64,000 bases of DNA from an uncultured Acidobacteriota bacterium. GTDB lineage: Bacteria; Acidobacteriota; Thermoanaerobaculia; UBA5066; Gp7-AA6. Below the pieces are notes generated by a model. The model had not been told where the DNA came from. It saw only the letters and a program-made list of their open reading frames with translations, and did not search any database. Of this stretch, positions 1 to 64,000 are shown piece by piece. The stretch is taken from the NCBI GenBank assembly GCA_963739435.1, contig CAVUAN010000005.1:168128-232127 (forward strand), read 5' to 3'. Within the stretch, counting starts at the first letter, position 1. Each line of letters opens with the position of its first letter. The translations under genes were made by a program, and so were the position numbers.

Positions 1-74
1 CCTCGTGACCGGGCATCGTGTCTGCCTCCTGCGCGATCAAATCAGACGCCACCGGGCCGTGCAAGCGGCGGGCC

Positions 75-104
75 AAAAAAAATCGGGGGGCCAAAGCCCC
101 CCGA
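75..104 (-). terminator. Rho-independent terminator downstream of the RRM protein gene
   Basis: On the minus strand a 9-bp GC stem (TCGGGGGGC / GCCCCCCGA, 4-nt loop, about 83-104) is followed directly by an 8-nt T run (75-82). It lies 37 nt after the stop at 141. Confidence 0.7.
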
Positions 105-140
105 ATTCAGTCGGTCTCTTTTGAGAACAGCGGCTGATAT

Positions 141-455
141 CTAGTAGCGGTCGCGGCCACCACCGCCGCCGCCGCCGTAGCCGCCACGGCCACCGCCGCC
201 GCCGCCGCCGCCCGTCTTCGGGCGCGCCTCGTTGACCGTCAGCGCGCGGCCGCCAAACTCCTGGCCCGACAGGCCGGAGATCGCTGCGCGGGCTTCGGCC
301 TCGTCCGGAAACTCGACGAATCCGAAGCCCTTGGACCGGCCGGTGTCGCGGTCGGTGATGACGGCCACGGAATCGACAGTGCCGTACTGCGAGAACATTT
401 TGCGAAGATCGTCTTCGCTGGTGTTGTAGGGAAGGTTACCAACGTACAGTTTCAT
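141..455 (-). CDS. RRM-type RNA-binding protein with glycine/arginine-rich C-terminal tail
   Basis: Intact 104-aa ORF. It has the RNP-2 motif LYVGNL and the RNP-1 motif KGFGFVEF. The C-terminal tail is GGGGGGGGRGGYGGGGGGGRDRY. Confidence 0.9.
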   Translation of the reverse strand: MKLYVGNLPYNTSEDDLRKMFSQYGTVDSVAVITDRDTGRSKGFGFVEFPDEAEARAAISGLSGQEFGGRALTVNEARPKTGGGGGGGGRGGYGGGGGGGRDRY

Positions 456-593
456 CGAAGCAGAGTCCTGTTACCGGCGTCTCTTTTCCGGCCCCGCCGC
501 GCCGTTCGGCGGAATCGTCTTCCCGTTCAATTCGATCCGTCTTTGGCGAGCGCAGGAAAGCGTGCAAAAGGCGAGCGAAACGAGAAGGAGCGC

Positions 594-622
594 AGTCTAG
601 CAGCGGACCGCCCGGGAATCAA
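594..622 (-). promoter_or_regulatory. Candidate sigma70-type promoter for the RRM protein gene
   Basis: The minus strand reads TTGATT, a 17-nt spacer, then TAGACT. This would give a 5' UTR of about 130 nt. The -35 element overlaps the stop of the upstream FAD-subunit gene. Identified by pattern match only. Confidence 0.4.
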
Positions 623-1614
623 CCGCGTCCGGCGTTGCGTCCGGCTATTTCTCGCAGAGCCGCAGAAACAAAAGACTTCGTCACCTCTTTACGCCAGTGT
701 AAAGAAAAGTCCGTGTTGTCCATCGGGCGAGAGGGGCCGGCCGCTGCGGCCGAGGCAGCCGCGATCGTGCCGGCATCCAGACGGCGGCCAACGAGGGCCT
801 GCTCGGCCGCCACGAGCCGGATAGGGGCCGACGACACGCCTCCGAGCACCAGGCGGGCCTGCCGCACGGTCTCGCCTTCCCACCAGGCCGCGGCGCCCAC
901 CGAAAGCACCGGGAAGTCGAAGGATCCGCGCCGGCGAAGCTTCGCATAGCTCGCCCGCCAGCCTTCCGGCTTCGGCAGGCGGATCTCCGTCAGAAGCTCG
1001 TCGGGCCTCTTGGTCAGGTAGTGGATGCCGTCGTTCTGGTAGAGATCTTCGACCGCGACCTCCCGTTCTCCGTCCTTCGAGACGAGGAGCACGCGCGCGT
1101 TGATGGCGATCAAGACGGGCACCGAGTCGGCCGATTGGACGGCCAGGCAGGTCGGCGAGCCGGGCGCCACCCAGCAGATGTCGCCGTCCTTCTTCATGCA
1201 GAACTTGATCGCCTGCCGCCACTCGTAGTTCTGGTCGTAGTAGTTGCAGCGCGTGTCGAGCAACACGTTGCCGCCGAGCGTGCCCATGTTGCGCAGCAGG
1301 GGCGTCGATATCTCCTCGATGGCGTGCGCGAGCCCCGCGTAATGGCGCCTGATCCGCCGGTCGCGCTCGATTTCGGAAAGCGGCACGGAGGCCCCGATCG
1401 TGGGCCCCCCGGCGCCGAAGCGCATTCTCCGCAGCGACGGGATGCGCGAGAGGCCGATGACGGTCTTGGGCGTCTGCTGGCGCCGCTTCATGTTCGGGTA
1501 GAGATCGGTCCCGCCGGCGACGAACGACCCCTCGGGACCGGCGTCCGCCTTGATCGCGACCGCCTCCTTCACCGAGGTCGGCGCGTAATAGCGGAAGCGA
1601 GGGAGCCTCATCAT
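619..1614 (-). CDS. FAD-binding subunit of a xanthine-dehydrogenase-family molybdoenzyme (CoxM/XdhB/HcrB-like) with a 4-Cys insertion
   Basis: I trimmed track ORF 619..1686 to the ATG-ATG at 1614 (MMRLPRFRYYAPTSVKEAV...). It contains the FVAGGTDLYPNMK FAD-binding motif. The insertion RCNYYDQNYEWRQAIKFCMKKDGDICWVAPGSPTC gives a C-x15-C-x7-C-x8-C pattern. Confidence 0.85.
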   Translation of the reverse strand: MMRLPRFRYYAPTSVKEAVAIKADAGPEGSFVAGGTDLYPNMKRRQQTPKTVIGLSRIPSLRRMRFGAGGPTIGASVPLSEIERDRRIRRHYAGLAHAIEEISTPLLRNMGTLGGNVLLDTRCNYYDQNYEWRQAIKFCMKKDGDICWVAPGSPTCLAVQSADSVPVLIAINARVLLVSKDGEREVAVEDLYQNDGIHYLTKRPDELLTEIRLPKPEGWRASYAKLRRRGSFDFPVLSVGAAAWWEGETVRQARLVLGGVSSAPIRLVAAEQALVGRRLDAGTIAAASAAAAGPSRPMDNTDFSLHWRKEVTKSFVSAALREIAGRNAGRG

Positions 1615-1620
1615 GAGCGA

Positions 1621-1653
1621 GAGTCCAAAGTCCAAAGTCCAAAGTCCAAAGTC
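1621..1653. repeat. Tandem heptamer repeat (GTCCAAA x4) filling the spacer between the Mo-subunit and FAD-subunit genes; right arm of a 33-bp inverted repeat
   Basis: The plus strand reads gagtccaaagtccaaagtccaaagtccaaagtc. On the coding (minus) strand this is GACTTTG x4, lying between the TGA at 1654-1652 and the ATG at 1614. Confidence 0.8.
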
Positions 1654-4138
1654 ATCGCACTCCCCCGGCGCCGGTAACGACAGCATCGGCGGCCTTGCCG
1701 TCGCCGCCCTCTGAGGGTGTGAGAACGTGGATAGGTTCGGGATAGGGAATCTCCGGAAATCGGGTGGGTCCGTAACGCGCCGGCCTGCCCTGCGCTCTGG
1801 CCTTCAGCGCCTTCAGCACTTTTTCGGGCGTTGCCGGAACCTCATCCACGCGAACGCCCACCGCGTCGTAGATCGCGTTGACGACGGCCGGAGGAATCGG
1901 CAGCAGAGGGCCCTGTCCCACTTCCTTCGCGCCGTAGGGGCCGTTGGGATCCGGGTCCTCGACGAGGTACGTCTCGATCTCGGGCATCTCCATCGTGGTC
2001 GGGCTCTTGTACTCGAGCATCGAGGGAAACTTGTGGACGACGTTGTCGGCGACGTCGTCGCGGTAGGCCATCTCCTCCATCGTCGCTTCGCCCAGGCCCA
2101 TGTACACGGAGCCTTCGACCTGGCCGACGACGAGCGCGGGATTGATGCACTTGCCGACGTCGTGGGCGATCCAGATCTTCGGCACCCGGTAGATGCCGGT
2201 CTCGGGATCGACCGAGACCTCCACGACCGCCGCCGAATAGGAGTAGGCGGGCGACGGGCCGACACCCGCGCCGCGGTAGCGGCCGGCCGAGGGCGGCGGC
2301 GAGTACGAGCCGACCGTGCCGAGCGTGCCGAACTTCGACTCCGCCAGCACCGCGGCCTCGGCAAAGGTCATCCCCTTTTCCGGGTTTTCGACGTCGAAGA
2401 CGCGCCCGCCGGCCAGAGAAATCCGCACGCCGGGCACCTCGAGCTTCGCGCCGGCCGCGGCAACCAGCATCTCGCGGGCCCGCTCGGCCGCCTGAAGCGC
2501 GGCGTTGCCCGTCATGAGCGTGACACGCGAGGAGTAGGAACCCAGATCCACCGGCGTCAAATCCGTGTCGCCCGTCACCACGCGGATGTCGAAGGGGTCG
2601 ATCCCCAGCACTTCCGCCACGATGTAGGCCAGGACCGAGTCCGAGCCCTGTCCGATGTCGGTCGAGCCACAGAAGACCGTTACCCCGCCGCCGCGGTCCA
2701 CCTTCAACTGCACGCCCGACTGCGGCATGGAGTTCCAGTAGATCGGCAGCCCGGCGCCGCAAATGTAGGACGAGCAGGCGAGGCCGAGGCCGCGGTTGGG
2801 TGGCAGCTTGCCGCGCCGCCTCTTCCAGCCCGAGGCCGCGACGACCTTGTCGATGCAGGCGCCGAGGCCCATCGAGCCAATGCGGAGGTAGTTGGCCGTC
2901 AGCGAGTCGGGCGGCTGCAGGTGAGCCTTGCGCATCGCCGCCGGATCGAGGCCCAGGTCGCAGGCGATCTTGTCGAGCTGGGCTTCCAGAGCAAAGCGCG
3001 GCTGCGGCGTCCCGTGGCCGCGCTTGGGGCCGCAGGGCGGCTTGTTCGTGAAGACGCGGGCGCCGTCAAAGCGGTAGGCGGGCACCTCGTAGGTCACAGT
3101 TTGGAGCGCCCCCGTGTAGTACGTCGAGGCGACGCCGTAGGAACCGTAGCCGCCGCCGTCGAGCACCGTTTGCAGGTGCATCGCCGTGATCGCGCCGTCT
3201 TTTGTAACGCCCGTCTTCAAGCGCATCAGGGTCGGATGCCGGCCGCGGTGGCAGTAGAAAACCTCTTCGCGCGTCAGACAGATCTTCACGGGCCGGCCCG
3301 TCACCCGCGAGAGGTGCGCCACCACGATCTCGTGGTTGAACGGATCGGACTTGCCGCCGAAACCGCCGCCGTTGGGCGTCGCGAGGACGCGGATTCTTGC
3401 CGGCGGCATCTCCAGCACCTTGGCGAGGGCGCGGTGCACGTAATGCGGCGTCTGTGTCGAAGACCAGAGCGCGAGCTTCCCGTCGGGCCCGAAATCGGCG
3501 ACGGCCGCGTGCTGCTCGATCGGCAGGTGTGTCGAGCCCTCGTAGAAGAAGAGATCGTCGTAGGTCCGGTCGGCGCGGGCGAAGCCTTCTTCGGTCGAGC
3601 CGAACTCCATCGCCACGAGCTTGTGGAAGTTGCCGGAGTCGCCGTAGTCGTGGATCCTCGGCTCGGGCGTCGCGACGGCCTTTTCGATAGAGCCGATCGG
3701 CGTCAGGTCCTCGTAGACCACATCGATATGGCCGAGCGCAGCGACCGCGGCGTCCTCGTCCACGGCTGCGACAGCCGCCACGGGGTCGCCCACGAACCGG
3801 ACGCGGTCGAGGCACAGCGCGTGCTCGTCCTGCGAGACGGGCAGGATGCCGAAAGAAATCGGCAGGTCGCTTCCAGTTGCGACCGCCGCGACGCCCGGCA
3901 TCTTCAAGGCGCGCGACGTGTCGATCGAGACAATGCGGGCGTGCGCGCGCGTGCTGCGCAGGAGCTTGCAATGCAGCATTCGCGGCAGGACGATGTCGTC
4001 GGCGAACCGCGTCTTTCCAGTGACCTTGTCGACGGCGTCGACCTTGGGATGCGGCCGTCCCACGACGCGAGTCTGCAGGCGCGGCCCCCGACTCTGGACT
4101 TTGGGCTTCGGACTTTGGACTCCCCGCGGTTCGTTCAT
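1652..4138 (-). CDS. Molybdopterin-binding large subunit of a xanthine-dehydrogenase/aldehyde-oxidase-family enzyme (CoxL/HcrA-like)
   Basis: I trimmed track ORF 1652..4552 to the ATG at 4138, which overlaps the stop of the 2Fe-2S gene (ATGA). The N-terminus ..VVGRPHPKVDAVDKVTGKTRFADDIVLPRMLH.. and the length of about 828 aa are typical of this subunit class. An alternative GTG start lies at 4063. Confidence 0.85.
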   Translation of the reverse strand: MNEPRGVQSPKPKVQSRGPRLQTRVVGRPHPKVDAVDKVTGKTRFADDIVLPRMLHCKLLRSTRAHARIVSIDTSRALKMPGVAAVATGSDLPISFGILPVSQDEHALCLDRVRFVGDPVAAVAAVDEDAAVAALGHIDVVYEDLTPIGSIEKAVATPEPRIHDYGDSGNFHKLVAMEFGSTEEGFARADRTYDDLFFYEGSTHLPIEQHAAVADFGPDGKLALWSSTQTPHYVHRALAKVLEMPPARIRVLATPNGGGFGGKSDPFNHEIVVAHLSRVTGRPVKICLTREEVFYCHRGRHPTLMRLKTGVTKDGAITAMHLQTVLDGGGYGSYGVASTYYTGALQTVTYEVPAYRFDGARVFTNKPPCGPKRGHGTPQPRFALEAQLDKIACDLGLDPAAMRKAHLQPPDSLTANYLRIGSMGLGACIDKVVAASGWKRRRGKLPPNRGLGLACSSYICGAGLPIYWNSMPQSGVQLKVDRGGGVTVFCGSTDIGQGSDSVLAYIVAEVLGIDPFDIRVVTGDTDLTPVDLGSYSSRVTLMTGNAALQAAERAREMLVAAAGAKLEVPGVRISLAGGRVFDVENPEKGMTFAEAAVLAESKFGTLGTVGSYSPPPSAGRYRGAGVGPSPAYSYSAAVVEVSVDPETGIYRVPKIWIAHDVGKCINPALVVGQVEGSVYMGLGEATMEEMAYRDDVADNVVHKFPSMLEYKSPTTMEMPEIETYLVEDPDPNGPYGAKEVGQGPLLPIPPAVVNAIYDAVGVRVDEVPATPEKVLKALKARAQGRPARYGPTRFPEIPYPEPIHVLTPSEGGDGKAADAVVTGAGGVR
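4090..4122. repeat. Left arm of the 33-bp inverted repeat (degenerate heptamers) at the 5' end of the Mo-subunit gene
   Basis: The plus strand reads gactctggactttgggcttcggactttggactc. Its reverse complement matches 1621-1653 at 30 of 33 positions. Confidence 0.75.
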
Positions 4139-4734
4139 CGCTGCAGCACCGGAAGCAGGCCGCTCTCGTCGAAGTCCGTGCCGTAGAGGGATTCCTTCGA
4201 CGGGGCTGCGGCTGCTTCGCCGCGCATCCAGGCGGCGGCGAGCTCGACTGCCTCGAAGATCTTGATGTAGCCCGTGCATCGGCAGAGATTGCCGGCCAGG
4301 GCCTGCTGGATCTCCTTCCGCGTGGGCTTGGGGTTTTCCTCGAGGAGAGCTTTTGCCGTCAGGAGGAACCCGGGCGTGCAGTAGCCGCACTGAGCCGCGC
4401 CCAGGTCCGCAAAGGCCTTCTGCAGCGGATGGAGACCGGAAGGTCCCGCCATCCCCTCGACCGTCTCGATCGACTTGCCCTCGCAATCGAGACCGAGCAC
4501 CAGGCAGGAGAGGACGGGCTGGCCGTCCACCAGCACGGCGCACGTGCCGCACTCTCCCAACTCGCAGCCGTGTTTGGTGCCCGTCAGCCCCATGTCCTCG
4601 CGCAGCACCTCGAGCAGCGTCTTGTACGGAGCGAAGGCAACTTCGGCCGTCTCGCCGTTGCAGAGGAAGCGGAGGTGCGCCTTTTCGAGCTCGGGTGCCT
4701 CAGATTTCTTCGGGCGGGACATGGGAAGACGCAA
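4135..4734 (-). CDS. [2Fe-2S]-binding small subunit (CoxS/HcrC-like)
   Basis: The protein has a plant-type cluster, GCELGECGTC (C-x4-C-x2-C), and a second cluster, QCGYCTPG ... NLCRCTGY. The start is either TTG at 4734 or ATG at 4722. Confidence 0.9.
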   Translation of the reverse strand: MRLPMSRPKKSEAPELEKAHLRFLCNGETAEVAFAPYKTLLEVLREDMGLTGTKHGCELGECGTCAVLVDGQPVLSCLVLGLDCEGKSIETVEGMAGPSGLHPLQKAFADLGAAQCGYCTPGFLLTAKALLEENPKPTRKEIQQALAGNLCRCTGYIKIFEAVELAAAWMRGEAAAAPSKESLYGTDFDESGLLPVLQR

Positions 4735-4831
4735 TCTAATCCCTTTGGTTTCTGAAGGAAAGGTCGCGTATGCTGACCGACCGGTCAGGTGGACTGCAAG
4801 CCCCTCTGCTGCAATCTCATAGGCTTGCCCG

Positions 4832-5954
4832 ATGAAGCTCGAAACTCTTTTCGTCCACGCCGCACATCACATCGACAAGGAGACGGGAGCGGTCGCGCCG
4901 CCTATCCACCTCTCCACGACTTTTGCGCGCGGCGCGGACAACGCCCTGATCGGCCCGACGCAGTACATCCGCGAGGGCAACCCGACGCAGTCGCTGCTCG
5001 AAGAGGCGCTGGCGCCGCTCGAAGGCGGCGAGGCGGCCCTGGCCTTCGCGTCCGGAATGGCGGCGGGCGTCGCCGTGCTCCAGAGCCTGGAGTCCGGCAG
5101 CCACTTCATTCTGCCCAACGACATCTACTACGGCTACCGCGTCGCGGCCCGCGACTTCCTCGAGCGCTCGGGCCTGCAGACCGACGCGGTCAACATGGAC
5201 GACCTGGCGGCTCTCAAGAAGGCGCTTCGCCCCAACACCAGGCTCGTCTGGCTCGAATCGCCATCGAACCCGCTCATGAAGGTGACGGACCTTGCGGCGG
5301 CGGCCGCCCTCGCGCGGGCCGCGGGAGCAGTCGTTGTCGTCGACAACACGTTCGCCACCCCGGTGCTCCAGCGCCCGATCTCCCTTGGCGCCGACATCGT
5401 GCTCCACGCCACGACCAAGTACATCGGCGGCCACAGCGACGTCCAGGGAGGGGCCCTCGTCTTCAAGAGCAAGAATGAGTTCTTCGAAAGGGTCGAGCAC
5501 GCCCGGCACATCTTGGGCGGCGTCGGCTCCCCCTTCAACGCCTGGCTCGCCCTCCGCGGCCTCCGGACGCTGCCCGTACGCATGGAGCGCCAGAGCGCGA
5601 ACGCCATGGCGATCGCCCGCGCCCTCGCGAAGCACCCGGGCGTCTCGGCCGTGCACTACCCGGGCCTCGAGTCCGATCCCGGGCACACCATCGCGAAGCG
5701 TCAGATGACGGCCTTCGGCGGCATGCTCTCGATCCGGGTCAAAGCCGGGCGCGAGGCGGCCATCGCGGCTGTGTCGGAAAGTTCGGCTCTTTACGAGGGC
5801 GACCTCTTTGGGCGGCACCGAGAGCTTGATCGAGCACCGCGCCACCAGCGAAGGCCCGACTTCCACGACGCCGCCAGACCTCCTGCGTCTTTCGATCGGC
5901 CTTGAACACTCAGACGACCTGATCGCGGACCTCGACCAGGCACTCCGGTCGTGA
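4832..5954 (+). pseudogene. Cys/Met-metabolism PLP enzyme (cystathionine gamma-synthase / beta-lyase family), single frameshift near 5765-5785
   Basis: The N-terminal 310 aa are typical of the family, including the PLP-lysine motif ATTKYIGGHSD. After ..GREAAIAAV the canonical C-terminus continues in the +1 frame to TGA 5952-5954 (RKVRLFTRATSLGGTESLIEHRATSEGP..LLRLSIGLEHSDDLIADLDQAL). The total length of 1123 nt is not a multiple of 3. Confidence 0.75.
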
Positions 5955-5955
5955 G

Positions 5956-6942
5956 TTAGACCGGCGTCCGCATGGGGACGACCCGGGGCTGACCGGAACC
6001 GCCCAGGGCCGGGATGACTGGCCCGCGCGGCACAGGAGTGAGGGTGGGGCCGGACGGCGTCGGCGTTGCCGTTGGCTGCGGCGTCCGGGTCGGGCTGAAG
6101 ACCGGCGTCGCCGTCGGCGGAAAAGGTGTCGCCGTCGCCAACGGCGTGGCTGACCGGGTGGGCGTTGCCGTCGGCGGCGTGCCGCTCGGGGTCCGCGTCG
6201 GCGTGAATGTCGTCGTTGCCGTACGCGTCGGCGTCGACGTGGGAGGCGTGCCGGTGATCGTGGGCGTGTGCGTCGGGGTTCGGCTCGGCGACGGACTTGG
6301 ACTGGGTGAGGGTGATGCGGTGAATGTCCGGGTGAATGTTGCGGTCGCGGTCGGCGTGAACGTCGGCCCGCTGCTCGTATTCGTCGGCGACGCCGTGACG
6401 CCCGCCGTCGATGTCCGCGTCGGCGTGCTCGAAAGCGTCGGTGTGAACGTCGCTGTCGCCGTGCGCGTCGGCGACGCTGTGAACGTCGATGTCGGCGTCA
6501 GAGAGGGCGTCCACGTCGAGGTATTGGTCGGTGTCGGCCCGTCGTCGTTCAGGATCGTGCCGGTGCCCGTGTCCCGCAGGAGCGTCGCGTTGGTCGGGTT
6601 CGAGAGAACGACGGTGAACGTCTCGTTCTGCTCCGCGACGGTATCCCCGACGATTGGCACGCTGATCGTGCCGACCAACCCACCCGCGAAGATGATGAGC
6701 GTGCCGGACCGGAACTGGTAGTCGTTGTCCGCCAGCGTCGCCGTCCCATCGACGGTCATGTAGTCCACCGTGATCGTGAACGTGCTCGCAGCCGAGAGGT
6801 TGACCGTGAACACCGCGTTCGTCGTCCCGAAGTTGCCTTCGGGCGTCGCCACGTCGTTGATCGATAGGGTCGGAGTCTGCGCCGCCGCGACGCCAGCGAG
6901 CAGCCAGCCAGCGAAGACAGCAAGGAATGTGCGCGTCTGCAG
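5956..6942 (-). CDS. Secreted Calx-beta domain protein with long Pro/Thr-rich C-terminal region
   Basis: The Calx-beta signature is present ([29 protein letters not shown]...[24 protein letters not shown]...GTILNDD). It is followed by about 190 aa of PT/ST repeats. A signal peptide ([22 protein letters not shown]) is encoded upstream of the track start at 6852. The only start option before it is CTG at 6942, preceded by GGAG. An in-frame TAG lies at 6957-6955. Confidence 0.7.
5990..6540 (-). repeat. Low-complexity Pro/Thr/Ser-coding repeat region inside the Calx-beta gene
   Basis: The translation is TPTxTxT / SPSPSPSPS repeats. The GVGVAVG-type ORF 6014..6721 on the plus strand is the antisense artefact of this repeat. 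Confidence 0.6.
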
Positions 6943-7037
6943 ACTTCTCCCGCGCTACGTAAGGTATCGCACCCCGATCCTAAAGAAAACGTTCAAGTCG
7001 AGCCGGCTCGATCCGCCGACACCACAATCACGCACCC

Positions 7038-7604
7038 ATGCGCGCGAGGTTTGTCTTCCTCATCTCGTTCGCTCTCGCCGCCGCCGTCGCGCGCGCGGAC
7101 CAGACCGTCACGGTCGGGCCTGGACTGAGCTTCAGTCCTTCAACTGTCACGGTCGCTCCCGGCGAGCAGGTCATCTGGAATTTCGCGTCCGGGCCGCACA
7201 CGACCACGAGCGACGCGACCTCGGGCCCCGAAATCTGGGACTCGGGGATCCAGTTCTCGGGCACCTTCTCCCACACGTTCACGACGCCGGGGACCTACCC
7301 GTATCACTGCTCGGTGCACAGCTTTGCCGGCGGCACGATGATGAACGGCGTCGTGCAGGTCGCGGCGGTCACCGATACGCCAACGCCGACGCTCACGCCT
7401 TCGAGTCCCCCGACGACGACGCCAACGCCAACGTCCACGAGCGTTCCGACGGCAACGGCGACTGCGGTCGCAGCCCCCACACCGACGCCCACGCCCGCCG
7501 GAGCAGGCGTCGCGGTCCCGGATCTGGGCCTGCCCGGACGGTTCGTGCTCGCGGCAATTCTTGCCGCCGTGGCGCTCTACCTGCTGCTCACCCGCTCCCG
7601 GTAG
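7038..7604 (+). CDS. Secreted type-1 copper (cupredoxin/plastocyanin-like) protein with PT linker and C-terminal TM anchor
   Basis: The signal peptide is MRARFVFLISFALAAAVARA. Copper ligand pattern: H in SGPHTT, then YHCSVHSFAGGTMM (C, H, M). A PT-rich linker follows, then VPDLGLPGRFVLAAILAAVALYLLLTRSR. Confidence 0.8.
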   Translation: MRARFVFLISFALAAAVARADQTVTVGPGLSFSPSTVTVAPGEQVIWNFASGPHTTTSDATSGPEIWDSGIQFSGTFSHTFTTPGTYPYHCSVHSFAGGTMMNGVVQVAAVTDTPTPTLTPSSPPTTTPTPTSTSVPTATATAVAAPTPTPTPAGAGVAVPDLGLPGRFVLAAILAAVALYLLLTRSR

Positions 7605-7619
7605 GAAGCCGTCTCGTCC

Positions 7620-9008
7620 CTACGTCCCGGCGACGGCCTTGCTCGAAAGGTGCTCCGCCATCACGGCCAGGAGGGCGAGCAGCCCGCTGAAGAAGACGAT
7701 GCCGAGGGCGACCAGGGTCGGAGACGTGCCGCGCGTCAAGCGCGGCCCGCCGCTGACGACGACGAGGCTCGTCACGCTGTCCGTGAGGTAGTCGTCGAGG
7801 AGAGTGTTGTACTTCTTCAGAATCTCCCGCAGCTCGCCCGAGAGCGTGTCGATGAGGGCGCGGTAGTTCGCGGGCAAGTCTTGCGCCGACACGTTCTTGG
7901 CCTGCTGCAGGTACACCACGTCCTTCTCGAGCCGCAGCTTCATCGCCTCGAGCAGCTTGCTCTTTGTCTGCAGTTCGCTGATGCGCTCGATCAAGGGCGT
8001 CATGTAATCGCTCTTCATCAGGCGGTCGATGACGGCGCTGTCGACGATCGGAATGGCGTCGCGCCCCGAGCCCTGAGAGGCGGCGAGCGTGGCCGGTTTC
8101 TGAGCCGCCTCCAGGAGACGCATCGCTTCAGCCGTCTCCCCCGCGGCCTGCCGGGCGAAGATGTCCAGGTCCTCGAGGCGGTATTGGGCAGTCAGGAGGG
8201 CGAGGTCCTTGTCTCGGACGAGCCGTCCCTTATACGTTGCGGCCTTCAACGCCTCGAGCCGGATGATCTTCCAGATGTAGAGGTCGTTGGCGACTGCCCG
8301 GAAGGTGTACTGCGTCCGCGAGTCCTTGTAGTCCTTCGATTCCTTGATGAGGCCCACGAGGAACTTCTCGACCAGCTCCACGTCCTGCTCGAGGATGTGC
8401 GGAATCTCCCAGAAGTCGTACTTCTCGGCGAGCCTCTCGTAGCTGGAGGCCGTCAGGTCGCTCGCAAACTTTCCCGCGGCCTTCTGCTCGAATTTGACCT
8501 GGTCGCGGTAGCGCTTGATGATGGCATCGAAGAGCCGGATCGCCTTGTCGGATCCCTCCCGTTCGAGACGGACCTGTATGTCGTACTGGCTCGGCGTGAA
8601 GTCCTCGCGCTTGAACCCGTCGCGGTCCTGTTTCTTCCAACGGGACTGGACCTCCACCGGGATGACCGGCACGATGGTGATGCTGGCCGACAGCCGGCTC
8701 AGGTCGGTGTTGGGCGGCAAGCCGGCATCGGCGACCGCCAGCCGCAGGACGTCGGCAGAGCGAAAGCTTTCGACAGTAAAAGCCTTCCCGCTGGGATAGT
8801 TGCCTTTTTCGATCCCCGAGAACAGGAGCGCCACGCGGCCTTCCACGACCCGGGGGCTCACCCAGAGCCAGACGGCGAAGCCGATTGCCCCGACAGCGAG
8901 AAACAGGATGAAGCGGGCGGCGAGGCGGACCCGCCGGTCGTACAGGAACCACAGGGCGTCTCCGAAGGACGGGGGCTCAGGCTCCTCGGGAGCCATGGCC
9001 TCGTTCAT
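7620..9008 (-). CDS. Polysaccharide co-polymerase / chain-length determinant (Wzz/GumC-like), last gene of the glycan operon
   Basis: An N-terminal TM helix (FILFLAVGAIGFAVWLWV) is followed by a large predicted periplasmic coiled region and a C-terminal TM helix (LVALGIVFFSGLLALLAVM). The gene sits in a glycan-operon context. The assignment rests on topology only. Confidence 0.6.
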   Translation of the reverse strand: MNEAMAPEEPEPPSFGDALWFLYDRRVRLAARFILFLAVGAIGFAVWLWVSPRVVEGRVALLFSGIEKGNYPSGKAFTVESFRSADVLRLAVADAGLPPNTDLSRLSASITIVPVIPVEVQSRWKKQDRDGFKREDFTPSQYDIQVRLEREGSDKAIRLFDAIIKRYRDQVKFEQKAAGKFASDLTASSYERLAEKYDFWEIPHILEQDVELVEKFLVGLIKESKDYKDSRTQYTFRAVANDLYIWKIIRLEALKAATYKGRLVRDKDLALLTAQYRLEDLDIFARQAAGETAEAMRLLEAAQKPATLAASQGSGRDAIPIVDSAVIDRLMKSDYMTPLIERISELQTKSKLLEAMKLRLEKDVVYLQQAKNVSAQDLPANYRALIDTLSGELREILKKYNTLLDDYLTDSVTSLVVVSGGPRLTRGTSPTLVALGIVFFSGLLALLAVMAEHLSSKAVAGT

Positions 9009-9041
9009 CGCCTGTCGTCATGGGCTACCTCCGCAAACCTT

Positions 9042-10977
9042 TCAGTGCCGAAGCAGGCTGGGCGCCGGAGCCCATTTCAAATCGGGAACCGCCGGGGCAT
9101 CTCCGGACTGTTCGGCCGCAATGTATGTCGGGACGAGCCCCTTGAGCGAGCGCAACAGCCCCGCCCGGTCGCTGGTCTCGGCCTGATACCGAAGCCGCGC
9201 CAGCTGTTCCTGGAGGTCGGAGGGCGGCGGCGGGCTCTGCGCGGCGTAGATTCGGTTGCGCACCACCTGGCTCCGCTCCTCCTCCTCGGTCATCAGCTCC
9301 TCGGTCAGCTTCTCGCCGGGACGCAGCCCGGTGAACACGATGCGGATGTCGCTGCCCGGCACGAGGCCGGCCATGGTGATCATGTGGGACGCCAGGTCGA
9401 CGATCTGGATGCGGCTGGCCCATGTCGAGGATGCAGAGCTCGCCGTAGTCGTCCGAGCCCGGCCAGCAGGACGAGGCCGACGGCCTCGGGAATCGTCATG
9501 AAGTAGCGCCGGCACTCCGGGTGCGTGACGGTGACCGGGCCGCCCCGCTCGATCTGCTGCTTGAAGAGGGGGACGACGCTGCCGGCCGAGCCCGAGGACG
9601 TTGCCGAAGCGCACCGCCGTGAAGCGTCGGTCGAGGTCCGCGGCGAGGTCGCGCACCACGCAGCTCGGCGATGCGCTTGGACGCCCCCATCACGCTCGAA
9701 GGATGGACGGCCTTGTCGGTCGAGATGAGGACGAACCGCTCCGCCCCACAGGCCTCGGCCATCCGCGCGACGTTCAGCGTTCCGAACACGTTGTTCTTGA
9801 CCGCCTCTTCCGGTGCGTCCTCCATGAGCGGCACGTGCTTGTGGGCCGCGGCGTGGAAGACGACCTGCGGCGTGGAGCGCGCCCAGCCGCAGGAGACGGC
9901 CGGATTCCCGGACGTCGGCCACCTCGGCGTGGACCTTGAGGTCGGGGCGCTTTTCGCGCAGCTCGCGGTACAGGAAGTAGAGGTCGTTCTCGTTGATGTC
10001 CACGAAGACGAGGCTCTCGCAGCCGTAGCTGGCGACCTGCCGCGCGATCTCGCTGCCGATCGAGCCGGCGCCCCGGTCACCAGGATGCGCTTTCCCGACA
10101 CGAGGCCCGGATCTCCTCCTCGTCGAAGACGATCGGGTCGCGCGGCAGGAGGTCCTCGGGCGAGAGGTCGTGAAGCATCGAGGCCGTGATCCTGCTCGTT
10201 CAGGTAGGTGAACGAAACCGGGATGATCTTGAAGTGGACCTTGAGCCTCGAGCAGAGGCGCAGGATCGTCTGGATGCGCTCGGCGGGCAGGCGCGGGATG
10301 GCGATCAGGACCTGGCTCACCTCGTGCCTCTCGATGACTTCCGGCAGGTCGTCGATCCGGCCGAGCACCGGCCGCCCGCCGAGGTAGGTCCCGATCTTGC
10401 GCGCGTCGTCGTCCACGAAGCCGACGACGCGGTAGCTGTGCTCGTCGGAGCGCTGGAGGTCGCGCAGCAGCAGGTCGCCGGCGCTCCCGGCGCCGACGAT
10501 GACGGTGCGCCGCGCTCCCTCCTGGCGGGAGCGCTGGCGGTCGACGTACCAGCCCGACGCGAGCCGGGGCGAGAAGCGCAAGGTGGCCATCGCCGCCGAC
10601 GTCAGGAAGAACTCCATCAGAATGACCGAGCGGGGCGGCCCCAGCTTCTGGAAAAAGTAGAAGGCCGCCACGAAGCAGGCGCTGCCCGTGAGCGCGGCGG
10701 TCTCCAGTCGGACCGCTTCGTGGAATCCCGGAAGCCGGAACGACCAGCGGTGCAGCCCGAAGAGGGCGGTCATCGCCATGCGCACCGGAACGAGGATGGC
10801 CAGCGCCCCGGGTATCGTGGCCCGCCACTCCGGGGGGATCCGGCCCTCGAAACGCAGCACGAAGGCCAGGTAGAGAGCGGCCGCGGCCGCCGCCCCATCC
10901 AGAGCCAGGAGAGTCGAGTAACGAAACGCGCGCCGGCCGAACAGCGACTCGATCTTTGAAAGTGTGGGGGCCGACAC
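9042..10977 (-). pseudogene. CapD/WbpM/PglF-like membrane-bound nucleotide-sugar 4,6-dehydratase, at least six frameshifts between about 9400 and 10200
   Basis: Family-typical segments are spread over all three frames:
- an N-terminal 4-TM part;
- [40 protein letters not shown];
- [25 protein letters not shown];
- [11 protein letters not shown];
- [32 protein letters not shown];
- [60 protein letters not shown];
- [12 protein letters not shown];
- [35 protein letters not shown];
- the C-terminus in ORF 9042..9659.
The start is assumed to be GTG at 10977. Confidence 0.7.
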
Positions 10978-11009
10978 GCCAGCGAAGGGTACCAGACCGG
11001 AAAGGCCCC

Positions 11010-12035
11010 TCAAAGCGCCGGGGCGGAAGCCGCCGGACGCCCGCGGCCGGAGCGGGAGACGGCGGCGAGCTCGAGGAGGAAGGCCGCCAGAGCCGCCGCC
11101 ACACCGAACCATCCCCAGCTCGGCCGGCGGTACACGAGAGCACCCACCTGTGAAAGCGCCAGGCCCGCGAGGACCAGAAACGCGCTGATCGACCCGTGAG
11201 GCTCGCCCGGCAAAACGAGCTGCTGGTAGCGATGCTCCCGGTGCGACTCGCCCAGGGGCTTGCCCTGCCTCCACCGCCTCAGGACCGTTTCGAAAGGGTC
11301 GAACAGGAAAAGGGCGAGCGCAATCGCCGCCGCCAGGACGGCATCGGGCCGCCGCTCGGACGGGGCGAGCAACGGCAACCCCGCGAGCAGAAAGCCGACG
11401 GGGATCGATCCGACGTCGCCCAGGAAGAGGCGGGACGGAGACCAGTTGAAGACGAGAAAGACGAGGACGGCGCCCGCCAACGCCGACGCGAGAAGGGACG
11501 CATCTGTCGACCATCCGGCCACGATGGCTCCCGCGCAGACCGCAACGGCTTCTCCTCCGGCCAGGCCATCGATGCCGTCCATGAAGTTGAACGCATTGGT
11601 CACTCCCACGATCCAGAGGACGGCCAGGGGACCGGCGAGAAAACCCAGGCGCAGGTCGAGCGGCGCCGGGAGCGGCAGCCGTTCCAACCCTCCGAGCTTC
11701 CAGACGACGAAGGCGGCACAGAGCAGCTGCGTGAGGAAGCGCGGGATGACCGACAGCGACCAGAGATCGTCGGCAAGGCTGACCAGCGCCAGCAGCAGGC
11801 ACGCGGCGAGAAGCGGCTCGAGCGGGTTTCCGGGAGACCCGAAGGCTCCGGCCGCCAGGAGGCCGGCGGCGACGCCGAGGAGGATCCCGATGCCGCCTCC
11901 CCGGACGCGGGGCTTCTGGTGACTCGACCTCTCGTTGGGCCGATCGAGAAGCAGACCGAAGCGCTGGCAGACGATCAGAATCGCCGGGAGCGCAAGCCCG
12001 CAGCAGAGCGCGGCCACCCACGCGGCGCGCACCAT
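11010..12035 (-). CDS. Polyprenyl-phosphate HexNAc-1-phosphate transferase (MraY/WecA/WbpL family), initiating glycosyltransferase
   Basis: This is the C-terminal 341 aa of run-through ORF 11010..12962, starting at the ATG at 12035 (TGATG junction with the upstream gene). It is a multi-TM protein with the hallmark [15 protein letters not shown]. Confidence 0.85.
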
Positions 12036-12962
12036 CACGGCTGTCCCTTTTCGTCCGCGCGCACCCAGGCGACCTCGCGCCGCAATCCGTCGCGGAGGCT
12101 CACCCGCGCTTCGAACCCCGCGGCCCTGCGAAAAGGCTCCGGATCGAAGACGTCTTCGCGCAGCCATTTCTCCAGCCTCTCGCGGACGCGCTCGGGCGGC
12201 CCGCGGCGTCCGGAAAGCCGGCTGGCGGCCCGGGCGAGAAATCGCGCGGCGGAGGGCGTGACGTGCAGGACGGGAACGGGACGGCCGACGGCCGACGCAA
12301 TCTCCGAGACGACCTCTCGCATTGTCACCGCCGGAGCCGACACGTCGTACGTTCCCGGGCCGGCCGATAGAGCGAGAACGCAGGCGCGCGCGGCGTCGCT
12401 CCGGTAGAGAAGGCTCTTGCGGTTTTCCCCCCGGCCGACCCAGACGAAACGTCCTCGCGAAACGGCCCGGATCAACTGCGCCACATTCCCCGGGTCTTGC
12501 TCTCCGTACAGAGTGACCATTCTCAGGATGACGAGCGTCACTCCCGAGGCGGCACACGCCTCGCTCGCGCGGCGTTCCCCTTCTCTCTTGCTCCGGCCAT
12601 AGGCATCCTCCGCGCGGGCGGCGACCGAGCTGACCAGAACCAGGCGTTGAATCCCCGCTCGCCCGGCTGCGAGGGCCAAGTTGGCGGCCCCTTCCGCGTT
12701 GACCCCGAAGATAATCCGAGGCCGTGACGGAGGGCCGGTGCGCCAGGCCGGCGCAGTGAATGATGCTCGTGACTCCCTGGACCGCCCGGTCCAGAGACTC
12801 CGGATCCCGGACATCTCCGACGGCCTCGCCTGGAGAGCCCGAAGAGCGCCGCACCAGCTGGCGAACCGGGACGCCCGACCCGAGCAGCTCGGCGACGACG
12901 GCTTGCCCGAGAAAGCCGGAGGCGCCGGTCACGAGAACCGTCGTCTTAAGAAGGGAGTCCAA
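12035..12962 (-). pseudogene. NAD-dependent epimerase/dehydratase (SDR), single frameshift near 12715-12740
   Basis: The N-terminus TTVLVTGASGFLGQAV..IIHCAGLAHRP lies in one frame. The continuation IIFGVNAEGAANLALAAGRAGIQRLVLVSS...YGRSKREGE... lies in the frame of ORF 12035..12814. The start is TTG at 12962. Confidence 0.65.
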
Positions 12963-14181
12963 GCGTCTCCTGAACCAGAGAGCGGTACCTCTCCCCGGCG
13001 AGGCCGAGGGAGTACTCCGACTCGACGACGGCGCGCGCCCGCGCCCCCATGTCGTGAAGCCGCCGGGGATCGCTCGCCGCCTCCCGAATCGCCACGGCGA
13101 GGCCTTCGCCGTCGCCGGGTCTCACGACCCAGCCGATCGACTTCTCTTGAATAAGCCGAGCGGCCTCGGAGTCGGGATCGGCCACGGCCAGCAGGGGCCT
13201 TCCCGCCGCCAGGATGTTGTAGATGCGGCTGGGCACCGAGACCCCGGCCATGCCCGGGAGGAAGGCGATCACCGCCAGGTCGCACGCGCCGAGCATTGTC
13301 GCCAGGCTGCCCCGCTTCTGGCGCTCCAGGACCGTGACGTTACGGAGGTCATCGCTCCGGACACGCTCCCCGATCTTCTGAAATCGGGCGCCGTTACCCA
13401 CGAAGAGAAAGTGCATGCGCGGTTCGCCGGAGAGCCTCCTGGCGGCATCGAGCAGGACATCCGGATCGTGCGTCCGGCCCATGTTGCCGGCAAACTGGAC
13501 AACGAACCTGTCGGCCAGGCCAAGGTCTTTGAGAAGCGCGTTGGCCGAGCGCACCTGGGGTGTGACCTCGTCGAGGTCCGCCCAGTTCGGGATCAGCGCC
13601 AGCCGGCCGTCCGCCGAGCCGAGCTTGCGCTCGACGAGAGCCTGCATGTCCCGCCCGATCACGACGATCCGCTCGGCCGAGCGGAGGACCCAGTCGAAAA
13701 CGCGCCCGATCGACCGAACCGCCAAGCCCTTCCTTGCCAACAGGCCCGAAACGAAGAGGACGTCGGGGTAAACATCGTGCACGAGGAGGACGAACCGGGC
13801 CCCCTTCCACCGCGACACGAGCGCCGCCAGAACGGGGAGCGTCGGCGGGTTGGTCACGGCGATGACCGTGTCGTTTCGAGCGACGCGCGTGAGCAGCCGG
13901 GCCGACGCGGTTGCGCAGAACGTCACGAGATTGAAGAAACGAAACAGGACGACGTCCTTGTCGAATCGCGTCGACCAGCACCGCAGGATGTCGACTTCCC
14001 GGTACCGTTCGCGCCAGGGCGCGAGGCGTCCCCTCTCCGCGTAGGTTGGCTGAGCGCACACGGCTGTCACGGGATACCGCTTCGCGATCTCCTCGGCAAT
14101 GCCAGTGACGAAGTAACCCGTGGATGTGTCCTCCGGATGGTAGAGCTCGGAGACCATGAACACGCGCCCGGGCATCGTCAC
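12946..14181 (-). CDS. Glycosyltransferase family 4 (WcaI-like)
   Basis: Intact 411-aa ORF. The protein is GT-B type, with the C-terminal E-x7-E region (..SVPSRIYNILAAGRPLLAV..). Its GTG start overlaps the upstream stop (GTGA). Confidence 0.85.
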   Translation of the reverse strand: MTMPGRVFMVSELYHPEDTSTGYFVTGIAEEIAKRYPVTAVCAQPTYAERGRLAPWRERYREVDILRCWSTRFDKDVVLFRFFNLVTFCATASARLLTRVARNDTVIAVTNPPTLPVLAALVSRWKGARFVLLVHDVYPDVLFVSGLLARKGLAVRSIGRVFDWVLRSAERIVVIGRDMQALVERKLGSADGRLALIPNWADLDEVTPQVRSANALLKDLGLADRFVVQFAGNMGRTHDPDVLLDAARRLSGEPRMHFLFVGNGARFQKIGERVRSDDLRNVTVLERQKRGSLATMLGACDLAVIAFLPGMAGVSVPSRIYNILAAGRPLLAVADPDSEAARLIQEKSIGWVVRPGDGEGLAVAIREAASDPRRLHDMGARARAVVESEYSLGLAGERYRSLVQETLGLPS

Positions 14182-15142
14182 GTCGTGAGACCGATCTCAC
14201 GAAGCCAGGCCGCTGTGTCTTGAACGCCGTCCTCGAACGAAAAGGGAGCGGGCCGCAGATTCGCTGCGTCTCCGCGAGGTCGAACTGGTACTCGGTCAGG
14301 ATGTTTCGCAGCCTGAAGGAATTGTATGGGAACGCCCGGATGCCGAGGGCGTTGACGAGATCTCCCACGCGCGCCAGGACGCTCGCCCAGGCGACCGGAA
14401 CGGACCGAATCGGCGGGGCATGGAACGCCGCCCGAAAGGCCTCCGCCCACTCGTGAATCGAAAGGGGCTCGTAGTCCGCGAGGTAGAGGGTCCTGCCGCG
14501 AATCTGATCGGCCGGGACGTCGAGGAGCCGGCAGTACTGGAAGGTGACGTTGCCCACATAGCCATAAGACTTCCGGAGGGGCCGGTGCCCGACATGGAAG
14601 TAACGCCCCCGCGCGATCATCCGAAAGAACCTCTGGTAGTGCGGGCTCATGCCGGGCCCCCACACCGTCGTCGGACGCACCAGGCACCAGGCCACTCCCC
14701 CGCCGTCCTCGGCGCGCACGATGCGCTCGGTTTCGACCTTGCTTTCGCCATAGAAAGTCGATGGCCGATAGTCCGTGTCGTGCCGAGGAACGTAGCCCAC
14801 GCCGCAGACGAGCTGCGAGGACGTGTAGATCGCGCGCTGCACGGATGGCGTCGCCCGAACCGCCCGGACCACGTTGGCGGTGCCGACGCTGTTCGCGGCG
14901 TAATCCTGGAGACTTTTTCCCTCGAGATCGGTCCGAGCAGCCAGATGCACGACGGCTTCCGGCTGAAATTCCCGGAAGGTTTCGAGCACGGCGCCTTTGT
15001 CGAGCAGGTCGCACGTGACGGCCGCCGGACCCGCCGGCGCAGGGGCTCGGTCCAACCCTCGGACCTCGTCGCCCGCTCTCGCCAGCGCCCGCACGAGATG
15101 CCGGCCGATGAAGCCCGAGCTGCCGGTGACCAGAACCCTCAT
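14178..15142 (-). pseudogene. NAD-dependent epimerase/dehydratase (SDR), single frameshift near 14240-14260
   Basis: MRVLVTGSSGFIGRHLV...YGESKVETE... lies in the frame of ORF 13394..16192. The C-terminus ..PFSFEDGVQDTAAWLREIGLTT* lies in the frame of ORF 14178..15257. The length of 965 nt is not a multiple of 3. The start junction is ATGA. Confidence 0.65.
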
Positions 15143-15942
15143 CTTCCGTCTCGCTTTGCCCCGGAGAGAGGCCGCCGCGCCTCGACATAGAGCGAGCCGG
15201 GCTTGTAGATCGTTCCGTCCGGATCGGTGTCCAGGTGGAACCCGGCCCAGCCCGCAATGCCGCTCTCGTCCGGCGAGGCGACGCGGACTTCTTCGAACCC
15301 GCACCGGCCCAGAAGCTCGGCCAGCGAAAACCGGTCGTACATCCAGCGGTGCAGAATCCCGGCCCGCGCCGTGCCTCCGACGAACATCCCTTCCAGCAGC
15401 CGAACGACGGGCGGCTGCGTCTGCCGGCTGGCCGGGACCTGGCGAACCATCTGGTCGAAGATCTCGTCGAGGACGGCGCCGTGCTGTTCGATCAAAGCAG
15501 CTCGATCGCCCCCGGCATCCATGCGTTCCACGATGACTCGGTACCGCCGCAGGAGCTCTTCGAGATCGGGAACCACGATCCGAACGGATCCTCCGGGCTT
15601 CAGCACCCGAAAGCACTCCGCAAGAAAGCCGGGAGCGGCGTCGCGGTCGATGTGCTCCAGGACGTGAGAGTGGTACACGACATCGAAGCTGGAATCCGGG
15701 AACGGGATTCCCTTCGAGAGATCCCAGACGACGGCCTCGCGGTCGACTTTCTGCAGGCGTTCCCACCGGGCATCCGAAATGAGGCCGAGCCGGCGCAGGA
15801 GCCCGGAGGCCTTCGGGTGCCGCGCCATCCGGAAGAGCCAGCTCGAGTCGACGTTGTTCCAGCCGGGCGCAACACGGGCACTGCTGCCGACGTTCAAGCA
15901 CGCGCGCCCGTCGGACAGCCGCCGCACCGGGAAACGGCTCAT
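15139..15942 (-). CDS. Class I SAM-dependent methyltransferase
   Basis: I trimmed ORF 15139..16371 to the ATG at 15942 (ATGA overlap with the upstream GT). Family-typical segments are ..DVVYHSHVLEHIDRDAAPGFLAECFRVLKPGGSVRIVVPD.. Confidence 0.75.
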   Translation of the reverse strand: MSRFPVRRLSDGRACLNVGSSARVAPGWNNVDSSWLFRMARHPKASGLLRRLGLISDARWERLQKVDREAVVWDLSKGIPFPDSSFDVVYHSHVLEHIDRDAAPGFLAECFRVLKPGGSVRIVVPDLEELLRRYRVIVERMDAGGDRAALIEQHGAVLDEIFDQMVRQVPASRQTQPPVVRLLEGMFVGGTARAGILHRWMYDRFSLAELLGRCGFEEVRVASPDESGIAGWAGFHLDTDPDGTIYKPGSLYVEARRPLSGAKRDGR

Positions 15943-17171
15943 GACGCGGCGGACCTGCCCATGCCCTCGGCATAGACGTCGAGCAGGCGGTCCGCCACCC
16001 GGCCCCACGTGTAATCGCGCAAGACGAGCTCGCGGCCGCGCGCCCCCATTCCGGCCAGCTGCTCCGGATGCCGGAGCAGGTCGCCCAGCACGTCGGCGAG
16101 AGCTCCGACTGACCGCGCAGCGACGCGTCCGGCCCCGGCCTGCTCCACTTCCGGAAAGTGGCATCCCGGGGAGATGACCACGGGCGTCGCACTGGCGAGA
16201 GCCTCGAGGACGGCCATGGAGAAGCCTTCTGCGTCGGACGGCAGGCACAGCAGGTCGGCCCGGGCCAGAAGATCGACCTTGTCCTTCCCGCTCACCATGC
16301 CGGCAAAAACCACCCGTTGCGCGAGCCCGGCCGCGCGGATCCGATCCAGGAACGCCGCCGCGATTCCCCATTCGTCCGGCCCGGCGAGAACCAGCCGCGC
16401 CCGGGGAAGCCCCGGGGCGATGCGCAGGAAAGCCTCGAGAAGGATGTCCGCTCCTTTGTGCGGGTGGAGCCTTCCCAGGAAGAGCACGACCGTCTCAGCG
16501 GGCGACAGCGCGAACCGCGACTCGGCCGCGCTCCGCGATCCTCCGAGGTAGGCCTCGACGTCGATCCCGTTGGGGACCACGCGGATCGGGGCCGTGGCGC
16601 CGGCGGCCCTGTAGCTTTCGATCTCGGCCTCGGTCAGCGCGATCAGCGCCGCCGCCTTCCGCAGGGCGGGACGTTCGACCATCCGGATGTACAAGCGTTT
16701 CTTGACGCCCCGGAAGCGCAGCCGCTCCGGATCGAAGACGCCCCGCTGGTTGTAGAAGAGCGGCTTACCGTGCCGGAAGGCCGCCCGAGCGGCCGCCCAG
16801 CTCGGGTAGATGAAGGGCATGTGCGTGTGGACGAGATCGACCCGCGGCACGGCCGCGTCGAGCGCCGCGCGCAGGGCAGGAGCCCAGAGGTATCCGATCG
16901 AGCGGGAAATGTAGGGCACGAACCGCAACTTCTTCTGCAACGAATCGTCGCGCCGGAAATACCAGACGTCGACGCCATCCACCGACACCGGCTGGTCCAG
17001 GGGCACATCGAGATCTTCGTCCAGATTGGAGTTGGTCGTAAAGACGGTGACCCGGTTCCCCCTCGAAACCAGCGTCTCGGCCAGCCGCGAAACGGACACG
17101 ACGGGCCCGCCCAGCCTCCAGGCCGGCTTGTAACCGTGCACGACGAAGAGAATCTGCAGCGGCTGGGTCAC
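15939..17171 (-). CDS. Glycosyltransferase family 4
   Basis: Intact 410-aa ORF. The N-terminus is ILFVVHGYKPAWRLGGPV and the C-terminal region reads ..PSDAEGFSMAVLEALASATPVV.. Confidence 0.85.
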   Translation of the reverse strand: MTQPLQILFVVHGYKPAWRLGGPVVSVSRLAETLVSRGNRVTVFTTNSNLDEDLDVPLDQPVSVDGVDVWYFRRDDSLQKKLRFVPYISRSIGYLWAPALRAALDAAVPRVDLVHTHMPFIYPSWAAARAAFRHGKPLFYNQRGVFDPERLRFRGVKKRLYIRMVERPALRKAAALIALTEAEIESYRAAGATAPIRVVPNGIDVEAYLGGSRSAAESRFALSPAETVVLFLGRLHPHKGADILLEAFLRIAPGLPRARLVLAGPDEWGIAAAFLDRIRAAGLAQRVVFAGMVSGKDKVDLLARADLLCLPSDAEGFSMAVLEALASATPVVISPGCHFPEVEQAGAGRVAARSVGALADVLGDLLRHPEQLAGMGARGRELVLRDYTWGRVADRLLDVYAEGMGRSAAS

Positions 17172-17190
17172 GATCCGGGGCGATCCTCGA

Positions 17191-19057
17191 TCACACGCGT
17201 ATTCCGTAATGGCGCCGCCACAGCTCGAACATCACGAGCGCGAAGAGGCGCTGCGTGTTCGCCAGGCCCCGGCTCTGGCCCCGGACGAGAGAACGAACCG
17301 TGGGAGGGTCGAACAGCGCCGGATCCGCTTCGGAGAGCACGTCCTCGATGAAGCGGCCCCAGTCGCCGCGAAACCAGTCGGCCAGAGGCAGCGCGAACCC
17401 CTGCTTGCGCGAAAGGTCCAGCTCCGCCGGCAGAAGCTTCGCCGCCAGCCGCCGGGGGAGGATCTTGCGCCTGCCGCCCTTCGCCCGCAGGGAATCGGGC
17501 ACGTCGCGGAACGCGAGCTCGATGATCCGCGGATCGAGCCACGGCGCCCGCACCTCGAGCGAGGTCAGCATGCTCGCCCGATCGACCTTGACGAGGATGT
17601 CGTCGACGAGGTACGTCTCGAAGTCGACCGCCGTGGCCTGCGGAGAGAGGGGATGCATGCGGGCCGGCAGAGCCCGGCCTTGTAGTCTTCGGGCGTCCCT
17701 TCCCGCGCGGAAGCGCGCCGGGCGCCAGCAGGCGCCGCCGCGTCCGCGCGTCGAAAAAGAGGTTGACGTGCGCGATGACGCGGGGCACGTCTCCCGCCGC
17801 CGCGATCAGGTAGTTGCGGCCCCGGACGCCCGGAGGAAGGATCGTCGCCGCGCCTCCGACGGCCCGCCGCACCGGCCCCGGGAGCGCGCGCATCACCTGC
17901 TGCTGGCGCTCGATCCAGTCGTAGTGGAGGTAGCCGCCGAACAGCTCGTCGCCGCCGTCGCCGCCCAGGGCGACGGTGGCGTGCTGGCGGATCAGCCGGG
18001 AGACGAGGTACGTCGGCACCATCGACGAGTCGCCGAGCGGCTCGTCGTACTGCCGGGCGAGTTCGGGCAGCAGATCGACGGTCGCCGGCTCGGCCGCGAG
18101 CTCGAGGTGATCGGTGCCGAAGTGCCGGGCCACGAGCCGCGCGTGCGGCGCCTCGTCGAAGTCGCCATGCCCCGGAAACGAGATGTTGAACGTCTTCACC
18201 GGCTTCGACGACACGCGCGCCGCCATCGCCGTCACGAGGCTCGAGTCGATCCCCCCGCTCAGCATGATCCCGACCGGCACGTCCGCGATCAGCCGCAGGC
18301 GCACCGAGTCGAGGAGAAGATCCTCGAGCTCGCGCACGAGCTCGGACGCCGGCCGGTCCGGGCCCCGCTTCCGATCGGGCAGCTACCAGTACGCCCAGGT
18401 CGTCACCAGGTCGCGCTCCAGGTCGAAGGTCAGCGCGTGCCCCTGCGGAAGCTTGTGCACTCCCGCCAGGATGCAGAGCGAGCCCGGGACGTAGCCGTAC
18501 GTGAGGTAGAAGTCCAGGCCCTCGCCATCGAGCTCGCGCGGAAACGCCGGGTCCGTCATCAGGGCCTTCAGCTCGGAGGCGAGGGCGAGCGTCCCGTTGG
18601 CGTGGCGGTAGAAGAGGGGCTTCTCGCCGGCGCGGTCCCGCGCGCAGAAAGACCTGCTCTTCTCGGTGTCGTAGAGGGCGAAGGCGAACATCCCGTTCAA
18701 GCGCGACAGGCAGTCCGTTCCCCACTCCCCGTAGGCCTCGAGGAGCACCTCCGTGTCGCTTGCCGTCCGAAAGCGGTGCCCGAGCTTCTCGAGCTCGGCT
18801 CGCAGCAGGCGGTAGTTGTAGATCTCGCCGTTGAACGTGATCCACCAGCGCCCGGCGGAATCGGACATCGGCTGATGGCCGCCCGGGGAAAGATCGATGA
18901 TCGCCAGCCGCCGCATCGCGAGGCCGACACGCCCGTCGTCCGACCACCAGGAACCCGAGTCGTCCGGTCCCCGGTGCCGGATGCTGTCTCGCATCGCATC
19001 CAGAGGAGGCCGCGGCCTGCCCGCCTCGCGGGCAGCGACGGCGACTATTCCGCACAT
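17191..19057 (-). pseudogene. asnB: Asparagine synthase (glutamine-hydrolysing)-type amidotransferase, in-frame TAG at 18383-18385 plus at least one frameshift near 17660-17720
   Basis: The N-terminal nucleophile is MCGIVAV.. (ATG at 19057). The synthetase PP-loop SGGIDSS lies after the stop, in the same frame. The C-terminus [31 protein letters not shown]... lies in another frame (ORF 17191..17658). Confidence 0.8.
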
Positions 19058-20163
19058 GCGCGGCCTCCGTCGGAAGGAGCGGCGCCCAATTCCCTGTAGA
19101 CCCCCTCGAAGCGGCGCGCGGCCTTTTCCGCCGAGAGCGTCCGCACCCGCTCCCGCGCCCGGGCGGCGCGCTGGCGCGCGAGCGAAGGATCCGCCAGACA
19201 GCGCTCGATGCCCTCCGCCATCGACTCGACTGACGACGCGTCGACGAAAATGGCGCAATCTTCGCTGGCGATCTCGCGGTGGGCGGGAATGTCCGAGAGC
19301 ACGACGGGGCAGCCCGCGGCCATCGCCTCGAGCACCGCGTTGGGCTGTCCTTCCGCGAGACTCACCGACACGAGCACATCCGCGCGCCTCATCAAACCCC
19401 ACACATCGGGACGGTAGCCCGAAACCCGCACGATGTCGGCAATTCCTTCGGACCGGACCGCGTTGTCGACCAGCTCCGGATGGGTTCCGTCACCGACCAG
19501 GAAGGCCGTGACCGGCACCTTTTTGGCAACCCGGCCGATTGCCCCGATCATCCGGGGGAGGTTCTTGATCGGCGTAAAGCGGTTGACGGACAGGATCATC
19601 CGGCTTCCGCGTGGCAGCCCGAGTGCCGCGTCATCGGCCGGCTCGGCCCGCTCGATATCGTCAAACGGAACGATGTTCGCGATGATCTCGCACCTTCCTC
19701 CGGAGGGCGCTCTCCCCCGCCAGTAGGCGACGCCGCCCTCGGAATTGGCCACGATGGCGCCGGCCGTGCGGGCCACGAGAGCCCGAAACCGCTCTTTCAC
19801 CCCGCCCTCGTAGAACGCGGCCGAGCTGCGTTCGGTAAGGACCCACGGAACGCGCAGGATGGCGGCCGAAAGGCCGGCAGCGACGTCCATCTGGAGGAGC
19901 CACGTCTGGACGACGGACGGCTCGAGCCGGCGGATGAGCCGGCAGAGGTCGAGAAGGAGACGCGGATCGTGGCTCCCGCGGCCTTCGAGAACGCAGATGC
20001 CGACACCGGCGTCTTCGAGAAGAGCGGCGATCGGGCCCTGCTTGCCGAAGGCGACGTGGACGCCCCAGCCGCGCCGGACCTGTTCGCGGGCGAGATAGGC
20101 GAGCTGCCTCTGGGAGCCGCCGTTCAGCATGTCGGGGATGCAGTGCAAAATGCTCGGGCGCAT
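19045..20163 (-). CDS. Glycosyltransferase family 4
   Basis: Intact 372-aa ORF containing ..VSLAEGQPNAVLEAMAAGCPVVLSD.. Confidence 0.85.
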   Translation of the reverse strand: MRPSILHCIPDMLNGGSQRQLAYLAREQVRRGWGVHVAFGKQGPIAALLEDAGVGICVLEGRGSHDPRLLLDLCRLIRRLEPSVVQTWLLQMDVAAGLSAAILRVPWVLTERSSAAFYEGGVKERFRALVARTAGAIVANSEGGVAYWRGRAPSGGRCEIIANIVPFDDIERAEPADDAALGLPRGSRMILSVNRFTPIKNLPRMIGAIGRVAKKVPVTAFLVGDGTHPELVDNAVRSEGIADIVRVSGYRPDVWGLMRRADVLVSVSLAEGQPNAVLEAMAAGCPVVLSDIPAHREIASEDCAIFVDASSVESMAEGIERCLADPSLARQRAARARERVRTLSAEKAARRFEGVYRELGAAPSDGGRACAE

Positions 20164-20172
20164 GCGTGCCTG

Positions 20173-21654
20173 TCACCCGGCTTCGACAGCGGCGCCTGCG
20201 GCGCTCCGCGGGGCTGCCTGGCGCTCGCGGCCGCGAAACAGGTTCTCGAGGATCTCGACCGCGAGAATTACCGGAAGCACTCGGTAGAGAAGGAGGACCC
20301 CGAGGTAGAAGGTCGTGTTTCGAAAACACTGGTAGACGGTCAGGGTCATCCACGCATAGATCACGACGGACCAGAATCCCTCTTTCCTCCGGGACGCCCA
20401 GCGGTGGACGAGCGCCAGGACGACGCCTAGCAGGATGCCGCGGCCGATCAGATCGGGCACGCCGCCGCCCGCGATCGACTCGGAGATCGTCCCAAACGCA
20501 AACGCGGCCCCGGCCGCCGCAAAGTCCGGGTAGTACTCGTTGGCGTACCAGACGGCCGGCTCGACCTTCGGGATCGGGGACAACTGCTGCGGCACCAGGG
20601 CCAGGACGTCGGCCAGCCGGAAGCCCAGCGTCACATTCACGTCGTGGTCGGCCCGCCGCTGATCGAGATCGTAGGCATTCGCAAAAAGAGATTCGAACTC
20701 GTTCGTGTACGCAAACGGGTTCCAGCCGACGGAATACTCCGACTGGAGGATGCCGCTGCGCAGGATCCCCGCGGCGAGAAACAGAGCGATGACGGCGCCG
20801 GCGCCAATTGCCAGGAGGCGTTCGGAGACCGGCTTGACCAGCCAGTGGTAGGCCATCATGGTCCCGGCAGAGAGCAGGACGAATTCGGTTCGGCTCCAGA
20901 GCCGGGCGAAGGTCGAAGCCCCGATCGCCAGAAGAATGACTGCGATCAGCCACCGGTAACGGCGGAAACTGGCGCACAGGGTCACCAGGATCGCCACTTC
21001 CAGGGTGAATTTCATGCCGCCGACGTGGTTGGTCACCTGTGCCACGAGGAGCGGCAGCCTCTTCAAGATGAGATAGCTCTCGTTGTACTCCTCGACCGAG
21101 AGATTGAAGATCTGGCCGAGGACCCAGAAGTAGCCGAAGATCGACACCAGCAGCCCGACGATCACCACGACCCGACGCCGCCCCGGAGGGCGCAGCCGCA
21201 CGCGAAACCGGGCCCGTCCCCGGACGATCCGGTACGCGACGGAGAAGCACACGAGGTGGATCACGTAGAACCACGCAATGTGCCCCACCTCCCGCGGCGA
21301 GGGTTGATAGACGAACAGCCGGATATCGTTCGTGACGGCGTAGAGAAGGCGGTTGGCCATGTAGCCCACGAGAGGGAAAACGGCATAGAGCGTCACGACC
21401 GCCGCGTAAACCGTTCCGACCTCCACCACGGCGTCGCCCTGACTGCCGGCCAGCGACCCGTAGAAGGCGCCGGCCACCCAAACGATGGCAACGACCGGCG
21501 CCATCACCGGCAGGTTCCTGTCCGTAGCGAAGACCGCGGCGACGAGCGTCGCGAAGACGGTCAGGAGCAGCCAGGAGGGAACGCGGAATGGAAACGTCCT
21601 CCGTCGGGCGGCCCGAACCGCGACGGGATGCTCTGTTGCGATGTTTTCGGCCAT
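20173..21654 (-). CDS. Polytopic membrane protein, candidate repeat-unit polymerase (Wzy-like)
   Basis: The 493-aa ORF has about 10-12 hydrophobic helices and one large loop. It sits between a GT and a flippase gene. I recognised no diagnostic motif. Confidence 0.5.
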   Translation of the reverse strand: MAENIATEHPVAVRAARRRTFPFRVPSWLLLTVFATLVAAVFATDRNLPVMAPVVAIVWVAGAFYGSLAGSQGDAVVEVGTVYAAVVTLYAVFPLVGYMANRLLYAVTNDIRLFVYQPSPREVGHIAWFYVIHLVCFSVAYRIVRGRARFRVRLRPPGRRRVVVIVGLLVSIFGYFWVLGQIFNLSVEEYNESYLILKRLPLLVAQVTNHVGGMKFTLEVAILVTLCASFRRYRWLIAVILLAIGASTFARLWSRTEFVLLSAGTMMAYHWLVKPVSERLLAIGAGAVIALFLAAGILRSGILQSEYSVGWNPFAYTNEFESLFANAYDLDQRRADHDVNVTLGFRLADVLALVPQQLSPIPKVEPAVWYANEYYPDFAAAGAAFAFGTISESIAGGGVPDLIGRGILLGVVLALVHRWASRRKEGFWSVVIYAWMTLTVYQCFRNTTFYLGVLLLYRVLPVILAVEILENLFRGRERQAAPRSAAGAAVEAG

Positions 21655-21663
21655 AGCAGGACC

Positions 21664-22986
21664 TCAGGCCGACAGGCCCGCGACGCCGTCCTCCACCCTC
21701 AGGCGATACACCAGAACCAACACGAGAGCGAGGGCGGCCAGCCACGCCAACCCGTGCGCCCACGCGAGGCCCAGAGCGTCGAAGCGCGGAACCAGGATCA
21801 ACGCCAGGCCGACCAGGAGCGCATCCCGGGGAATCGTGACACCCAGGAGGAGAGGCCACATCTTCTCCCGGCTCGAGGCAATCTGGGCCACGACGGACCA
21901 CAGGGCCTCGAGGACCGCGGCTCCGAGAAGAACGCAAAGCGCGCCATAGGCTGGACCGTAGTCGGGGCCGTAGAGGCGGAGGAGCGGGCGACCCAGGAGA
22001 GCGATGGCAACGGCCACGCCGAGAGCGAGAGCGCCCGTCGTCGCCAGGCCCATCCGAAACACCGCCCGGTAGCGGGCCTGATCTTTGAGCCGGACCTGGT
22101 TGTTGAGCACGGACATGCTGACGCTGCCGAGAACGCCCGGAAGAAAGAGGGTCATCGTGCGGAAGCTGTTGGCCGCCGTAAAGAAGGCCATCTGCGGAAA
22201 CCCGCCCGGCTGCCGCAGCAGGACGAGGCTGGCCAGCCACACGGAGGGCATCGTCGTAAATCCCGGGACGGCGCTCGGCAAAGCGAATCGCCAGAGGACC
22301 TTTCGCTCCTCCCGCAGGCCGTCCCACCGCAAATGGATGCCCGCCTCGCGGCAGGCGCCGCGCAGCGCCAGGGACAGGACGGCCGTCTGCAGAGCGGCGC
22401 TGACCACGACGCCCGCCAGCGCGCCCTCGAGCCCGAGGAACCACGCCCCCGCGGAGCAAAGGACCAGATACGCCGCCCCGCCGATCGCGAGTGCCTTAGC
22501 CGCCGGGCGGTAGACCTCGAGACCCGAGAGAGCGCCCATCAGGAACCAGTTGAGCACGCTGAAAAACGCGGCGGGGGAAGCGATACGCAGCAGCGAGGCG
22601 AGCCGCGGAGCCTGCAGGCTGTGCGCGGCGACCCAGGATGCCCCGCCCAGCAGCAGCAGGGTCATGAGGGATCCTGTGGCGACGGCGACGACGGCGCAGA
22701 GTCCCAGGACGCGCCCCGCGCGCGTGGGGTCGGCCGTGCGCAGCTCGGCGACGTACTTCGTGGCCGTGTAGCCGGTGCCAAACGAGGCGATCGCGGCGCC
22801 CGTCGCAATCGTCGTCTGCACCGCCGCGTATTCGCCGAAGACGGCCGGCCCCGAGAGGTTCGAGACGACGATGTTGACCGCCAGCGTGCTGCCCTGGTTG
22901 AACACCGCTCCCACGAGATTCCAGAGAAAGCCGCTCCCGAGGCGAGAACGCAGCCCGGTCGCATCCGAAGAGCCGATGGAAGCCAT
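21664..22986 (-). CDS. MOP-superfamily polysaccharide flippase (Wzx-like)
   Basis: I trimmed ORF 21664..23703 to the ATG at 22986 (MASIGSSDATGLRSRLGSGFLWNLVGAVFNQGSTLAVNIVV...). The product is 440 aa with about 12 TM helices. Confidence 0.65.
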   Translation of the reverse strand: MASIGSSDATGLRSRLGSGFLWNLVGAVFNQGSTLAVNIVVSNLSGPAVFGEYAAVQTTIATGAAIASFGTGYTATKYVAELRTADPTRAGRVLGLCAVVAVATGSLMTLLLLGGASWVAAHSLQAPRLASLLRIASPAAFFSVLNWFLMGALSGLEVYRPAAKALAIGGAAYLVLCSAGAWFLGLEGALAGVVVSAALQTAVLSLALRGACREAGIHLRWDGLREERKVLWRFALPSAVPGFTTMPSVWLASLVLLRQPGGFPQMAFFTAANSFRTMTLFLPGVLGSVSMSVLNNQVRLKDQARYRAVFRMGLATTGALALGVAVAIALLGRPLLRLYGPDYGPAYGALCVLLGAAVLEALWSVVAQIASSREKMWPLLLGVTIPRDALLVGLALILVPRFDALGLAWAHGLAWLAALALVLVLVYRLRVEDGVAGLSA

Positions 22987-22991
22987 CCTGC

Positions 22992-23753
22992 TCAACGCTG
23001 CATGCGCAGAACGAGCCACGGGCAGAGAGCCCCGACGTCGAAGGGTTGCGCCAGGCCGGCGAGGTTGAGCGCGGCGACCGCGGCCGCCGCAGCCGGCGCC
23101 GGCCACCGGCGATGAAAGCTGATCAGGCCCGGGAGAAGGCGCCCGAAGCGGTAGACCTCGACGCGCGAAACGAGATCGCGCGGGGCCAGCCCGGCGAGCG
23201 CTTCCAGCGTCATGATGTCGAGATTGTGAATGTCCAGGCTTGCGACATCGAAGCGGCGCTGGATCGTTCCGTACAGACCCCGGTAGTTCGGGATCGCAAT
23301 GAGCGCGGTGCCGCCCGGTGCGAGCAGAGAGGCATGGATCCGGACGAGGGGCCTCGGGTCGTCGAAATGCTCGATGACGCCCAGGCTGTAGACCAGGTCG
23401 AAGCTTCCGGGAGGAAACGTCGTTTGGAAGACGTCCTCGTGGCGAAGGTCGCCCTCGATCTCCAGAGCTGCGAAGAGCTGGCGCGCGGTTGCGATGCCAT
23501 TCTCCGCGAAGTCGACGCCGGCCACCCGGGCGCCCAGGACCTTCGCGACCCAGGCGAGGTACTTTCCCGGCGCAAAGCCGATCTCCAGGACGCGATCTCC
23601 CGGCTCCACTTCTCGGGCGAGCAACCTCTTGAAATTCTTCGTGCCGACCCAGAGCGAGGACGGCAAACGCATTCGGGGCGGGCGGCCGTACTGGCCCTCC
23701 CAATAGGCCATATCCGTCTTCGGCCCGGTCTCTTCTATCGGCGAGCCCTTCAT
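22992..23753 (-). CDS. Class I SAM-dependent methyltransferase
   Basis: Motif I is RVLEIGFAPGKY. The post-I/II regions read DLVYSLGVIEHFDDP and LLAPGGTALIAIPN. Confidence 0.75.
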   Translation of the reverse strand: MKGSPIEETGPKTDMAYWEGQYGRPPRMRLPSSLWVGTKNFKRLLAREVEPGDRVLEIGFAPGKYLAWVAKVLGARVAGVDFAENGIATARQLFAALEIEGDLRHEDVFQTTFPPGSFDLVYSLGVIEHFDDPRPLVRIHASLLAPGGTALIAIPNYRGLYGTIQRRFDVASLDIHNLDIMTLEALAGLAPRDLVSRVEVYRFGRLLPGLISFHRRWPAPAAAAAVAALNLAGLAQPFDVGALCPWLVLRMQR

Positions 23754-24724
23754 CCCTGTCTCACGAGGGAGATCTCTTCATAGAATCTCCGGCTCTTTGC
23801 GAGGCCTTCCTTCAAGCTCGTCTCGGGCTTGAAGCCCAGCTGCCGGGAGACGAGAGACAGGTCCGCCAGCGAGTGCAGCACGTCGCCAGGACGAGCCGCC
23901 TCGAACGCGGGCTTGATCGCCCGCCCGGCGACCTCGCCCACGAGACGCGCCAGGTCCGAGACGGTCGTCTGGGTCCCCCCGGCGACGTTGTACGCGGCCC
24001 CGCAGGCTTCCCGCGGCGCAACGGCGGCGAGCAGGTTCGCGTGCACCGCGTCGGCAACATAGGTGAAGTCGCGGCTCTGCCGGCCATCGCCGTAGATGAC
24101 CGGCGGCTCTCCCCGAAGCACGGCCCGAAAGAAGCGCGGGATGACGGCGGCGTAAGGGCCCTGGGGATCCTGGCGAGGGCCGTAGACGTTGAAATAGCGG
24201 AGGCCGACGGTCTCGAAGCCGTAGCAGCGGTCGAAGACCGAGGCCGTCTCTTCGCCGACACTCTTGGAGAGCGCATACGGCGAGAGCGGCCGCCCCTCCT
24301 CCCCTTCCCGCTTGGGCAGTTTCTCGCTGTCGCCGTAGACGCTCGACGACGAGGCATACACGACACGCTGGACGCCAAACTCCCGGCCGGCGGCAAAGAC
24401 ATTGACCGTGCCCAGCACGTTGACGGCAAAAGTCGTCCCCGGGTCCTTCATCGAGCGCGGAACCGAACCGAGCGCCGCCTGGTGGAACACGACGTCGATG
24501 CCTTTGGAAGCGCGCCCGCAGACGTCCGAATCCCGGATGTCCCCTTCGACGAGCTCCACGCGATCCAGGACGTGGGCGATGTTCTCGCGATGGCCTGTGG
24601 CGAAATTGTCGAGAACCCGGACGCGAGCGCCTCGAGCCAGCAATGCGTCCACGAGATGCGATCCGATGAATCCGGCGCCGCCGGTGACGAGCACCGGCCG
24701 TCCGTCAAAGGAAGGGATGGGCAT
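23750..24724 (-). CDS. NAD-dependent nucleotide-sugar 4-epimerase (WbpP/TviC-like)
   Basis: The Rossmann motif is VLVTGGAGFIGSHL and the catalytic motif is SPYALSK (YxxxK). Also present are ..RYFNVYGPRQDPQGPYAAVIP.. and DGRQSRDFTYV. Confidence 0.85.
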   Translation of the reverse strand: MPIPSFDGRPVLVTGGAGFIGSHLVDALLARGARVRVLDNFATGHRENIAHVLDRVELVEGDIRDSDVCGRASKGIDVVFHQAALGSVPRSMKDPGTTFAVNVLGTVNVFAAGREFGVQRVVYASSSSVYGDSEKLPKREGEEGRPLSPYALSKSVGEETASVFDRCYGFETVGLRYFNVYGPRQDPQGPYAAVIPRFFRAVLRGEPPVIYGDGRQSRDFTYVADAVHANLLAAVAPREACGAAYNVAGGTQTTVSDLARLVGEVAGRAIKPAFEAARPGDVLHSLADLSLVSRQLGFKPETSLKEGLAKSRRFYEEISLVRQG

Positions 24725-24730
24725 TGCCGG

Positions 24731-27499
24731 CTACGCCCGGACCACCGTCGCGGAAACGCCGAGGGGTAAGACGAGATTGCGCGTGTCCACGACGAGCCGC
24801 GCGCCCTTGTACAGCGCCTTGTCGCGAAAAGCCTTGTGGGCCGTGGACACGACGATTGCGTCGTGACGCGCGAACTCTTCGGCGGTGCACGGAACCGAAA
24901 CGAGCCGCAGGTCGTGCTGCCGCCCCTTCCGGGCCACCGGGATGTACGGATCGCAGTAGGCGACGATCGCCCCGCGCTCGGCCAAGAGCTCGATGATCTC
25001 GAAGGACGGGGACTCCCGGTCGTCGTCGATGTCCGCTTTGTAGGAGAGGCCCAGCACGAGAACCCGGGCGCCCTTGACGCTCTTTCCGTGAGAGTTCAAC
25101 GCCTCGGCCGTCTTGTCGACGACGTAGCGCGGCATGCCCGAGTTGATCTCGCCCGCGAGCTCGACGAACCGGGCCCACACACCGTGCTCCGCCGCCTTCC
25201 AGGCGAGGTAGAAGGGATCTAGAGGAATGCAGTTGTGTACGAACACGCCTCCAGTGGTCAAGAACGTATGTGATCCCGGGACCTCGACGGAGAAGACGGG
25301 CTCCTGGCCAGGTTCCAGACGAACGCTCTTAACGGGTGCGGCCCTTCCCCCCGACCAGGGCAAGTTGCGCCGCGGACGCCCCTCCCTAACCCGGCTTTCC
25401 TGCAACCGGTCCAGCCGCCGGCCCTTTTCGCCGCCAAGTAGTCGTGCGAGCCGCTGCAGGCTCTCGGAGCCAGCCATCCGCAAGTGAGGCTTCCCCTTCT
25501 TTCTCATCGGGCTGAAGCCGAGTCCCTGAAGCAGACTCTCAGCCTGGGCAAAAAGCTCGGGGCTCGAAGAGAAGTACCCGACCTTCCCGGAGTTGAACTG
25601 GTTCAGATAGGAACGACCTTTCTTGACATAGGGGCGAGGGCCCGTGCGTACGTCAACATCTCCGTCGCCGCGGAGGAGGCCGGCAAGGACCTCCTCGTGG
25701 TGGCGGTTGGAAGCCCCCATCACCGCCCCGGGGATCCGCATGCTGTAGCAATCCGTACCGGTGCAAAGGACATCCCGGAGGACGTGACCGAGAACGATCG
25801 AGCCGACGCGAAGTGTCGTGGCTTGAAACGTCTTGTCGTTGTGAATCGAGACGCGGACCCCGAGGGCCCGAAGGATCGAAACGACGTCGTCCATGTACTC
25901 ATTCTCGTTCCGATTGAAGGTCAGCCGGACCCGCGGGTTCATTCGCTCCTCGGTGATGCATCCCTCGCTCAGGAAGTACCCAAGGAACCGGCAAAAATCG
26001 GGCGAGAGCTTCAGGATCGCCGGGATTTGAGTGTGCGCCGACCCTCTCCCGCTCAAGAGCAGAAGTTGTTCACGTCCCACATTCAATTCGCTCTCGAGTG
26101 CCAGGTAACGCCTGGCCGAAAGCGAGTCCTTCCGGATCGAGTCGCGAATCGTCCAACCGTAGCGCGACTTGAGGAGCGGCGCGAAACGAGACCAGGGGAT
26201 ATCCACGATCCGTACGTGGAGCTTGTCCGCAACAGCTGCTGGAAGGAGTTTCAAAAGGTCGAGGGCGGGGTCGCCATGCGCCGAAGAATCGGGACCACCG
26301 TCGGACATGCCAGCGAAGAGCGGAACGCGGTCGCCCGGCTTCAAATCTCTGGCCTCTCGTACCACGAGCTGGTCGCCCTCCACGATCAGCATGGGATGAC
26401 GGTCGGTGGTGCGAAGCACTCTGTTTCCCGCCAGCCTGACCTCGGCCATCGGTCCGGCAAACCGACGCCTGAAAAGCCCGGAGACCCTTCGCCAGCTGGC
26501 GCCACCCGTACGAGGATCGATCGACAGAGTTTCCAGACCATCGGGCAGGAGAAGCTCCGCGTCGCCGGCCGTGATTGCCTTGCCTTTTGCGCGGCAGCGC
26601 TCGAAAAGCTCACTCAGGGGCAGAACGGTATTGATCGCTCCATCACGAATGCGAACGGTTTCGCCGCCGGCCAGGCAGTGGCCTCCGAGCCCGGGGCCCG
26701 GCGTGAAAGGCATGAAGCCGAACGGCTTCGTTTTCGCGGCCGCGATCACTTCCCAGACGTCGATGCCCATACGGTCGAGAATGACCTTCATCTCGTTGAC
26801 GAGGGCGATGTTCACCGAACGGAAGATGTTCTCGAGCAGTTTGGACGACTCGGCGACCTCGGGCGAGGAGACGGGCACGACCGTGTCGATCACGGAGCCG
26901 TAGAGGGCGACCGCCGCCTCGAGGGAGGCCGCGTCGATGCCGCCGACGATCTTCGGAATGTTGCGGGTCGAGAACCGCTCGTTGCCGGGATCCTCCCGCT
27001 CCGGCGAAAAGGCCAGGAAGAAATCGCTTCCGCAGGCGAGCCCGCGCGCCGTCAGCAGGGGCAGCAGCTCCTCCCGCGTCGTTCCGGGATAGGTCGTCGA
27101 CTCGAGGACCACCAGCTGGCCCGGACGCAGCCGCCGAGCGATTTCTGAGGCGGCGCTCCGCACGAAGGACAGATCGGGCTCGCGGTGCGGCCCGAGCGGC
27201 GTCGGCACGCAGATGAGGACGGCGTCGCACTCCGAGAGCCTCGCGAAATCGGACGTCGCCCGCGCCCGTCCGCCGGCGAATGCTTTCGCCACACGCTCCC
27301 GGCCGAGGTGCTTGATGTACGACTCTCCGCGAGCCAGTGCCTCGGGCTTCGCCGGATCCGAGTCGAAACCGATGACCGGGAACCCCGCCTCCTCGAAGAG
27401 AAGGGCGAGGGGAAGGCCGACGTACCCCAGCCCGATGACGCCGACGGCGGCCTTCCGCGAGCGGATCCTGTCGAGGAGGCCCGGTGCGCCGGCGCTCAT
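24731..27499 (-). CDS. UDP-sugar 6-dehydrogenase (UDP-glucose/GDP-mannose dehydrogenase family, WbpO/TviB/WecC-like) interrupted by an intein
   Basis: I trimmed run-through ORF 24731..28498 to the ATG at 27499 (ATGA junction). The N-extein is 274 aa ([14 protein letters not shown] ... PGPGLGGH). The C-extein is 166 aa and starts with the catalytic-Cys motif CIPLDPFYL. The exteins sum to 440 aa, a normal size for this family. Confidence 0.9.
25232..26677 (-). mobile_element. Intein (482 aa) with LAGLIDADG homing-endonuclease domain
   Basis: - The intein starts with Cys ([13 protein letters not shown]).
- Block B is RTTDRHPM.
- The two LAGLIDADG motifs are [10 protein letters not shown] and [11 protein letters not shown].
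- The C-terminal splicing blocks are [22 protein letters not shown], followed by the +1 Cys.
- The intein sits in frame inside the conserved GGH|CIPLDP active-site motif. Confidence 0.85.
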
Positions 27500-28449
27500 A
27501 CGGCGACCTTCCGGGCCCTGTTCTCCCGGAACCACGCGACCGACTTCTTCAGGCCCTCGGCAAACGACGTGCGGGCGCTCCAGCCGAATCGCTCGGCCGC
27601 CCGGCTGGTGTCGAGCCGGCGGCGCGGCTGTCCGTTCGGCTTCGTCTTGTCCCAGGCGATGGAGCCTCTGTAACCGGCCTCCTGCGCGATCACCCGGGCA
27701 AGGTCGTGTATCGCGATCTCGATTCCCGACCCCAGGTTGACGGGCTCGGGAGACGCGTAGTGTTCGGCAGCGGCGAGAATGCCCTCGGCGCAGTCCTCGA
27801 CGTAGAGAAACTCGCGAGTCGGCGTTCCGTCGCCCCACAGGACCACCTCGCGCGCGCCGCTCTCGCTCGCCTCGACGAACTTGCGGATCATGGCCGGGAT
27901 CACGTGGCTCGACTCGGGGTCGAAGTTGTCCCGAGGTCCGTACAGGTTGACCGGCAGAAGGTAGATACCGTTGAAGCCGTATTCCTGGCGGTACGCCTGG
28001 AGCTGCACGAGAAGCATCTTCTTGGCCAGCCCGTAGGGCGCATTCGTCTCCTCGGGGTAGCCGTTCCAGAGGTCCTGTTCGCGAAAGGGAACGGGTGTGA
28101 ACTTGGGATAGGCGCAGATCGTCCCGAGGCAAACCATCTTGGCGACACCAGCGATCCGGCATTCCTCGATCAACTGGATACCCATGATCGCGTTGTCGTA
28201 GAAGAACCGCCCCGGGTGGGCTTCGTTCACGCCGATGCCGCCGACGACGGCCGCCGCGTGGATCACCAGGTCGGGGCGCGTCTCGGCAAGACAGCGGACG
28301 ACAGCAGCCCGGTCGCGGAAGTCGTATTCCGCCTGATCGGGCGTCAGCACGGCGGCCGGGCCCATTTCCCGCAGCCTCTCGACGAGGAAGCCGCCCAGGA
28401 AGCCGTGGCCTCCCGTGACGAGGACGCGCCGGGCGCTCCAGAAGCTCAT
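27496..28449 (-). CDS. fcl: GDP-L-fucose synthase (GDP-4-keto-6-deoxymannose 3,5-epimerase/4-reductase)
   Basis: I trimmed the ORF to the ATG at 28449 (ATGA junction with gmd). Family-typical segments are [20 protein letters not shown] (YxxxK), [27 protein letters not shown] and [10 protein letters not shown]. Confidence 0.85.
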
Positions 28450-29507
28450 TGCTGACTGACGAGCCGCGATTCGCGCGCCGCCTCTTCGAGATCGGCATCC
28501 GTCATCAGGTCCGTCAGCTCCTCGAAGGTCAGCTTCGGCGCCCAGCCGAGCGCCCGGCGGGCCTTCGAGGCATCGCCCTCGAGACGGTCGACCTCGGCGG
28601 GCCGCAGGTACCTCGTATCGATCTCGACGAGGGGATGACCTGTCCGGGCGTCGATCCCCTTCTCCTCGACGCCGCCACCCTTCCAGGCGAGGTCGAACCC
28701 GGCGCGCCGAAACGCCCGCTCGCAGAACTCCCGCACGGAGTGCGTCTTGCCGGTTGCGATGACGTAGTCGTCGGGCTCCGCCTGCTGGAGCATAATCCAC
28801 ATCGCCTCGACGTAGTCCTTGGCATAGCCCCAGTCGCGCCGGGCCTCGAGATTGCCGAGATACAGCCGTTCCTGCAGGCCGTGGCGGATCCTCGCGACCG
28901 CGCGCGTGATCTTGCGCGAAACGAACGTCTCCCCCCGGCGGGGGCTTTCGTGATTGAAGAGGATCCCGTTGACGGCGAACATCCCGTAAGCCTCGCGGTA
29001 GTTCACCATCGACCAGTACGCGAAGACCTTAGCGACAGCGTACGGGCTGCGCGGGTGGAACGGCGTCTTCTCCGTCTGGGGAACTTCGGCGGCCTTGCCG
29101 TAAACCTCCGAGGACGAAGCCTGGTAAATGCGCGGGCGCAGCGCCTGCTCGCGGATCGCCTCGAGCAGGCGGATGGCGCCGAGGCCGGTCACATCTGCGG
29201 TGTACTCGGGGGTGTCGAACGAGACCTTCACATGACTCTGCGCCCCGAGGTTGTAGATTTCGTGCGGCTCGACCACGCGCAGGATCCGGTTGAGGGAAGA
29301 GGCGTCGTTCAAGTCCCCGTGATGAAGGAACAGCCGCCGGTTCGGATCGTGCGGGTCCTGGTAGATGTGGTCGATCCGCGCCGTGTTGAAGGACGAAGAT
29401 CGGCGGACGACGCCGTGGACTTCGTACCCTTTCGCCAGAAGCAGCTCGGCCAGGTAGGACCCGTCCTGCCCGGTGATTCCCGTGATGAGTGCGCGTTTTG
29501 TGGGCAT
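28446..29507 (-). CDS. gmd: GDP-mannose 4,6-dehydratase
   Basis: [49 protein letters not shown].. is a near-canonical Gmd N-terminus. [10 protein letters not shown] and [19 protein letters not shown] are also present. Confidence 0.95.
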
Positions 29508-29523
29508 TCTTCTCCGCCCGATC

Positions 29524-30429
29524 TTAAGGCTTCGTGCCCGCGACCGAAACCGGAAACGGCCCGATCCGGAGGTCCACCAGGCCGGATTCGAGAAACCACT
29601 TGCGAACCTCCGGCTCGGTGTGCGTCCACTGAAATCGAGGCGAATACCAGTCGAACGTGTCGAGGACCCGCCACTCGGGATCGGGGTGGCCCGACATCGG
29701 CAGTAGCCACCGGAGGGGCAGGGTGACGATCCGAGGGCTCCGAATCCTTCCGAGGCGATCGGCCATGCGGCTCCACCGAAGGAGCTGCTCCTTGGGCATC
29801 CGGGTCGTTCCGAGGCGATAGAACACGCTCATGAGCGTTCGCCACCGCAGCGAGCGCGGATAGACCCAGATCGCGATCCGTCCGCCGGGGCGAAGGTACG
29901 GGGGAAGCGCTCGGAACGCGTCGCGGGTGCTCGGCGTGTGATGGAGCACACCGACGCTGTAGATCGCATCGAATGTCTCTGGCGCAAAGGGAAGCGAGAA
30001 CAGGTCCGCCTGGACGACGGCGGCGTTCTCGAAGCGCTCCAGGTTGACGGCCGCCGCCTCGACCGCCTGCGAGAGATCCACACCGACGACCCGCGCGCCG
30101 GCGCCGGCGACAACCTCCATGAAACGCCCCATCCCGCACCCGACGTCGAGGATCGTCTTCCCGCGGAGATCAGCCAGGGAAAGGCCCGTCTTGGCGACGA
30201 ACGTGTCTCGAGATTCCGTCGTGCCGGCGGCAGAATCGAGCTGTGTCCGAGTGAAAATGTTCCATTGATATCCGAAGGTCGTCGCATAGGCCTCGGCCTC
30301 GACGAATCGAGGAATGGACCGAACGATCGGATAACGGCCGCCTTTTCCGACCAGGCTCTCGCCGTCCCGACGCAGGACACTGCCGTCGGCCGGATCCCGA
30401 AGCAGCTCCGCTAGCCAGCTTTTCATCAT
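29524..30429 (-). CDS. Class I SAM-dependent methyltransferase with N-terminal Trm112-like segment
   Basis: I trimmed the ORF to the ATG at 30429 (ATGA junction). Motif I is [24 protein letters not shown] and [12 protein letters not shown] are also present. Confidence 0.75.
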
Positions 30430-31769
30430 TTTGCGTGAGAAGGCGAAGATACCGCAGCTCCGCCGCCCGGCAGTTCCGCGGCCTTTGTCGGCGGAGAAGC
30501 AAGGACGGCGGCGAGAGAAAGCGGGTACCACCACCAGAGGTCGATGAAGCTCGCCGTGTGCAGTTGCTGGACGGCCGCGACCACGATGAGCACGGGAACC
30601 GCCAGGGCCGCGAAGGCGTCTGCCGGGCTCGCACGAAAACGCCGCCACGCGAGCGCCAGGGCGCCCGCCAGAAGGAGTGGGCCGAGAATCCCCATCTCAG
30701 CGGCGATCGCGAGCCAGCCGCACCAGGGATCCTTCGCGAAGAGCTGGTCAGCCTGGCGCGCCTCAAACACGATCGCAAACTGTCCCAGGCCGCACCCCAC
30801 GAGCGGCCTCGACTGAAAGAGCTCGGCCAGCAGCCGGACGTTGTAGATCCGGACCCAGGACGACTCCGGCAGCTCCGGGTTCATGGCGGGCAGGGCCGCG
30901 CGGGAGGCCCGGATGTTGTTGTAGCGCTCGACGAGCACCGAGCGAACCGGGCGGCCCCAGGGGGAAGAAACGGCCGCCATCACGAGCAACGCCGTCAGAG
31001 CCGCCGCGGCCAGGAGATTCTTGAGGCGAACGCGGCCGGATCGGATCAGGACGACGCTGCCCGCCACGAGCAGGGCGGAGAGGTCTGCATAGGAGCCCAA
31101 CGAAACCGTCGCCGCGATCGTCGCCGTCAGCAGCAGAGCCGGCACTCCCCAAGAAAAACGCTGCCGCGCCGATGAAGCGGAAAGAAACCCGGCGGCCACC
31201 AGCACGAGGACCCAGACCAGGTATCCACCCAGAAAAGACGGCTCGAGAAACACGGAAGTCGGCCGCAGATAGCTCCCCAGGTACATGAACTGGAAGATCC
31301 CGCGCTGGATCGGCCCGAGGCTCAGTCCCGTCCCGGGCCAATTGCGGAAGTGGCCGAGCGTCTGGTAGATGGCGAAACAGGAGACGAGCGTTGCCATGAC
31401 GACATGCGGGGCGACCAGCCGATTCCGGCCGTGGGGGCGCCCGGGGAGGGACGTCGCTGCCAGGAAGAACGCAGCCACCAGAAGCCAGTGCGCGTAGGAG
31501 ATACCAAACGCGGCGAGCGAAAAGGACGCCGGCCGGGACAGGAGCGCCAGCAGTGGGACCACAGCCGCGCCAAGACCAAACACCGCCGCCCCGGTCGCGA
31601 GCCCTCGCCGGAAGAGGGCCGGCAGACTCGCAACGACGAATGCCGCAGCCAGGACCGTCGCTGAGTCCACGGACTTCCCGAGCAGGTGGAAAGGCGGAAA
31701 CGCGTAGAACGGCACGGCGAGCCCGGTCAAAACGAACAACGCAAAACGCAGGCGTAGGACGGCTTTCAT
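30426..31769 (-). CDS. O-antigen ligase / Wzy_C-family polytopic membrane protein (ligase, polymerase or O-oligosaccharyltransferase)
   Basis: The 447-aa ORF has about 10-12 TM helices and a loop containing ..GSYLRPTSVFLEPSFLGGYLVWVL.. This loop resembles the Wzy_C signature region. Confidence 0.6.
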   Translation of the reverse strand: MKAVLRLRFALFVLTGLAVPFYAFPPFHLLGKSVDSATVLAAAFVVASLPALFRRGLATGAAVFGLGAAVVPLLALLSRPASFSLAAFGISYAHWLLVAAFFLAATSLPGRPHGRNRLVAPHVVMATLVSCFAIYQTLGHFRNWPGTGLSLGPIQRGIFQFMYLGSYLRPTSVFLEPSFLGGYLVWVLVLVAAGFLSASSARQRFSWGVPALLLTATIAATVSLGSYADLSALLVAGSVVLIRSGRVRLKNLLAAAALTALLVMAAVSSPWGRPVRSVLVERYNNIRASRAALPAMNPELPESSWVRIYNVRLLAELFQSRPLVGCGLGQFAIVFEARQADQLFAKDPWCGWLAIAAEMGILGPLLLAGALALAWRRFRASPADAFAALAVPVLIVVAAVQQLHTASFIDLWWWYPLSLAAVLASPPTKAAELPGGGAAVSSPSHAK

Positions 31770-32821
31770 CGGCGCCCGTCCCAGGACGGCTCGCCGCCTC
31801 CGCGCCCGGCCACTTCCTCGAAGATCCGGGCGAGCCGGGGAGCGTTGGCCTTGATCGAGTGCGCGCGCTCGGCGGCAGCCCGGCCCTTCTCACCGCAGCG
31901 GGCCGCGAGCGGCCGGTCCTCATAGAGCCTTTGGAGGCCCTCGAACCATTCCTGCGCGTTTCGCGCCGCGAGGCCAACGGGATCCTCGGCCAGAATCTCT
32001 GCGCCCGATCCGACCGGGCTGACCAGAACCGGAATGCCGAGGGCCATGTACTGGACCATCTTGGCCCCGCACTTGCCCCACGACCAATGGCTCTCCGGAA
32101 GGGGCATGAGGCCGACGTCCATTTTCCCGACGGAGTCCCGCTCCCCCGTCTCCGACCAGCGTTCGAACGTCCAGCTCCGCCGCGGGATTTTCGTAAAGAC
32201 CGGCTCCCGATCGCAGACGACGAGCAGCCGGGCATCCTGGTGCAGAGCCAGGAACTCTGCCAGGGGCTCCTCGATCCAATTGAGAAAAGCGAGGTTGTCC
32301 GCCGATCCGATCCAACCCACCGTCCACCCGCCGTTGCCGTGCGGAGGCCGGGGCTTCCAGACGTCGGTGTCGACACTGGTCGGCACGAGCCAGACTTTCT
32401 CCGAGAGTCCTCGGTAGTGCTCGGCGATGAAGCGGTTGCCGGCGACGACGCCGCGGCACCGCCTCGCGATCTGTTCGGCCTGGCCCGGCCGGCCCATGAG
32501 CCATATGGCGTCGTCCACCTCGAGCACGGTCTCCCGCGGAAGGAAGCGCTCGAAGGTGTAGCGGCCGGCGATCATGTCCCTCTCGAGCCAGACGACGTCG
32601 CTTCGCCGCGCCGTCAGAAGCAACGGGATCCGGGACACGACCCTGCCGACCCTCCAGAGCTGCCGGGCCGCCGGAAAGGGCGGCTTCGAGTACTTCTCGA
32701 CGAACGGACGGTGTTCCCGTACGTCGATGCCGAGGCGCCGCAGCGGCTCGATGTACTGCCGGATCCGAAACCGCGTCGAGGGGACGAAGCGGCCGGCCGT
32801 CAGGGCAGCGACCCTAATCAA
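31766..32821 (-). CDS. Glycosyltransferase (GT-B fold)
   Basis: Intact 351-aa ORF with a TTG start. The C-terminal half (..GLMPLPESHWSWGKCGAKMVQYMALGIPVLVSPVG..) is typical of GT1/GT4-like enzymes. Confidence 0.7.
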   Translation of the reverse strand: MIRVAALTAGRFVPSTRFRIRQYIEPLRRLGIDVREHRPFVEKYSKPPFPAARQLWRVGRVVSRIPLLLTARRSDVVWLERDMIAGRYTFERFLPRETVLEVDDAIWLMGRPGQAEQIARRCRGVVAGNRFIAEHYRGLSEKVWLVPTSVDTDVWKPRPPHGNGGWTVGWIGSADNLAFLNWIEEPLAEFLALHQDARLLVVCDREPVFTKIPRRSWTFERWSETGERDSVGKMDVGLMPLPESHWSWGKCGAKMVQYMALGIPVLVSPVGSGAEILAEDPVGLAARNAQEWFEGLQRLYEDRPLAARCGEKGRAAAERAHSIKANAPRLARIFEEVAGRGGGEPSWDGRR

Positions 32822-33776
32822 GCCGTTGCGCCCACACGGTCATGAGCCCGGTCTGCCGCACGGCGGCCATGAGTCTCGCAATGGGATGGAGCAAAAAGTG
32901 CCACAGGCGTCCTTCATGTTCCGGATAATTCGACATCCAGCGGGCGAGCCGACGCAGGATACGACGATCGGATAGCCAGTAGCCGAAGCTTCCGACGACG
33001 TTCCGCAGGTCCCGGTGGTAGAAGACCCGGTCGAGACGCCAGCCCGACAGACAGGAGGACGCGCCTCAGGGTCTCGGGTGTCGGATGCCAGAGGTGGTTG
33101 GGCAGGTGCAGCGCGTACCACCTCTCGCCGAAGAACCCGAGTTCCCAGCAGGCCGCGTTGGGAACGGACGCGACGAGCCAGCCCCCGGGTCTCGTCCACT
33201 CCCTCATCCTGCGAAGCGCGCCGACGGGGTCGTGCAGGTGCTCGAGCACCATCCAACCCACCACCAGGTCGAACGGCTTTGCCGGCGGCAGGGCGGCGGC
33301 GACCGGGCCGACCTGCACGGAGAGCCCCGCCATCCGCGCCTCGGCCCCCGCAGCGGCCGAGAACTCGATCCCCTCGACCTGCCAGCCCCGGCGCGCCATG
33401 TGATCCAGGAACTTGCCGGAGGCGCAGCCGATCTCGAGCATCCGGCCGGGCGCCTGCTCCGGGAGCCGTTGCGCGTTGCTGTCGAAGATCCGCCAGATCA
33501 ACGCTGCGAGCTTGCGCAGCCACGGAGGGCGCGCGCTTTCTTCCGGCACGCGCGTCCCGCGGTAGGGGCCATAGTCGTCCGGGTAGTAGACCTGGATCGA
33601 TTCGGGCGTCGGCCGCGGATTCGTCCGCAACAAACCGCAGAGGCGGCATCGCACCACCGTGAACTCGCCCGGAAGACCCTGCAGCCGGTCCCGACCCGTC
33701 AGGACGAAGTCGTCCCCCGCCGGGCAGCCCAGGGGGCAGCCGCCGACTCGAGCTCGACTGAGGCCGCCGCGCTCAT
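32814..33776 (-). pseudogene. SAM-dependent methyltransferase with N-terminal Cys4 zinc ribbon, two frameshifts (about 33700-33770 and about 33040-33050)
   Basis: The ATG at 33776 forms an ATGA junction with the upstream gene. The zinc ribbon GGCPLGCPAGDDF...VVRCRLCGL and the MT core (RMLEIGCASGKF; DLVVGWMVLEHLHDP) lie in a second frame. The C-terminus RLDRVFYHRDLRNVVGSFGYWLS...GLMTVWAQRLD* returns to the first frame. The total of 963 nt is a multiple of 3. Confidence 0.6.
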
Positions 33777-34492
33777 TTGCGCGCGATGACCGACCATCCG
33801 AGCGGACCGTTCTTCTCCTTCTCGAGCGGCTCGAGAAGGAGGAGGACGCTCTGCAGGATCCGGACGAGAACCAGGGCGACGAGCCGCACGGGCGCCCAGA
33901 GCAGCCGGCTGAGTCGAAACTGGCCCGACAGGAGGCCGGACCCCGGGATCACTTCCATGACGCGGGTCATCTCGTAGGCGAGCCTTGTAAAGAGCCCCCC
34001 AAACGGCGCGACGTCGACTCGGCCGAACCCCGCGTCGCCGCAGACCGAGCGAAGCCCGAAGGAGGTGAAGCGGAAGAAGTCGTGCGGGACCTGGTGCTCC
34101 GCCTGAGCCATGGGCGCCGTCAGATACAGAACACCGCCGGGCTTCAAGACCCGGTAGAGCTCCCGGACGCATTCTCTCGGCCACTCGAGGTGCTCGAGGA
34201 CCTGCGTGCAGAGAACCGCGTCCAGGCAAGCGTCCCGCAAGGGAAGCCGGTCCAGGAGCGCCAGGGAATCGAGGTTCGCGTAGTTCCAGGCCTGTTCGCC
34301 GACAGCCGAGTCCATGGCCACGTACCTGCAGTGCTTGAAGAACCTCTCGTAGGCGCACTCCCCCGCGCCCGCGTCCAGCAGCAGCGCGCCCGGAGCCACG
34401 GCCGCCGCGACGCTCTCGACGAACCGCGTGACGTGCCAGCGGCCCAGATCCGCGAGCCTCCCCGTGCGGGTGAAATCCTCGTTCAGTCTCAC
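33773..34492 (-). CDS. Class I SAM-dependent methyltransferase (type 11)
   Basis: The GTG at 34492 overlaps the upstream stop (GTGA). Family-typical segments are LLLDAGAGECAY, DAVLCTQVLEHLEWP and LKPGGVLYLTAP. Confidence 0.7.
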   Translation of the reverse strand: MRLNEDFTRTGRLADLGRWHVTRFVESVAAAVAPGALLLDAGAGECAYERFFKHCRYVAMDSAVGEQAWNYANLDSLALLDRLPLRDACLDAVLCTQVLEHLEWPRECVRELYRVLKPGGVLYLTAPMAQAEHQVPHDFFRFTSFGLRSVCGDAGFGRVDVAPFGGLFTRLAYEMTRVMEVIPGSGLLSGQFRLSRLLWAPVRLVALVLVRILQSVLLLLEPLEKEKNGPLGWSVIARK

Positions 34493-35763
34493 CGCGCCAC
34501 TGCCATCTGCGGGCGCAGGGCCTTCTTCATGAACGCCATCTGGAGAACCAGGTTGGCGATCGTGAACAGGCTCGTTGCTACGGCCACTCCGATCAGCCCG
34601 AACTCGAAGAACGCGAGAACCTTCAGCGGAACATAAAAAGTGAACGTGATGATGCCGAAGCGCGTCGGCGTGCGCGTATCGCCGGCCGCGTAGTAGGAGG
34701 CCGAGCTGATCTGGCCCAGCGCTCCGGCGATGAGCACTCCGCCCAGGCCGGCCATGAGCAGCCAGAGCTGGTTCACGTTCTGCGCGGTGACCCCGCCATG
34801 CCCGATGAGCAGGTGCAGGAGCCGATTGCCGGTAGCGAGAAAGACGGCGAACCCACCGCCGGCCAGGACCGCCATCCAGAGCAGCCGCTTGCGCACCATT
34901 CGCCGGAAGACGGGCCAGTCTCTCTGTGCCGCCTGCACGGCCAGCTTCGGGACCATCGGCGAGGTGATGGCCTTGTTCAGGACCTGGGACGCCGCTCCCC
35001 AGATCTGCTGGCCGATCACGAGCAGGGACAGGCCTCCGGCCGGAGCCATCGAAGACAGGAAGCGGTCCACGAGAGGATCGGTCTTGTAGTACGTCGTCCC
35101 GACGAGCAGAGGCCTGATCCGGCGCCAGGCCGTTCGAAACGCCGCGGCATCCCCGTGGCCAGTCCGCCATCCTCCGATGCCGGGCAGCAGGAGGGCGACC
35201 TGCAGGCCGGTCCGCAGCACGCCCGCCCACGCCGCGGCGAGAATGCCGATCCGCGGGAGGGTACCGACGAGGGCCACGAAGGCCAGCGAAGCGGCTATCA
35301 CAGGAACCGTGTCCGCCCAGAGAAAGCGGTGACGGGCGTATTGCGCGGAAGACAGCGCGGCGGCCCCCGCGGTGAACACGATCGAGAAGAGCTGGATGCG
35401 GGTCAGCCGCACGGTCAGCTCGAGAGCGGCCGGGTCGAAGCCCGGCAGAAGCCAGCGGACCCAGAGCGGGGCCGTCGCGAACATGAGGGCCGCGAACGCG
35501 GCAAAGACCCCCGTCACGCCCAGGAAGAAGCCCCAGGCCGTCCGGTTGAAGTGCTCCGGGTCTTCGTTGGCGAGCAGCGGCACGAGGACGTGCACCAGGG
35601 AGCCTCCCACGACCGCCAGGACGAGCTGGGGGACGGCCATCCCGGCGTAAAGCGCATCGGTTGCGACCCCGACGCCCAGGCTCGTGACGACATACCACTG
35701 GATCAGAAGACCCAGCAGCAGGTTCGTCGCCGCCAGCCAGCCCAGAGCGAGATTGAGCTTCAT
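34489..35763 (-). CDS. MurJ/MviN-like MOP-superfamily flippase, first gene of the glycan operon
   Basis: Intact 424-aa ORF with about 12 TM helices. The N-terminus (..LGVGVATDALYAGMAVPQLVLAVVGGSL..) resembles the MurJ family. Confidence 0.6.
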   Translation of the reverse strand: MKLNLALGWLAATNLLLGLLIQWYVVTSLGVGVATDALYAGMAVPQLVLAVVGGSLVHVLVPLLANEDPEHFNRTAWGFFLGVTGVFAAFAALMFATAPLWVRWLLPGFDPAALELTVRLTRIQLFSIVFTAGAAALSSAQYARHRFLWADTVPVIAASLAFVALVGTLPRIGILAAAWAGVLRTGLQVALLLPGIGGWRTGHGDAAAFRTAWRRIRPLLVGTTYYKTDPLVDRFLSSMAPAGGLSLLVIGQQIWGAASQVLNKAITSPMVPKLAVQAAQRDWPVFRRMVRKRLLWMAVLAGGGFAVFLATGNRLLHLLIGHGGVTAQNVNQLWLLMAGLGGVLIAGALGQISSASYYAAGDTRTPTRFGIITFTFYVPLKVLAFFEFGLIGVAVATSLFTIANLVLQMAFMKKALRPQMAVAR

Positions 35764-35781
35764 GAAGCTTGCGCCGCGCCG

Positions 35782-35810
35782 AAAGTCTCAGATTGAGGCG
35801 GAAACGTCAA
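35782..35810 (-). promoter_or_regulatory. Weak candidate promoter for the glycan operon
   Basis: The minus strand reads TTGACG, a 17-nt spacer, then GACTTT, about 18 nt before the ATG at 35763. The -10 element is poor and I saw no Shine-Dalgarno sequence. Confidence 0.2.
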
Positions 35811-35826
35811 ACCGGCCACATCGAGC

Positions 35827-35855
35827 TTGCACGGCGGTCGCGCCGGGATTACCCT
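35827..35855 (+). promoter_or_regulatory. Candidate sigma70-type promoter for fibre-like paralogue A1
   Basis: TTGCAC, a 17-nt spacer, then TACCCT. An equivalent box pair precedes paralogue A2. Confidence 0.35.
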
Positions 35856-35886
35856 AGGCGCACAAGAGATCTCGGTTCTGTTCAGG

Positions 35887-36046
35887 GGGAGTCCAACTCA
35901 ATTGTCTTGAGCCGTCCCAGCGGTTCCGGTTTTGGTCTTTGGACGGGAACCTCGGGGACGCCTCTCGACCGAAAGGAGGCGACCAGACACGGCCACACGA
36001 GCATCGCGATGTCGAAACCTGCTTTCATCAAGAATAGGAGGCTTTC
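35887..36046 (+). promoter_or_regulatory. Conserved leader of about 160 nt, copy 1 (candidate cis-regulatory RNA or operator region)
   Basis: By hand alignment, about 150 of 160 positions are identical to 40180-40337. The leader contains the palindrome CTCAA-TTGTC-TTGAG. It also contains the hairpin CGCCTC(11 nt)GAGGCG, whose 3' arm is a decoy Shine-Dalgarno sequence identical to the real GGAGGC at 36037-36042. Confidence 0.5.
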
Positions 36047-37867
36047 GTGAGTCGGAAAACAACCCGCTGGATCAGTCTCGCCCTGGGTCTGGTGTTCCTC
36101 GCAACGGTCCCCCTGCTCGCGGCCGCAGCAGCACCTCCCCTGACAAACTGGACCTCCCCGGCGACATACACCCCGCAATCGACTCGAAAGGGTCTTCATA
36201 CGGCCGGGGACCTCACGGGCCCACTGCCATTCGTTCCCATCGCACCGTGCCGGCAGTACAACACGACCAGTCCCGTGGCGCCGCTCCTGCAAGCCACGAA
36301 CCGGGCCGTGCCGCTGACGGGCGCGCCCTGCGGGATCCCGACAGATGCGGTCGCGGTTGCGGTCAACATCACGATTTTCAACATCATCGGCGCGGCTGGA
36401 AACGGCGTCTTCAAGGTCGACACCGTGTCGCCGCCACTGAACGCCTGGATCAACTATCCGCCGACGGAGGCGCAAAGGGGTAACGCCGGAGTCGTGTCCT
36501 TGAATGCCAGCGGCCAGATCATCGTTCAGGTGGCCCAGGGCGCCGGCCAGATCGACTTCGTCGTCGACACCAACGGCTACTACCCAAATACGGACTCCAC
36601 ACATCTCCTGAACGTTGGTGAAATGTTCCAGATAGCCTCGAACAACGCCGGCACCCCTGTGATCCTCGGTGTCAACACCAACACCAGCGCCAACAGCACC
36701 GGCGTCCGCGGCCTTGCCCTCAGCACGACCGGTGGCGGAATTGGGGTGTGGGGTCAGCACTTCGGCTCGGGCTGGGGCGTGTACGGCTTTTCGCCGAGCG
36801 GCATCGGGGCCTTCGGCCAATCCAATACCGGTCTTGGCGTTGAGGGACTGAGCACGGACTACAACGGTGTCTGGGCCCAAGCCACGAACTGGGATGCTCT
36901 GGCCGCGTTCGGCGGCCGGGATGGCGGATATCTCCAGGGCGCTCGCCACGGTGTCATCGGCGTCTCGACGGCGACAACCGGCATCGTCTACGGCGTCGAC
37001 GGGTCCTCAGCCAGTCCTGCCAACGGCTCCGCGGGAGTCCGAGGCTTCGATAGCAGCGGATACAGCCCGGCCGGGGCGCCAAACGGGCAGGCTGGAGTCT
37101 TTGGAACCAGTCAAACGACATTCGGTGTGGTGGGTACATCGCGTTACGCGGGTGTTTACGGGCAGCTCATGAACGGAGCGGATGCCCTGATCGCTTATGG
37201 CCTCCTCGGGACGACCTTTGGCACGGCCGCTGACACCACGACGGGTCCCTGGGGAGTCTTCTCCGCCGGTAACTTCGGAGCGACAGGCACGAAGCACTTC
37301 GTCGAGCCGCATCCGAGCGATCCCAAGAAGGTGATCCTGTACTCCTCGATTGAAGGTCGAACAGTCGATAACTTCTTCCGCGGTACGGCTCGTTTCGTCA
37401 ATCATGAAGCTGTCATCGAGGTGCCGGAAGACTTCCGCATCGTTACGGACGAGGACGGCCTGACGGTGCAGCTGACTCCGGTGGGAGGCTTTGCTTCAAT
37501 GTACATCGAGAGCCAGGACCTCAACCGGATCGTCGTGAAGTCCAACAAGGACGTGCAGTTCCACTACCTGATCCAGGGCATACGCCGGGCCTACAAGGAC
37601 TTCCTGCCAGTCCAGACAGGTTACGAGTTCATGCCGACCTCGCCGGAAGACCGGTTGCCCTTGTATCTGACAGAGGAATCCAGGCGGCGCCTGATCTCCA
37701 ACGGCACCTACAACGCCGACGGGACTGTCAATATGACGACGGCCGAGCGGGTGGGTTGGGCAAAGATTTGGGCCGACAAGGCTCAGGCAGCGGCTGAGGC
37801 GGCCAAGGCGGCCCAGGCGCGCGCGCAAGAGATGTCCGTCTCCAGGGTTTCTTCGCAACAGCAGTAG
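36047..37867 (+). CDS. Secreted fibre-like protein, paralogue A1: signal peptide, N-terminal two-Cys module, Gly-rich repeats, conserved C-terminal domain
   Basis: - GTG start after AGGAGG.
- Signal peptide MSRKTTRWISLALGLVFLATVPLLAAAAA.
- Module ..APCRQYNT..GAPCGIP..VVDTNGYY.
- Degenerate G-[VI]-x-G-x-S repeats.
- C-terminal region GTKHFVEPHPSDPKKVILYSSIEGRTVDNFFRG...NGTYNADGTVNM. Confidence 0.8.
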   Translation: MSRKTTRWISLALGLVFLATVPLLAAAAAPPLTNWTSPATYTPQSTRKGLHTAGDLTGPLPFVPIAPCRQYNTTSPVAPLLQATNRAVPLTGAPCGIPTDAVAVAVNITIFNIIGAAGNGVFKVDTVSPPLNAWINYPPTEAQRGNAGVVSLNASGQIIVQVAQGAGQIDFVVDTNGYYPNTDSTHLLNVGEMFQIASNNAGTPVILGVNTNTSANSTGVRGLALSTTGGGIGVWGQHFGSGWGVYGFSPSGIGAFGQSNTGLGVEGLSTDYNGVWAQATNWDALAAFGGRDGGYLQGARHGVIGVSTATTGIVYGVDGSSASPANGSAGVRGFDSSGYSPAGAPNGQAGVFGTSQTTFGVVGTSRYAGVYGQLMNGADALIAYGLLGTTFGTAADTTTGPWGVFSAGNFGATGTKHFVEPHPSDPKKVILYSSIEGRTVDNFFRGTARFVNHEAVIEVPEDFRIVTDEDGLTVQLTPVGGFASMYIESQDLNRIVVKSNKDVQFHYLIQGIRRAYKDFLPVQTGYEFMPTSPEDRLPLYLTEESRRRLISNGTYNADGTVNMTTAERVGWAKIWADKAQAAAEAAKAAQARAQEMSVSRVSSQQQ

Positions 37868-37889
37868 ATTCAGACCTGCGTGCGGATTC

Positions 37890-37927
37890 GAGGGCCGCGG
37901 CGCTAGGCCGCGGCCCTCTTCATTTTT
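37890..37927 (+). terminator. Rho-independent terminator after A1 (lies between convergent genes)
   Basis: A 12-bp perfect stem (GAGGGCCGCGGC / GCCGCGGCCCTC, 5-nt loop) is followed by TTCATTTTT. Confidence 0.7.
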
Positions 37928-40088
37928 GCGGCGGGTCCCCGCGCCGGTTCTTTCTCTTTTCCGCCTGCTCCTGCAGCGCTCGCTCGAGATTGTTCCGGGC
38001 CATCGTCAACCCCGGTTCCAGCCGGAGAGCCTCTCGGTACTCCTCGATGGCCGCTTCCCGGTGCCCCCCCAGGAAGAACGCGTAGCCGAGGTTGTTGTGA
38101 GCCAGGGCGAAACCCGGATTGATGCTCAGGGCCAACCGATACTCGGCCGCGGCCTCGTCGACCCGAGCTTCCTGGAGCAGGAGGCTTCCCATGTCGTTGT
38201 GTGCCTCCGCAAACGCCGGAAAGAGCTCCAGCGCCTGCCGGAGGTGATCGAGCGCATCGACTTTCTTCCCCCGACCCTGAAGCGCGAGGCTCGCGTTCCG
38301 ATGGGCCGCGGCCAGAAATCTGCGCATCTCCTCGGCGGCGGGATCGGCACTTCTTCGATCGAGAGCACGCGCGCCGTCTAAGAGATGGCGGTAGTCTGCC
38401 TCCTGCGGGGCCCGGAGGACGGTACGCTCGAGTTGATCAATGGCTGCTGCCGTCTGTCCATCCACCAGGAGGGCGATCCCGAGCCTTGCCCTGGTCTCTG
38501 CCCAATCGGGAGCCAGACGGGTGGTCGTCTGGTAGAGCCGGACTGATTCTGAGATTTCGCCTTGTTGGAACCGCGTCCTTGCGAGGTTGTTCATGGCGAC
38601 CGGATCTCCCGGCGTCAGGCGAAGGGATTCGGTGAAATGCTGCGCCGCTTCGTCGAACCGGCCCAGTAGAAAAAGAGACCGGCCGAGGTTGGTGTGAACC
38701 TCGTTGGCCTCCGGACGGAGGCGCAAGGCCTCGAGGAGATGGGGCAGAGCGTCCGCAGGCCTGCCCAGCTCGTTGTAGTAGTCGCCCAGATTGGTCCGCA
38801 CGATCGGATTGCCCTTCGTGACCTCGAGGGCGTGGAGGTAAAGGGTCTCGCTGTTCTGCCAGATGCGCGCCTGCCTGGCCGCAAACAACGCCAGAGCAGC
38901 CAGGGCAGCCGCGGCGGCCATCCGGAACGCCAGGTCTCTGTGCCGCCAGGCCAACGGGACCTCCGCAACGCCCCAGGTGATCGCGATGAACAGGCCGACA
39001 AAGGGAAGATAGGTGTAGCGATCGGCAAGTGCCTGCAGGCCCACTTGAACGAGGCCGATGACAGGAAGAAGAGTGATGACGAACCAGAACCATCCGACGA
39101 AAAGATATGGGGCGCTTCGCCGGAAGACGACGGCCGCCGCCGAAACGGCGGCGAGCAGAAGCGCGGCGCCGATGACTTTCCAGGCGGGCAGCGAAGTCCC
39201 CGGATGCGGGTAGAAGACAGCCAGGTTGGTGGGCCAGAAGAGCATGCAGATGTAGCGGACATACGCGACGAGCGCGTTCCCGACGCGAGTCCACAAAGGA
39301 AACTTTTCGAAAGTGCCGAGGGCTCCCCCGGCCCGCTGAGCCACCACGGTCACAACCGAGGAGGCCGCAGCCATCAGGAAGAGAGGAACTTTCTCGAGGA
39401 CTCGTGGCGCCGCGCCACCGCCGTATCTCGAAAGAGGCCAGTCATCGAGAAGAAGCAGCACCACCGGAAGCGAGACCAGCATTGGTTTCGACATGAGTCC
39501 GGCTGCGAACAGGCCCAACACAATCAGGTAGCGGCCGACACCGCGCCGGCGGGCCCAGGAACCATAAGCCCACATCGTCGCGAACCAGAAGACGGCGCTG
39601 AGCAGATCCTTCCTCTCCGCAACCCAGGCGACCGACTCCACGTGCGCCGGATGGACCGCAAAGAGGGCAGCGACAAAGGCACTGCGCCAGGAGTCGGTCG
39701 TCAGGCTGTGAAGCGCGCCGAAGAGAAGAAGCGTAGCGACGACATGCAGCAACAGACTGGTTGCATGATGGCCCGCAGGGTTCAATCCGAAGGCCGAGAC
39801 GTCCGCCATGTGCGAGAGCCAGGTCAGGGGATGCCAATTGGCTGCGTACACCGTCGTGAAGGCCCACCGGAGGCCCGCCCATGTCAACCCTGCGCCGACG
39901 GGGTCGTTTCGCGTCACATAAGAGTTGTCGTCAAAGTTGGTGAAGTCGCTTCGCAGGACCGGCCACAAGGTCGCTACAGAAAGAGAAACGAGAAACAGAA
40001 CAGGGAGGAGTAGTCGGACCGCCTTCGAACCGCTCGGAGAGCCAGCCCGGTCGCGATCAAGCCGATTTGCTGCACGGCGACGCGACAA
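37920..40088 (-). CDS. TMTC-like GT-C-fold glycosyltransferase with C-terminal TPR array
   Basis: The N-terminal half is polytopic and contains the family-typical ..SDFTNFDDNSYVTRNDPV.. and ..ANWHPLTWLSHM.. The C-terminal ~330 aa are tandem TPR repeats. The start is TTG at 40088. Confidence 0.75.
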   Translation of the reverse strand: MSRRRAANRLDRDRAGSPSGSKAVRLLLPVLFLVSLSVATLWPVLRSDFTNFDDNSYVTRNDPVGAGLTWAGLRWAFTTVYAANWHPLTWLSHMADVSAFGLNPAGHHATSLLLHVVATLLLFGALHSLTTDSWRSAFVAALFAVHPAHVESVAWVAERKDLLSAVFWFATMWAYGSWARRRGVGRYLIVLGLFAAGLMSKPMLVSLPVVLLLLDDWPLSRYGGGAAPRVLEKVPLFLMAAASSVVTVVAQRAGGALGTFEKFPLWTRVGNALVAYVRYICMLFWPTNLAVFYPHPGTSLPAWKVIGAALLLAAVSAAAVVFRRSAPYLFVGWFWFVITLLPVIGLVQVGLQALADRYTYLPFVGLFIAITWGVAEVPLAWRHRDLAFRMAAAAALAALALFAARQARIWQNSETLYLHALEVTKGNPIVRTNLGDYYNELGRPADALPHLLEALRLRPEANEVHTNLGRSLFLLGRFDEAAQHFTESLRLTPGDPVAMNNLARTRFQQGEISESVRLYQTTTRLAPDWAETRARLGIALLVDGQTAAAIDQLERTVLRAPQEADYRHLLDGARALDRRSADPAAEEMRRFLAAAHRNASLALQGRGKKVDALDHLRQALELFPAFAEAHNDMGSLLLQEARVDEAAAEYRLALSINPGFALAHNNLGYAFFLGGHREAAIEEYREALRLEPGLTMARNNLERALQEQAEKRKNRRGDPPQK

Positions 40089-40142
40089 GATCCGTCGAGT
40101 TTAACCGAGCCCGCCCCGCTCGCCGAACTGGCCTCGTCGGGG

Positions 40143-40171
40143 TTGCGCTGCTGGCGCGCCGGGGTTAGTTT
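40143..40171 (+). promoter_or_regulatory. Candidate sigma70-type promoter for paralogue A2
   Basis: TTGCGC, a 17-nt spacer, then TAGTTT. The conserved leader begins about 9 nt downstream. Confidence 0.35.
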
Positions 40172-40179
40172 TGTCCAGC

Positions 40180-40337
40180 GGGAGTCCAACTCAATTGTCT
40201 TGAGCCGTCCCAGCGGTTCTGGTTTGGCCTTTCGACGGGAACCTCGGGGACGCCTCTCGACCGAAAGGAGGCGACCTGACACGAGACACGAGCATTGCGA
40301 CGTCGAAACCTGCTTTCATCAAGAATAGGAGGCTTTC
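40180..40337 (+). promoter_or_regulatory. Conserved leader of about 160 nt, copy 2
   Basis: See copy 1. This copy has the same palindrome, the same CGCCTC/GAGGCG hairpin and the same GGAGGC Shine-Dalgarno sequence. Confidence 0.5.
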
Positions 40338-41990
40338 GTGAGTCGGAAAACAACCCGATGGATCAGTCTCGCCCTGGGTCTGGCGTTCCTCGCAACGGTC
40401 CCTCTGCTCGCCGGCGCAGGAGAACCTCCCCTGACAAACTGGACCTCCCCGGCGAAATACACCCTCCCCCCATCGGCTCGAAAGGGGCTTCATACGGCAG
40501 GGGACATCGCCGGCCCGGAGCCATTCATTCCGATCGCACCGTGCCGGCAGTACAACTCGCTTAGCGCGACGCCGCTCCTGCAAGCCACGAACCGGGCCGT
40601 GACGCTGACGGGTGCGCCCTGCGGGATCCCGGCGACTGCGAAAGCGGTTGCGGTCAACATTACGATTTTCAACATCAACGGCGCGGCCGGAAACGGCGTT
40701 CTCAAGGTGGACACGGTGTCGCCGCCGGTGACCGCCTGGATCAACTACCCGCCGACGGAGCAACAAAGGGGCAACGCCGGAGTCGTGTCCTTGAATGTCA
40801 GCGGCCAGATCTGGGTCCAGGTCGCCCAGGGCGCCGGCCAGATCGACTTCGTCGTCGACACGAATGGTTACTTCGGCAGCAGCCCCGCCACCAGCCAGGA
40901 CTGGTTCGAGGTCGACAACAACAGCTCTACCTTTACGATCTTCGGAAATAACTCCTCGACGACCTGCAGTCAAGATTGCGGTGTCGTGGGGCAGACGGCC
41001 AGCGGGTGGGCTGTTTACGGACTCAGCTTCAACGACGTCGGCGTTTACGGATCCAGTTTCGGGAGCGGCATCGGAGTGGCCGGAGTCTGGGGGTCCAGCA
41101 CCGATGCCATCGGCACCTACGGGCACAGCACCAACACCAACGGCATGTGGGCCGACAGCACGACCTTCGACGCTTTGGCCGCGTTCGGCGGCCGCGACGG
41201 GACCTTCAGCCAGGGCGCCCGGAATGGCGTCGTCGGAGTGTCCACCGGCACCACATTGCCGGTCTATGGTGCGATTGGTCAAGGGATGAGCTCTAGCTCC
41301 AGCGCCGCCGGAATCTTCGGCACGACCAATCAAGCTGTCGCCAACGCGGGATACTTCACCAATACCGGCGCCGGGACCATCACATACATCGGTACTCAAA
41401 TCCTCGGAACCAATTACGACATCTTCGGGAGCGGTAGGATCCAGGGCAATTCCCTCAACATCATCGGCGCGCCCAAGAACTTCGTCGCGCCTCACCCTCT
41501 GGACCCCTCCAAAGAGATCGTGTACGCCTCCGTCGAGGCCCCGACCGTGGACGTCTACTTCCGCGGCACCGGGACGCTCTCCAACGGTTACGCGCACATC
41601 GAGGTGCCCGACCATTTCCGCTTCACGGCTCGTGAAGGGACCTACATGACCACGCTGACCCCGGTCGGGCGGCCGATCGGCTTGAGCGTCGAGTCGGAAG
41701 GGCCGGAGGGGATCGTCGTGCGCGGGAGCGGGAACGCCAGCTTTCACTACGTCGTGTACGCCGAGCGCGCCGAGATCGTCGGATACGAGCCGGTCCAGAA
41801 GAACGTGACCTTCACACCCGAGGCCATGGAAAAGATTCAGTTGCTGAACGCGTTGCCGGAGTCGACGAAAGCGCTCCTCGTCAAGAACGGGACCCTCAAC
41901 CCCGACGGCTCCTACAACCTGGAGACGGCTGGCGCCATGGGATGGACCGTCCCGAAGCCGATCGCCACCGACGCAGCGACTCGAAAGTAG
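40338..41990 (+). CDS. Secreted fibre-like protein, paralogue A2
   Basis: Same architecture as A1, with a more diverged C-terminal domain (APKNFVAPHPLDPSKEIVYASVEAPTVDVYFRG...). Confidence 0.8.
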   Translation: MSRKTTRWISLALGLAFLATVPLLAGAGEPPLTNWTSPAKYTLPPSARKGLHTAGDIAGPEPFIPIAPCRQYNSLSATPLLQATNRAVTLTGAPCGIPATAKAVAVNITIFNINGAAGNGVLKVDTVSPPVTAWINYPPTEQQRGNAGVVSLNVSGQIWVQVAQGAGQIDFVVDTNGYFGSSPATSQDWFEVDNNSSTFTIFGNNSSTTCSQDCGVVGQTASGWAVYGLSFNDVGVYGSSFGSGIGVAGVWGSSTDAIGTYGHSTNTNGMWADSTTFDALAAFGGRDGTFSQGARNGVVGVSTGTTLPVYGAIGQGMSSSSSAAGIFGTTNQAVANAGYFTNTGAGTITYIGTQILGTNYDIFGSGRIQGNSLNIIGAPKNFVAPHPLDPSKEIVYASVEAPTVDVYFRGTGTLSNGYAHIEVPDHFRFTAREGTYMTTLTPVGRPIGLSVESEGPEGIVVRGSGNASFHYVVYAERAEIVGYEPVQKNVTFTPEAMEKIQLLNALPESTKALLVKNGTLNPDGSYNLETAGAMGWTVPKPIATDAATRK

Positions 41991-42015
41991 TTTCGTCAAG
42001 CATCGAAGATTCCAT

Positions 42016-42041
42016 CTGCCGCGGCGATGTTGCCGCGGCAG
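42016..42041 (+). terminator. Hairpin (possible attenuating terminator) between A2 and A3
   Basis: A 10-bp stem (CTGCCGCGGC / GCCGCGGCAG, 6-nt loop) is followed by a T-poor tail (AGTCCTTTCTT). Confidence 0.45.
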
Positions 42042-42072
42042 AGTCCTTTCTTATCCCGAGAGGAGGCCTTTC

Positions 42073-43758
42073 GTGACCCGGAAGACAACCCGATCGATTC
42101 ATCTCGGTCTTTGTCTCGCGCTCCTCGCAACAGTGCCCCTACTCGCAGCGGACATACCGCTGAAGAACTGGACCGCTCCGCCGACGTACAGCCCGTCATC
42201 GACCCTAAAGGGTCTCCACACGGCAAGCGACATCTCGGGTCCGGTCCCATACATTCCGACCTCTCCGTGCCGGCAATACAGCTCGCTCGGCACGCCACTT
42301 CCACAAGGGATAAACCGGACCGTGCTCCTGACGGGAGCGCCCTGCGGAATTCCGGCGGGCGCCGTGGCAGTCTCCGTCAATATTACCGTCTTCAACATCA
42401 CGGGCGCAGCCGGAAACGGCGTCTTCAAGGTCGACACCGTGTCGCCGCCGTTGAGCGCATGGATCAACTACCCGCCGACGGAGGCGCAACGGGGCAACGC
42501 CGGGGTCGTGGCTCTGACCATCGGAGGCCAGATCATCGTTCAGGTCGCCCAGGGAGCCGGCCAGGTCGACTTCGTCGTGGACACGAATGGTTATTACTCC
42601 AACACACCCGCCTCGGCGAACAACTACTTCCTCGTGTCGAACAACAGCGACTCGTGGACGATCCAGGGCATCAACAGTTCCTCGAGCTGCATCCAACAGT
42701 GCGGCATCGTTGGGCTGACGAGCAGCGGCTACGCTCTCTATGGAGTCAGTGCCAACTCGGACGGCGTTCACGGCGTCAGTGGCGGGAGCGGCCTCGGTTC
42801 GGCGGGAGTCTGGGGGACCAGCACCGATGCCATCGGCACCTACGGGCACAGCACCAACACCAACGGAATGTGGGCCGAGAGCACGACCTTCGACGCATTG
42901 GCTGCATTCGGCGGCCGCGACGGGACCTTCAGCCAGGGCGCGCGGTATGGCGTTGTCGGAGTCACCTCCGGCAGCTGCTTCGGTTGCGCCGGCGTGAAAG
43001 GCATCGCCTACGATGGAGAAGCACCAGGTAACACCAGCCAGGGCGCGTCCGGGGTGTTCGGTACTTCAACCTTGAACATTGGCGTTCTCGGCACCGCACA
43101 GAGCCTCGGTGAAGGTGTTGCCGGAATCAGTGTGGACGGCTCCGGCGCAATGAAGTCCGCTGGCTATCTCGGATGGTCCAACTCCATCGGTATTGAGTTC
43201 TTCAATGGCCTCGCAGGAAGCGGCACGAAATCCTTCATCGAGCCTCATCCAACCGACGCTTCGAAATTGATCAAGTACGTCTCGATCGAAGGCCCCGAGG
43301 CCGGCGTCTATTTCCGGGGCCGCGGCCGGGCACAAGACGGGCTGGCGACAATCGACGTGCCGGAGAGCTTTCGGATGGTGGCGGCGGGAGAGGGCCTGAG
43401 CATCCAGGTGACGCCGATCGGCGAACCGGCCAACGTGGCCGTTGTCCAGATCGGCCTGGACCGCATCGTCGTCAAGGCCACACAGGACGTCGAGTTCTTC
43501 TACACGGTCAACGGCGTCCGCAAGGCCTACCCCGATTGGAACCCCATTCAGGACAACCTCAAGGAGTTCGTTCCGGAGGGCCCGGGCTCCCGCCTCCCCG
43601 CCTACCTCAGCGCAAACGAGAGGCAGCGCCTGATCGACAACGGCACCTATCACGCCGACGGCACGGTCAACATGGAGACGGCCCGACGGGTCGGCTGGGA
43701 TCAGCTCTGGCAGGCGAAAGCCGAGGAAGCGGCGCGGCGGCGCGAACCGCCTCGGTAG
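42073..43758 (+). CDS. Secreted fibre-like protein, paralogue A3
   Basis: GTG start after GAGGAGGC. Same architecture as A1. C-terminal region GTKSFIEPHPTDASKLIKYVSIEGPEAGVYFRG...NGTYHADGTVNM. Confidence 0.8.
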   Translation: MTRKTTRSIHLGLCLALLATVPLLAADIPLKNWTAPPTYSPSSTLKGLHTASDISGPVPYIPTSPCRQYSSLGTPLPQGINRTVLLTGAPCGIPAGAVAVSVNITVFNITGAAGNGVFKVDTVSPPLSAWINYPPTEAQRGNAGVVALTIGGQIIVQVAQGAGQVDFVVDTNGYYSNTPASANNYFLVSNNSDSWTIQGINSSSSCIQQCGIVGLTSSGYALYGVSANSDGVHGVSGGSGLGSAGVWGTSTDAIGTYGHSTNTNGMWAESTTFDALAAFGGRDGTFSQGARYGVVGVTSGSCFGCAGVKGIAYDGEAPGNTSQGASGVFGTSTLNIGVLGTAQSLGEGVAGISVDGSGAMKSAGYLGWSNSIGIEFFNGLAGSGTKSFIEPHPTDASKLIKYVSIEGPEAGVYFRGRGRAQDGLATIDVPESFRMVAAGEGLSIQVTPIGEPANVAVVQIGLDRIVVKATQDVEFFYTVNGVRKAYPDWNPIQDNLKEFVPEGPGSRLPAYLSANERQRLIDNGTYHADGTVNMETARRVGWDQLWQAKAEEAARRREPPR

Positions 43759-43818
43759 TCGGCGGCAGATTTCTCATCATGACGGAGAGTGCTCTTCCAT
43801 CAGGAACAGGAGGCCATC

Positions 43819-45588
43819 GTGAGTTGGAAAAGAGCCCGATGGATCGGTCTCGTCCCGGGTCTTGTGTTGCTCGCAACGGTTCCCCCGCTCGCCGCCGCGG
43901 ACATACCCCTCAAGAACTGGACCGCCCCAGCGACATACACGCCGCCGGCCGCCCGAAAGGGGCTCCACACGGCAGGGGACATCGCGGGTCCGCTGCCATA
44001 CATCCCGATCGCACCGTGCCGCCAATACAGCTCGCTCAGCGCGACTCCGCTCCTGCAAGCCGTGAACCGGCCCGTGCCGCTGACGGGCGCGCCCTGCGGG
44101 ATCCCGGCAACAGCCGTCGCGGTGGCGGTCAACATCACGATTTTCAATATCGTCGGCGCGGCCGGAAACGGCGTCTTCAAGGTCGACACCGTCTCACCGC
44201 CCCTGACCGCCTGGATCAACTACCCGCCGACGGAGGCCCAACGGGGTAACGCTGGAGTCGTGTCCCTGGACGTCAGCGGAGAGATCATCGTTCAGGTCGC
44301 CCAGGGCGCCGGCCAGGTCGACTTCGTCGTTGACACGAACGGCTACTACGGCATCACTCCCGCCACTGTCTCGAACTTCTTCAAGATCGAGAACAACAGC
44401 CCCGGCTTGTCGATCCAGGCAATCAATGACTCGACAACCTGTTTCGGTCCTTGCGGTATCGAAGGGTTCGTCGAAGGCGGTAACGCCATTTCCGGTTTCG
44501 CCAACGCATCGACCGGCGCCACGTACGGGGTCGAAGGTCACACCCAGAGCGTGAGCGGCAACGCGGCCGGAGTCTTTGGAAGCGCCGGCAACACGAACTT
44601 CCAGGCCGGCTTCGGCGCCGGGCCGGCAGGCGTGCGGGGACAGAACACGTTCAACGGGGTCCTCGGCCTCGCTCAGGATCGAGCCGTCGTTGGCATTCTG
44701 TTCGACGGCACAGGCCCGCCCGCAAACGATATCGCCGAGGGTTGGCTGGGAAAAAGCGGCGCCTCCTCCTCGATCTTCTATGGCGTCGAGGGGGTCCTGG
44801 TCGGGGCCGCATCCAACGGTGCTGCCGGGGTGGAGGGAACCGACGTCGGAGGCATCGTGGGGTCGCCAGACAACTCCTTCCAGGCTGGCGTACGCGGCGA
44901 CTCGGCGGGTAACTTCGGAGTGCTGGGGATCAGCGGCTTCGTTGGCGCTCGCGGTCGCCACTACAGCGGCGTCACCTTCAGCACTCTCGATACCGAGGGA
45001 AGCCTTGCTTGCTCAGCGACAATCGCCGTCTGCGGCCTGGGCAATCTGAGCATCTCGGGATCGAAGTCCTTCGTCGAGCCACACCCAACCGACGCGACCC
45101 GAGTCATAAAGTACGTTTCTCTGGAAGGACCCGAGGCTGGCACGTATTTCCGGGGCACCGCCCGGGTGCGCGGCGGAAAAGCGGTCATCACTGTCCCCGA
45201 GAGCTTTCGGCTCGTCACGTCCAACGACGGGCTGACGGTGCAGCTCACGCCCGTAGGCAGCCTGGCCAGGATGGCCGTCGAGCAACAGGACCTGCAGCAG
45301 GTCGTGGTCATTTCCGACCATGACGTCACGTTCCACTACACCGTCCAGGGAATCCGGCGCGGATTCGAGGATTTTGATGCGATGCCCGAGGATTCGACTT
45401 TCCAACCCGAAGGACCCAACGGCAGGATGCCCGCCGCGCTCAGCGCGGTTCAGAAGGAACATCTCGTCGCAAACGGAACCTACAACGCCGACGGTACCGT
45501 GAACATGCAGACCGCGGAGGCGAGGGGGTGGGCCGCCGCCTGGCGCGACCGCGAGGCCAGGGCGCGTGCGGCGCAAAACGCGAAGTAG
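43819..45588 (+). CDS. Secreted fibre-like protein, paralogue A4
   Basis: I trimmed track ORF 43789..45588 to the GTG at 43819, preceded by CAGGAGGC, by analogy with A1-A3 (VSWKRARWIGLVPGLVLLATVPPLAAA). Same architecture as A1. Confidence 0.75.
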   Translation: MSWKRARWIGLVPGLVLLATVPPLAAADIPLKNWTAPATYTPPAARKGLHTAGDIAGPLPYIPIAPCRQYSSLSATPLLQAVNRPVPLTGAPCGIPATAVAVAVNITIFNIVGAAGNGVFKVDTVSPPLTAWINYPPTEAQRGNAGVVSLDVSGEIIVQVAQGAGQVDFVVDTNGYYGITPATVSNFFKIENNSPGLSIQAINDSTTCFGPCGIEGFVEGGNAISGFANASTGATYGVEGHTQSVSGNAAGVFGSAGNTNFQAGFGAGPAGVRGQNTFNGVLGLAQDRAVVGILFDGTGPPANDIAEGWLGKSGASSSIFYGVEGVLVGAASNGAAGVEGTDVGGIVGSPDNSFQAGVRGDSAGNFGVLGISGFVGARGRHYSGVTFSTLDTEGSLACSATIAVCGLGNLSISGSKSFVEPHPTDATRVIKYVSLEGPEAGTYFRGTARVRGGKAVITVPESFRLVTSNDGLTVQLTPVGSLARMAVEQQDLQQVVVISDHDVTFHYTVQGIRRGFEDFDAMPEDSTFQPEGPNGRMPAALSAVQKEHLVANGTYNADGTVNMQTAEARGWAAAWRDREARARAAQNAK

Positions 45589-45632
45589 ATCGCGCGGCGG
45601 CACGAACCGCCGGGTAGTCGGCGGAGAGGATG

Positions 45633-47402
45633 CTACTGGAAGTAGCCGTTGACGTCGACGACGACGTGGGCGGTGCCGGAGCCCTGCTGGCAGTAGATGG
45701 TGACGGAGCCTGGCCCGCCGAGCGGCATGATGGCGTTGTTGGCCCGGGTCTGTCCCGACTTGTAGTTGATCGTCGCGGCCTGGGGCAGATCGGAGACCCC
45801 GGGCCGCATCGTCAGGAAGCCCGGGCCCGCCGTGGGCTGCGTCACGGCAACGTTGAGCGAAACGGCTGTCGCTGTCGGAGGGATCCCGCACTGCCCTGCA
45901 AGGAGGAAGGTACGATCCGCTCCGTCGTTGAGGGCGGGTCCGCCGTACGGCCCGTCAACGTCGCGCGTATCCACGACCCGGCACGGCTGGACAGTGTAGA
46001 AGCTCGGCGTCGGGCCCGCCGTTACCGGGGCGCACGCGGAAAACTCCGACGTGTCACTGAAAACGTCCGTCGACGTCGCCGTTACGACCGAGCCGGGCGC
46101 GAGGCTCGCCATGAATAGCCCCGAAAACGTCCCGTTGCAGGACGAGTCGGTCGCCACGAGCATCGACCCGATGTAGGTCTTTCCTTCGCCATTTCCGGAC
46201 GCGTTGCAAGATGGCGAAGTGAAGAACTCAAGCGTGTAGAGGGCGTCCGGCTCACTATTCAGCGTCCCGTCGATCCGCACCTGGCTCCCGATCTGCGTCG
46301 CTTGAGTTAGCACCGGAAAGTTCAACAGCAAGTTGGGGCCCGTGTCCGCGTCGCAGGGATCGTTGGGCGTAACGCCAGGTCCCACGCCGCCCACCAGATC
46401 GATGCCCAGACCATTGCCGAAGATCGCGTTCCTCGAGATCGGGTTGCGCACCGATGTCCCGTCGATGGACACACCGGTGCCGTTGAAGGCGATCACGTTA
46501 GCCCCGGCGCCTCCTCCCACGATGGTCCGGCTGCCCGTACTAATGTGTACGCCGGCAAGCTGGCTAGGCAAGGAGCCCTGGCCCAAGGCGTCCGGCCCGA
46601 TTGTGTTGCCCTGAATCGTGACGTCGTTGACGCCGCTGATGTCGATCCCGTATGCGTTGTTGCCGGAAATGAGATTCCCAAAACCGGGGAAAGGTCCCCC
46701 GATCAGTGTTCCGGTAGCGGAAGAGAAGTAGACGAAGATGCCAGTGAAATTAGGAACGGCAGCCGTCCCGGCGGCGTTTGTCCCAATCCGGTTGCCCACG
46801 ATCAGCGCCAGTCCCTGCGCCCAGATTCCGTAATTATTTCCCGAAATGAGGTTCCCCTCGCCGGGCGAAGTGCCGCCGACGGTTGGTCTGTAGGAGCTGT
46901 TCTGAACAATCACCCCGATGCCGTTTGGTCGAGCGAATTGCCCCGTGGGATCCGTCCCGATGAAGCTGCTCACGACCTTCGCGTCCCCTTGCAGGTAGAT
47001 CCCAGCATTGGGGCAGTTGTTGATGACGACGGCCCTGACGACGCTCGACCACCCAAAACCCATACAGGTATAGCCAGCCGGCAGAAGACTTCCGTCGATC
47101 TGGATCAGCGGAGTCCCGGCGTAGCCCGGCTGCGTCGTTCCGTCGACGATCACGGTCCCGGCGACGCCCAGGCCCCCCGATAACGGGCGAATCGTCTTGA
47201 CGCCCGTGCCGATCGAGAAGGCGACTGTTCCACCCGGAAAGCCATCGGCATCAGCCAGTGCCTGCCGCAGCGAGCCTGGTCCCGAGTCGTTCGTGTTGGT
47301 CACGGTATAAATCGCTGCAGCGGCAGTTCCGGGCGCAGCCAGGGCGAGCACGAGCACTAGCCCGAGGCGCAAGAGAGGGCCCGTAGTCGGCTTGACCAGC
47401 AC
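45633..47402 (-). CDS. Secreted right-handed beta-helix protein (CSLREA-type N-terminus) with C-terminal two-Cys module (B1)
   Basis: A signal peptide is followed by IYTVTNTNDSGPGSLRQALADA. Repeated ..GN.I.GN..GI.. beta-helix turns follow. The C-terminus is FYTVQPCRVVDTR...VVVDVNGYFQ*. Confidence 0.8.
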   Translation of the reverse strand: MLVKPTTGPLLRLGLVLVLALAAPGTAAAAIYTVTNTNDSGPGSLRQALADADGFPGGTVAFSIGTGVKTIRPLSGGLGVAGTVIVDGTTQPGYAGTPLIQIDGSLLPAGYTCMGFGWSSVVRAVVINNCPNAGIYLQGDAKVVSSFIGTDPTGQFARPNGIGVIVQNSSYRPTVGGTSPGEGNLISGNNYGIWAQGLALIVGNRIGTNAAGTAAVPNFTGIFVYFSSATGTLIGGPFPGFGNLISGNNAYGIDISGVNDVTIQGNTIGPDALGQGSLPSQLAGVHISTGSRTIVGGGAGANVIAFNGTGVSIDGTSVRNPISRNAIFGNGLGIDLVGGVGPGVTPNDPCDADTGPNLLLNFPVLTQATQIGSQVRIDGTLNSEPDALYTLEFFTSPSCNASGNGEGKTYIGSMLVATDSSCNGTFSGLFMASLAPGSVVTATSTDVFSDTSEFSACAPVTAGPTPSFYTVQPCRVVDTRDVDGPYGGPALNDGADRTFLLAGQCGIPPTATAVSLNVAVTQPTAGPGFLTMRPGVSDLPQAATINYKSGQTRANNAIMPLGGPGSVTIYCQQGSGTAHVVVDVNGYFQ

Positions 47403-47458
47403 AGGAATCTAGCTCGATCCTGTTCTCGCCGTACCGGTTACGTCAAGAGGCAATGCCC

Positions 47459-49096
47459 CTACTGGAAGTACCCGTTCACGTCGATGACGACGTGGGCGGT
47501 GCCGGAGCCCTGGGTGCAATGGATGACGATGCCGCCCGAGGTTCCGAGGGGCACGATCGCGTCGTTGGCTCGCGTTTGCCCTGTCCCGTAGTTGATCGTC
47601 GCGATGGAGGGAAGCAACGAGCCGGCGGGATAGAAAGTCAGGAAGCCGGGCCCGGTGGACGGCTGCGTGACGGCCACGTTGAGCGACACCGAGGTCGCGG
47701 TCGGAGGGATGTTGCACTGGTTCGCAAAGACGATCGTGCGATCGCCACCCGCCGAGAGCGCCGGGCCTCCGTAAGGTCCGTTGGCCAGGCGCGTGTCGGC
47801 CACCCGGCAGGGGGTCAACGTGTAGAAGCCGGCCGCGGAGGGAGGCGCGTACTCGTAGCAGCCGATGTCGTAGCCGATTCCGACCGGACGCGCGCGGCCC
47901 TCGCGGTCTGAGGGCACGTTCGGCTGCGTCTGCCCCGCATCGATTCCCGGGGAGCCCGACTTCAGATGGTAGTCCGCCCCCGGGTTGACAACGAGATTCA
48001 CCAGCGCCGCCGAGAGCGAGTGCGGCTCGTGGCCCATTCCTTTCCATGTCGCGAGGACGATCCGGGTGCCGCCGTCGTCGGGCGACACCGCATCCATGAT
48101 GTTGTAGTCGCTGTCGGCGTCGGCGACGTCCGTGGCGTCCCCGAACACGATTCCGCCGTGACTCGGGTTGTTGTTGAAGAGGATGTTGTTGCGAATCGTG
48201 TTGGTGCCCGTCGAGGCGTGGAGCAGCAGGGCCCAGCGCCCGTTCGCGGCCATGTCGATCGTGTTGTTCAGGATCTGCATGCCCTTGGGCCCCGCGGTGC
48301 CGTCGATCTGGAAGCAGGCGATGCCGGAGGCGTGGTTGTTGTAGAGCAGGTTGTTGCGCACGATCGAGTCCTGAACGCCGTCCAGGTTGATCGCCGCTCC
48401 CCCGGCCGTCCCGTTGTTCCAGGCCACGTTGTTCTCGATCAAGGCGCCCGTGATCAGGCCGTCTCCGCCCTGGGACGCGTCGGCGTTCAGCTGGATTCCG
48501 CAGCCGGCGTTGTCATGGACGCGATTCCCTCGCACGGTCGGGCGATCTCCGGAGTTGGAGACATAGATGCCGTGCTGCGAGCCGCTCGCGTAGCACTCGT
48601 TGTTCTCGAGCAGGAGGTCGTCGGCAAAGTCCGTGAAGATCCCCCACGTGGCGTTGTTGCCGTACACGCCGTTCTTGACCGTGACGTGGTCGCTCTGGTC
48701 GATGCGGACCGCGGCGCGGTTGGCGTTGAACGCTCGCAGTCCTTCCAGGACGACGTAGGACGAGAAGAGGACGTGGATCGTGTCCCGGTTGTCGGAGCGG
48801 TCTCCCGTCGTCGTGACGACGGCGCCCTGGCCGACAGCCTGGATCGTGAAAGGAAGGGAGACGGTCCCGGCCATGCTGTCGAGGTCAAAACCCAGGTAGC
48901 TGCCGTCGGCGACGAGCACCGTGTCGCCGGGATGTCCGACCGAGATCGCCTTGCGGATCTGCCGGAAGGGCAGCGCCTGCGACCCGCTGTTGGAATCGCT
49001 GCCCGAAGGCGAGACGTAGAACGTCCCCGCGGCGGCGAGCTGCGCTCCCGCCAGAAGGATCCCGAACGCGGCGGCAACCTTCCGCTTACTGGAAAT
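47459..49096 (-). CDS. Secreted right-handed beta-helix protein (pectate-lyase-fold-like) with C-terminal two-Cys module (B2); start uncertain
   Basis: Beta-helix repeats are present (NNECYASGSQHGIYVSNSGDRPTVRGNRVHDNAGCGIQL ... NNLLYNNHASGI...). The C-terminus is FYTLTPCRVADTR...VVIDVNGYFQ*. The signal peptide SSKRKVAAAFGILLAGAQLAAAG has no ATG, GTG or TTG in front of it. The nearest candidate start is ATT at 49096. The track start at 49219 would overlap B3 by 134 nt. Confidence 0.7.
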   Translation of the reverse strand: MSSKRKVAAAFGILLAGAQLAAAGTFYVSPSGSDSNSGSQALPFRQIRKAISVGHPGDTVLVADGSYLGFDLDSMAGTVSLPFTIQAVGQGAVVTTTGDRSDNRDTIHVLFSSYVVLEGLRAFNANRAAVRIDQSDHVTVKNGVYGNNATWGIFTDFADDLLLENNECYASGSQHGIYVSNSGDRPTVRGNRVHDNAGCGIQLNADASQGGDGLITGALIENNVAWNNGTAGGAAINLDGVQDSIVRNNLLYNNHASGIACFQIDGTAGPKGMQILNNTIDMAANGRWALLLHASTGTNTIRNNILFNNNPSHGGIVFGDATDVADADSDYNIMDAVSPDDGGTRIVLATWKGMGHEPHSLSAALVNLVVNPGADYHLKSGSPGIDAGQTQPNVPSDREGRARPVGIGYDIGCYEYAPPSAAGFYTLTPCRVADTRLANGPYGGPALSAGGDRTIVFANQCNIPPTATSVSLNVAVTQPSTGPGFLTFYPAGSLLPSIATINYGTGQTRANDAIVPLGTSGGIVIHCTQGSGTAHVVIDVNGYFQ

Positions 49097-49550
49097 AGCC
49101 GGTCGCGTCGATGACGAGATGGGCCGTCGGGCCCACGCCCATCGCCGGGTACACCGAAACCTGCAGCGACGGGTCGGCCGCAAGGGGCGCAATCGCTCCG
49201 TTGGCGATCGCCGGCTCATTCGGGTCGAAGTTGATCGTCGCCACCAGCGGCATGGTCGTGTTGTACGGCCAGACCCGCAGGTTGCCGCCGCTCGTCGGAC
49301 CGACGATGACGACGTTCAACACGGCCGCCTGGGCCGTCGCCGGGATCCCGCAGGTGCCTCCCGTGATCGGGAACGACCGCACCACGTTTCCCGCCAGAAT
49401 CGGGCCGCCCGTCGGGCCGACCGGCCCGCGCGTGTCGACCAGCCGGCATGGCGTGATCGAGTAGAACTGGAAGGGCCCGCCCGCCGGCGCCGACGAGGCC
49501 AGCAGAATGACCACCACCGACAGAAGAATCGACCGGAGTACGCCTCTCAT
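49086..49550 (-). CDS. Stand-alone secreted two-Cys module protein (B3)
   Basis: The 154-aa product is a signal peptide plus the module only (GPFQFYSITPCRLVDTRGPVGPTGGP...TCGIP...HLVIDATGYFQ*). Confidence 0.8.
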   Translation of the reverse strand: MRGVLRSILLSVVVILLASSAPAGGPFQFYSITPCRLVDTRGPVGPTGGPILAGNVVRSFPITGGTCGIPATAQAAVLNVVIVGPTSGGNLRVWPYNTTMPLVATINFDPNEPAIANGAIAPLAADPSLQVSVYPAMGVGPTAHLVIDATGYFQ

Positions 49551-49558
49551 GGAACCTC

Positions 49559-51437
49559 CTATTGGAAATACCCGTTGACGTCGACGACGACATGGACCGT
49601 GCCCGAACCCTGCCCGCAGTGAATGATGAGATCTGTGTTGACACCCAGGAGCGTGTTCACATTGTTACTGCGCGTTTGACCCGACTTGTAGTTGATCGTC
49701 GCGGCCGACGGCAGCGGAGCGCCCACCGGATAGAGCGTCAGGAAGCTCGGGCCCGTCGTCGGCTGCGTCACCGCCACGTTCAAGGACACGCCCCTGGCTC
49801 CCGGCGGAATCCCGCACTGGTTCGCAAACACAAACGTCCGATCCGCTCCAGCCGCGAGCGCGGGCAAGCCATACGACCCATTAGCGATGCGCGTGTCGAT
49901 CACCCGGCAAGGCGGCACCGTGTAATAGCCGACGTTGTTGGTGTAGGTGAAGGCGTTGGGAAGCGCCGCCGCCTGCGCGTCCGGGTTCGTCACCGTCACG
50001 CCGACGGTTGCAGCGCTGCCCGCCGGAGCCGTGGCCTGGAGAGTCGTCGAGTTCGACGAAGGTGCTCGAAACCGACGCGGCTCCGAAGGCAACCGTCGCG
50101 CCCGAGACGAAATTCGTGCCGGCGACCGTAACGAGCGTCCCCCCTGCCGTCGGCCCGAAGTTCGGCGTGACGCTCGTGACCGTCGGCGCCGGCAGCGGCG
50201 CGCACGAGGTGAGCCCGTCGCCGTAGATCCACCGAATGGCGTCCTGATCGTCCGTGCCCAGCGTCGTACGGTTCTGTACAAGCCAGTACATGGTCGCGCT
50301 GCCTTCATCTCCCGGGCAAACGTCGTGCGGTGAGACAACAGTATTGGCCGGGTTCTGCTCGCCCGAGTGGCCGAGACCGAGAGTGTGACCGAGTTCGTGA
50401 GTCACGACGGACTGCATCGTCACTGAGCCGTAATCATTCAGATTGCAGAGAGGGCGTACCCAGACCTTCCCGCTGGTGATCGTCGAATACGTTTCGCCTC
50501 GCCAGGAATGGGATCCTGATAAGGTCTGCGGTCCTCCACAGCCGATGACGCCGGCACCCGCCAAGCAGGTCGACCACCCGCAGGGCGAAGTCGGCGCCGC
50601 GAGGTCGATTATGTTCCCCGAGCCAATTGTGAAGCTGATAGTCGAATCGGGATCGTTCGTCCAGGCGGCCAAGGCACCAATAGCCTCGGCGGTCCCGCCA
50701 CCCGTGATGTTCACTGAGTTCTGCAGCACCCACGAAGCAGTCGGCGGGTTCCACCGAACAAGGCTGGTGCTGCCGTAGATGTTGGACCACTCCGGCTGGA
50801 TTTGCATTCCGCCGGCGACCACATGGACGACGGGGACAGCCGTCCCTGGGGACGGCAGTCGACCGAGTCTCCCGCGCTCCCAATCGCAGCGATCGCAGCA
50901 TCGCCGACAGCTCGCGGGCGGGGTCCGTCGAGAGCGGCGCGTCAGTCTCAAGCCGCTTGCGGCGCGGCTGCACCGTGACCTGCGCATGACCTACCGCGAG
51001 AGCCGGCACGGCGAACGCCACACCGCGCTCGTCATTCTGCACTTCGAACTTCCCGAGCAGCATCTCCGACGTTTGATACTCGCCCTGCACGCGCGCGATC
51101 GCAAAGACAATGACCTCGCGACCGGGGACGTACTCCGGCGCGCCCCACAGCTTGAAGGAACGCCCGTCGGGCAGCTGCCCGCCCAGTTGGTGCAGAATCA
51201 GTGGCCCCCGCAGGCTCCCTTTCAAGACCTCGATCGGCTCAACGACCGTGAGCATCTCGGGCCGGCCCTCGCTCGTCTACAGTCACGTCGCTCGAGACGA
51301 CGATGCCGTGCACGATGACTTGGGACCGGTCGTAGAGCTCCTATCGCTGATCGGGATGATCGAAGTCGCAAGCAACGCTGACGCCCGCGATTGAGGCGAG
51401 CAGAGCCCCCGACAGCTCCCTGCGAAAACCGTGTCAT
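49559..51437 (-). pseudogene. Metzincin-type zinc metalloprotease + IPT/TIG domain + C-terminal two-Cys module (B4), at least four reading-frame disruptions
   Basis: - The ATG at 51437 forms an ATGA junction with B5.
- Lipoprotein-like signal ..ALLASIAGVSVAC.
- HELGHTLGLGHS zinc site.
- IPT/TIG domain PTVTSVTPNFGPTAGGTLVTVAGTNF.
- C-terminus YYTVPPCRVIDTR...VVVDVNGYFQ*.
- These segments lie in different frames (ORFs 50434..51255, 49881..50987, 49559..50338) and there is an in-frame TAG. Confidence 0.65.
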
Positions 51438-53586
51438 TGGTAATACCCGTTGACGTCGACGACGACATGGACCGTGCCCGAACCCTGCCCGCAGTGAATG
51501 ACGAGATCTGTGTTGGCACCCAGGAGCGTGTTCACATTGTTGCTGCGCGTTTGACCCGACTTGTAGTTGATCGTCGCGGCCGCCGGCAGCGGCGCGCCGA
51601 CGGGATAGAGCGTCAGGAAGCTCGGGCCCGTCGTCGGCTGCGTCACGGCCACGTTCAGGGACACGCCCTTGGCTCCCGGCGGAATCCCGCACTGGCTTCG
51701 CGAAGACGAACGTCCGGTCCGCTCCCGCCGCGAGCGCGGGCCCGCCATAGCGGCCCGTTGGCGTTACGGCGTGTCGATCACCCGGCACGGCGTCACCGTG
51801 TAATAACGCCGACGTTGCTGTTGTAGGTGAAGGCGCTGGGGAGCGTCGCCGCCTGCGCGTCCGGGTTGGTCGCCGTCACGCCGACGGTTCCAGCGCTGCC
51901 AGCGGGAGCTGTCGCCTGAGCGTCGTCGAATTGACGAAGGTGCTCGGAACCGACGCGGCTCCGAAGGCAACCGTCGCGCCGGACTGGAAATTGGTACCCG
52001 CGACTGTAACGACCGTGCCCCCGGCCGTGGGCCCGAAGGTCGGCGTCACGCCGCCGATCGTCGGCGGCGGAACAACGATCGAGTAGGTGTAGGCAATCGG
52101 CAGCGTACCGGTCTGGAAGTCCGGGTTCATCACGAGCGACGTCCACCAGCCCCGCCGCGTGCCACGAGTCGTCGCGGTAATGCTGCGGCGCCGACCGTCC
52201 CACGCCACGTTCACGCCTGCCGCGACATCGCCGATCGTGACCGTGGCGCCCGCAGACGAAGTTGCTTCCCGCTGATCGTGACCGGTGTCCCGCCGGCGAT
52301 CAGGCCGGAGGGCGGGCTCATCGTGGAGATCGACGGTCCCGGCCCCGTGCCGAGGCAGGACGCCGACCGAATTCTCCACGAAGTTTCGGATCCGGGTCAG
52401 GACCGCCGGCTGGTTTCCCCGGGTACGCCCAGGTAGAAGTTCGAGAGCGGCATAACCCCCGATGAGGTGGCAGTAGCTCATGATCGTGCCGAGCTCGCGT
52501 GGCACGCTCGTGGGGCCGCTGTAGCCGGAGCCGCCTTCACCCGCGTAACACATGTCGACCGGAGGGATATAACAGTGCGTGTGCGGTGAGCTGAAGTTGT
52601 GCCCGATCTCGTGCGTGACGACGAGAATGTGCGAGTCGAGACCCGGGTTCGTGGTGGAGAAGGATCCGTTCAGGCTGCCGCTCACGCCGTAGCCCAGGCC
52701 TCCGCAGATCTGGCTGAGGTATGCGACACCGCCCCCGAGGCCGCGCATGCTGAGCATGTGCGCCGTGCTCCGCGGGACGGCGGTACGGTTCGTCTGCCAG
52801 TAGGAGAGAACTCGCTCAGCGCGCCGGAGGAGTCTCCGGCCGTCCAGGGGTCGGCGGCCGTCGTCCAGAGGGCAGAGGTCGTGACCCTGGAGGACGACTT
52901 CGACGTCGCGCTGATAGATCGCACTGGCCGCGGCGAAGAGATCGGACACATACTGCGTTGCGCCGGAGACCGAACCGAAGTTGGCGTAAAACTCGTAGTC
53001 GGTCTCGAGGGCCACGCTCGCGTAGTAGACGGTGTTGGAAAGCGGTCGAGGCTGAGCGAGGGTGCGCAGCACCTTGGTCGTCGACGGAGGCTCGGGAAGC
53101 GATTCGGTCCCGCATCTCCACGAGCGCATGCTCTCCGGGACTTCGAGATCGGAAGTCAGGGTGTGCAAGCGCGGTCCATGCGTCGGCCCGCGATAGGCGT
53201 CCGTGTAGGGGGCGAGGACGATCAGCCGGCCCGCCCGTGGAGATCATGCCGCGCGGGCTTTTCTCGCCCGCGAGAAGGACAACGCGACTGGGGATCGCCC
53301 GCGACCTGCCCCGACGAAATACGGATCGGACGTGAGAGGTGAGGTCGTGTCCCCGGAGTCACGAGTGGATCACCAGCTTCGCGTCGGCTGTGAAGGGCTC
53401 AAAGCGCGTCAGGTCCAGCGTGATCTCGGTCCCGTCCTCCGAGTAGCACGTTCCGGCTCTGGAGCTTCGCGCCGGACGGAAGCGGGCTCGAAAGGGCGGT
53501 GAGGAGACCGGCATCCGGTGCGTGCAGGAAGGCCCCGCCGCGCAAGCGAGCAGGAGCCCGGCCAGCAGGATCGGTCGCAACTTCAC
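51434..53586 (-). pseudogene. Reprolysin-like zinc metalloprotease + two IPT/TIG domains + C-terminal two-Cys module (B5), many reading-frame disruptions; N-terminal boundary uncertain
   Basis: The zinc site is HEIGHNFSSPHTH. IPT/TIG segments are PSISTMSPPSGLIAGGTPVTISG and PTIGGVTPTFGPTAGGTVVTVAGTNF. The tail YYTVTPCRVIDT...CGIPPGAKGVSLNVAVTQPTTGPSF...VVVDVNGYYQ* is scattered over three frames. The lipoprotein-like ORF 53359..53586 (MKLRPILLAGLLLACAAG..) may be its true N-terminus. Confidence 0.55.
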
Positions 53587-53707
53587 TGTCTTACCCCCAG
53601 AATGGCCCTTTTCTAAGCAAGTTCCGTTCCCCGGGTAAGGCAGCCTAACTAGCTGAGCCCGAATGGCTTCCGAGGCGCCCCGAAAGGCGAATTGACAAGC
53701 ATCGTCA

Positions 53708-55390
53708 CTATTGGAGGTACCCGTTGACGTCTATGACCAGGTGGGCCGTTCCGGCCCCCTGGCCGCAGAACACCGTGGCCTCCCCGAGAGGCCCCAGTGG
53801 CACGATCGCGTTGTTGGCGCGGATCCTCCCCGCGTTGTAATTGACCGTCGAAGCGAGCGGCCGCGGCGAGCCGCCCGCCGTCAGGGTCAGGAAGCCGGGG
53901 CCGTTGGTCGCGTTGACGACCACGATATTGGCCGACACCCACTTCGCGCCCAATGGAATCCCGCACTGGCCCGCGAACACGAACGTCCGAGTTGCTCCGG
54001 CCGAAAGCGGCGGACCGCCGTAGAGACCCTCCGCTCCGCGCGTGTCCAGCACCCGGCACGGAGGCACCGTGAAAAACTGCAGCGCCGAGGGCGTGGGCGT
54101 CGGGGGCGGGCTCCCGGGGTGCGTGAGCCGGTAGAACCCGCCGCCGCCGGTGCCCAGGTAGATCTCCCCCACGGAATCTTCGCCGAACGTCTGCAATCCG
54201 GGCAGAGTCGGCGTCAGCAGTTGCCCGTTGCCCCAGAGATTGCCGGAGCATTCGTCGCCGTAGAGATACGTGCCGTAGAGGTTCAGGTCCTGCGATCCCC
54301 GATACACGTATCCCCCGATGATCGCGCACCCGAAGCTGTGGTCGTACTCGTAGACGGGCAGCGTGTAGCTCGGGTCGCCACAGATCGGCGGAACGGGGCT
54401 GCACCCGTTGCTGCCGTCCGCGCCGCAGATGCTTCCCTCCATCACCTTCCAGCCGTAGTTCTGCCCGCCGGCGCTCGACTGCGGTTGAAAATCCACCTCT
54501 TCCCGCGCGCTCTGTCCGACGTCGCCGATCCAGAAGTCGCCCGTCGCGCGGTCAAACGAGAAGCGAAAGGGATTCCGCAGGCCCTTCGCCCAGAAAAGAT
54601 TGCGCGGAAAGGGCGAGCCCGCGAAGGGATTGGACGCCGGAATCCCGTAGAAAGGCGACACGCCGACGTTCTGATCGACGTCGATCCGAAGCATCTTGCC
54701 GAGCGCAACGGCGTCGTTCTGCGCGTTGCAGGGCGGATCGTTGCCCGAGCCGCCGTCGCCGGTGCCGATGTAGAGGTAGCCGTCGGGGCCGAACTGAAGC
54801 TGGCCGCCGTTGTGGTTCGCGTTGATCGGGTGCGGGATCGTCAGAAGAATCGCCCGCGTCGTCGGGTCGGCCCGGTTGGCGTCCGAGGCCATGCGCTGGT
54901 AGCGGACGATCTCGATATCTCCGGCCGTGTTGGTGGTGTAGATGAAGAGATAGCCGTTGGCCGCGTACTGCGGGTGGAAGGCGACCGACAGCAGCCCGCG
55001 CTCTCCGCAGCACGAGATGAGAGTCGACACATCGAGAAACGGCGTGGAGAGAATGGCCCCGCCCGAGTAGATCCGGATCTGCCCGGACTGGATCGTCAGG
55101 AAGAGGCGGGAGTCCTTGGCGTTCGTGATCGAGGTGATCGAGCCGAGCCCGGAGGTCAGCAACTGGAGCCCTATAGAGGGTGGCGCGGCCGGCGAAGCCT
55201 GGATGGCCCCGGCGCGGCCGGAACGAACCAGCAGCGCGGCAAGCGCCAGGGCGAGGGTAAGAGCGAGGGCGAAGGCGCCCCGTCGCCTGAACCGACGCCG
55301 CATACCTTTCGAAGCGTCGTCCCGGAGGGTTTCCGCCAGTCCCGGCCATCCGAGCCTCGCGGCAATCATCCGGGCCCAATCGAGGTCCAT
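53708..55390 (-). CDS. PQQ-dependent sugar dehydrogenase-like beta-propeller (sGDH/sorbosone dehydrogenase family) with C-terminal two-Cys module (B6)
   Basis: Family-like segments are ..ERGLLSVAFHPQYAANGYLFIYTT.., HNGGQLQFGPDGYLYIGTGDGG and GLRNPFRFSFDRATGDFWIGDVGQ. The C-terminus is FFTVPPCRVLDTR...LVIDVNGYLQ*. The ATG at 55390 has a GGGAGG Shine-Dalgarno sequence. An alternative ATG at 55303 lies just before the hydrophobic segment. Confidence 0.8.
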   Translation of the reverse strand: MDLDWARMIAARLGWPGLAETLRDDASKGMRRRFRRRGAFALALTLALALAALLVRSGRAGAIQASPAAPPSIGLQLLTSGLGSITSITNAKDSRLFLTIQSGQIRIYSGGAILSTPFLDVSTLISCCGERGLLSVAFHPQYAANGYLFIYTTNTAGDIEIVRYQRMASDANRADPTTRAILLTIPHPINANHNGGQLQFGPDGYLYIGTGDGGSGNDPPCNAQNDAVALGKMLRIDVDQNVGVSPFYGIPASNPFAGSPFPRNLFWAKGLRNPFRFSFDRATGDFWIGDVGQSAREEVDFQPQSSAGGQNYGWKVMEGSICGADGSNGCSPVPPICGDPSYTLPVYEYDHSFGCAIIGGYVYRGSQDLNLYGTYLYGDECSGNLWGNGQLLTPTLPGLQTFGEDSVGEIYLGTGGGGFYRLTHPGSPPPTPTPSALQFFTVPPCRVLDTRGAEGLYGGPPLSAGATRTFVFAGQCGIPLGAKWVSANIVVVNATNGPGFLTLTAGGSPRPLASTVNYNAGRIRANNAIVPLGPLGEATVFCGQGAGTAHLVIDVNGYLQ

Positions 55391-55519
55391 GGGCCCTCCC
55401 GGTGAGCCTCAATTATACAAGCCGAGACGATCTTCCTCAGGGGGGTTAAGGAAACACTAGGGGGCAGGGCGGAGGCCCCGTGGGCCGCCAGCCTGCCCCC
55501 CAAGAACGAAGACGGCGAT

Positions 55520-55990
55520 CTACTGGAAGTAGCCGGTCGCGTCGATGACGAGATGGGCCGTCGGGCCCACGCCCATCGCCGGGTACACCGAGACCTGCAG
55601 CGACGGGTCGTTCGCCAGAGGAGCAATCGCTCCGTTGGCGATCGCCGGCTCATTCGGGTCGAAGTTGATCGTCGCCACCAGCGGCATGGTCGTGTTGTAC
55701 GGCCAGACCCGCAGGTTGCCGCCGCTCGTCGGACCGACGATGACGACGTTCAACACCGCCGCCTGGGCCGTCGTCGGGATCCCGCAGGTGCCTCCCGTGA
55801 TCGGGAACGACCGCACCACGTTTCCCGCCAGGATCGGCCCGCCCGTCGGGCCGACCGGCCCGCGCGTGTCGACCAGCCGGCACGGCGTGATCGAGTAGAA
55901 CTGGAAGGGGCCGGCGCCGTTCGTCGAGCTGGAGACGAGGAGCGCGACCACTCCGATTGCCAGAACACCGAGGGACGATTGCTTCTTCAC
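55520..55990 (-). CDS. Stand-alone secreted two-Cys module protein (B7), near-duplicate of B3
   Basis: The GTG start at 55990 follows GGAGG, 9 nt after the B8 stop. The mature part differs from B3 at only 2 residues. The signal peptide is unrelated to that of B3. Confidence 0.8.
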   Translation of the reverse strand: MKKQSSLGVLAIGVVALLVSSSTNGAGPFQFYSITPCRLVDTRGPVGPTGGPILAGNVVRSFPITGGTCGIPTTAQAAVLNVVIVGPTSGGNLRVWPYNTTMPLVATINFDPNEPAIANGAIAPLANDPSLQVSVYPAMGVGPTAHLVIDATGYFQ

Positions 55991-55999
55991 GCCGACCTC

Positions 56000-58900
56000 C
56001 TACTCAAAGTAGCCGTTGACGTCGAGAACGAGGTCCATGGTCCCCGCTCCCTGGTTGCATTTTACCGTGATTGTGCCGCCCGGCCCGAGCCTGACAAGCG
56101 AACCCTTCGACCGGGTTTGGCCCGTATTGTAGTTGATGGTGGCCGTGATCCCAGGGGTGGACCCGCCCGCGACGATCTGCAGGTTGCCGCCGCTCGTCTC
56201 CCCGGTGGCGGCCACGTTGACAACGATGGCCTGGGCCGTCGAGGGGACGCCGCAATTGCCGGACACGATGAAGGTCCGCGAGGCGCCCGCTGCCAGGGAG
56301 GGCGTGTCCGTCGTCCGGGTATCGATCAAGCGGCAGGGGGTGACGGTGAAGAAGTTGCCGCAGCTGGCATTGATGGCCACGTTCGCCGTGCCGCTCGCGA
56401 AACAACCCGCCGCGTTCGACACCCCTACGCCGAGGACAACGGGGCCGGCAGACGGGTCGGCGCTGAATGTGATCGAAGCGAACCCGGCTCCCGAAGTGAT
56501 GACGCCGTTTGTAATGGTCCAGACGTAGCTTGCGCCCGGGCCGGCGTCGGGCACCGAGGCCACGTTCGTCGTGGACTCGGCGCAGACGACGGAGGGAGCT
56601 GTGATCACCGCCGAGGGCGCCGGGTTGACGGTCACGTTCGTCGTCGCCGGGTCGCTCGAGCAGGTGCCGATCGTGGCCACGACCGTGTATGTGCCCGAGG
56701 CCGCCGCCGTCGCCGAAGGAATCGTCGGGTTCTGAGCGGACGAAGTGAACCCGTTGGGGCCCGTCCAGGAGTAGGTCGCCCCGCCAATCGTCGAGGCGGT
56801 GAGGTTGAGAGTCGAGCCGGCGCAGATCGGCCCGTTGTTGCCCGCCGTGGGCGCCGCCGGGCGGCCGCCGTCGTTGTTGTCGAGCAGACCCGAAATCGTC
56901 ATGTTGTAGCTTGCGCAGCCCGTCGTTGCCACTTCATGGATGACCGTCGTGAAGGACGCTCCGGCCGGGACATTGAACGACCAGGTCGCCGTTCCTGCGA
57001 AGCTCGAGCCGGGATCCGCCAGGTAGTTCGTCTGGATGTTCGCCGGATCGAAGGGGCCGAGATAAGTCACGTAGAAGATGTTCGTTCCGCAACCCGACGT
57101 GACCTGCGTGGTCACGCAAACGGGCGTGCCGAGGGTATTCGTGTACGTGTAGGCGTCGTACCGCCGCAGAACGGAGTCAAGATTGGCCGGCGTGGCGTGG
57201 GTCGCCGAGCAGGTCGTGCTGACGCCATTTCGGGACAGACGGCCCGTCTGCGTGGGGTCGCCCGCCGCGATGCTTCCATTGACCGAGATCGGGAAGCCGC
57301 ACGTCGGAAGGCTGAACAGCAACGGTGTCGATCCGGCCGAGGACGTCACGGTGAGCGTCAGGTCGATGTTCGTGCCGCAAACGAAGCCTGGGGACGTCGC
57401 GATCTGGAAAGGCGTCGTGTTGCCAGTCGCCGATCCCGCGGAGACATTCGGATAGCCGGAATTGGGCTGAACGACCGTGACGCCGGGTGTCGTGGTTGAG
57501 AGAACTCCGGAGATCGCGGTCCCGACGGCGCAACCGACGTTGTTCAAGGGGATATTGACCTTCACGCACTCGTTTCTGTTGATGACGCCATTGTTGTTGC
57601 CGCCGGAGTCATCGATGGAAGCCGTTCCGAGCGAGAACGCAGCCGTGCCCGCCAGGACGAAGTTCCTCGTCGTCACGGCCCCGTTGTTGATCGTTGCGCC
57701 GACGGAGGCGGAAGGCGTGCAGCCGGGCCGCAGCGGAGCCGATGCTGTCGCGTTGACGGCGCCCGGCGGGAGAACGATCGTGTAGATGCCCAAAGAATTC
57801 GTGGCGCCCGAGAAACCATTGTCCAGGTTGACGAGCGCTCCCGGAATCGGCACGCCGAGTCCGTCCTTCACAGTGCCGGTCAGAGTTCCCTTCGCGGGCG
57901 GGGAGCACTCCGCGGGCCCGAAGCGGAAAGCGCCGATGCGGGTATTCCAGTTGAAGCTGCCATTGGCCGGCTGATACTGGTTCGTGTACCAGAATGTGCA
58001 GCCGTCGCGGGGGTCGACAGTCATCGCCGAATAGTCGCCCCAGCGGTTGGCCGTTCCGATCTGCACACCGCCGCCGGTCTTCATCACGGTCTCTGTTCCG
58101 AGCGTGCCCAGCGGATCGCTCGAGAGACGGCCGACGACGTCGATCTCGGGGAGAACGGCGGCGGAGGACTTGCTGTACCCGAGCGCTATGTTGCCGCTGT
58201 TGTCCATCGCAACGCTTCCCATCCACCGGTGATTTGCGTCCGGGGCGTAGGTGCCCTGCTGGAAGACCGTCTCAACGCCGCCAGGCAGGCGAATCTCGTA
58301 CCAGCGGGGAGCCGCGTTGTTGAGCGCCTGGGGAGACGCAAAGGGGTTCGTGTTGACGGTGTCGGAAAGCACGATCGACTCGAAGGCCCCGAAGTTGCGG
58401 TAGGCCACCCGGTTCATCAGGCGGCCGGAAATCGCGTCGACGTTAGTTCCCCCCGGGGGCTGCGGAATGCAGCCGCGATTGAAGTCGCACATGTCCGTGT
58501 TGTACACGGTAATGCCCGGCATATCGGTCGGACCCGTCAGCGTGGTCGCCGGTATCGCGCCCCAGGTGGTCGTCGCCGTCCAGACGTGGAGAGTCGCTGA
58601 TCCAAGCGCCGTCGTGCCGTCCCATTCGAAGGAGCCGGGCGCGAAGATGCGCTCCGGCGTGGTCGCGGGCGGCGGTGTGAGGCCGTCGAGATCAGCAGGA
58701 AGTGCGCCGAAGTATGTGAACGTCAGGTCCATGGGAGTCGGGACCACGCGCGCAGGCAAGCCGGCGAGCATCGCCGGGCGCTCGAACGCAGCGAGCCCCT
58801 GGAAGAGGAAGGCCGTTCCCGCTCCGTTGAAGACGTGGTACGTGGAGTAGTAGGCGTCCGGCCAGACACCGTGGTGGGGATAGTCCCAGAATTGATTGGT

Positions 58901-59884
58901 TCCGAGAGGAAAAGCGTAGAGATAGTAAGCGCCGAGCGGATCACCCGTAACCGAGACCGCGGTGCACTGATAGGAGTCCAGGCTCGCCCCGACTTGCACG
59001 GCGAACTGGGTCAGGATCCAGCGGTCCGCCAGGTTGTCGTAGACGACGAGCGGATCGCCGTCATTGAAGACCACACAGGGCGACGACGGGCCGAGTGCCG
59101 TGAAGAGCGAGTTGCCGGCCGAGGGCCCGTAGAGCAGGGTCCCGCTCTTATCGAAGATCGCGAAGTTCACGTTGATCCACTGGACGTAGTGGTTGGGTCC
59201 GACCCGGCCGTTGTTGTCGGGCGGCGCGAAACCATTTGCCGGAAGGCCGTCGAAATTCACACCGGTCGGCGTCAGCAGCGAGGGTCCCGGAATCTGCTGG
59301 ATCGCTCCGTCCGGCCTGGTCGGGGCGTTCCCAGTCGCCCGGTTGTGGCGGGTGGGGAGGTCCCGGTTCTCGACTTCGGTGTTGGGGTCCGCCTCGACGG
59401 GCCTGGCCGGGATACTGCGCAGCTCCGGTGAAAGCACGGGGACGATGGGGTCGCTCACCTTGACGCGCGAGAGCTCCGCGAGCTCTGCCCTCGAGTATTC
59501 CCTGTGATTCTCTTCGCCGCTGCCTTCGCCGCCGGCCCCGACGCGGCCCGCCATCGCTGCCGCCGCCGGGCCGTCGGGCGAGGAACTGGCGGGACGTGTC
59601 GCACGAGCGGGCTTGACCGTTCTGGCTTTGGAAGGCGTTGTCGCTGTCGTGCTCTGAGGCCGATGAGCTGCCGCGACGGCAGCCGCGATCGCCTTGGCTT
59701 TCGCTTCCTTGTCGGGCGCTGCCACCGGCTCGGGAGCCGGGGCGATCTCGACGACAGATGGAGGTGAAACCGAGCTGGCCAGCTTCGGCCCGCTCGCCCG
59801 ATTCATCGTGAGGATGCCGGCGCCGAGCGCCACACCTGCGACCAGGACGATCGCTGTTGCTAAAATCCGGCGAGTCCCTTTCAT
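56000..59884 (-). CDS. Large (1294 aa) multidomain surface protein with C-terminal two-Cys module (B8)
   Basis: - I trimmed run-through ORF 56000..60910 to the ATG at 59884 (MKGTRRILATAIVLVAGVALGAGIL signal/anchor).
- An Ala/Pro-rich spacer follows.
- A large unassigned globular region follows (..RWGDYSAMTVDPRDGCTFWYTNQY..).
- A CarboxypepD_reg-like segment follows (GTLTGTVKDGLGVPIPGALVNL).
- P-domain-like and Ig-like (ATYSWTGPNGFTSSAQNPTI) segments follow.
- The C-terminus is FFTVTPCRLIDTR...LVLDVNGYFE*. Confidence 0.8.
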   Translation of the reverse strand: MKGTRRILATAIVLVAGVALGAGILTMNRASGPKLASSVSPPSVVEIAPAPEPVAAPDKEAKAKAIAAAVAAAHRPQSTTATTPSKARTVKPARATRPASSSPDGPAAAAMAGRVGAGGEGSGEENHREYSRAELAELSRVKVSDPIVPVLSPELRSIPARPVEADPNTEVENRDLPTRHNRATGNAPTRPDGAIQQIPGPSLLTPTGVNFDGLPANGFAPPDNNGRVGPNHYVQWINVNFAIFDKSGTLLYGPSAGNSLFTALGPSSPCVVFNDGDPLVVYDNLADRWILTQFAVQVGASLDSYQCTAVSVTGDPLGAYYLYAFPLGTNQFWDYPHHGVWPDAYYSTYHVFNGAGTAFLFQGLAAFERPAMLAGLPARVVPTPMDLTFTYFGALPADLDGLTPPPATTPERIFAPGSFEWDGTTALGSATLHVWTATTTWGAIPATTLTGPTDMPGITVYNTDMCDFNRGCIPQPPGGTNVDAISGRLMNRVAYRNFGAFESIVLSDTVNTNPFASPQALNNAAPRWYEIRLPGGVETVFQQGTYAPDANHRWMGSVAMDNSGNIALGYSKSSAAVLPEIDVVGRLSSDPLGTLGTETVMKTGGGVQIGTANRWGDYSAMTVDPRDGCTFWYTNQYQPANGSFNWNTRIGAFRFGPAECSPPAKGTLTGTVKDGLGVPIPGALVNLDNGFSGATNSLGIYTIVLPPGAVNATASAPLRPGCTPSASVGATINNGAVTTRNFVLAGTAAFSLGTASIDDSGGNNNGVINRNECVKVNIPLNNVGCAVGTAISGVLSTTTPGVTVVQPNSGYPNVSAGSATGNTTPFQIATSPGFVCGTNIDLTLTVTSSAGSTPLLFSLPTCGFPISVNGSIAAGDPTQTGRLSRNGVSTTCSATHATPANLDSVLRRYDAYTYTNTLGTPVCVTTQVTSGCGTNIFYVTYLGPFDPANIQTNYLADPGSSFAGTATWSFNVPAGASFTTVIHEVATTGCASYNMTISGLLDNNDGGRPAAPTAGNNGPICAGSTLNLTASTIGGATYSWTGPNGFTSSAQNPTIPSATAAASGTYTVVATIGTCSSDPATTNVTVNPAPSAVITAPSVVCAESTTNVASVPDAGPGASYVWTITNGVITSGAGFASITFSADPSAGPVVLGVGVSNAAGCFASGTANVAINASCGNFFTVTPCRLIDTRTTDTPSLAAGASRTFIVSGNCGVPSTAQAIVVNVAATGETSGGNLQIVAGGSTPGITATINYNTGQTRSKGSLVRLGPGGTITVKCNQGAGTMDLVLDVNGYFE

Positions 59885-60673
59885 CTGCCCACCTCTCTGA
59901 TCCGCGCGTTGTGCGACACCGGTTCGAGGAAGCTGGTCGACGGAGTCGGGTCTTTGTTCGAGTGATGTGGACGCTAACTTCTCCTGCGGTGCTCTGTCAA
60001 GCAAAGAAGCGCGCAGCCGCGTGAGAATGCGCCACGGGTTCGAGGTCCGTTCGCGCAGCCGGGGAGCATCGGACACTGGCCATGAGGACAGGCTGCGGCG
60101 AAGAGATTTCGGCGTGAGTTCCTCCCGCAGGCCAGCAAGGCGGCCGATCACCGCAAACGCCCTCTGGAGCTCCCGGACCGAAAAGGCCGAGCCGTCACGC
60201 CGTCTGTTCTCCCGGGCGACCTCGGAAAGCGCGCAGCCCGCCTGGAGCACCTTATTGAAGAGCGGCAGGGTCGCGCGCAAGCGGTCGCGATACTGCGCGG
60301 TAGCCTTTGAATCGGGCCGACGGCCAGCCCCGTAACGGCGGGGCTCCTGCGAGACAGCTCCAACCTTAACGGGACCTAAGCGGCGGACTTCCCCAATGTA
60401 GCGTCGCCAGGCGGCGTCATCGTCCAATGCCGCGGCGAAACGCTCCCACTCCTCGCAGGTGAAGAGAGCCGGCCCCGGCACCCGAGTCTTGCGATCCGTC
60501 CGCACCTTCGGGGGTTTCGTCCTCGAAGCGGAAGCGATCCTCTCCTTGTAGATTCGGACCGCCTCGGCGTAGGTCACACCCCTCAGGGTTTCCTGACGCT
60601 GCGGGCTGTTCTTCGTGCCGTCCGCGTAGTAGCGGATGACGTAGACGCCGTCCTTGCGCTTGCGAATGGACAT
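59885..60673 (-). pseudogene. Degenerate tyrosine-recombinase (phage-integrase-like) remnant, reads through into B8 without its own stop
   Basis: The N-terminus MSIRKRKDGVYVIRYYADGTKNSPQRQETLRGVTYAEAVRIYKERIA resembles integrase N-terminal domains. ..ELTPKSLRRSLSSW resembles a decayed ..TPHxLRHxxAS.. box. The C-terminal His/Tyr catalytic region is absent. Confidence 0.35.
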
Positions 60674-60740
60674 GGGTTCAAAATCCTTGGCCGGAATCCT
60701 ACTCTTGCCCGGCCCCTGCCGTGACAGGATCTTGCTCGAG

Positions 60741-61193
60741 ATGCCGAAGCCCGGCCGCGCAGCCGCCCTCGTCCTTGCCAGCCTGGTCGGCGCAGCCCCG
60801 GGCGAACTCCTGTCGGCTTCCCCGGCAGGGCCTGCCCGGCCTACGCCAAGCCCCGGCCGGGCGCAGCTCACTGGCAACTGGGGCGGAATCGGAATCAGCT
60901 TGCGGGTCACCCCGGACGGGGCGCGCCTCGAATTCGACTGCGCCCACGGCGAGATTCGTCCTCCCCTGGAGACGGATGAATCGGGCCGATTCCGCCTCGA
61001 GGGCAGCTACACGCAGGAGCGGCCAGGGCCCACCCGGCAGGGCGACGAGTCAAGAGGGATCCCGGCCGTCTACTCCGGCTCGGCCGACGAAACGTCGATG
61101 TCCCTCACCGTGTCGCTGCGCGACCCCGACAGCTCGCTCGGCCCGTACGCGTTGAAGCGCGACGCCCCGCCGCGCCTGCGCCGCTGCCAGTGA
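60741..61193 (+). CDS. Small secreted hypothetical protein
   Basis: I trimmed ORF 60654..61193 to the ATG at 60741 (MPKPGRAAALVLASLVGAAPG.. signal-like). I recognised no motif. Confidence 0.45.
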   Translation: MPKPGRAAALVLASLVGAAPGELLSASPAGPARPTPSPGRAQLTGNWGGIGISLRVTPDGARLEFDCAHGEIRPPLETDESGRFRLEGSYTQERPGPTRQGDESRGIPAVYSGSADETSMSLTVSLRDPDSSLGPYALKRDAPPRLRRCQ

Positions 61194-61196
61194 GCT

Positions 61197-62513
61197 TTAC
61201 TTCCTGTCGTTGCGGTAGACCTTCCCGCCCTTCATGACGAAGAAGACCTTCTCGGTTGTCTTGATGTCTTTGAGCGGGTCGCCCGGGACAGCCGCGATGT
61301 CGGCTTCTTTGCCCTTCTCGATCGTCCCGATCTGAGAGGAGAGGCCGAGCAGGTCTGCTGCCGACGGGATCGTCCGGAGCGACGCGGCTGGCGACAAGCC
61401 GAGGCTCGTCATCAGGGCGAACTCCTGCGCCTGGATGCCGTACTGGAGGGCGGCGTCCGTTCCGAAGGCGATCTTGACGCCGGCTTTCTGGGCCCGCCGG
61501 AACATGTCGGCGCGCACCGAGACGGCCGCCCTGGCCTTCGCTGCGATCGCCGGAGGAAAGGTCGCCGTGGGCCGGGTGACCCACTCGCCGATGAGCAGGG
61601 TCGGCACCAGGTAAGTCCCCTTCGCCTTCATCAGGTTTAGCGTGTCGTCGGTCATGAACGAGCCATGCTCGATCGAGTCGATGCCCGCCTTGACGGCGGA
61701 GCGCGCGGCGGCATCCCCGTGCGCGTGCGCCATGGCTTTCTTGCCCAGTCGGTGGGCCTCGTCCACGGCCGCGGCGATCTCCTCGTCGGTCATCTGCGGA
61801 GCTTGCACGTCGTCGCCGAGCGAGAGCACTCCCCCCGACACGCACATCTTGATGACGTCGGCGCCGTACTTGACCTGGAACCGAACCGCCTGGCGCGCCT
61901 GGTCGGCGCCTGCCAGCTTGCCTTTCTCGGGACCGAAATCGGGCCCAAACGTGTCGGGCGGGAAGCCCGTGCGGTCGCAATGGCCGCCGATCGCTCCCAG
62001 GGCGTAACGCGATACGAGAAGGCGCGGGCCCGGAACGATGCCCTTATTGATCGCGTTCCTCAAGCCCACGTCGATGTCGTCATAGGCGCCCGCGTTGCGA
62101 ACAGTCGTGAAGCCCGCTTCCAGCATCTTTCGAGCGTTGACGGAGGCGATCATGCTCTGCTCCGCCACCGTGCGCCGCAGGTCTTCGAAGAAGTTCAGCA
62201 GGTAGTTGTCGCCCGTGTCGAAGGTGATGTGCTGGTGCGCGTCGATGAAGCCGGGCAACAGTGTCGCGTCGCCGAGGTCCATGACCGTAGCTCCAGCCGG
62301 GACCGCCAGCCCCGATCCCGCCTCGCGGATCTTCGAGCCCTCGACGATCACGACCGCGTTCAGAATCTCGGTGTCGGACCGGCCGTCGAACATCCGGGAT
62401 GCTTTGATCGCCGTCACCGGAGGAGACGCCGCAGTCGCAGGAGCCGACTGGCCCTGGCCGAGGAGGATGGAGCCGGCCGCGAGAAGCCCGAGTGCGAGGA
62501 CCGTCTTCTTCAT
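61197..62513 (-). CDS. Secreted metal-dependent amidohydrolase-family protein
   Basis: I trimmed the ORF to the ATG at 62513 (MKKTVLALGLLAAGSILLG signal). The metal-binding motif is LLPGFIDAHQHI. ..AMAHAHG.. and ..KIAFGTDA.. complete the amidohydrolase ligand pattern. Confidence 0.8.
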   Translation of the reverse strand: MKKTVLALGLLAAGSILLGQGQSAPATAASPPVTAIKASRMFDGRSDTEILNAVVIVEGSKIREAGSGLAVPAGATVMDLGDATLLPGFIDAHQHITFDTGDNYLLNFFEDLRRTVAEQSMIASVNARKMLEAGFTTVRNAGAYDDIDVGLRNAINKGIVPGPRLLVSRYALGAIGGHCDRTGFPPDTFGPDFGPEKGKLAGADQARQAVRFQVKYGADVIKMCVSGGVLSLGDDVQAPQMTDEEIAAAVDEAHRLGKKAMAHAHGDAAARSAVKAGIDSIEHGSFMTDDTLNLMKAKGTYLVPTLLIGEWVTRPTATFPPAIAAKARAAVSVRADMFRRAQKAGVKIAFGTDAALQYGIQAQEFALMTSLGLSPAASLRTIPSAADLLGLSSQIGTIEKGKEADIAAVPGDPLKDIKTTEKVFFVMKGGKVYRNDRK

Positions 62514-62526
62514 CTCTTCCTTCCCT

Positions 62527-63879
62527 TCAAGGTTGTTGGCCTGCCGCCCGAACGGCCGCTTGCCCGCGAGACAGATAGATGACCGCGCCGATTGCAAGCG
62601 CAATGCCGCCGGCGATCCAGTGCTTGGCTTCGGCCGCCGAGAGAAAGAGGACACAAATGGCCAGCGCGATGACCGGAATCGTGTCGCCTCCCGGCAGGCG
62701 CAGGGCCCGCTCGCTCGAGGGCATCCGCCGTCGCAAGACGGGCACCGCCAGGCAGGTTCCGATGTACGTGGCCAGGCGAGCCACGGTCGAGATGACGGCG
62801 AGCTCCTCGGCCAGGCCGAACGTTCCCTTCCAGACGGTCCGCAGGAGGGCGTCGACGCCGATCAAGCCAAGAGCCACGCCCGTCTGGGTCAGCAGGGCCA
62901 CGTAAGGCGTCCGGTACACGGGGTGGATCTTCGCGAAGACGGAGGGAAGGCGCCCGCTTTCAGCCAGCGCGTACAGATAGCGGGGGCCCGAGAGGACCGT
63001 GTTGTTGTTCGTGCCGAGCACCGACAGGACGGCGCCGAGCGTCAAGAGAAAGCCGCCGAAGGGGCCCATCAGCAGACGCCCTGCGTCCGCGAGCGGCGTT
63101 GGTGATTGCCCGAGGTTCGGGATCGTGCCGATCGCAACGAGCTGGACGAGAGTGTAGATCGCCGTCACGATCAGGATCTGGACGACGAGAGCGAAGGGAA
63201 CGTCCCGGCGCGGGTTCTTGAACTCCCCCGCCGGCGCGGCCGTGTTCTCGAAGCCCGAATAGGCGAACAGGACCAGAAGCGCCGCCTTCATGAAGTTGCC
63301 GCTCTCGGGCTTGGGCACCGGGAAGATGCGGTGCCAGTCCACCGAAAAGACGCCGACCAGCACGAGGATCGCGAGAGGCAGGACCTTGCCGATCGCCAGG
63401 ATCACGGCCGTGCGCGCGCCCGACTTGATGCCGACGAGGTTGATCCAGGTCAGGCCCAGAACGGGCAGCACGATCGTGGCGACCTGGCCCCAGCCGTGGT
63501 TGGCTCCGTCCCAGAGGTAGCCCACTGCGCGGGCAAAAAAGACCGAGAGCCCCGAGATCGAGGCCACGCGCGCGATCCAGGTCATCCACCCGACCTCGAA
63601 GCCCGCGAACTCGCCGAAGGCGGCGCGCGTGTACACGATGGCGCCGCCCGGGGTGTCGAAAAGGCTCCCCGCCTCGGCGAAGCACAGCACGAGCAGGAGC
63701 ACCGCGACTCCCGCCGCCAGAATCGCCCAGACGCTCGCCGGACCCAGCAGCATCGCCGCTGCAACCGGCAGGATCAGGTAGACGCCGCTGCCGATGACGT
63801 CGTTGACGGACAGGGCGACGATCTCCCAGCGGGAGACGGCGCGCAGGAAGCCGGCTTTTTCGGGCGTTCTCGAGCTCAA
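62527..63879 (-). CDS. APC-superfamily amino acid permease
   Basis: Intact 450-aa ORF with 12 predicted TM helices. The N-terminal region (..ALSVNDVIGSGVYLILPVAAA..) and ..FAYSGFENTAAPAGEFKNPRRDVP.. are typical of the family. Confidence 0.85.
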   Translation of the reverse strand: MSSRTPEKAGFLRAVSRWEIVALSVNDVIGSGVYLILPVAAAMLLGPASVWAILAAGVAVLLLVLCFAEAGSLFDTPGGAIVYTRAAFGEFAGFEVGWMTWIARVASISGLSVFFARAVGYLWDGANHGWGQVATIVLPVLGLTWINLVGIKSGARTAVILAIGKVLPLAILVLVGVFSVDWHRIFPVPKPESGNFMKAALLVLFAYSGFENTAAPAGEFKNPRRDVPFALVVQILIVTAIYTLVQLVAIGTIPNLGQSPTPLADAGRLLMGPFGGFLLTLGAVLSVLGTNNNTVLSGPRYLYALAESGRLPSVFAKIHPVYRTPYVALLTQTGVALGLIGVDALLRTVWKGTFGLAEELAVISTVARLATYIGTCLAVPVLRRRMPSSERALRLPGGDTIPVIALAICVLFLSAAEAKHWIAGGIALAIGAVIYLSRGQAAVRAAGQQP

Positions 63880-63912
63880 GTGCGCGCCATCATAGCGGAC
63901 GGCTTTCCCGGT

Positions 63913-64000
63913 TCAATGCTGCGGATCGAGGGCGATCTCCCTCGGGCTCACGAGTGCTGTCAGCTGTTTGACGTCGAAGAACTCGAGCAGGCCAAAACAG
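63913..64000 (-). CDS. 3' end of a gene truncated by the window edge (unknown product)
   Basis: The open frame ..LLEFFDVKQLTALVSPREIALDPQH* ends with TGA at 63915-63913. Only 29 codons are visible. Confidence 0.25.
   Translation of the reverse strand, partial: CFGLLEFFDVKQLTALVSPREIALDPQH

Follow-up and report, generated by a model that had tools for sequence, protein, structure and literature searches.

Twelve neighbouring genes in a soil-type Acidobacteriota genome share one unnamed beta-sandwich module of about 120 residues. They lie within the 64,000-nucleotide stretch of DNA that was analysed (the window), together with a TPR gene and a glycan biosynthesis operon:

7620-35763, minus strand: glycan biosynthesis operon, from Pfam scans (context only)
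36047-37867, plus strand: fibre-like secreted paralogue 1; module at 36221-36583 (E 2.6e-9, independent HMM)
37920-40088, minus strand: protein with a multi-pass membrane N-terminus and TPRs, matching TPR families only
40338-41990, plus strand: fibre-like paralogue 2; module at 40515-40874 (E 3.1e-10, independent HMM)
42073-43758, plus strand: fibre-like paralogue 3; module at 42241-42597 (E 9.6e-8, independent HMM)
43819-45588, plus strand: fibre-like paralogue 4; module at 43990-44349 (E 8.6e-8, independent HMM)
45633-47402, minus strand: secreted NosD-like right-handed beta-helix protein (Pfam NosD/Beta_helix); module at 45636-46010 (E 7.9e-32)
47459-49096, minus strand: secreted beta-helix protein (DUF1565, choice-of-anchor Q); C-terminal module at 47462-47836 (E 2.9e-34)
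49086-49550, minus strand: stand-alone module protein of 154 aa, signal peptide plus module
49559-51437, minus strand: M10-like zinc metalloprotease (HELGH) with IPT/TIG (Pfam Peptidase_M10, TIG); C-terminal module at 49562-49936
51434-53586, minus strand: Reprolysin-like metalloprotease with TIG; C-terminal module at 51437-51814
53708-55390, minus strand: secreted glucose/sorbosone-dehydrogenase-type beta-propeller (Pfam GSDH, E 2.4e-33); module at 53711-54085 (E 1.1e-29)
55520-55990, minus strand: second stand-alone module protein, of 156 aa; module 96% identical to that of 49086-49550
56000-59884, minus strand: adhesin-like protein of 1294 aa with CarboxypepD_reg, Ig and PKD domains; C-terminal module at 56003-56362 (E 1.6e-20)

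The independent HMM was built from three-copy proteins of other organisms only, with no window sequence. Searched against the 332 ORFs of the window it matched exactly 12, the eight minus-strand copies with E values of 3e-34 to 7e-16 and the four plus-strand copies with 3e-10 to 1e-7, and no further ORF was matched at E≤10. This bears out the initial annotation, which had placed twelve copies of the module within 36047-59884; a six-frame motif scan located the PCR..D[TS] and DxNGY pairs at 12 of 12 places. The 12 segments also align with one another, as had been proposed, over about 120-125 residues and with pairwise identities of 27-96%. All eight minus-strand copies close with G-Y-[FYL]-[QE]-stop, as expected from the earlier observation that the stop follows one residue after G-Y-[FYL], and the four plus-strand copies, described earlier as following the signal peptide, occupy residues ~57-179, about 30 residues past it. 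An N-terminal signal peptide is present on every window carrier, which argues that these proteins are not cytoplasmic. The density of copies had been called unusual; it is the highest of 82 sampled loci (80 genome loci, the locus L001 and the window), but clusters of 6-9 also occur elsewhere.

The first plus-strand paralogue consists of a signal peptide, the N-terminal module, Gly/Ser-rich repeats and a phage-like C-terminal domain of ~215 aa. This last domain has matches in phrog_17490/28536 and among phage proteins, one of which is a minor tail protein of an Arthrobacter phage, and the product has no Pfam match. For paralogue 4, GTG 43789 is the start of the longest ORF. The gene at 37920-40088, embedded among these paralogues, is conserved as part of the island; Pfam has no match to its first 416 aa, and orthologues of this N-terminal domain adjoin module clusters in loci L001 and L005 (E 5e-152). 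On the minus strand the module is C-terminal in each of the eight genes, as first described, but not all eight are intact. The M10-like gene at 49559-51437 is frame-disrupted in the assembly and its three-frame reading needs several frame changes; its L001 orthologue is an intact ORF of 618 aa. Many small indels, again needing several frame changes, mark the Reprolysin-like gene at 51434-53586, which has an in-frame stop inside its module and an L001 counterpart with Reprolysin_4/5 and TIG. The start of 47459-49096 is uncertain, as position 49096 is an ATT; the closest canonical in-frame starts (TTG 49183/49192 and ATG 49219) overlap the stand-alone gene 49086-49550. The ORF holding 56000-59884 is open as far as 60910. 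An orthologue of this adhesin-like protein at L085 is 57% identical, with a stand-alone module gene 10 nt downstream.

Both stand-alone genes of the window are, judged from their start regions, translationally coupled to the module-bearing gene upstream. For 49086-49550 the TAG stop of the upstream gene overlaps the Shine-Dalgarno sequence AGGAGGT, 8 nt ahead of the ATG, and for 55520-55990 the upstream TAG overlaps AGGAGGT 9 nt ahead of the GTG. About 20 such pairs, each an adhesin-like or protease module gene with a stand-alone module gene, were found on at least 14 contigs. The homologues of 49086-49550 (n = 163) are all unnamed. The stand-alone proteins are of a soluble, secreted type, with no lipobox.

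Searches with the 10 intact window proteins, the stand-alone homologues and the three-copy relatives left the module unmatched in Pfam-A 2025, NCBIfam r20 and PHROGs v4, curated-library matches in its carriers being confined to the heads. RefSeq calls the carriers "hypothetical" or "PKD domain-containing", and the earlier statement that no family name could be attached holds. Against the PDB there was no sequence match at E<0.01: phmmer with the single sequence gave 0 matches, and the top profile match (E 0.37) was spurious. The family is large, with 35,433 module-carrying protein clusters at E≤1e-3, more than 5,705 three-copy proteins, and carriers in Acidobacteriota and Streptomyces. Actinobacterial amidase-like carriers had been given as an example; the module is indeed present in Streptomyces, but the carriers there are PKD proteins, with three C-terminal copies, and not amidases. 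The heads joined to the module include beta-helix, GSDH propeller, M10/S8 protease, GH16, GDSL lipase, plastocyanin-like, PKD, TIG and FG-GAP domains, most of them proteases, propellers or Ig-like domains, with GH16 or beta-helix occasional. Together with the adhesin-like head and the stand-alone genes, these confirm that the module is attached to unrelated heads and also occurs alone.

The number of copies per protein is 1 or 3/6/9, and almost never 2, 4, 5, 7 or 8. Among the top 150, the counts are 3 copies (137), 6 (13), 9 (2) and 5 (1), copy numbers of 4, 7 and 8 being absent; over the 82 loci they are 1 (117), 2 (3) and 3 (37). Linkers within a triplet are ~8 residues long, and separate triplets lie ~100 residues apart. 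Terriglobia loci carry three copies per chain, and those of Thermoanaerobaculia, Vicinamibacteria and Holophagae have single-copy chains; in Thermoanaerobaculia, the kind to which the window belongs, one copy per chain is accompanied by a conserved stand-alone copy. The copy-number rule, the coupled pairs, the two frameshifted genes, the family size and the compact three-copy model described below are additions to the initial annotation.

AlphaFold2 (AF2) models the stand-alone protein 49086-49550 as an eight-strand jelly-roll sandwich (pLDDT 91), and a natural three-copy protein, P0201, as one compact body (pLDDT 94.8, pTM 0.91). The module is predicted to be an extracellular jelly-roll beta-sandwich of ~120 residues, braced in Acidobacteriota by a pair of cysteines. 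The disulfide-stabilised beta-sandwich suggested earlier agrees with this model and with the joint presence or absence of the two residues: 1246 of 1317 module instances carry the two together and 52 lack both. The cysteines, taken at first to be invariant, are so across the window copies but not universally, as Streptomyces copies have neither. The top Foldseek match is weak (TMq 0.48, TMt 0.58, rmsd 4.9 Å, identity 14%, E 1e-3). It is the tip of Bd2133, a mosaic adhesive trimer fibre of Bdellovibrio bacteriovorus (PDB 8OND/8OK3), and other trimeric jelly-rolls, namely a phage cement protein, BclA, ExsFA and phage tail-fibre/collagen-like heads, are also among the best matches. TNF/C1q-type trimers (the BclA head, collagen-like heads and TNF-like lectins) are C-terminal jelly-rolls that work as trimers. 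BclA and viral collagen-like heads match at a TM of only ~0.3-0.4, however, the Pfam C1q and TNF profiles do not match the module, and the PCR..DTR, CGIP and D.NGYF motifs and the Cys pair are specific to the module family.

The neighbouring operon at 7620-35763 encodes a MurJ-like flippase, five GT1/GT4 glycosyltransferases, methyltransferases, Asn synthase, GDP-mannose 4,6-dehydratase, epimerases and an intein-bearing UDP-glucose dehydrogenase. A module cluster adjoins a glycan operon in the window, L001 and L086, and in L086 a stand-alone module gene is flanked by the same MurJ, methyltransferase and GT neighbours. True GDP-mannose dehydratase orthologues adjoin module clusters in L002, L018 and L061, although these loci are not independent because they come from related lineages, and proximity to GT4 genes may be chance since such genes are common. 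The operon could be the source of the module's putative ligand.

We suggest, with about even confidence, that the module is a non-catalytic, disulfide-braced unit that works as a trimer or pseudo-trimer, oligomerises secreted proteins and probably tethers them to glycan. Three observations suggest the trimer: the distribution of copy numbers among proteins, the pTM of a single AF2 model and a weak resemblance in fold (TM 0.3-0.58, E ~1e-3). Under this reading the working unit would be a three-fold assembly, and three tandem copies would fold as one compact pseudo-trimer. As the tandem relatives are modelled in this way, the module would probably bring the single-copy proteins of the window together in threes, as homotrimers or with co-translated stand-alone copies. 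It may then serve to display or tether secreted enzymes, proteases and fibre-like proteins. The anchor point would most probably be a glycan in the envelope or matrix of the same cell, possibly the product of the neighbouring operon. The initial annotation had proposed an anchoring, sorting or docking module rather than a catalytic one, and this is partly supported: the module is an accessory on unrelated heads and stands alone, but a role purely as a C-terminal sorting signal is unlikely. Acidobacteriota are diderm, so surface display would need an export route, and none was seen in the 64-kb window.

The logic may be likened to that of the three-fold SLH/CWB2 anchors or the trimeric tips of adhesive fibres. 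The first likeness is a functional analogy only. SLH and CWB2 motifs come in tandem sets of three that make up, or are presumed to make up, a pseudo-trimer at the N- or C-terminus of many unrelated exoproteins including proteases. Three tandem motifs of either type anchor diverse exoproteins, and in C. difficile their gene cluster adjoins the locus of the anchoring polymer (PMC4973711). A comparable unit of three tandem copies is predicted for relatives of the window proteins and not for the window proteins themselves; here single-copy and stand-alone forms dominate, and the glycan binding of the module is putative, drawn from gene neighbourhood. SLH and CWB2 modules are established in monoderm walls; their folds are unrelated to that of the module studied here, and the Pfam SLH and CWB2 profiles do not match it.

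A narrower form of the three-fold reading, which we advance tentatively and think unlikely, is a hetero-oligomeric docking system not described before. In Thermoanaerobaculia-type Acidobacteriota the soluble stand-alone copy, made by translational coupling to selected module-bearing proteases and adhesins, would join them in mixed trimers, for example one bulky carrier with two fillers, and these would attach to a surface or matrix glycan of the bacterium's own making. Terriglobia and Streptomyces would reach the same unit by three-copy fusion. Such a system would amount to SLH/CWB2-style surface display in a diderm, built on a beta-sandwich and somewhat reminiscent of cohesin-dockerin.

Acidobacteriota are generally considered abundant, poorly cultivated soil bacteria, and a large part of their secreted enzymes and adhesins carries the module. 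At least 35,000 clusters carry a domain that has neither a curated name nor a solved structure detectable by sequence. If three-fold assembly and tethering are correct, they would explain how the Acidobacteriota exoproteome is organised, make many "hypothetical" proteins annotatable and provide a compact tag for trimerisation or display. The one-or-three-copy rule and the coupled stand-alone partner offer a direct and cheap experimental handle.

Four rival explanations were weighed. A monomeric, CBM-like jelly-roll that aims secreted enzymes at polysaccharide, triplets serving avidity only, would fit a modular accessory adjoining a glycan operon, and some heads do act on glycans (beta-helix/NosD, GH16, GSDH). 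The monomeric CBM35, CBM16 and CBM4, which are, like the module, beta-sandwich accessories on secreted enzymes, and the Xyn30D CBM also appear in the Foldseek list, with TM values of 0.3-0.46. We nevertheless judge this explanation improbable. Avidity alone accounts neither for the missing 2, 4, 5, 7 and 8 copies nor for the compact three-copy model (pTM 0.91), features that are not typical of CBMs; no Pfam CBM profile matches, and among the heads glycoside hydrolases are outnumbered by proteases, propellers and Ig-like domains. Similarly doubtful is a trimerising tip of adhesins or exoenzymes whose targets are foreign (prey, polymers of plants or fungi, mineral surfaces), or which simply stabilises the proteins, with no tether to the envelope of the producing cell. 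The top structural match is a prey-recognition fibre tip, the four plus-strand paralogues are fibre-like with phage tail-like C-termini, and the stand-alone copies are soluble and secreted without a lipobox. The C-terminal tip of Bd2133 packs as a trimer (PMC10769870). This tip is, like the module, a ~120-residue beta-sandwich at the extreme C-terminus of a secreted protein. Identity is only 14% and the TM weak, and the tip follows a trimeric beta-helix fibre, where the module follows enzyme, propeller or Ig-like heads. To our knowledge it has no stand-alone or triplicated copies. The recurrent glycan-gene neighbourhood and the strict coupling of stand-alone genes to some carrier genes would be left unexplained, although both are weak counterpoints.

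A C-terminal sorting or secretion signal, read by machinery devoted to export or attachment as is the T9SS C-terminal domain (CTD), appears very improbable, even though the last copy ends 0-2 residues short of the stop in 130 of 154 ORFs and the protein-final G-Y-F-Q motif is kept. The module, at ~120 aa and on unrelated heads, also resembles the T9SS CTD in being a small beta-sandwich placed at the very end of various secreted proteins. No T9SS CTD or sorting-signal model in NCBIfam or Pfam matched. A pure sorting signal is unlikely because the module also occurs N-terminally (four window copies), internally, in tandem and alone, where there is nothing to sort, and in the monoderm Streptomyces; 18 of 154 ORFs run at least 50 residues beyond the module, and single chains carry triplets or multiple triplets. 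Secretion-machine genes were not found within the 64-kb window. The cited account of the T9SS reports it as specific to the FCB superphylum, outside which the Acidobacteriota and Streptomyces carriers fall (PMC12398890). Lastly, the tight coupling and the frequency of M10, S8 or InhA-like proteases as upstream partners might suggest that the stand-alone protein regulates or inhibits adjacent secreted proteases, the module being a protease-interaction domain. We find this scarcely probable, as many non-protease heads carry the module without a stand-alone partner, and the partners at 56000-59884 in the window and at L085, L088 and L011 are adhesin-like proteins without a protease domain.

The initial annotation had counted twelve copies of the module, a domain of about 120-125 residues with PCR..DTR, CGIP and D.NGYF motifs, and this count was borne out. 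In a six-frame scan of the window, the paired motifs P[CA]R..D[TS] and DxNGY were found at all 12 of the places for which a copy had been claimed. The eight minus-strand copies all end in G-Y-[FYL]-[QE]-stop, in agreement with the claim that a single residue separates G-Y-[FYL] from the stop codon in these proteins, and the four plus-strand copies lie at residues ~57-179 of four paralogues. Alignment of the 12 segments, which had been proposed as a check, extended over about 120-125 residues with 27-96% identity. The copies in the stand-alone genes 49086-49550 and 55520-55990, which encode a signal peptide and the module only, are 96% identical to one another, and the plus-strand copies share 73-82% identity among themselves but 27-36% with the remaining copies. 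As a test independent of the window, an HMM was built only from three-copy proteins (three tandem modules per chain) of other organisms. Of the 332 ORFs of 90 aa or more in the window, it matched exactly the twelve that bear the module, at E-values of 3e-34 to 1e-7, and no further ORF of this set scored at E<=10. Motif scan, alignment and independent HMM together therefore show that the twelve-copy observation is real and far beyond chance.

All carriers in the window, that is, the secreted proteins bearing the module, start with a signal peptide or signal anchor. The heads, or remaining parts, of the minus-strand carriers are as follows.

Module carriers on the minus strand and their heads
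Minus strand, two proteins: NosD/right-handed beta-helix proteins
Minus strand, two proteins: metalloproteases with an IPT/TIG domain
Minus strand, one protein: GSDH-type beta-propeller
Minus strand, one protein: 1294-aa protein with CarboxypepD_reg, Ig and PKD domains
Minus strand, two proteins (49086-49550 and 55520-55990): signal peptide and module only (stand-alone)

In the four plus-strand paralogues the module is followed by Gly/Ser-rich repeats and then by a C-terminal region of ~200 residues with matches to two PHROGs that have no assigned function and to several phage proteins, one of them a minor tail protein of an Arthrobacter phage; these paralogues look like fibres. A membrane-plus-TPR protein is located among them. 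No Pfam match was found, even at E 0.1, for the membrane domain of this TPR protein, the head of the 1294-aa protein or the mid-region of the fibres. The module is likewise N-terminal in two minus-strand genes of L085, a 2.9-Mb Acidobacteriota contig, one encoding a Kelch beta-propeller protein (19-2010) and the other a fibre paralogue 41% identical to 36047-37867 (8513-10399), and N-terminal placement is therefore a recurrent architecture that is not peculiar to the window.

The earlier view that the module has no family name agrees with our searches of curated libraries and PDB sequences. The module had no match in Pfam-A, NCBIfam release 20 or PHROGs when window proteins, stand-alone homologues and three-copy relatives were scanned, and every match to these libraries on the scanned carriers fell in the heads. 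Searching the PDB sequences, first by single protein and also by profile, gave nothing for the module, and a literature search found no description of the domain. Among 1.84 billion proteins, counted as clusters by 50% identity representatives, the 125-position profile retrieved 35,433 clusters at E<=1e-3 and 25,751 at E<=1e-10; a single three-copy query by itself brought in more than 5,705 proteins at E<=1e-20. Of the 80 best genome loci, all but one belong to Acidobacteriota, and the exception is an Acidithiobacillales MAG. The module is also present on 18 Streptomyces plasmids, where RefSeq names its carriers "hypothetical" or "PKD domain-containing". The initial annotation had pointed to actinobacterial copies on amidase-like proteins; actinobacterial copies do exist, in Streptomyces, but the carriers inspected are PKD proteins and not amidases. 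On two of these plasmids, PKD-domain proteins (L082 3125-4765 and L083 2484-3920) terminate in a tandem of three modules in which neither cysteine is present and HAPTRLLDTR and GGIP stand in the motif places; the third copy is far more diverged (E about 1e-5, against 1e-26 or lower for the first two). The module is not a phage domain and is nearly absent from viral contigs: a scan of 2.9 million of them yielded a single relative.

The 49086-49550 product was modelled by AlphaFold2 with a pLDDT of 91 (62 homologues) as a signal helix followed by an 8-strand beta-sandwich, the fold that had been anticipated. Foldseek found no close solved relative of this model. The top match, a weak one, was the tip at the C-terminus of Bd2133, a Bdellovibrio fibre (E 1e-3, TM 0.48-0.58), and other weak matches included Ena fibres, a trimeric phage cement protein, BclA, ExsFA, viral jelly-rolls and several CBMs; matches in BFVD were to tail-fibre and collagen-like heads. 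Of 1317 module instances, 1246 have the two cysteines and 52 have neither, and the 19 instances with a single cysteine are mostly truncated sequences or one-column alignment shifts. This presence or absence as a unit supports the proposed disulfide, but the pair is not invariant across the family: the Streptomyces copies have neither cysteine, and the pair is dispensable.

The number of modules per protein is almost always one or a multiple of three. Among the 153 best-scoring representatives, a list ranked by score and blind to one- or two-copy proteins, 137 have three copies, 13 have six, two have nine and one has five, and none has four, seven or eight. Linkers within a triplet are about 8 residues long, and the spacing from triplet to triplet is about 100 residues. 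Across 82 loci (the 80 genome loci, the window and L001, a metagenome contig ~90% identical to it), 117 ORFs carry one copy, 37 carry three and only three carry two, all of the last from one frameshifted contig. In 130 of 154 ORFs the last module is separated from the stop by 0-2 residues. Three-copy ORFs occur at 29 loci, all from Terriglobia (Terriglobales, Bryobacterales, Acidoferrales) except for one unclassified locus, and single-copy loci are mainly from Thermoanaerobaculia, Vicinamibacteria, Holophagae and unclassified Acidobacteriota, with a few exceptions. P0201, a natural three-copy relative of 395 aa that consists essentially of three modules, was modelled with a pLDDT of 94.8 and a pTM of 0.91, and its modules are predicted to form one compact body, not beads on a string. 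This model had no global match in the PDB by Foldseek (TMq<0.2), a result that says no more than that the library contains no similar solved single chain. The simplest reading is that the working unit would be three modules, provided either by one three-copy chain or by three one-copy chains.

The stand-alone genes are closely coupled to carriers. Each begins 8-9 nt past the stop codon of a gene that bears the module (56000 to 55990; 49559 to 49550), and at both minus-strand junctions (55990-56002 and 49550-49561) the upstream TAG stop overlaps the Shine-Dalgarno sequence AGGAGGT, giving TAGGAGGT, then 4-5 nt, then the start codon. The same arrangement was found in L001 (twice), L002, L003 (twice), L004, L005 (twice), L006 and L007, and further in L010, L016, L018, L085, L087 (twice) and L088; independent gene calls gave gaps of 10, 31, 54 and 10 nt. 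The stand-alone proteins are a conserved family of their own (45-99% identity), with only 34-46% identity between their modules and the fused modules of the same window. The whole island recurs in L005 and L085, with propeller-module genes, a protease-module gene followed by a stand-alone gene, the membrane-TPR protein and the N-terminal-module fibre paralogue. Upstream partners are often proteases (M10 plus TIG, S8, InhA-like); others have PA plus DUF11, FG-GAP or Ig/TIG domains, and some are orthologous to the window's 1294-aa protein. That the stand-alone protein regulates proteases is unlikely in view of the non-protease partners. The most economical idea is that the stand-alone copy is a putative partner in mixed trimers.

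The module cluster adjoins a 28-kb glycan operon that encodes a MurJ-like flippase, GT1/GT4 glycosyltransferases, methyltransferases, a GDP-mannose 4,6-dehydratase and epimerases, and glycan genes adjoin module genes also in L001 and L086. An argument from enrichment of glycan genes was set aside because GT4 matches are too common to count. At three loci a true orthologue of the dehydratase (E 1e-105 to 1e-177) is the immediate neighbour of a module cluster.

GDP-mannose 4,6-dehydratase orthologues beside module clusters
L002, 4800-5918
L061, 6070-7101
L018, 2112-3299

In L002 and L061 the dehydratase gene stands between an amidohydrolase gene, the orthologue of window 61197-62654, and a GSDH-module gene. 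These three loci are from related lineages, and the adjacency is therefore only suggestive.

We give about even chances to a role in which the module would be a non-catalytic jelly-roll, braced by a disulfide, whose trimers or pseudo-trimers would oligomerise secreted proteins and would probably tether them to a glycan. The tether is weakly suggested by the resemblance to adhesin-tip and CBM folds, the adjacent glycan genes, the dehydratase orthologues and an analogy with SLH/CWB2; against it, the loci are phylogenetically related and GT genes are common. SLH/CWB2 proteins have three tandem motifs that form, or are expected to form, a pseudo-trimer, bear diverse heads including proteases, and in C. 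difficile are encoded in a gene cluster beside a polymer locus (PMC4973711). The module is alike in the three-fold tandem unit of its relatives, its diverse heads including proteases and the nearby glycan locus. A monomeric CBM, several of which are among the weak structural matches, is improbable and fits poorly with the rule of copy number and the compact model of three modules. An adhesin tip, as in the top structural match, or a stability domain with no self-anchoring role, is a similarly minor possibility. The initial annotation had favoured anchoring, sorting or docking over catalysis. Anchoring or docking by a non-catalytic module is partly upheld and made more precise. A T9SS-like sorting signal is unlikely given the N-terminal, tandem and stand-alone copies and the presence of the module in Streptomyces. 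C-terminal trimeric jelly-rolls and three-fold anchoring modules are already known, both as a class of fold and in their logic; the family, its motifs, the alternation of one and three copies per chain across classes and the coupled partner are absent from the libraries, PDB and literature searched.

Several gene models in the window required revision. The two metalloprotease-TIG-module genes, 49559-51437 and 51434-53586 (minus strand), are tandem paralogues that had been listed as plain genes, but neither is a single ORF: several frame changes are needed in each, and the module at 51437-51814 (minus strand) is interrupted by an in-frame stop. Compared over 6.2 kb, L001 and the window show 105 gap positions. 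In L001 the first metalloprotease gene is intact, encoding 618 aa (HELGH metalloprotease, TIG, module), and the L001 copy of the second is also garbled, with the middle out of frame. Between 49559-53586 (minus strand) and L001 6340-9992 there are about 30 small indels, mostly of 1-2 nt and mostly outside homopolymer runs. The frame breaks may reflect decaying duplicates or pseudogenes, or consensus errors of a long-read assembly. The start at 49096 given for the beta-helix gene 47459-49096 (minus strand) is a non-canonical ATT; this gene lacks a canonical start codon at the beginning of its signal peptide, and the canonical ones in frame (49183-49219, minus strand) fall within the 3' end of the stand-alone gene.

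The frame of the 1294-aa protein remains open for ~340 further codons upstream (59885-60910, minus strand). The stretch that starts MSIRKRKDGVYVIRYYADG resembles by eye the N-terminus of a tyrosine integrase, but nothing in Pfam matched it; a remnant at the island edge is a possibility. The UDP-glucose/GDP-mannose dehydrogenase gene at 24731-28498 (minus strand) is split by an intein (Intein_splicing plus LAGLIDADG_3, residues ~628-1089), and about 350 unexplained residues precede the dehydrogenase N-domain, which suggests that translation probably begins further downstream. The window flanks, 619-4552 and 62527-63879 (both minus strand), hold ordinary housekeeping genes; the flank genes encode molybdopterin-dependent dehydrogenase subunits (MoCoBD, FAD_binding_5), a Cys/Met PLP enzyme, an amidohydrolase and an amino-acid permease.

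Follow-up and report, generated by a model that had tools for sequence, protein, structure and literature searches.

The mosaic adhesive trimeric (MAT) fibres of Bdellovibrio bacteriovorus are trimeric along their whole length and are exposed at the cell surface (Caulton et al. 2024, PMC10769870; PDB 8OND, 8OK3 and others). Members of this family share a homologous beta-rich N-terminal domain of ~130 aa that immediately follows the signal peptide, and end in either a Peptidase_S74 chaperone (SDxxxK) or another independently folding cap, the tips being swapped among paralogues (PMC10769870). Degenerate short repeats like those described below are found in the surface fibres of the YadA-family trimeric autotransporter adhesins. 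Acidobacteriota are abundant and mostly uncultured and, to our knowledge, almost nothing is known of their surface structures.

Four genes, A1 to A4, were examined in an uncultured Acidobacteriota bacterium (UBA5066; Gp7-AA6; assembly GCA_963739435.1). Coordinates are those of the 64,000-nt window, the whole stretch of DNA analysed (CAVUAN010000005.1, positions 168,128-232,127), in which the locus under study occupies 36047-45588. Like the MAT fibres, the family that includes A1-A4 is represented in a genome by numerous paralogues whose distal parts have been swapped, and its C-termini are likewise S74 or an alternative cap. The first-pass annotation called the architecture of these proteins unusual. 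The four-part layout that it described (signal peptide, diverged two-Cys module, variable centre and conserved tail) is seen in all of A1-A4, but is less unusual than supposed, as it parallels that of the MAT fibres (PMC10769870). The acidobacterial proteins, at about 550-600 aa, are half the size of the MAT proteins (about 1000 aa). The MAT host is a predator that uses such fibres in prey recognition, whereas we know of no predatory lifestyle for this acidobacterium.

Genes and domain layout

A1-A4 are four plus-strand open reading frames, of which the last is open across 43789-45588. The features of the interval are as follows.

35889..36046, plus strand: conserved leader 5' of A1, with a twin at about 40180-40337, 5' of A2
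36047..37867, plus strand: A1, 606 aa; signal peptide, N-module (~59-179), centre (180-415), tail (416-606)
37890..37918, plus strand: terminator-like hairpin 3' of A1; 12 pairs, 11/12 G-C, then a T-run
37920-40088, minus strand: gene for a multi-TM plus TPR protein unrelated to A1-A4
40338..41990, plus strand: A2, 550 aa; architecture as A1, centre at residues 180-379
42073..43758, plus strand: A3, 561 aa; the paralogue chosen for structure modelling
42238..42597, plus strand: A3 two-Cys N-module, residues 56-175; beta-sandwich in the AlphaFold2 model
42598..43227, plus strand: A3 Gly-rich centre, residues 176-385; GVxGxS-type units, 21% Gly
43228..43563, plus strand: A3 phage-type C-terminal beta domain, residues 386-497; starts at the G-[ST]-K-x-F-[VI]-E-P-H-P junction
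43564..43758, plus strand: helical extension at the C-terminus of A3, residues 498-561; carries the NGTY.ADGTVNM.TA..GW motif, and the coordinates include the stop codon
43819..45588, plus strand: A4, 589 aa when read from the likely GTG start (599 aa from 43789)

The GTG at 43819 is most likely the start of A4, as its spacing from AGGAGG is that seen in A1-A3 and the product then has 589 aa, as does database entry P0004. Only short gaps separate A2 from A3 and A3 from A4, and the three probably form one transcription unit with A2 first. The 187 nt upstream of A1 and A2 are 86% identical overall and nearly identical between GGGAGTCCAAC and the start codon, with identity of only 50% over the next 100 nt further upstream; no Rfam family matches this leader. 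A polysaccharide synthesis cluster lies directly upstream of A1-A4, the neighbours of which are polysaccharide genes and genes for exported enzymes, and no capsid, tail, baseplate, terminase or integrase genes were found in the surrounding 30 kb.

In pairwise alignments A2-A4 match A1 end to end with 53-55% identity, and the four are true paralogues. Mean pairwise identity among them is 64% in the signal peptide and linker, 82% in the two-Cys N-module (the most conserved part among the four), 30% in the Gly-rich centre and 44% in the tail, while in the wider family the N-module and the C-terminal domain are about equally conserved (0.65 versus 0.69). The per-region identities, in A1-A4 as in the wider family, agree with the earlier statement that the ends are conserved and the centre variable, and this pattern of sequence conservation fits the suggested diversification of an exposed surface. 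No matches to A1-A4 were found in Pfam (E <= 0.1) or in NCBIfam and PDB sequence searches, consistent with the earlier remark that the pattern in their tail has no assigned function. Among 8000 candidates, 688 relatives were identified (E <= 1e-3). Relatives form tandem arrays amid housekeeping genes, and one 2.9 Mb contig has at least 13 paralogues.

The N-module, centre and tail

The N-module of A3 was modelled with a core pLDDT of 93-97 (AlphaFold2 monomer). It is a member of an unnamed two-Cys jelly-roll family, having ~120 aa, the pattern PCR...(G)xCGIP...N...D.NGY[YF] and a beta-sandwich fold, and both Cys are at least 90% conserved in 96 aligned family members. The C-terminal and stand-alone modules of neighbouring genes align with it at 31% identity (BLASTP; E 4e-12 and 2e-10), and the alignment pairs both Cys. 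The genome contains 27 copies, which are N- or C-terminal or, in two cases, stand-alone genes. Thus, unlike the base domain of MAT fibres, the module is also found C-terminally on enzymes, namely proteases, beta-helix enzymes and one sugar dehydrogenase, and on its own; the neighbouring exported enzymes have a single copy each.

When the A3 model was compared with the PDB using Foldseek, the best match was the tip of the MAT fibre Bd2133 (8ond/8ok3; weak, E ~1e-3), followed by a phage cement trimer and nucleoplasmin-type sandwiches (E ~1e-3) and, lower down, by lectin/CBM-like sandwiches. As the model of the tail alone did not give the Bd2133-tip, cement and nucleoplasmin matches, these are assigned to the N-module. 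Homology of the module with the MAT N-domain, which is similar in size and position, was rejected (hhalign probability 0.27%), and the two are different domains. Searching the genome of B. bacteriovorus with the module profile gave no match at E <= 10, and no MAT-type N-domain was found in the acidobacterial genome (87% complete).

A signal peptide and N-module are shared by a 12-member mosaic family in this genome, and those of A1-A4 also head seven other proteins. The phage-type cap is carried by five members (A1-A4 and C3:23147-24976), four combine the N-module with YadA-head-like NTAxG repeats and an S74-type C-terminus, two have collagen and CBM_5_12 (CBM5/12) with a different C-terminal domain, and one is short. 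Pfam confirmed Peptidase_S74 (PF13884) in both S74-type members scanned (E 4e-11 and 6e-10), and collagen (E 6e-43) together with CBM_5_12 in the one collagen-type member scanned. Collagen repeats and S74-chaperoned fibres are trimeric, and the presence of the same head on Peptidase_S74 or collagen-repeat proteins lends independent support to a fibre reading of A1-A4. The possibility that A1-A4 are themselves YadA autotransporters was rejected, as they match no YadA anchor barrel, head or stalk in Pfam or NCBIfam; the anchor proposed for them would be an N-terminal soluble module, whereas that of YadA is a C-terminal barrel. Nor is their C-terminus a Peptidase_S74 domain, as there was no Pfam match to PF13884 at E <= 0.1 and the SDxxxK dyad is not conserved: the junction Lys is invariant, but the Ser/Thr preceding it is not (GAPKNF in A2).

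The centre had been described as degenerate Gly-rich repeats of about 9-11 residues that might resemble beta-helix or YadA-head repeats. It is indeed Gly-rich (18-22% in A1-A4) and degenerate, but the usual distance between its G[VIALM]x[GA] units is 8-14 residues, some being separated by 20-28, and this irregular spacing indicates that strict periodicity is lacking. Both boundary motifs were found in 63 of the 96 family members aligned, and in these the centre is 136-276 aa long; GVxG positions, including a conserved island DALAAFGGRDG, are retained across the 96 sequences. In the AlphaFold2 monomer of A3 the centre has few strands and no regular repetitive fold, with pLDDT of 49-83 per 10-residue block (65-83 over most of its length), and no repeat family was matched in Pfam or the PDB. 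The putative shaft of A1-A4 is Gly-rich with GVxGxS units, whereas that of MAT fibres is a demonstrated beta-helix.

The tail, first reported as about 200 aa, is conserved but measures ~175-190 aa and has two parts, a beta domain of ~110 residues and a helical extension of ~60 residues. All of the motifs originally quoted (K..F..PH..D, E.GPE..YFRG, VPE.FR and NGTY.ADGTVNM.TA...GW) are present and nearly invariant in the 96 members, and the K-x-F-x-x-x-H-P / E-x-P-E / Y-x-G pattern that had been likened to tail-fibre-like proteins of other phyla corresponds to a real domain family, whose members include minor tail and tail-fibre-like proteins of phages as well as many proteins of bacteria. In the suggested search of phage sequences, A1-A4 were found to belong to two PHROG profile families. 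Matches to phrog_17490 were obtained for A1 (residues 410-514; E 7.3e-11), A2 (2.5e-6), A3 (6.5e-13) and A4 (1.5e-15), and those to phrog_28536 had E values of 9.9e-9 to 1.4e-4 across A1-A4, with a value of 3.2e-10 also recorded for A3. In addition, tblastn found the beta domain in 40 phage records, its relatives are encoded by 331 IMG/VR contigs, and 5971 cluster representatives match it.

The phage proteins of these families have a homologous C-terminal beta domain of ~110 aa with 30-36% identity, and share with A1-A4 the G-[ST]-K-x-F-[VI]-x-x-H-P junction and the E-G/S-P-E, P-E/D-x-F and T-P/G-x-G motifs. The domain ends gp19 of Arthrobacter phage Mufasa8, which is the final minor tail protein downstream of the tape measure, and gp218 of Flavobacterium phage vB_FspM_immuto_3-5A, a 'putative tail fiber-like protein'. 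Both of these annotated proteins are fibre-like and rich in Gly/Ser/Thr. In the alignment with these two, the invariant residues are K, F, HP, E, G, P, T.G, R and F. Relatives are also encoded in T4-like cyanophages. However, the phage proteins are virion parts and have no signal peptide or two-Cys module, and the ~60-aa helical extension is absent from both of the proteins aligned. In other Acidobacteriota, the same C-terminal domain caps proteins that carry a Bdellovibrio-MAT-type N-domain.

The model of the A3 tail alone has a pLDDT of 93.6. Its best matches in the PDB, though weak (E >= 1e-2), are without exception trimeric fibres or spikes of phages and pyocins. Foldseek against BFVD identified collagen-repeat, tail-fibre-like and minor tail proteins of phages with E values as low as 2.6e-9, the alignments reaching 200-360 columns into phage fibre proteins. 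The helical extension is predicted to form three helices with high pLDDT (AlphaFold2) and, in a scan of the phylum, had no match beyond the same family and order. The conservation of the C-terminal domain looks too high for a specificity determinant and, by analogy with S74, it may have a role in folding.

A possible surface fibre and alternatives

It is moderately likely that A1-A4 are Sec-exported subunits of homotrimeric surface fibres that resemble phage tail fibres and form part of the 12-member mosaic family. Such fibres would have the N-terminus proximal to the cell and may be adhesive. The two-Cys jelly-roll following the signal peptide would be the conserved base, three per fibre making a three-lobed foot that could dock on an envelope component, possibly polysaccharide from the adjacent cluster. 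As the module also occurs C-terminally on the neighbouring exported enzymes, it is proposed to be a general surface-holding plug, although, as those enzymes carry one module each, a count of three per assembly may not apply to them. The Gly-rich GVxGxS centre would be the shaft and, as the paralogues differ there in sequence and length, may carry most of the ligand-contact or antigenic diversity. The C-terminal beta domain, replacing the S74 chaperone of the four sister paralogues, would cap the distal end, where it would most probably nucleate folding of the trimer, starting at the C-terminus, and may also touch the ligand, with the lineage-specific helical extension packed against it.

The polarity could be reversed, as the nearest solved relative of the module is a distal adhesive tip and not a base. 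The module would then be a lectin-like head, and the fibres would either be anchored through the extension and the C-terminal domain or be set free to cross-link an exopolysaccharide matrix. This arrangement would account for the lectin/CBM-like sandwiches among the structural matches, for the CBM-like C-terminal position of the module on proteases, beta-helix enzymes and the sugar dehydrogenase, and for a helical extension that is lineage-specific, as expected of an anchor to a lineage-specific envelope; the secreted stand-alone modules and the polysaccharide cluster directly upstream also favour it. However, phage fibres and S74-terminated fibres are attached by the N-terminus with the C-terminus distal, and an S74 terminus is present in four sister paralogues that share this N-module. 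The 82% identity of the N-module among the four paralogues is also a better fit to a constant docking partner than to varied ligands, though this argument is weakened by the near-equal conservation of the two end domains across the family. Reversed polarity or a free cross-linker is therefore considered unlikely.

Less likely again is a monomeric secreted multidomain protein, in which a flexible, low-complexity Gly/Ser/Thr linker joins the binding module to a C-terminal domain with a binding or enzymatic function. The low secondary structure content and moderate confidence of the modelled centre, its irregular repeat spacing and the lack of a Pfam or PDB repeat family are consistent with such a linker, but plain linkers do not keep GVxG positions and the DALAAFGGRDG island in 96 sequences, and most of the centre has a pLDDT of 65-83, above the values usual for disorder. 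The extension of the BFVD alignments into phage fibre proteins and the collagen- or S74-type fibres with the same head also argue against it. That A1-A4 are true tail fibres of a prophage remnant or tailocin is very improbable. While the C-terminal domain is common in phage tail proteins, virion fibres lack the Sec-type signal peptides present in 4/4 of these proteins, the surrounding 30 kb is free of phage structural and integrase genes, the relatives are located among housekeeping genes, and the N-module, with its 27 copies in the genome, is a cellular module.

Implications for possible surface display in Acidobacteriota

If A1-A4 are surface fibres, a broader and more tentative proposal is that the two-Cys jelly-roll serves as the general docking plug, able to form trimers and C-terminal on enzymes and N-terminal on fibres, of an undescribed display system in Acidobacteriota and other phyla, with a common envelope receptor that is perhaps the neighbouring polysaccharide. 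In that case A1-A4 would be a set of variable fibres that arose independently of the MAT fibres and converged with them, by recombining the plug with a phage-exchanged cap. The likeness to the SLH (or CWB2) domains, through which exoenzymes and S-layer proteins are anchored to a polymer of the cell wall, is by analogy only: in both cases one small module is found on many unrelated exported proteins, at either terminus, with a proposed action in threes. However, there is no sequence or fold relation, the host is presumably a diderm, and the threes would come from trimerisation here but from tandem copies in SLH.

This large, wholly unannotated family gives two unnamed domain families a defined architecture, and would let both be named. 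The phrog_17490 domain, widespread in phages, would be a mobile fibre cap, exchanged between proteins of phages and of cells, and mosaic phage-like fibres with swappable ends, reported in 2024 in a predator, would occur in a second phylum with a different base. The family would thus give an entry point to adhesion, matrix building or phage-receptor mimicry in Acidobacteriota.

The four paralogues and their genetic context

The first-pass annotation of positions 36047-45588 described four fibre-like paralogues, A1-A4, and the alignment it had proposed upheld this, A2-A4 aligning with A1 from end to end at 53-55% identity. The interval does hold the four genes, but it also includes an unrelated gene on the other strand between A1 and A2.

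Genes in the interval
36047-37867, +, A1, 606 aa
37920-40088, -, multi-TM N-terminal region followed by about 10 TPR repeats (Pfam matches to TPR families only)
40338-41990, +, A2, 550 aa
42073-43758, +, A3, 561 aa
43789-45588 (open frame), +, A4, 599 aa

The probable start of A4 is the GTG at 43819, which has an AGGAGG spaced as in A1-A3 and gives a product of 589 aa, equal in length to the database entry. GC3 of A1-A4 is ~0.8, as in the real genes of the window (63-69% GC).

The ends of the proteins were found to be conserved and the centre variable, as had been claimed. Among A1-A4, pairwise identity averages 82% over the two-Cys N-module and 64% over the signal peptide and linker, against 30% over the centre and 44% over the tail. 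An alignment of 96 family members agrees: the commonest residue has a mean frequency of 0.65 for the N-module, 0.69 for the C-domain and 0.67 for the C-terminal extension, compared with 0.38 for the centre. The centre ranges from 136 to 276 residues among aligned family members. In A1-A4 its Gly content is 18-22%, and its G[VIALM]x[GA] units mostly recur every 8-14 residues. A conserved island within it (A3 residues ~270-300; WA.ST.FDALAAFGGRDG.F.QGAR.GV.GV), which may be a hinge or functional site, is common to A1-A3 and a relative from the same order (locus L005), and has diverged in A4.

The leaders of A1 (35889-36046) and A2 (40180-40337), each of ~160 nt, are near-identical. The two genes share 86% identity over the 187 nt upstream, with near-identity from GGGAGTCCAAC to the start codon, and 87% over the first 100 codons, whereas over the further 100 nt upstream identity is only 50%. 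They could have a regulatory leader in common, or a recent gene conversion could account for the similarity. An Rfam search of 35700-45700, leader included, found nothing near any gathering score, and a sigma-70 promoter scan found sites no more frequently than in shuffled sequence. A strong terminator-like hairpin is located 3' of A1. The short gaps before A3 and A4 suggest that A2-A3-A4 probably form one transcription unit. Within the 82 nt that separate A2 from A3 is a GC-rich 12-pair hairpin followed by a weak T-run (42015-42042), which may be an attenuator setting differing levels of A2 versus A3/A4.

The product of the 37920-40088 gene could be a TMTC/PMT-like glycosyltransferase acting on Ser/Thr-rich fibres. 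At two related loci (L009 and L010), which carry tandem arrays of two and four genes surrounded by housekeeping genes, no gene of this type adjoined the relatives, and they showed no conserved partner gene and no conserved partnership with a TMTC-like gene or secretion system.

No family match to A1-A4 was found in Pfam or NCBIfam, and a match to GatE (E 0.0098, 14 bits) was considered to be noise. PDB sequence searches with the family and tail profiles returned chance matches only (E > 1). A protein search, in which 8000 candidates were scored, identified 688 relatives at E <= 1e-3, all labelled 'hypothetical' and, where a source was named, from Thermoanaerobaculia or Acidobacteriota MAGs. 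Among the matches listed, at least 13 were encoded on one 2.93 Mb contig. A literature search found no papers on tail fibres in Thermoanaerobaculia.

A phage-type domain in the tail

The conserved tail is present in all four proteins, but it proved to be a composite of two pieces rather than a single element. The first is a beta domain of ~110 residues that begins at the junction G-[ST]-K-x-F-[VI]-E-P-H-P, and the second is a three-helix extension of ~60 residues with the motif NGTY.ADGTVNM.TA..GW. Of 201 Acidobacteriota genomes scanned, 27 had the core C-domain, and matches to the extension were confined to the same family and order.

The tail motif had been linked to tail-fibre-like proteins, and searches of phage databases bore this out. 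The beta domain matched phrog_17490 (E 1.5e-15 to 2.5e-6) and phrog_28536, neither of which has an assigned function, and was encoded in 331 IMG/VR contigs and, by tblastn, in 40 phage records, namely T4-like Synechococcus phages, Arthrobacter siphophages and Flavobacterium phages. Gp19 of Arthrobacter phage Mufasa8, the final 'minor tail protein' to follow the tape measure, ends in this domain, as does a 'putative tail fiber-like protein' of a Flavobacterium phage. The residues K, F, HP, E, G, P, T.G, R and F are invariant in the alignment of phage and A-type domains. The tail matched 5971 cluster representatives at E <= 1e-3, of which 1622 reached E <= 1e-10.

A Foldseek search of BFVD matched phage minor tail, tail-fibre-like and collagen-repeat proteins (best E 2.6e-9). 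The tail model is confident (pLDDT 93.6), but as a Foldseek search of the PDB with it found no relative at E < 1e-2, its fold is unsolved; the nearest PDB folds were the receptor-binding domain of the cyanophage Pam1 tailspike, the R2 pyocin fibre and a Klebsiella phage depolymerase. Diphtheria-toxin fold matches were dismissed (rmsd 14-17 A, low probability). Autocleavage of the S74 type at the G-[ST]-K junction was rejected as unlikely from the sequence, because the Ser/Thr ahead of the invariant Lys varies and is missing from A2, which reads GAPKNF. Despite the phage-type domain, A1-A4 are in a non-phage context, and a prophage or tailocin was rejected on the basis of the signal peptides and gene context.

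One N-terminal module with several shafts and ends

Residues 58-176 of A3 form a beta-sandwich in the AlphaFold2 model built from the 96-sequence alignment (pLDDT 93-97 over the module core). This N-module is homologous to the terminal module (...VDVNGYFQ*) of neighbouring exported proteins (31% identity, E 4e-12 and 2e-10), and the two Cys are matched in the alignment. Among the neighbours, the module is found on beta-helix enzymes, on M10/M12 metalloproteases that also have IPT/TIG domains, on a glucose/sorbosone dehydrogenase and on a protein of 1636 aa, and two genes encode the module alone. A profile search found 27 copies in the window's genome. Two genes for metalloprotease-IPT/TIG-module proteins are each split over overlapping or adjacent frames (49559-50987 and 51434-53168, - strand), reflecting either frameshifts or MAG assembly errors.

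Only five proteins in the window's genome carry the tail, A1-A4 and C3:23147-24976. The signal peptide, NW.AP linker and A-type module at their start are shared by 12 proteins in all; the other seven comprise four with YadA-like repeats and an S74-type end, two with collagen repeats and one short protein.

N-module-headed proteins with other shafts and ends (contig:positions in the window's genome, G000)
C8:31541-32611(-), S74-type
C8:206001-206975, S74-type
C15:147358-148368, S74-type
C15:148802-149362, S74-type
C13:13347-16001, collagen-type
C25:79319-80455(-), collagen-type

The S74-type proteins have YadA-head-like NTAxG repeats, an S74-type end and a C-terminal coiled coil, and Pfam confirmed Peptidase_S74 in both of the two that were scanned (E 4e-11 and 6e-10). 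The collagen-type proteins have long collagen GxT repeats with three CBM_5_12 interruptions and a further C-terminal beta domain, and Pfam confirmed collagen and CBM_5_12 in the one scanned (collagen E 6e-43). The two S74-type genes on C15 adjoin each other, and the C25 collagen-type copy appears frameshifted near its end. Collagen repeats and S74-chaperoned fibres are trimeric. Together, the 12 proteins indicate that a single conserved head has been joined to four or more types of shaft and end. This mosaic family partly supports and sharpens the earlier fibre reading, but the AlphaFold2 monomer has few strands in the centre (pLDDT 49-83 per block).

Comparison with Bdellovibrio fibres and a proposed mechanism

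According to Caulton et al. (PMC10769870), Bdellovibrio bacteriovorus encodes 21 'mosaic adhesive trimeric' (MAT) fibres, 13 with S74 at the end and eight with a different cap, and tips are swapped between paralogues. Their N-domain was proposed to bind some element on the predator's surface. The supplements of that paper make no mention of Acidobacteria. The B. bacteriovorus genome examined here gave 13 S74 matches, and four MAT N-domains were extracted for comparison. Homology between these and the two-Cys module was rejected (hhalign probability 0.27%), the module profile having no match in the B. bacteriovorus genome, and a search of the window's genome (87% complete) gave no MAT-type N-domain. 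Such a domain was, however, found in the same ORF as an A-type C-domain in two other Acidobacteriota genomes, G020 and G068 (hhalign 93.9%, E 1.6e-7; HMM E 3e-4 to 5e-3).

Acidobacteriota proteins with a MAT-type N-domain (genome:contig:positions)
G020:C226:436-2548 (locus L007)
G068:C48:202961-204385
G068:C54:26077-27825

These proteins, in which the MAT-type N-domain is combined with GYAYVGYGDDGI-type 30-residue repeats and the phage-type C-domain of A1-A4, indicate that MAT-like fibres also occur in Acidobacteriota.

In the mechanism considered most likely, A1-A4 would be exported via Sec and then trimerise, with nucleation at the C-terminal cap, which would occupy the position of S74 in the sister proteins. 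The three N-modules would form a foot docking on an envelope component, the same one as for the module-bearing enzymes, leaving a Gly-rich shaft, varying in sequence and length, as the source of diversity in a surface fibre that may be adhesive. The PDB fold matches, all of them weak (E >= 1e-3 for the whole A3 model), count against this mechanism. The best were the trimeric Bd2133 tip domain (8ond, 8ok3), a trimeric phage cement protein and nucleoplasmin-type sandwiches, and as the tail model alone gave none of these they belong to the N-module. The polarity could be reversed, with the two-Cys module as a distal binding head instead of the base, because its nearest solved relative is a distal tip.

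With the module as base, A1-A4 would work as MAT fibres do, but they lack the N-domain that defines that family and hence are not members of it. As the cap is joined to a MAT-type base elsewhere, the phage-type domain is one of the caps that such fibres interchange, and A1-A4 use a different base. Mosaic phage-like trimeric fibres are already known, and the evidence partly supports A1-A4 being a variant of them, built from two large unnamed domain families.

Follow-up and report, generated by a model that had tools for sequence, protein, structure and literature searches.

A predicted jelly-roll module on unrelated acidobacterial proteins: a possible docking or anchoring unit acting in threes

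One module of about 120-129 amino acids (aa) occurs in 12 copies in the 64-kb window (the whole stretch of DNA analysed here). We tentatively read it, at a little less than an even chance, as a module for docking or anchoring that operates in sets of three and provides a common unit for a varied exoproteome, plausibly on an envelope glycan. A search of the whole window with a tail-derived profile placed all 12 copies within about 36.2-56.4 kb and none in the rest of the 64 kb. Six were C-terminal (B1, B2, B4, B5, B6 and B8), two made up free proteins with a signal peptide (B3 and B7), and four were N-terminal on the fibre-like proteins A1-A4. Pairwise identity was 35-88% among the cargo tails and 26-36% when A-type copies were compared with B-type copies, and the cysteines of the PCR and CGIP motifs were invariant; judged by their sequences, the 12 copies are homologous. 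The window tails end in ...D-V-N-G-Y-F-Q and have no hydrophobic helix. The first-pass annotation had proposed one and the same tail on unrelated heads, and the 12 profile matches with the invariant cysteine pair bore this out; a transferable module is thus supported.

The B genes lie on the minus strand. B8 (56000-59884; 1294 aa) is an intact open reading frame (ORF) with an N-terminal signal anchor, in which a region of about 500 aa, matched by no family, is followed by CarboxypepD_reg, Ig and PKD_6 domains (Pfam) and by the tail (56003-56356, tail HMM E 5.5e-42). B6 (53708-55390) combines a signal peptide, a beta-propeller of the glucose/sorbosone-dehydrogenase type (Pfam GSDH, E 2.4e-33) and the tail (53711-54082, E 8.7e-51). 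Orthologues of both were present at a single locus of a relative, with head and tail identities of 57% and 77% for B8 and of 75% and 69% for B6. In B2 (47459-49219; tail 47462-47833), a right-handed beta-helix (Pfam) is followed by a choice-of-anchor Q domain at aa 413-457, directly before the tail (NCBIfam NF041518, 35.9 bits, cut-off 25). B1 (45633-47402; tail 45636-46004, E 7e-56) carries a signal peptide and a NosD-like beta-helix (Pfam), and it converges with A4 at a stop-to-stop distance of 44 nt. B5 (51434-53586) encodes a reprolysin-like metalloprotease with a TIG domain, and B4 (49559-51437; tail 49562-49933) a matrixin-like metzincin (HELGHxxGxxH), also with TIG. The head types assigned in the first reading were therefore upheld by Pfam for all six cargo genes, except that the label "CSLREA-type" for B1 found no support in NCBIfam.

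The gene spacing described earlier was also correct for the B8-B7 (9 nt), B4-B3 (8 nt) and B2-B1 (56 nt) gaps and for the ATGA overlap that places the B4 start codon on the B5 stop. The overlap of B2 with B3 did not hold up in the same way: it depends on the ATG at 49219, from which some 45 additional Arg-rich residues would be translated across B3 in another frame. Start analysis found no canonical start codon upstream of the B2 signal peptide, and the true start of B2 is probably near 49085. Nor are all eight genes intact, a point that the first reading had silently passed over. B4 is split across three reading frames and needs three frameshift corrections; its homologue at another relative locus (L084) is intact, with 618 aa, 64-69% identity in the head and 91% in the tail. 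B5 is disrupted in the assembly by several frameshifts: its last ~240 nt contain at least five indels relative to B4, and its tail (51437-51700 plus a shifted fragment) holds a premature stop. With these two genes broken, the array may in part be non-functional. Signal peptides or anchors, attributed earlier to all the products, were found on every intact cargo protein; the lipoprotein-like signal peptide of B5 starts from a GTG at 53586 in a different frame.

The two free modules, B7 (55520-55990; tail 55523-55906) and B3 (49086-49550; tail 49089-49472), both on the minus strand, consist of a signal peptide and the tail domain, and a GGAGG ribosome-binding site lies upstream of each, the starts being 9 nt past the B8 stop and 8 nt past the B4 stop, respectively. 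Their mature parts are 96% identical in nucleotides and 98% in amino acids, their signal peptides differ, and the tract of identity in the window is limited to the mature domain. Orthologues of B7 formed at least 20 clusters of 154-157 aa with 66-100% identity. Pairing of a cargo gene with a free-module gene was seen in 10 further cases in seven other loci, from at least seven other genomes, although in the window a free module immediately follows just two of the six cargo genes. Within one genome the free-module copies share 92-100% identity, compared with about 70% across genomes; they are homogenised within genomes.

The neighbouring plus-strand genes A1 (36047-37867), A2 (40338-41990), A3 (42073-43758) and A4 (43789-45588) share one architecture: a signal peptide, an N-terminal tail-like domain, a Gly-rich middle and a phage-related C-terminal domain. 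Profile search placed their modules at 36227-36583, 40521-40874, 42250-42597 and 43999-44349, respectively, and those of A2, A3 and A4 are 76-87% identical to one another. The C-terminal domain matches phrog_17490 and phrog_28536 and is 29-35% identical to cyanophage proteins and to a "tail fiber-like" protein of a Flavobacterium phage. Between A1 and A2, on the minus strand (37920-40088), lies a gene for a membrane protein with a multi-pass domain of about nine hydrophobic segments followed by TPR repeats; this architecture resembles that of TPR-bearing GT-C glycosyltransferases.

A polysaccharide gene cluster (7620-35763, minus strand; Pfam) adjoins the array. It encodes four GT4/GT1 glycosyltransferases, a GDP-mannose 4,6-dehydratase, epimerases, two methyltransferases, an AsnB fragment, unannotated membrane proteins and a MurJ/Wzx-type flippase, which matches NCBIfam murJ_mviN with a score under the curated cut-off. 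The proximity of array and glycan genes was retained in relatives, as the first-pass annotation had suggested checking: MurJ, methyltransferase and GT genes lie beside the array at locus L006 as in the window, MurJ likewise at L084, and a GDP-mannose dehydratase gene at L003. The earlier suggestion of a lectin-like anchor for this glycan gains support of a contextual kind from this conserved neighbourhood; binding of the glycan itself and display on the surface are putative. In relatives, PMT_2 GT-C genes, GT1/4 genes and Wzt-type ABC ATPases also recur near tails, as raw counts in bacteria that are generally rich in such genes.

The family as a whole comprised 33,419 clusters at 50% identity (E<=1e-3), and its best 79 genome loci were nearly all from Acidobacteriota. 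It is unannotated in curated libraries and has no solved relative: no Pfam or NCBIfam family matched the tail of any window protein, 32 family members were matched by none either, even at E<=10, and no PDB sequence matched the module. The AlphaFold prediction is an all-beta, eight-stranded jelly-roll. Its best Foldseek matches were bromovirus coat proteins, the endospore appendage subunits Ena2A/3A, ExsFA and satellite virus coats, all weak (TM 0.3-0.46); weak matches were also obtained to CBM6 structures (E 5e-3 to 2e-2, TM 0.34-0.40), to CBM4 and to viral collagen-repeat protein heads and tail fibres (TM 0.5 or less). Family-wide, the heads are very diverse and include proteases, GH16, GDSL lipases, propellers and Ig/PKD/BACON domains. 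The location of most single copies at the stop codon, the choice-of-anchor Q domain of B2 and this diversity of heads also lend support to an anchor role.

The number of copies per chain was highly restricted. In the best 79 loci, 158 ORFs carried one copy, 14 carried three and only two carried two; among the best 150 representatives, 122 proteins had three copies, 13 had six and two had nine. The triples stand in tandem on one chain in Terriglobia and Bryobacterales, and some are internal. One natural triple, P0192, was predicted with pLDDT 91.7 and pTM 0.89; the latter value implies a fixed inter-domain geometry, so that the triple is predicted to form one rigid body, and from the pTM alone we infer that its packing may be three-fold. 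Positions 1 and 2 of the triple have their own signatures (72 and 75 of 77 held-out domains, respectively, were assigned correctly). The window tails fit no position preferentially (differences of 5 bits or less), and a simple origin of these tails by splitting of a triple is therefore disfavoured. Taken together, the module seems to work in threes.

The mechanism that we consider most likely is as follows. The B genes encode exported proteins in which unrelated catalytic or adhesive heads are joined to one module, predicted as a disulfide-containing, eight-stranded jelly-roll. Where Terriglobia and Bryobacterales have three tandem copies on a chain, these would pack as a single rigid body; in the present lineage, Thermoanaerobaculia, each cargo has one copy, and some cargo genes would be coupled in translation to the gene for a secreted free copy immediately behind them. 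The tails would then assemble between chains, with free modules possibly occupying vacant positions, and the resulting three-module body would be the shared docking or anchoring unit of a varied exoproteome. Its most plausible target would be the envelope glycan made by the neighbouring, syntenic polysaccharide cluster, and in the fibre-like A proteins this module would serve at the base. Homotypic docking, the other option raised in the first-pass annotation, draws on the copy number of one or three, the predicted rigid triple, the recurrent pairs of cargo and free module and the within-genome homogenisation; from these, oligomerisation of the single tails and their co-assembly with free modules may be inferred.

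Several other roles have to be weighed against docking in threes. The module could be a substrate-targeting, CBM-like lectin that takes enzymes to an environmental polymer instead of anchoring them to the cell; the jelly-roll fold with its CBM6 and CBM4 matches, the heads of the GH16, lyase-like beta-helix and BACON types and the common tandem multiplication of CBMs all fit such a role. Many heads, however, are proteases, dehydrogenases, lipases or pure Ig/PKD arrays, the strict one-or-three rule and the predicted rigid triple are atypical of CBMs, the free modules are paired with cargo and homogenised within genomes, and the module is N-terminal on fibre-like proteins, so we regard this role as improbable. 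Slightly less probable is a self-assembling block of the capsid or Ena pilin kind, in which a lattice or fibre would form from free modules and take up cargo tails by co-polymerisation, so that the heads are displayed. The best fold matches are indeed self-assembling jelly-rolls, there is more than one free-module gene copy, and a third cysteine is present in about two-thirds of cargo-type tails and absent from free modules; yet every one of these fold matches is weak, and sets of three per chain favour a closed oligomer over an open polymer.

A C-terminal secretion or sorting signal resembling that of the type IX system (T9SS), recognised and possibly removed by dedicated machinery, would explain why 138 of the 158 single copies finish no more than three residues before the stop codon, on a conserved D-V-N-G-Y-F-x terminus, and would suit the signal peptides of all intact cargo proteins, the choice-of-anchor Q domain abutting the tail in B2 and a head diversity like that of T9SS cargo. 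We nevertheless consider it a shade less probable again, and in agreement with the first-pass annotation a plain secretion tag is unlikely, because the module also occupies the N-terminus of A1-A4 and of 11 additional ORFs in relatives, exists as conserved free proteins with orthologues and forms, elsewhere, tandem triples that are predicted to be rigidly packed and are in part internal; moreover, no NCBIfam or Pfam sorting-signal model matches it, and no candidate machinery recurs beside the tail genes in the 79 loci. Least probable, and in our view very unlikely, is that the tail marks proteins for glycosylation, serving the adjacent glycan cluster and the TPR membrane protein as an acceptor or recognition domain. 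The location of that protein's gene among the A genes, the conservation of the glycan cluster beside the array and the PMT_2-type GT-C genes near tails in 15 of the 79 loci would accord with it; but the membrane part of the window protein matched no family, GT-C families included, the PMT_2 figure is a raw co-occurrence count, without a background rate, in bacteria that are generally rich in glycan genes, and the rule of three and the free modules would be left unexplained.

Acidobacteriota rank with the most abundant bacteria in soil, and little is known of how their extracellular enzymes are retained and arranged. The present family, with over 33,000 clusters and no Pfam or NCBIfam model, appears to give much of their secreted proteome its common handle. 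If docking in threes or glycan anchoring is true, it would constitute a new display system, a marker in sequence from which the surface and exoproteome of Acidobacteriota could be predicted, and a compact self-assembling tag for protein engineering.

Among known systems, Ena-type jelly-roll pilins are linked to the module only at the level of fold (Ena2A/3A, TM 0.33-0.45), with no sequence match. Trimeric fibre-head jelly-rolls (C1q/TNF-like domains, the BclA C-terminal domain and phage fibre tips) are likewise of about 120-135 aa, act in threes and are attached to fibres; the likeness is one of fold class (TM 0.5 or less) without a sequence match, and the present module differs in being N-terminal in A1-A4 and in occurring on enzymes. 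C1q/TNF itself gave no Pfam or PDB sequence match and was absent from the top 50 PDB fold matches. Enzymes also bear CBM6 modules, beta-jelly-rolls that sometimes stand in tandem; fold similarity of the tail to them is weak (TM 0.34-0.40), Pfam gives no match, and the range of heads seen here is atypical for them. The C-terminal domain of T9SS cargo (Por_Secre_tail, Bacteroidota) is comparable in that a beta-sandwich of some 80-120 aa closes many unrelated secreted enzymes and adhesins at their C-terminal end, and in that the cargo genes are often clustered. Membership of that family was rejected, there being no Por_Secre_tail/TIGR04183-type match and the tail also occurring N-terminally, free and in triples; no T9SS machinery genes were found within the 64-kb window. 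PEP-CTERM/exosortase cargo was rejected as well (no hydrophobic helix in the tails, no NCBIfam PEP-CTERM match).

The cohesin-dockerin system offers the same head-swapping, in which diverse enzymes share a small docking module and the partner is encoded nearby; here the proposed partner has the same fold and is not a distinct cohesin, and no scaffoldin with repeated receptors was found. A dockerin was excluded by the lack of a Dockerin_1 match and of Ca-binding EF-hand repeats and by the all-beta predicted fold. The SCWP-binding SLH motifs and the CWB2 triplets of Clostridioides difficile similarly place one non-catalytic module at either end of unrelated exoproteins, use a set of three as one body (here predicted) and have genes near those of the bound glycan (here putative). 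The differences are that SLH is a helical motif of about 55 aa and CWB2 an alpha/beta domain, whereas the tail is a 120-aa jelly-roll, predicted to be disulfide-bonded, to which no SLH or CWB2 model in Pfam/NCBIfam has a sequence match; that the hosts here are diderm Acidobacteriota; and that SLH systems are not known to combine single-copy cargo with a separately encoded free module, as is seen here. A bolder extension, which we hold to be unlikely though worth stating, is that Acidobacteriota possess a display system of their own, in which the free module, as a universal secreted adaptor, and the single tails of many different enzymes, adhesins and fibres would form a three-module body that fixes the entire exoproteome on a dedicated envelope glycan, the Terriglobia and Bryobacterales using a fused, single-chain version. 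Set beside SLH/SCWP or cohesin-dockerin, such a system would be a functional counterpart with an unrelated fold.

Each of the eight co-directional minus-strand genes B1-B8 (45633-59884) encodes a product that ends in, or consists of, a module of ~120-129 aa with the motifs F-Y-T-V-x-P-C-R-x-x-D-T-R, C-G-I-P, L-N-V and I-N-Y and a terminal D-V-N-G-Y-F-Q. A module profile search of the 64-kb window revealed 12 copies, all located between 36.2 and 56.4 kb (E 7e-56 to 9e-30 for the intact ones), eight of them in the B genes and four near the N-termini of the fibre-like plus-strand proteins A1 (36047-37867), A2 (40338-41990), A3 (42073-43758) and A4 (43789-45588); thus, the single tail on eight genes described in the first-pass annotation was borne out. 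The heads of the six cargo proteins were mutually unrelated, as had also been described: NosD/beta-helix in B1, beta-helix in B2, matrixin-like metzincin with TIG in B4, reprolysin with TIG in B5, a glucose/sorbosone-dehydrogenase propeller in B6, and CarboxypepD_reg, Ig and PKD domains in B8, with no NCBIfam support for the earlier “CSLREA-type” label of B1. The reported gene spacing (9 nt between B8 and B7, 8 nt between B4 and B3, 56 nt between B2 and B1, and the ATGA overlap of B5 and B4) agreed with our reading. A GGAGG site precedes both free-module genes, B3 and B7, each of which begins immediately behind the stop of the upstream cargo gene. For operon boundaries, a promoter and terminator scan performed no better than chance.

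The region 36000-48000, spanning the A genes, a TPR membrane protein gene and B1, has a G+C content of 0.63-0.655 versus 0.66-0.70 in its flanks and may be of different origin or more recently acquired. Ordinary metabolism genes unrelated to the array lie on its flanks at 619-4552 (-) and 61197-63879 (-), encoding xanthine-dehydrogenase-type molybdoenzyme subunits, an amidohydrolase and an amino-acid permease. Upstream of the B8 ATG, in the same open frame, the stretch 59885-60673 (-) translates to MSIRKRKDGVYVIRYYADGTK..., which resembles the N-terminal region of a phage-type integrase and may be what is left of a decayed mobile element at the array edge; its assignment as an integrase remnant was not retained, the stretch having no match in Pfam, NCBIfam or PHROGs and the window holding no tRNA gene.

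The confirmed array does not consist of intact genes throughout, because in this assembly the B4 and B5 frames are disrupted and the B2 start is missing. The B4 coding sequence is split across three reading frames; over its last ~240 nt, B5 differs from B4 by no fewer than five indels and also has a premature stop, and its lipoprotein-like signal peptide sits in yet another frame. The B2 signal peptide (KRKVAAAFGILLAGAQLAAAG; 49060-49100, minus strand) has no in-frame ATG, GTG or TTG upstream, and the overlap of B2 with B3 proposed earlier had rested on the ATG at 49219, which adds an Arg-rich stretch out of frame over B3. An in-frame ATT before this signal peptide overlaps the B3 end (TATTTCCAGTAA), and the related loci L083 and L084 show single-base differences in the same region. 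Either a non-canonical start codon is used in B2 or the sequence contains an error. The contig of a related strain, L084, is ~90% identical to the window in nucleotide sequence across the array and encodes an intact 618-aa B4. At the same time, 105 gaps separate the two sequences over 6.2 kb, and B8 and B5 of L084 are themselves broken, so at least one of the two assemblies is indel-rich. Since several polysaccharide-cluster genes are also present only as fragments at 9042-9659, 12035-12814 and 17191-17658 (the C-terminal portion of a Polysacc_synt_2 protein, part of an epimerase and the final third of an asparagine synthase), the frame disruptions extend beyond B4 and B5, which speaks for assembly indels, or for broader gene decay, in this contig. 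Between the window and L084, the B4 head is 64-69% identical in protein sequence and the TIG plus tail 91%; the tail is far better conserved than the head it is attached to, or was exchanged more recently.

The tail of the window proteins had no match in Pfam, NCBIfam or PHROGs; 32 diverse relatives likewise matched no family at E ≤ 10, the tail-profile search of PDB sequences gave no match (the top sequence being SoxY, E 0.12), and full-text literature searching retrieved no description of the domain. Nevertheless, the profile built from the window copies collected 33,419 clusters (50% identity) at E ≤ 1e-3, a number that fell to 8,527 at E ≤ 1e-30, and of 596 candidate stretches on one-genome-per-species contigs, 522 could be confirmed. 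The best 79 loci belong almost entirely to Acidobacteriota (Thermoanaerobaculia, Holophagales, Terriglobia and Bryobacterales), with single cases from Chloroflexia and Methylomirabilota, and the nearest relatives of the window proteins are found in Thermoanaerobaculia MAGs. The AlphaFold2 model of B7, based on 32 sequences, contains eight beta-strands with pLDDT ~93 over the domain, and the predicted fold is a jelly-roll. Single-domain Foldseek matches in PDB and BFVD were weak jelly-rolls with TM 0.3-0.5: bromovirus coat proteins, Ena endospore-appendage subunits, ExsFA, CBM6, collagen-repeat protein heads and tail fibres. Two cysteines are invariant across the family, consistent with a disulfide bond in a domain that is exported; the residues R/D-T-R/N/Q-T-R-N/D-x-N-G-Y are conserved as well. 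A third cysteine, in the motif x-C-x-Q-G-S/A-G, occurs in the tails of B1 (45690-45710), B2, B4, B5, B6 and B8 and in about two-thirds of the single-copy relatives in the alignment, and is missing from free modules, A-type domains and triple tandems; it might provide a free thiol for bonds between molecules.

The number of module copies per protein clusters at one and at multiples of three. In the 79 genome loci, a single full copy was found in 158 ORFs, three copies in 14 and two copies in only two, and the best-scoring 150 representatives comprise 122 proteins with three copies, 13 with six, two with nine, ten with four and three with five. The triple-form relatives number more than 6,333, none of them annotated, and their heads are very diverse (DUF11, TIG, BACON, GH16, GDSL lipase, propellers and others). 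Carriers of this form include a cultured organism, Bryobacterales strain F-183, with the protein P0331. The natural protein P0192 consists of a short N-terminal stretch of ~20 residues followed by three tandem copies, and its predicted structure (pLDDT 91.7, pTM 0.89) indicates, through the pTM value, a fixed arrangement of the three domains, for which we infer pseudo-three-fold symmetry from the same value. No solved chain resembling this arrangement was found by Foldseek (TM ≤ 0.21), and the archaeal-virus “triple jelly roll” was rejected as its analogue at a TM of only 0.18. Position-specific models recognised the first copy in 72 and the second in 75 of 77 held-out triples; therefore, the triple is inherited as an ordered cassette. 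The module thus probably works as a unit of three. A split-triple origin, in which each free module or cargo tail would represent one triple position, was also considered; the window tails score equally on all three positions, which gives no support either way.

B3 and B7 are not fragments, and both are equipped with a signal peptide and a ribosome-binding site. Orthologues of the free modules form at least 20 clusters (154-157 aa, 66-100% identity), and a free-module gene lies right behind the tail of a cargo gene in ten cases in seven relative loci, with three such pairs in a row in L010. Within a genome, free modules are 98.4% identical in the window, 100% in L002, 97.7% in L004 and 92.2% in L001, versus only ~70% between genomes. 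The tract of 96% nucleotide identity between B3 and B7 coincides precisely with the mature domain plus stop codon (49087-49486 versus 55521-55919), whereas the signal peptides and upstream regions differ. This near-identity looks like homogenisation of one common subunit and suggests gene conversion or strong homogenising selection as its cause. Among the cargo tails, those of B8 and B6 are closer to their L002 orthologues (77% and 69%) than to their window paralogues, and those of B1, B2, B4 and B5 are nearest to one another. Antisense to the free modules, stop-free frames of ~122 aa with GC3 0.91-0.93 are present at 55533-55898 (+) and 49099-49464 (+); such ORFs recur in 40 related loci and most likely arise from the codon bias of a high-GC genome rather than being genes.

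In each of A1-A4, the signal peptide is followed by the module, a Gly-rich middle and a C-terminal domain, the last being related to two PHROGs without assigned function and 29-35% identical to proteins of cyanophages and to a “tail fiber-like” protein of a Flavobacterium phage. The gene between A1 and A2 encodes a protein with about nine hydrophobic segments, the membrane part having no family match, followed by TPR repeats. The polysaccharide cluster at 7.6-35.8 kb comprises four GT4/GT1 glycosyltransferases, a GDP-mannose 4,6-dehydratase, epimerases, two methyltransferases and a MurJ/Wzx-type flippase. Synteny of the array with the glycan operon, which the first-pass annotation had suggested looking for, was found in three relatives: L006, where a free module, a GSDH-like protein, the B2 orthologue, an A-type protein, MurJ, a methyltransferase and a GT follow one another (head identity ~72%); L003, where the dehydratase gene adjoins an A-type gene and tail genes; and L084, which keeps the window order with fewer A genes and no B1. 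Near the tails in the 79 loci, raw counts of loci, taken with no background rate, were 15 for PMT_2-type GT-C, 14 for GT1/4, eight for epimerases and six for Wzt-type ABC ATPases; only glycan-related families repeated there, and no other machinery recurred beside tail genes.

These results partly support, and sharpen, the earlier interpretation. The favoured reading, at somewhat under even odds, is that the module is a docking or anchoring unit acting in threes, with an envelope glycan as the most plausible target because the neighbourhood is conserved. The three modules are fused on one chain in some lineages and would come from separate chains in the lineage of the window, where cargo tails would supply them, perhaps together with the shared free module; such co-assembly is a tentative proposal, and it is rather doubtful that the ligand itself is a glycan. 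The tail occupies the spot where other proteins bear anchors, and its placement therefore favours anchoring over catalysis or substrate targeting; in B2, a choice-of-anchor Q domain immediately precedes it (35.9 bits against the NCBIfam cut-off of 25). The breadth of heads also points to an anchoring role.

The same placement bears on the reading of the module as a substrate-directed CBM, which is unlikely even with CBM6 among the weak fold matches. A capsid- or Ena-like polymer displaying cargo, with coat proteins and Ena subunits in the same list of matches, is quite unlikely. A plain secretion tag would agree with the C-terminal position in the cargo proteins, but the N-terminal, free and triple occurrences of the module contradict it, as the first-pass annotation had already argued in part, and it is very unlikely. 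That the module, encoded near glycosyltransferase genes, is a glycosylation acceptor domain is highly improbable.

Anchoring or docking in threes, as preferred here, can be compared with known systems, of which SLH or CWB2 triplets, the T9SS C-terminal domain and cohesin-dockerin are nearest to the tail in logic, whereas trimeric jelly-roll fibre heads and CBM6 are nearest in fold class. In the comparisons that could be made, the tail matches none of the models of these systems, does not follow the positional rule of sorting domains and has a fold unlike those of SLH and dockerin; therefore, it probably belongs to none of these known families. The module family described here is large, unannotated and mostly acidobacterial, its architecture is one-or-three, and the pairing of cargo and free-module genes is conserved. 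By analogy, the tail may work like the known systems, and it could, with slightly less than an even chance, be a kind of modular display or docking domain.
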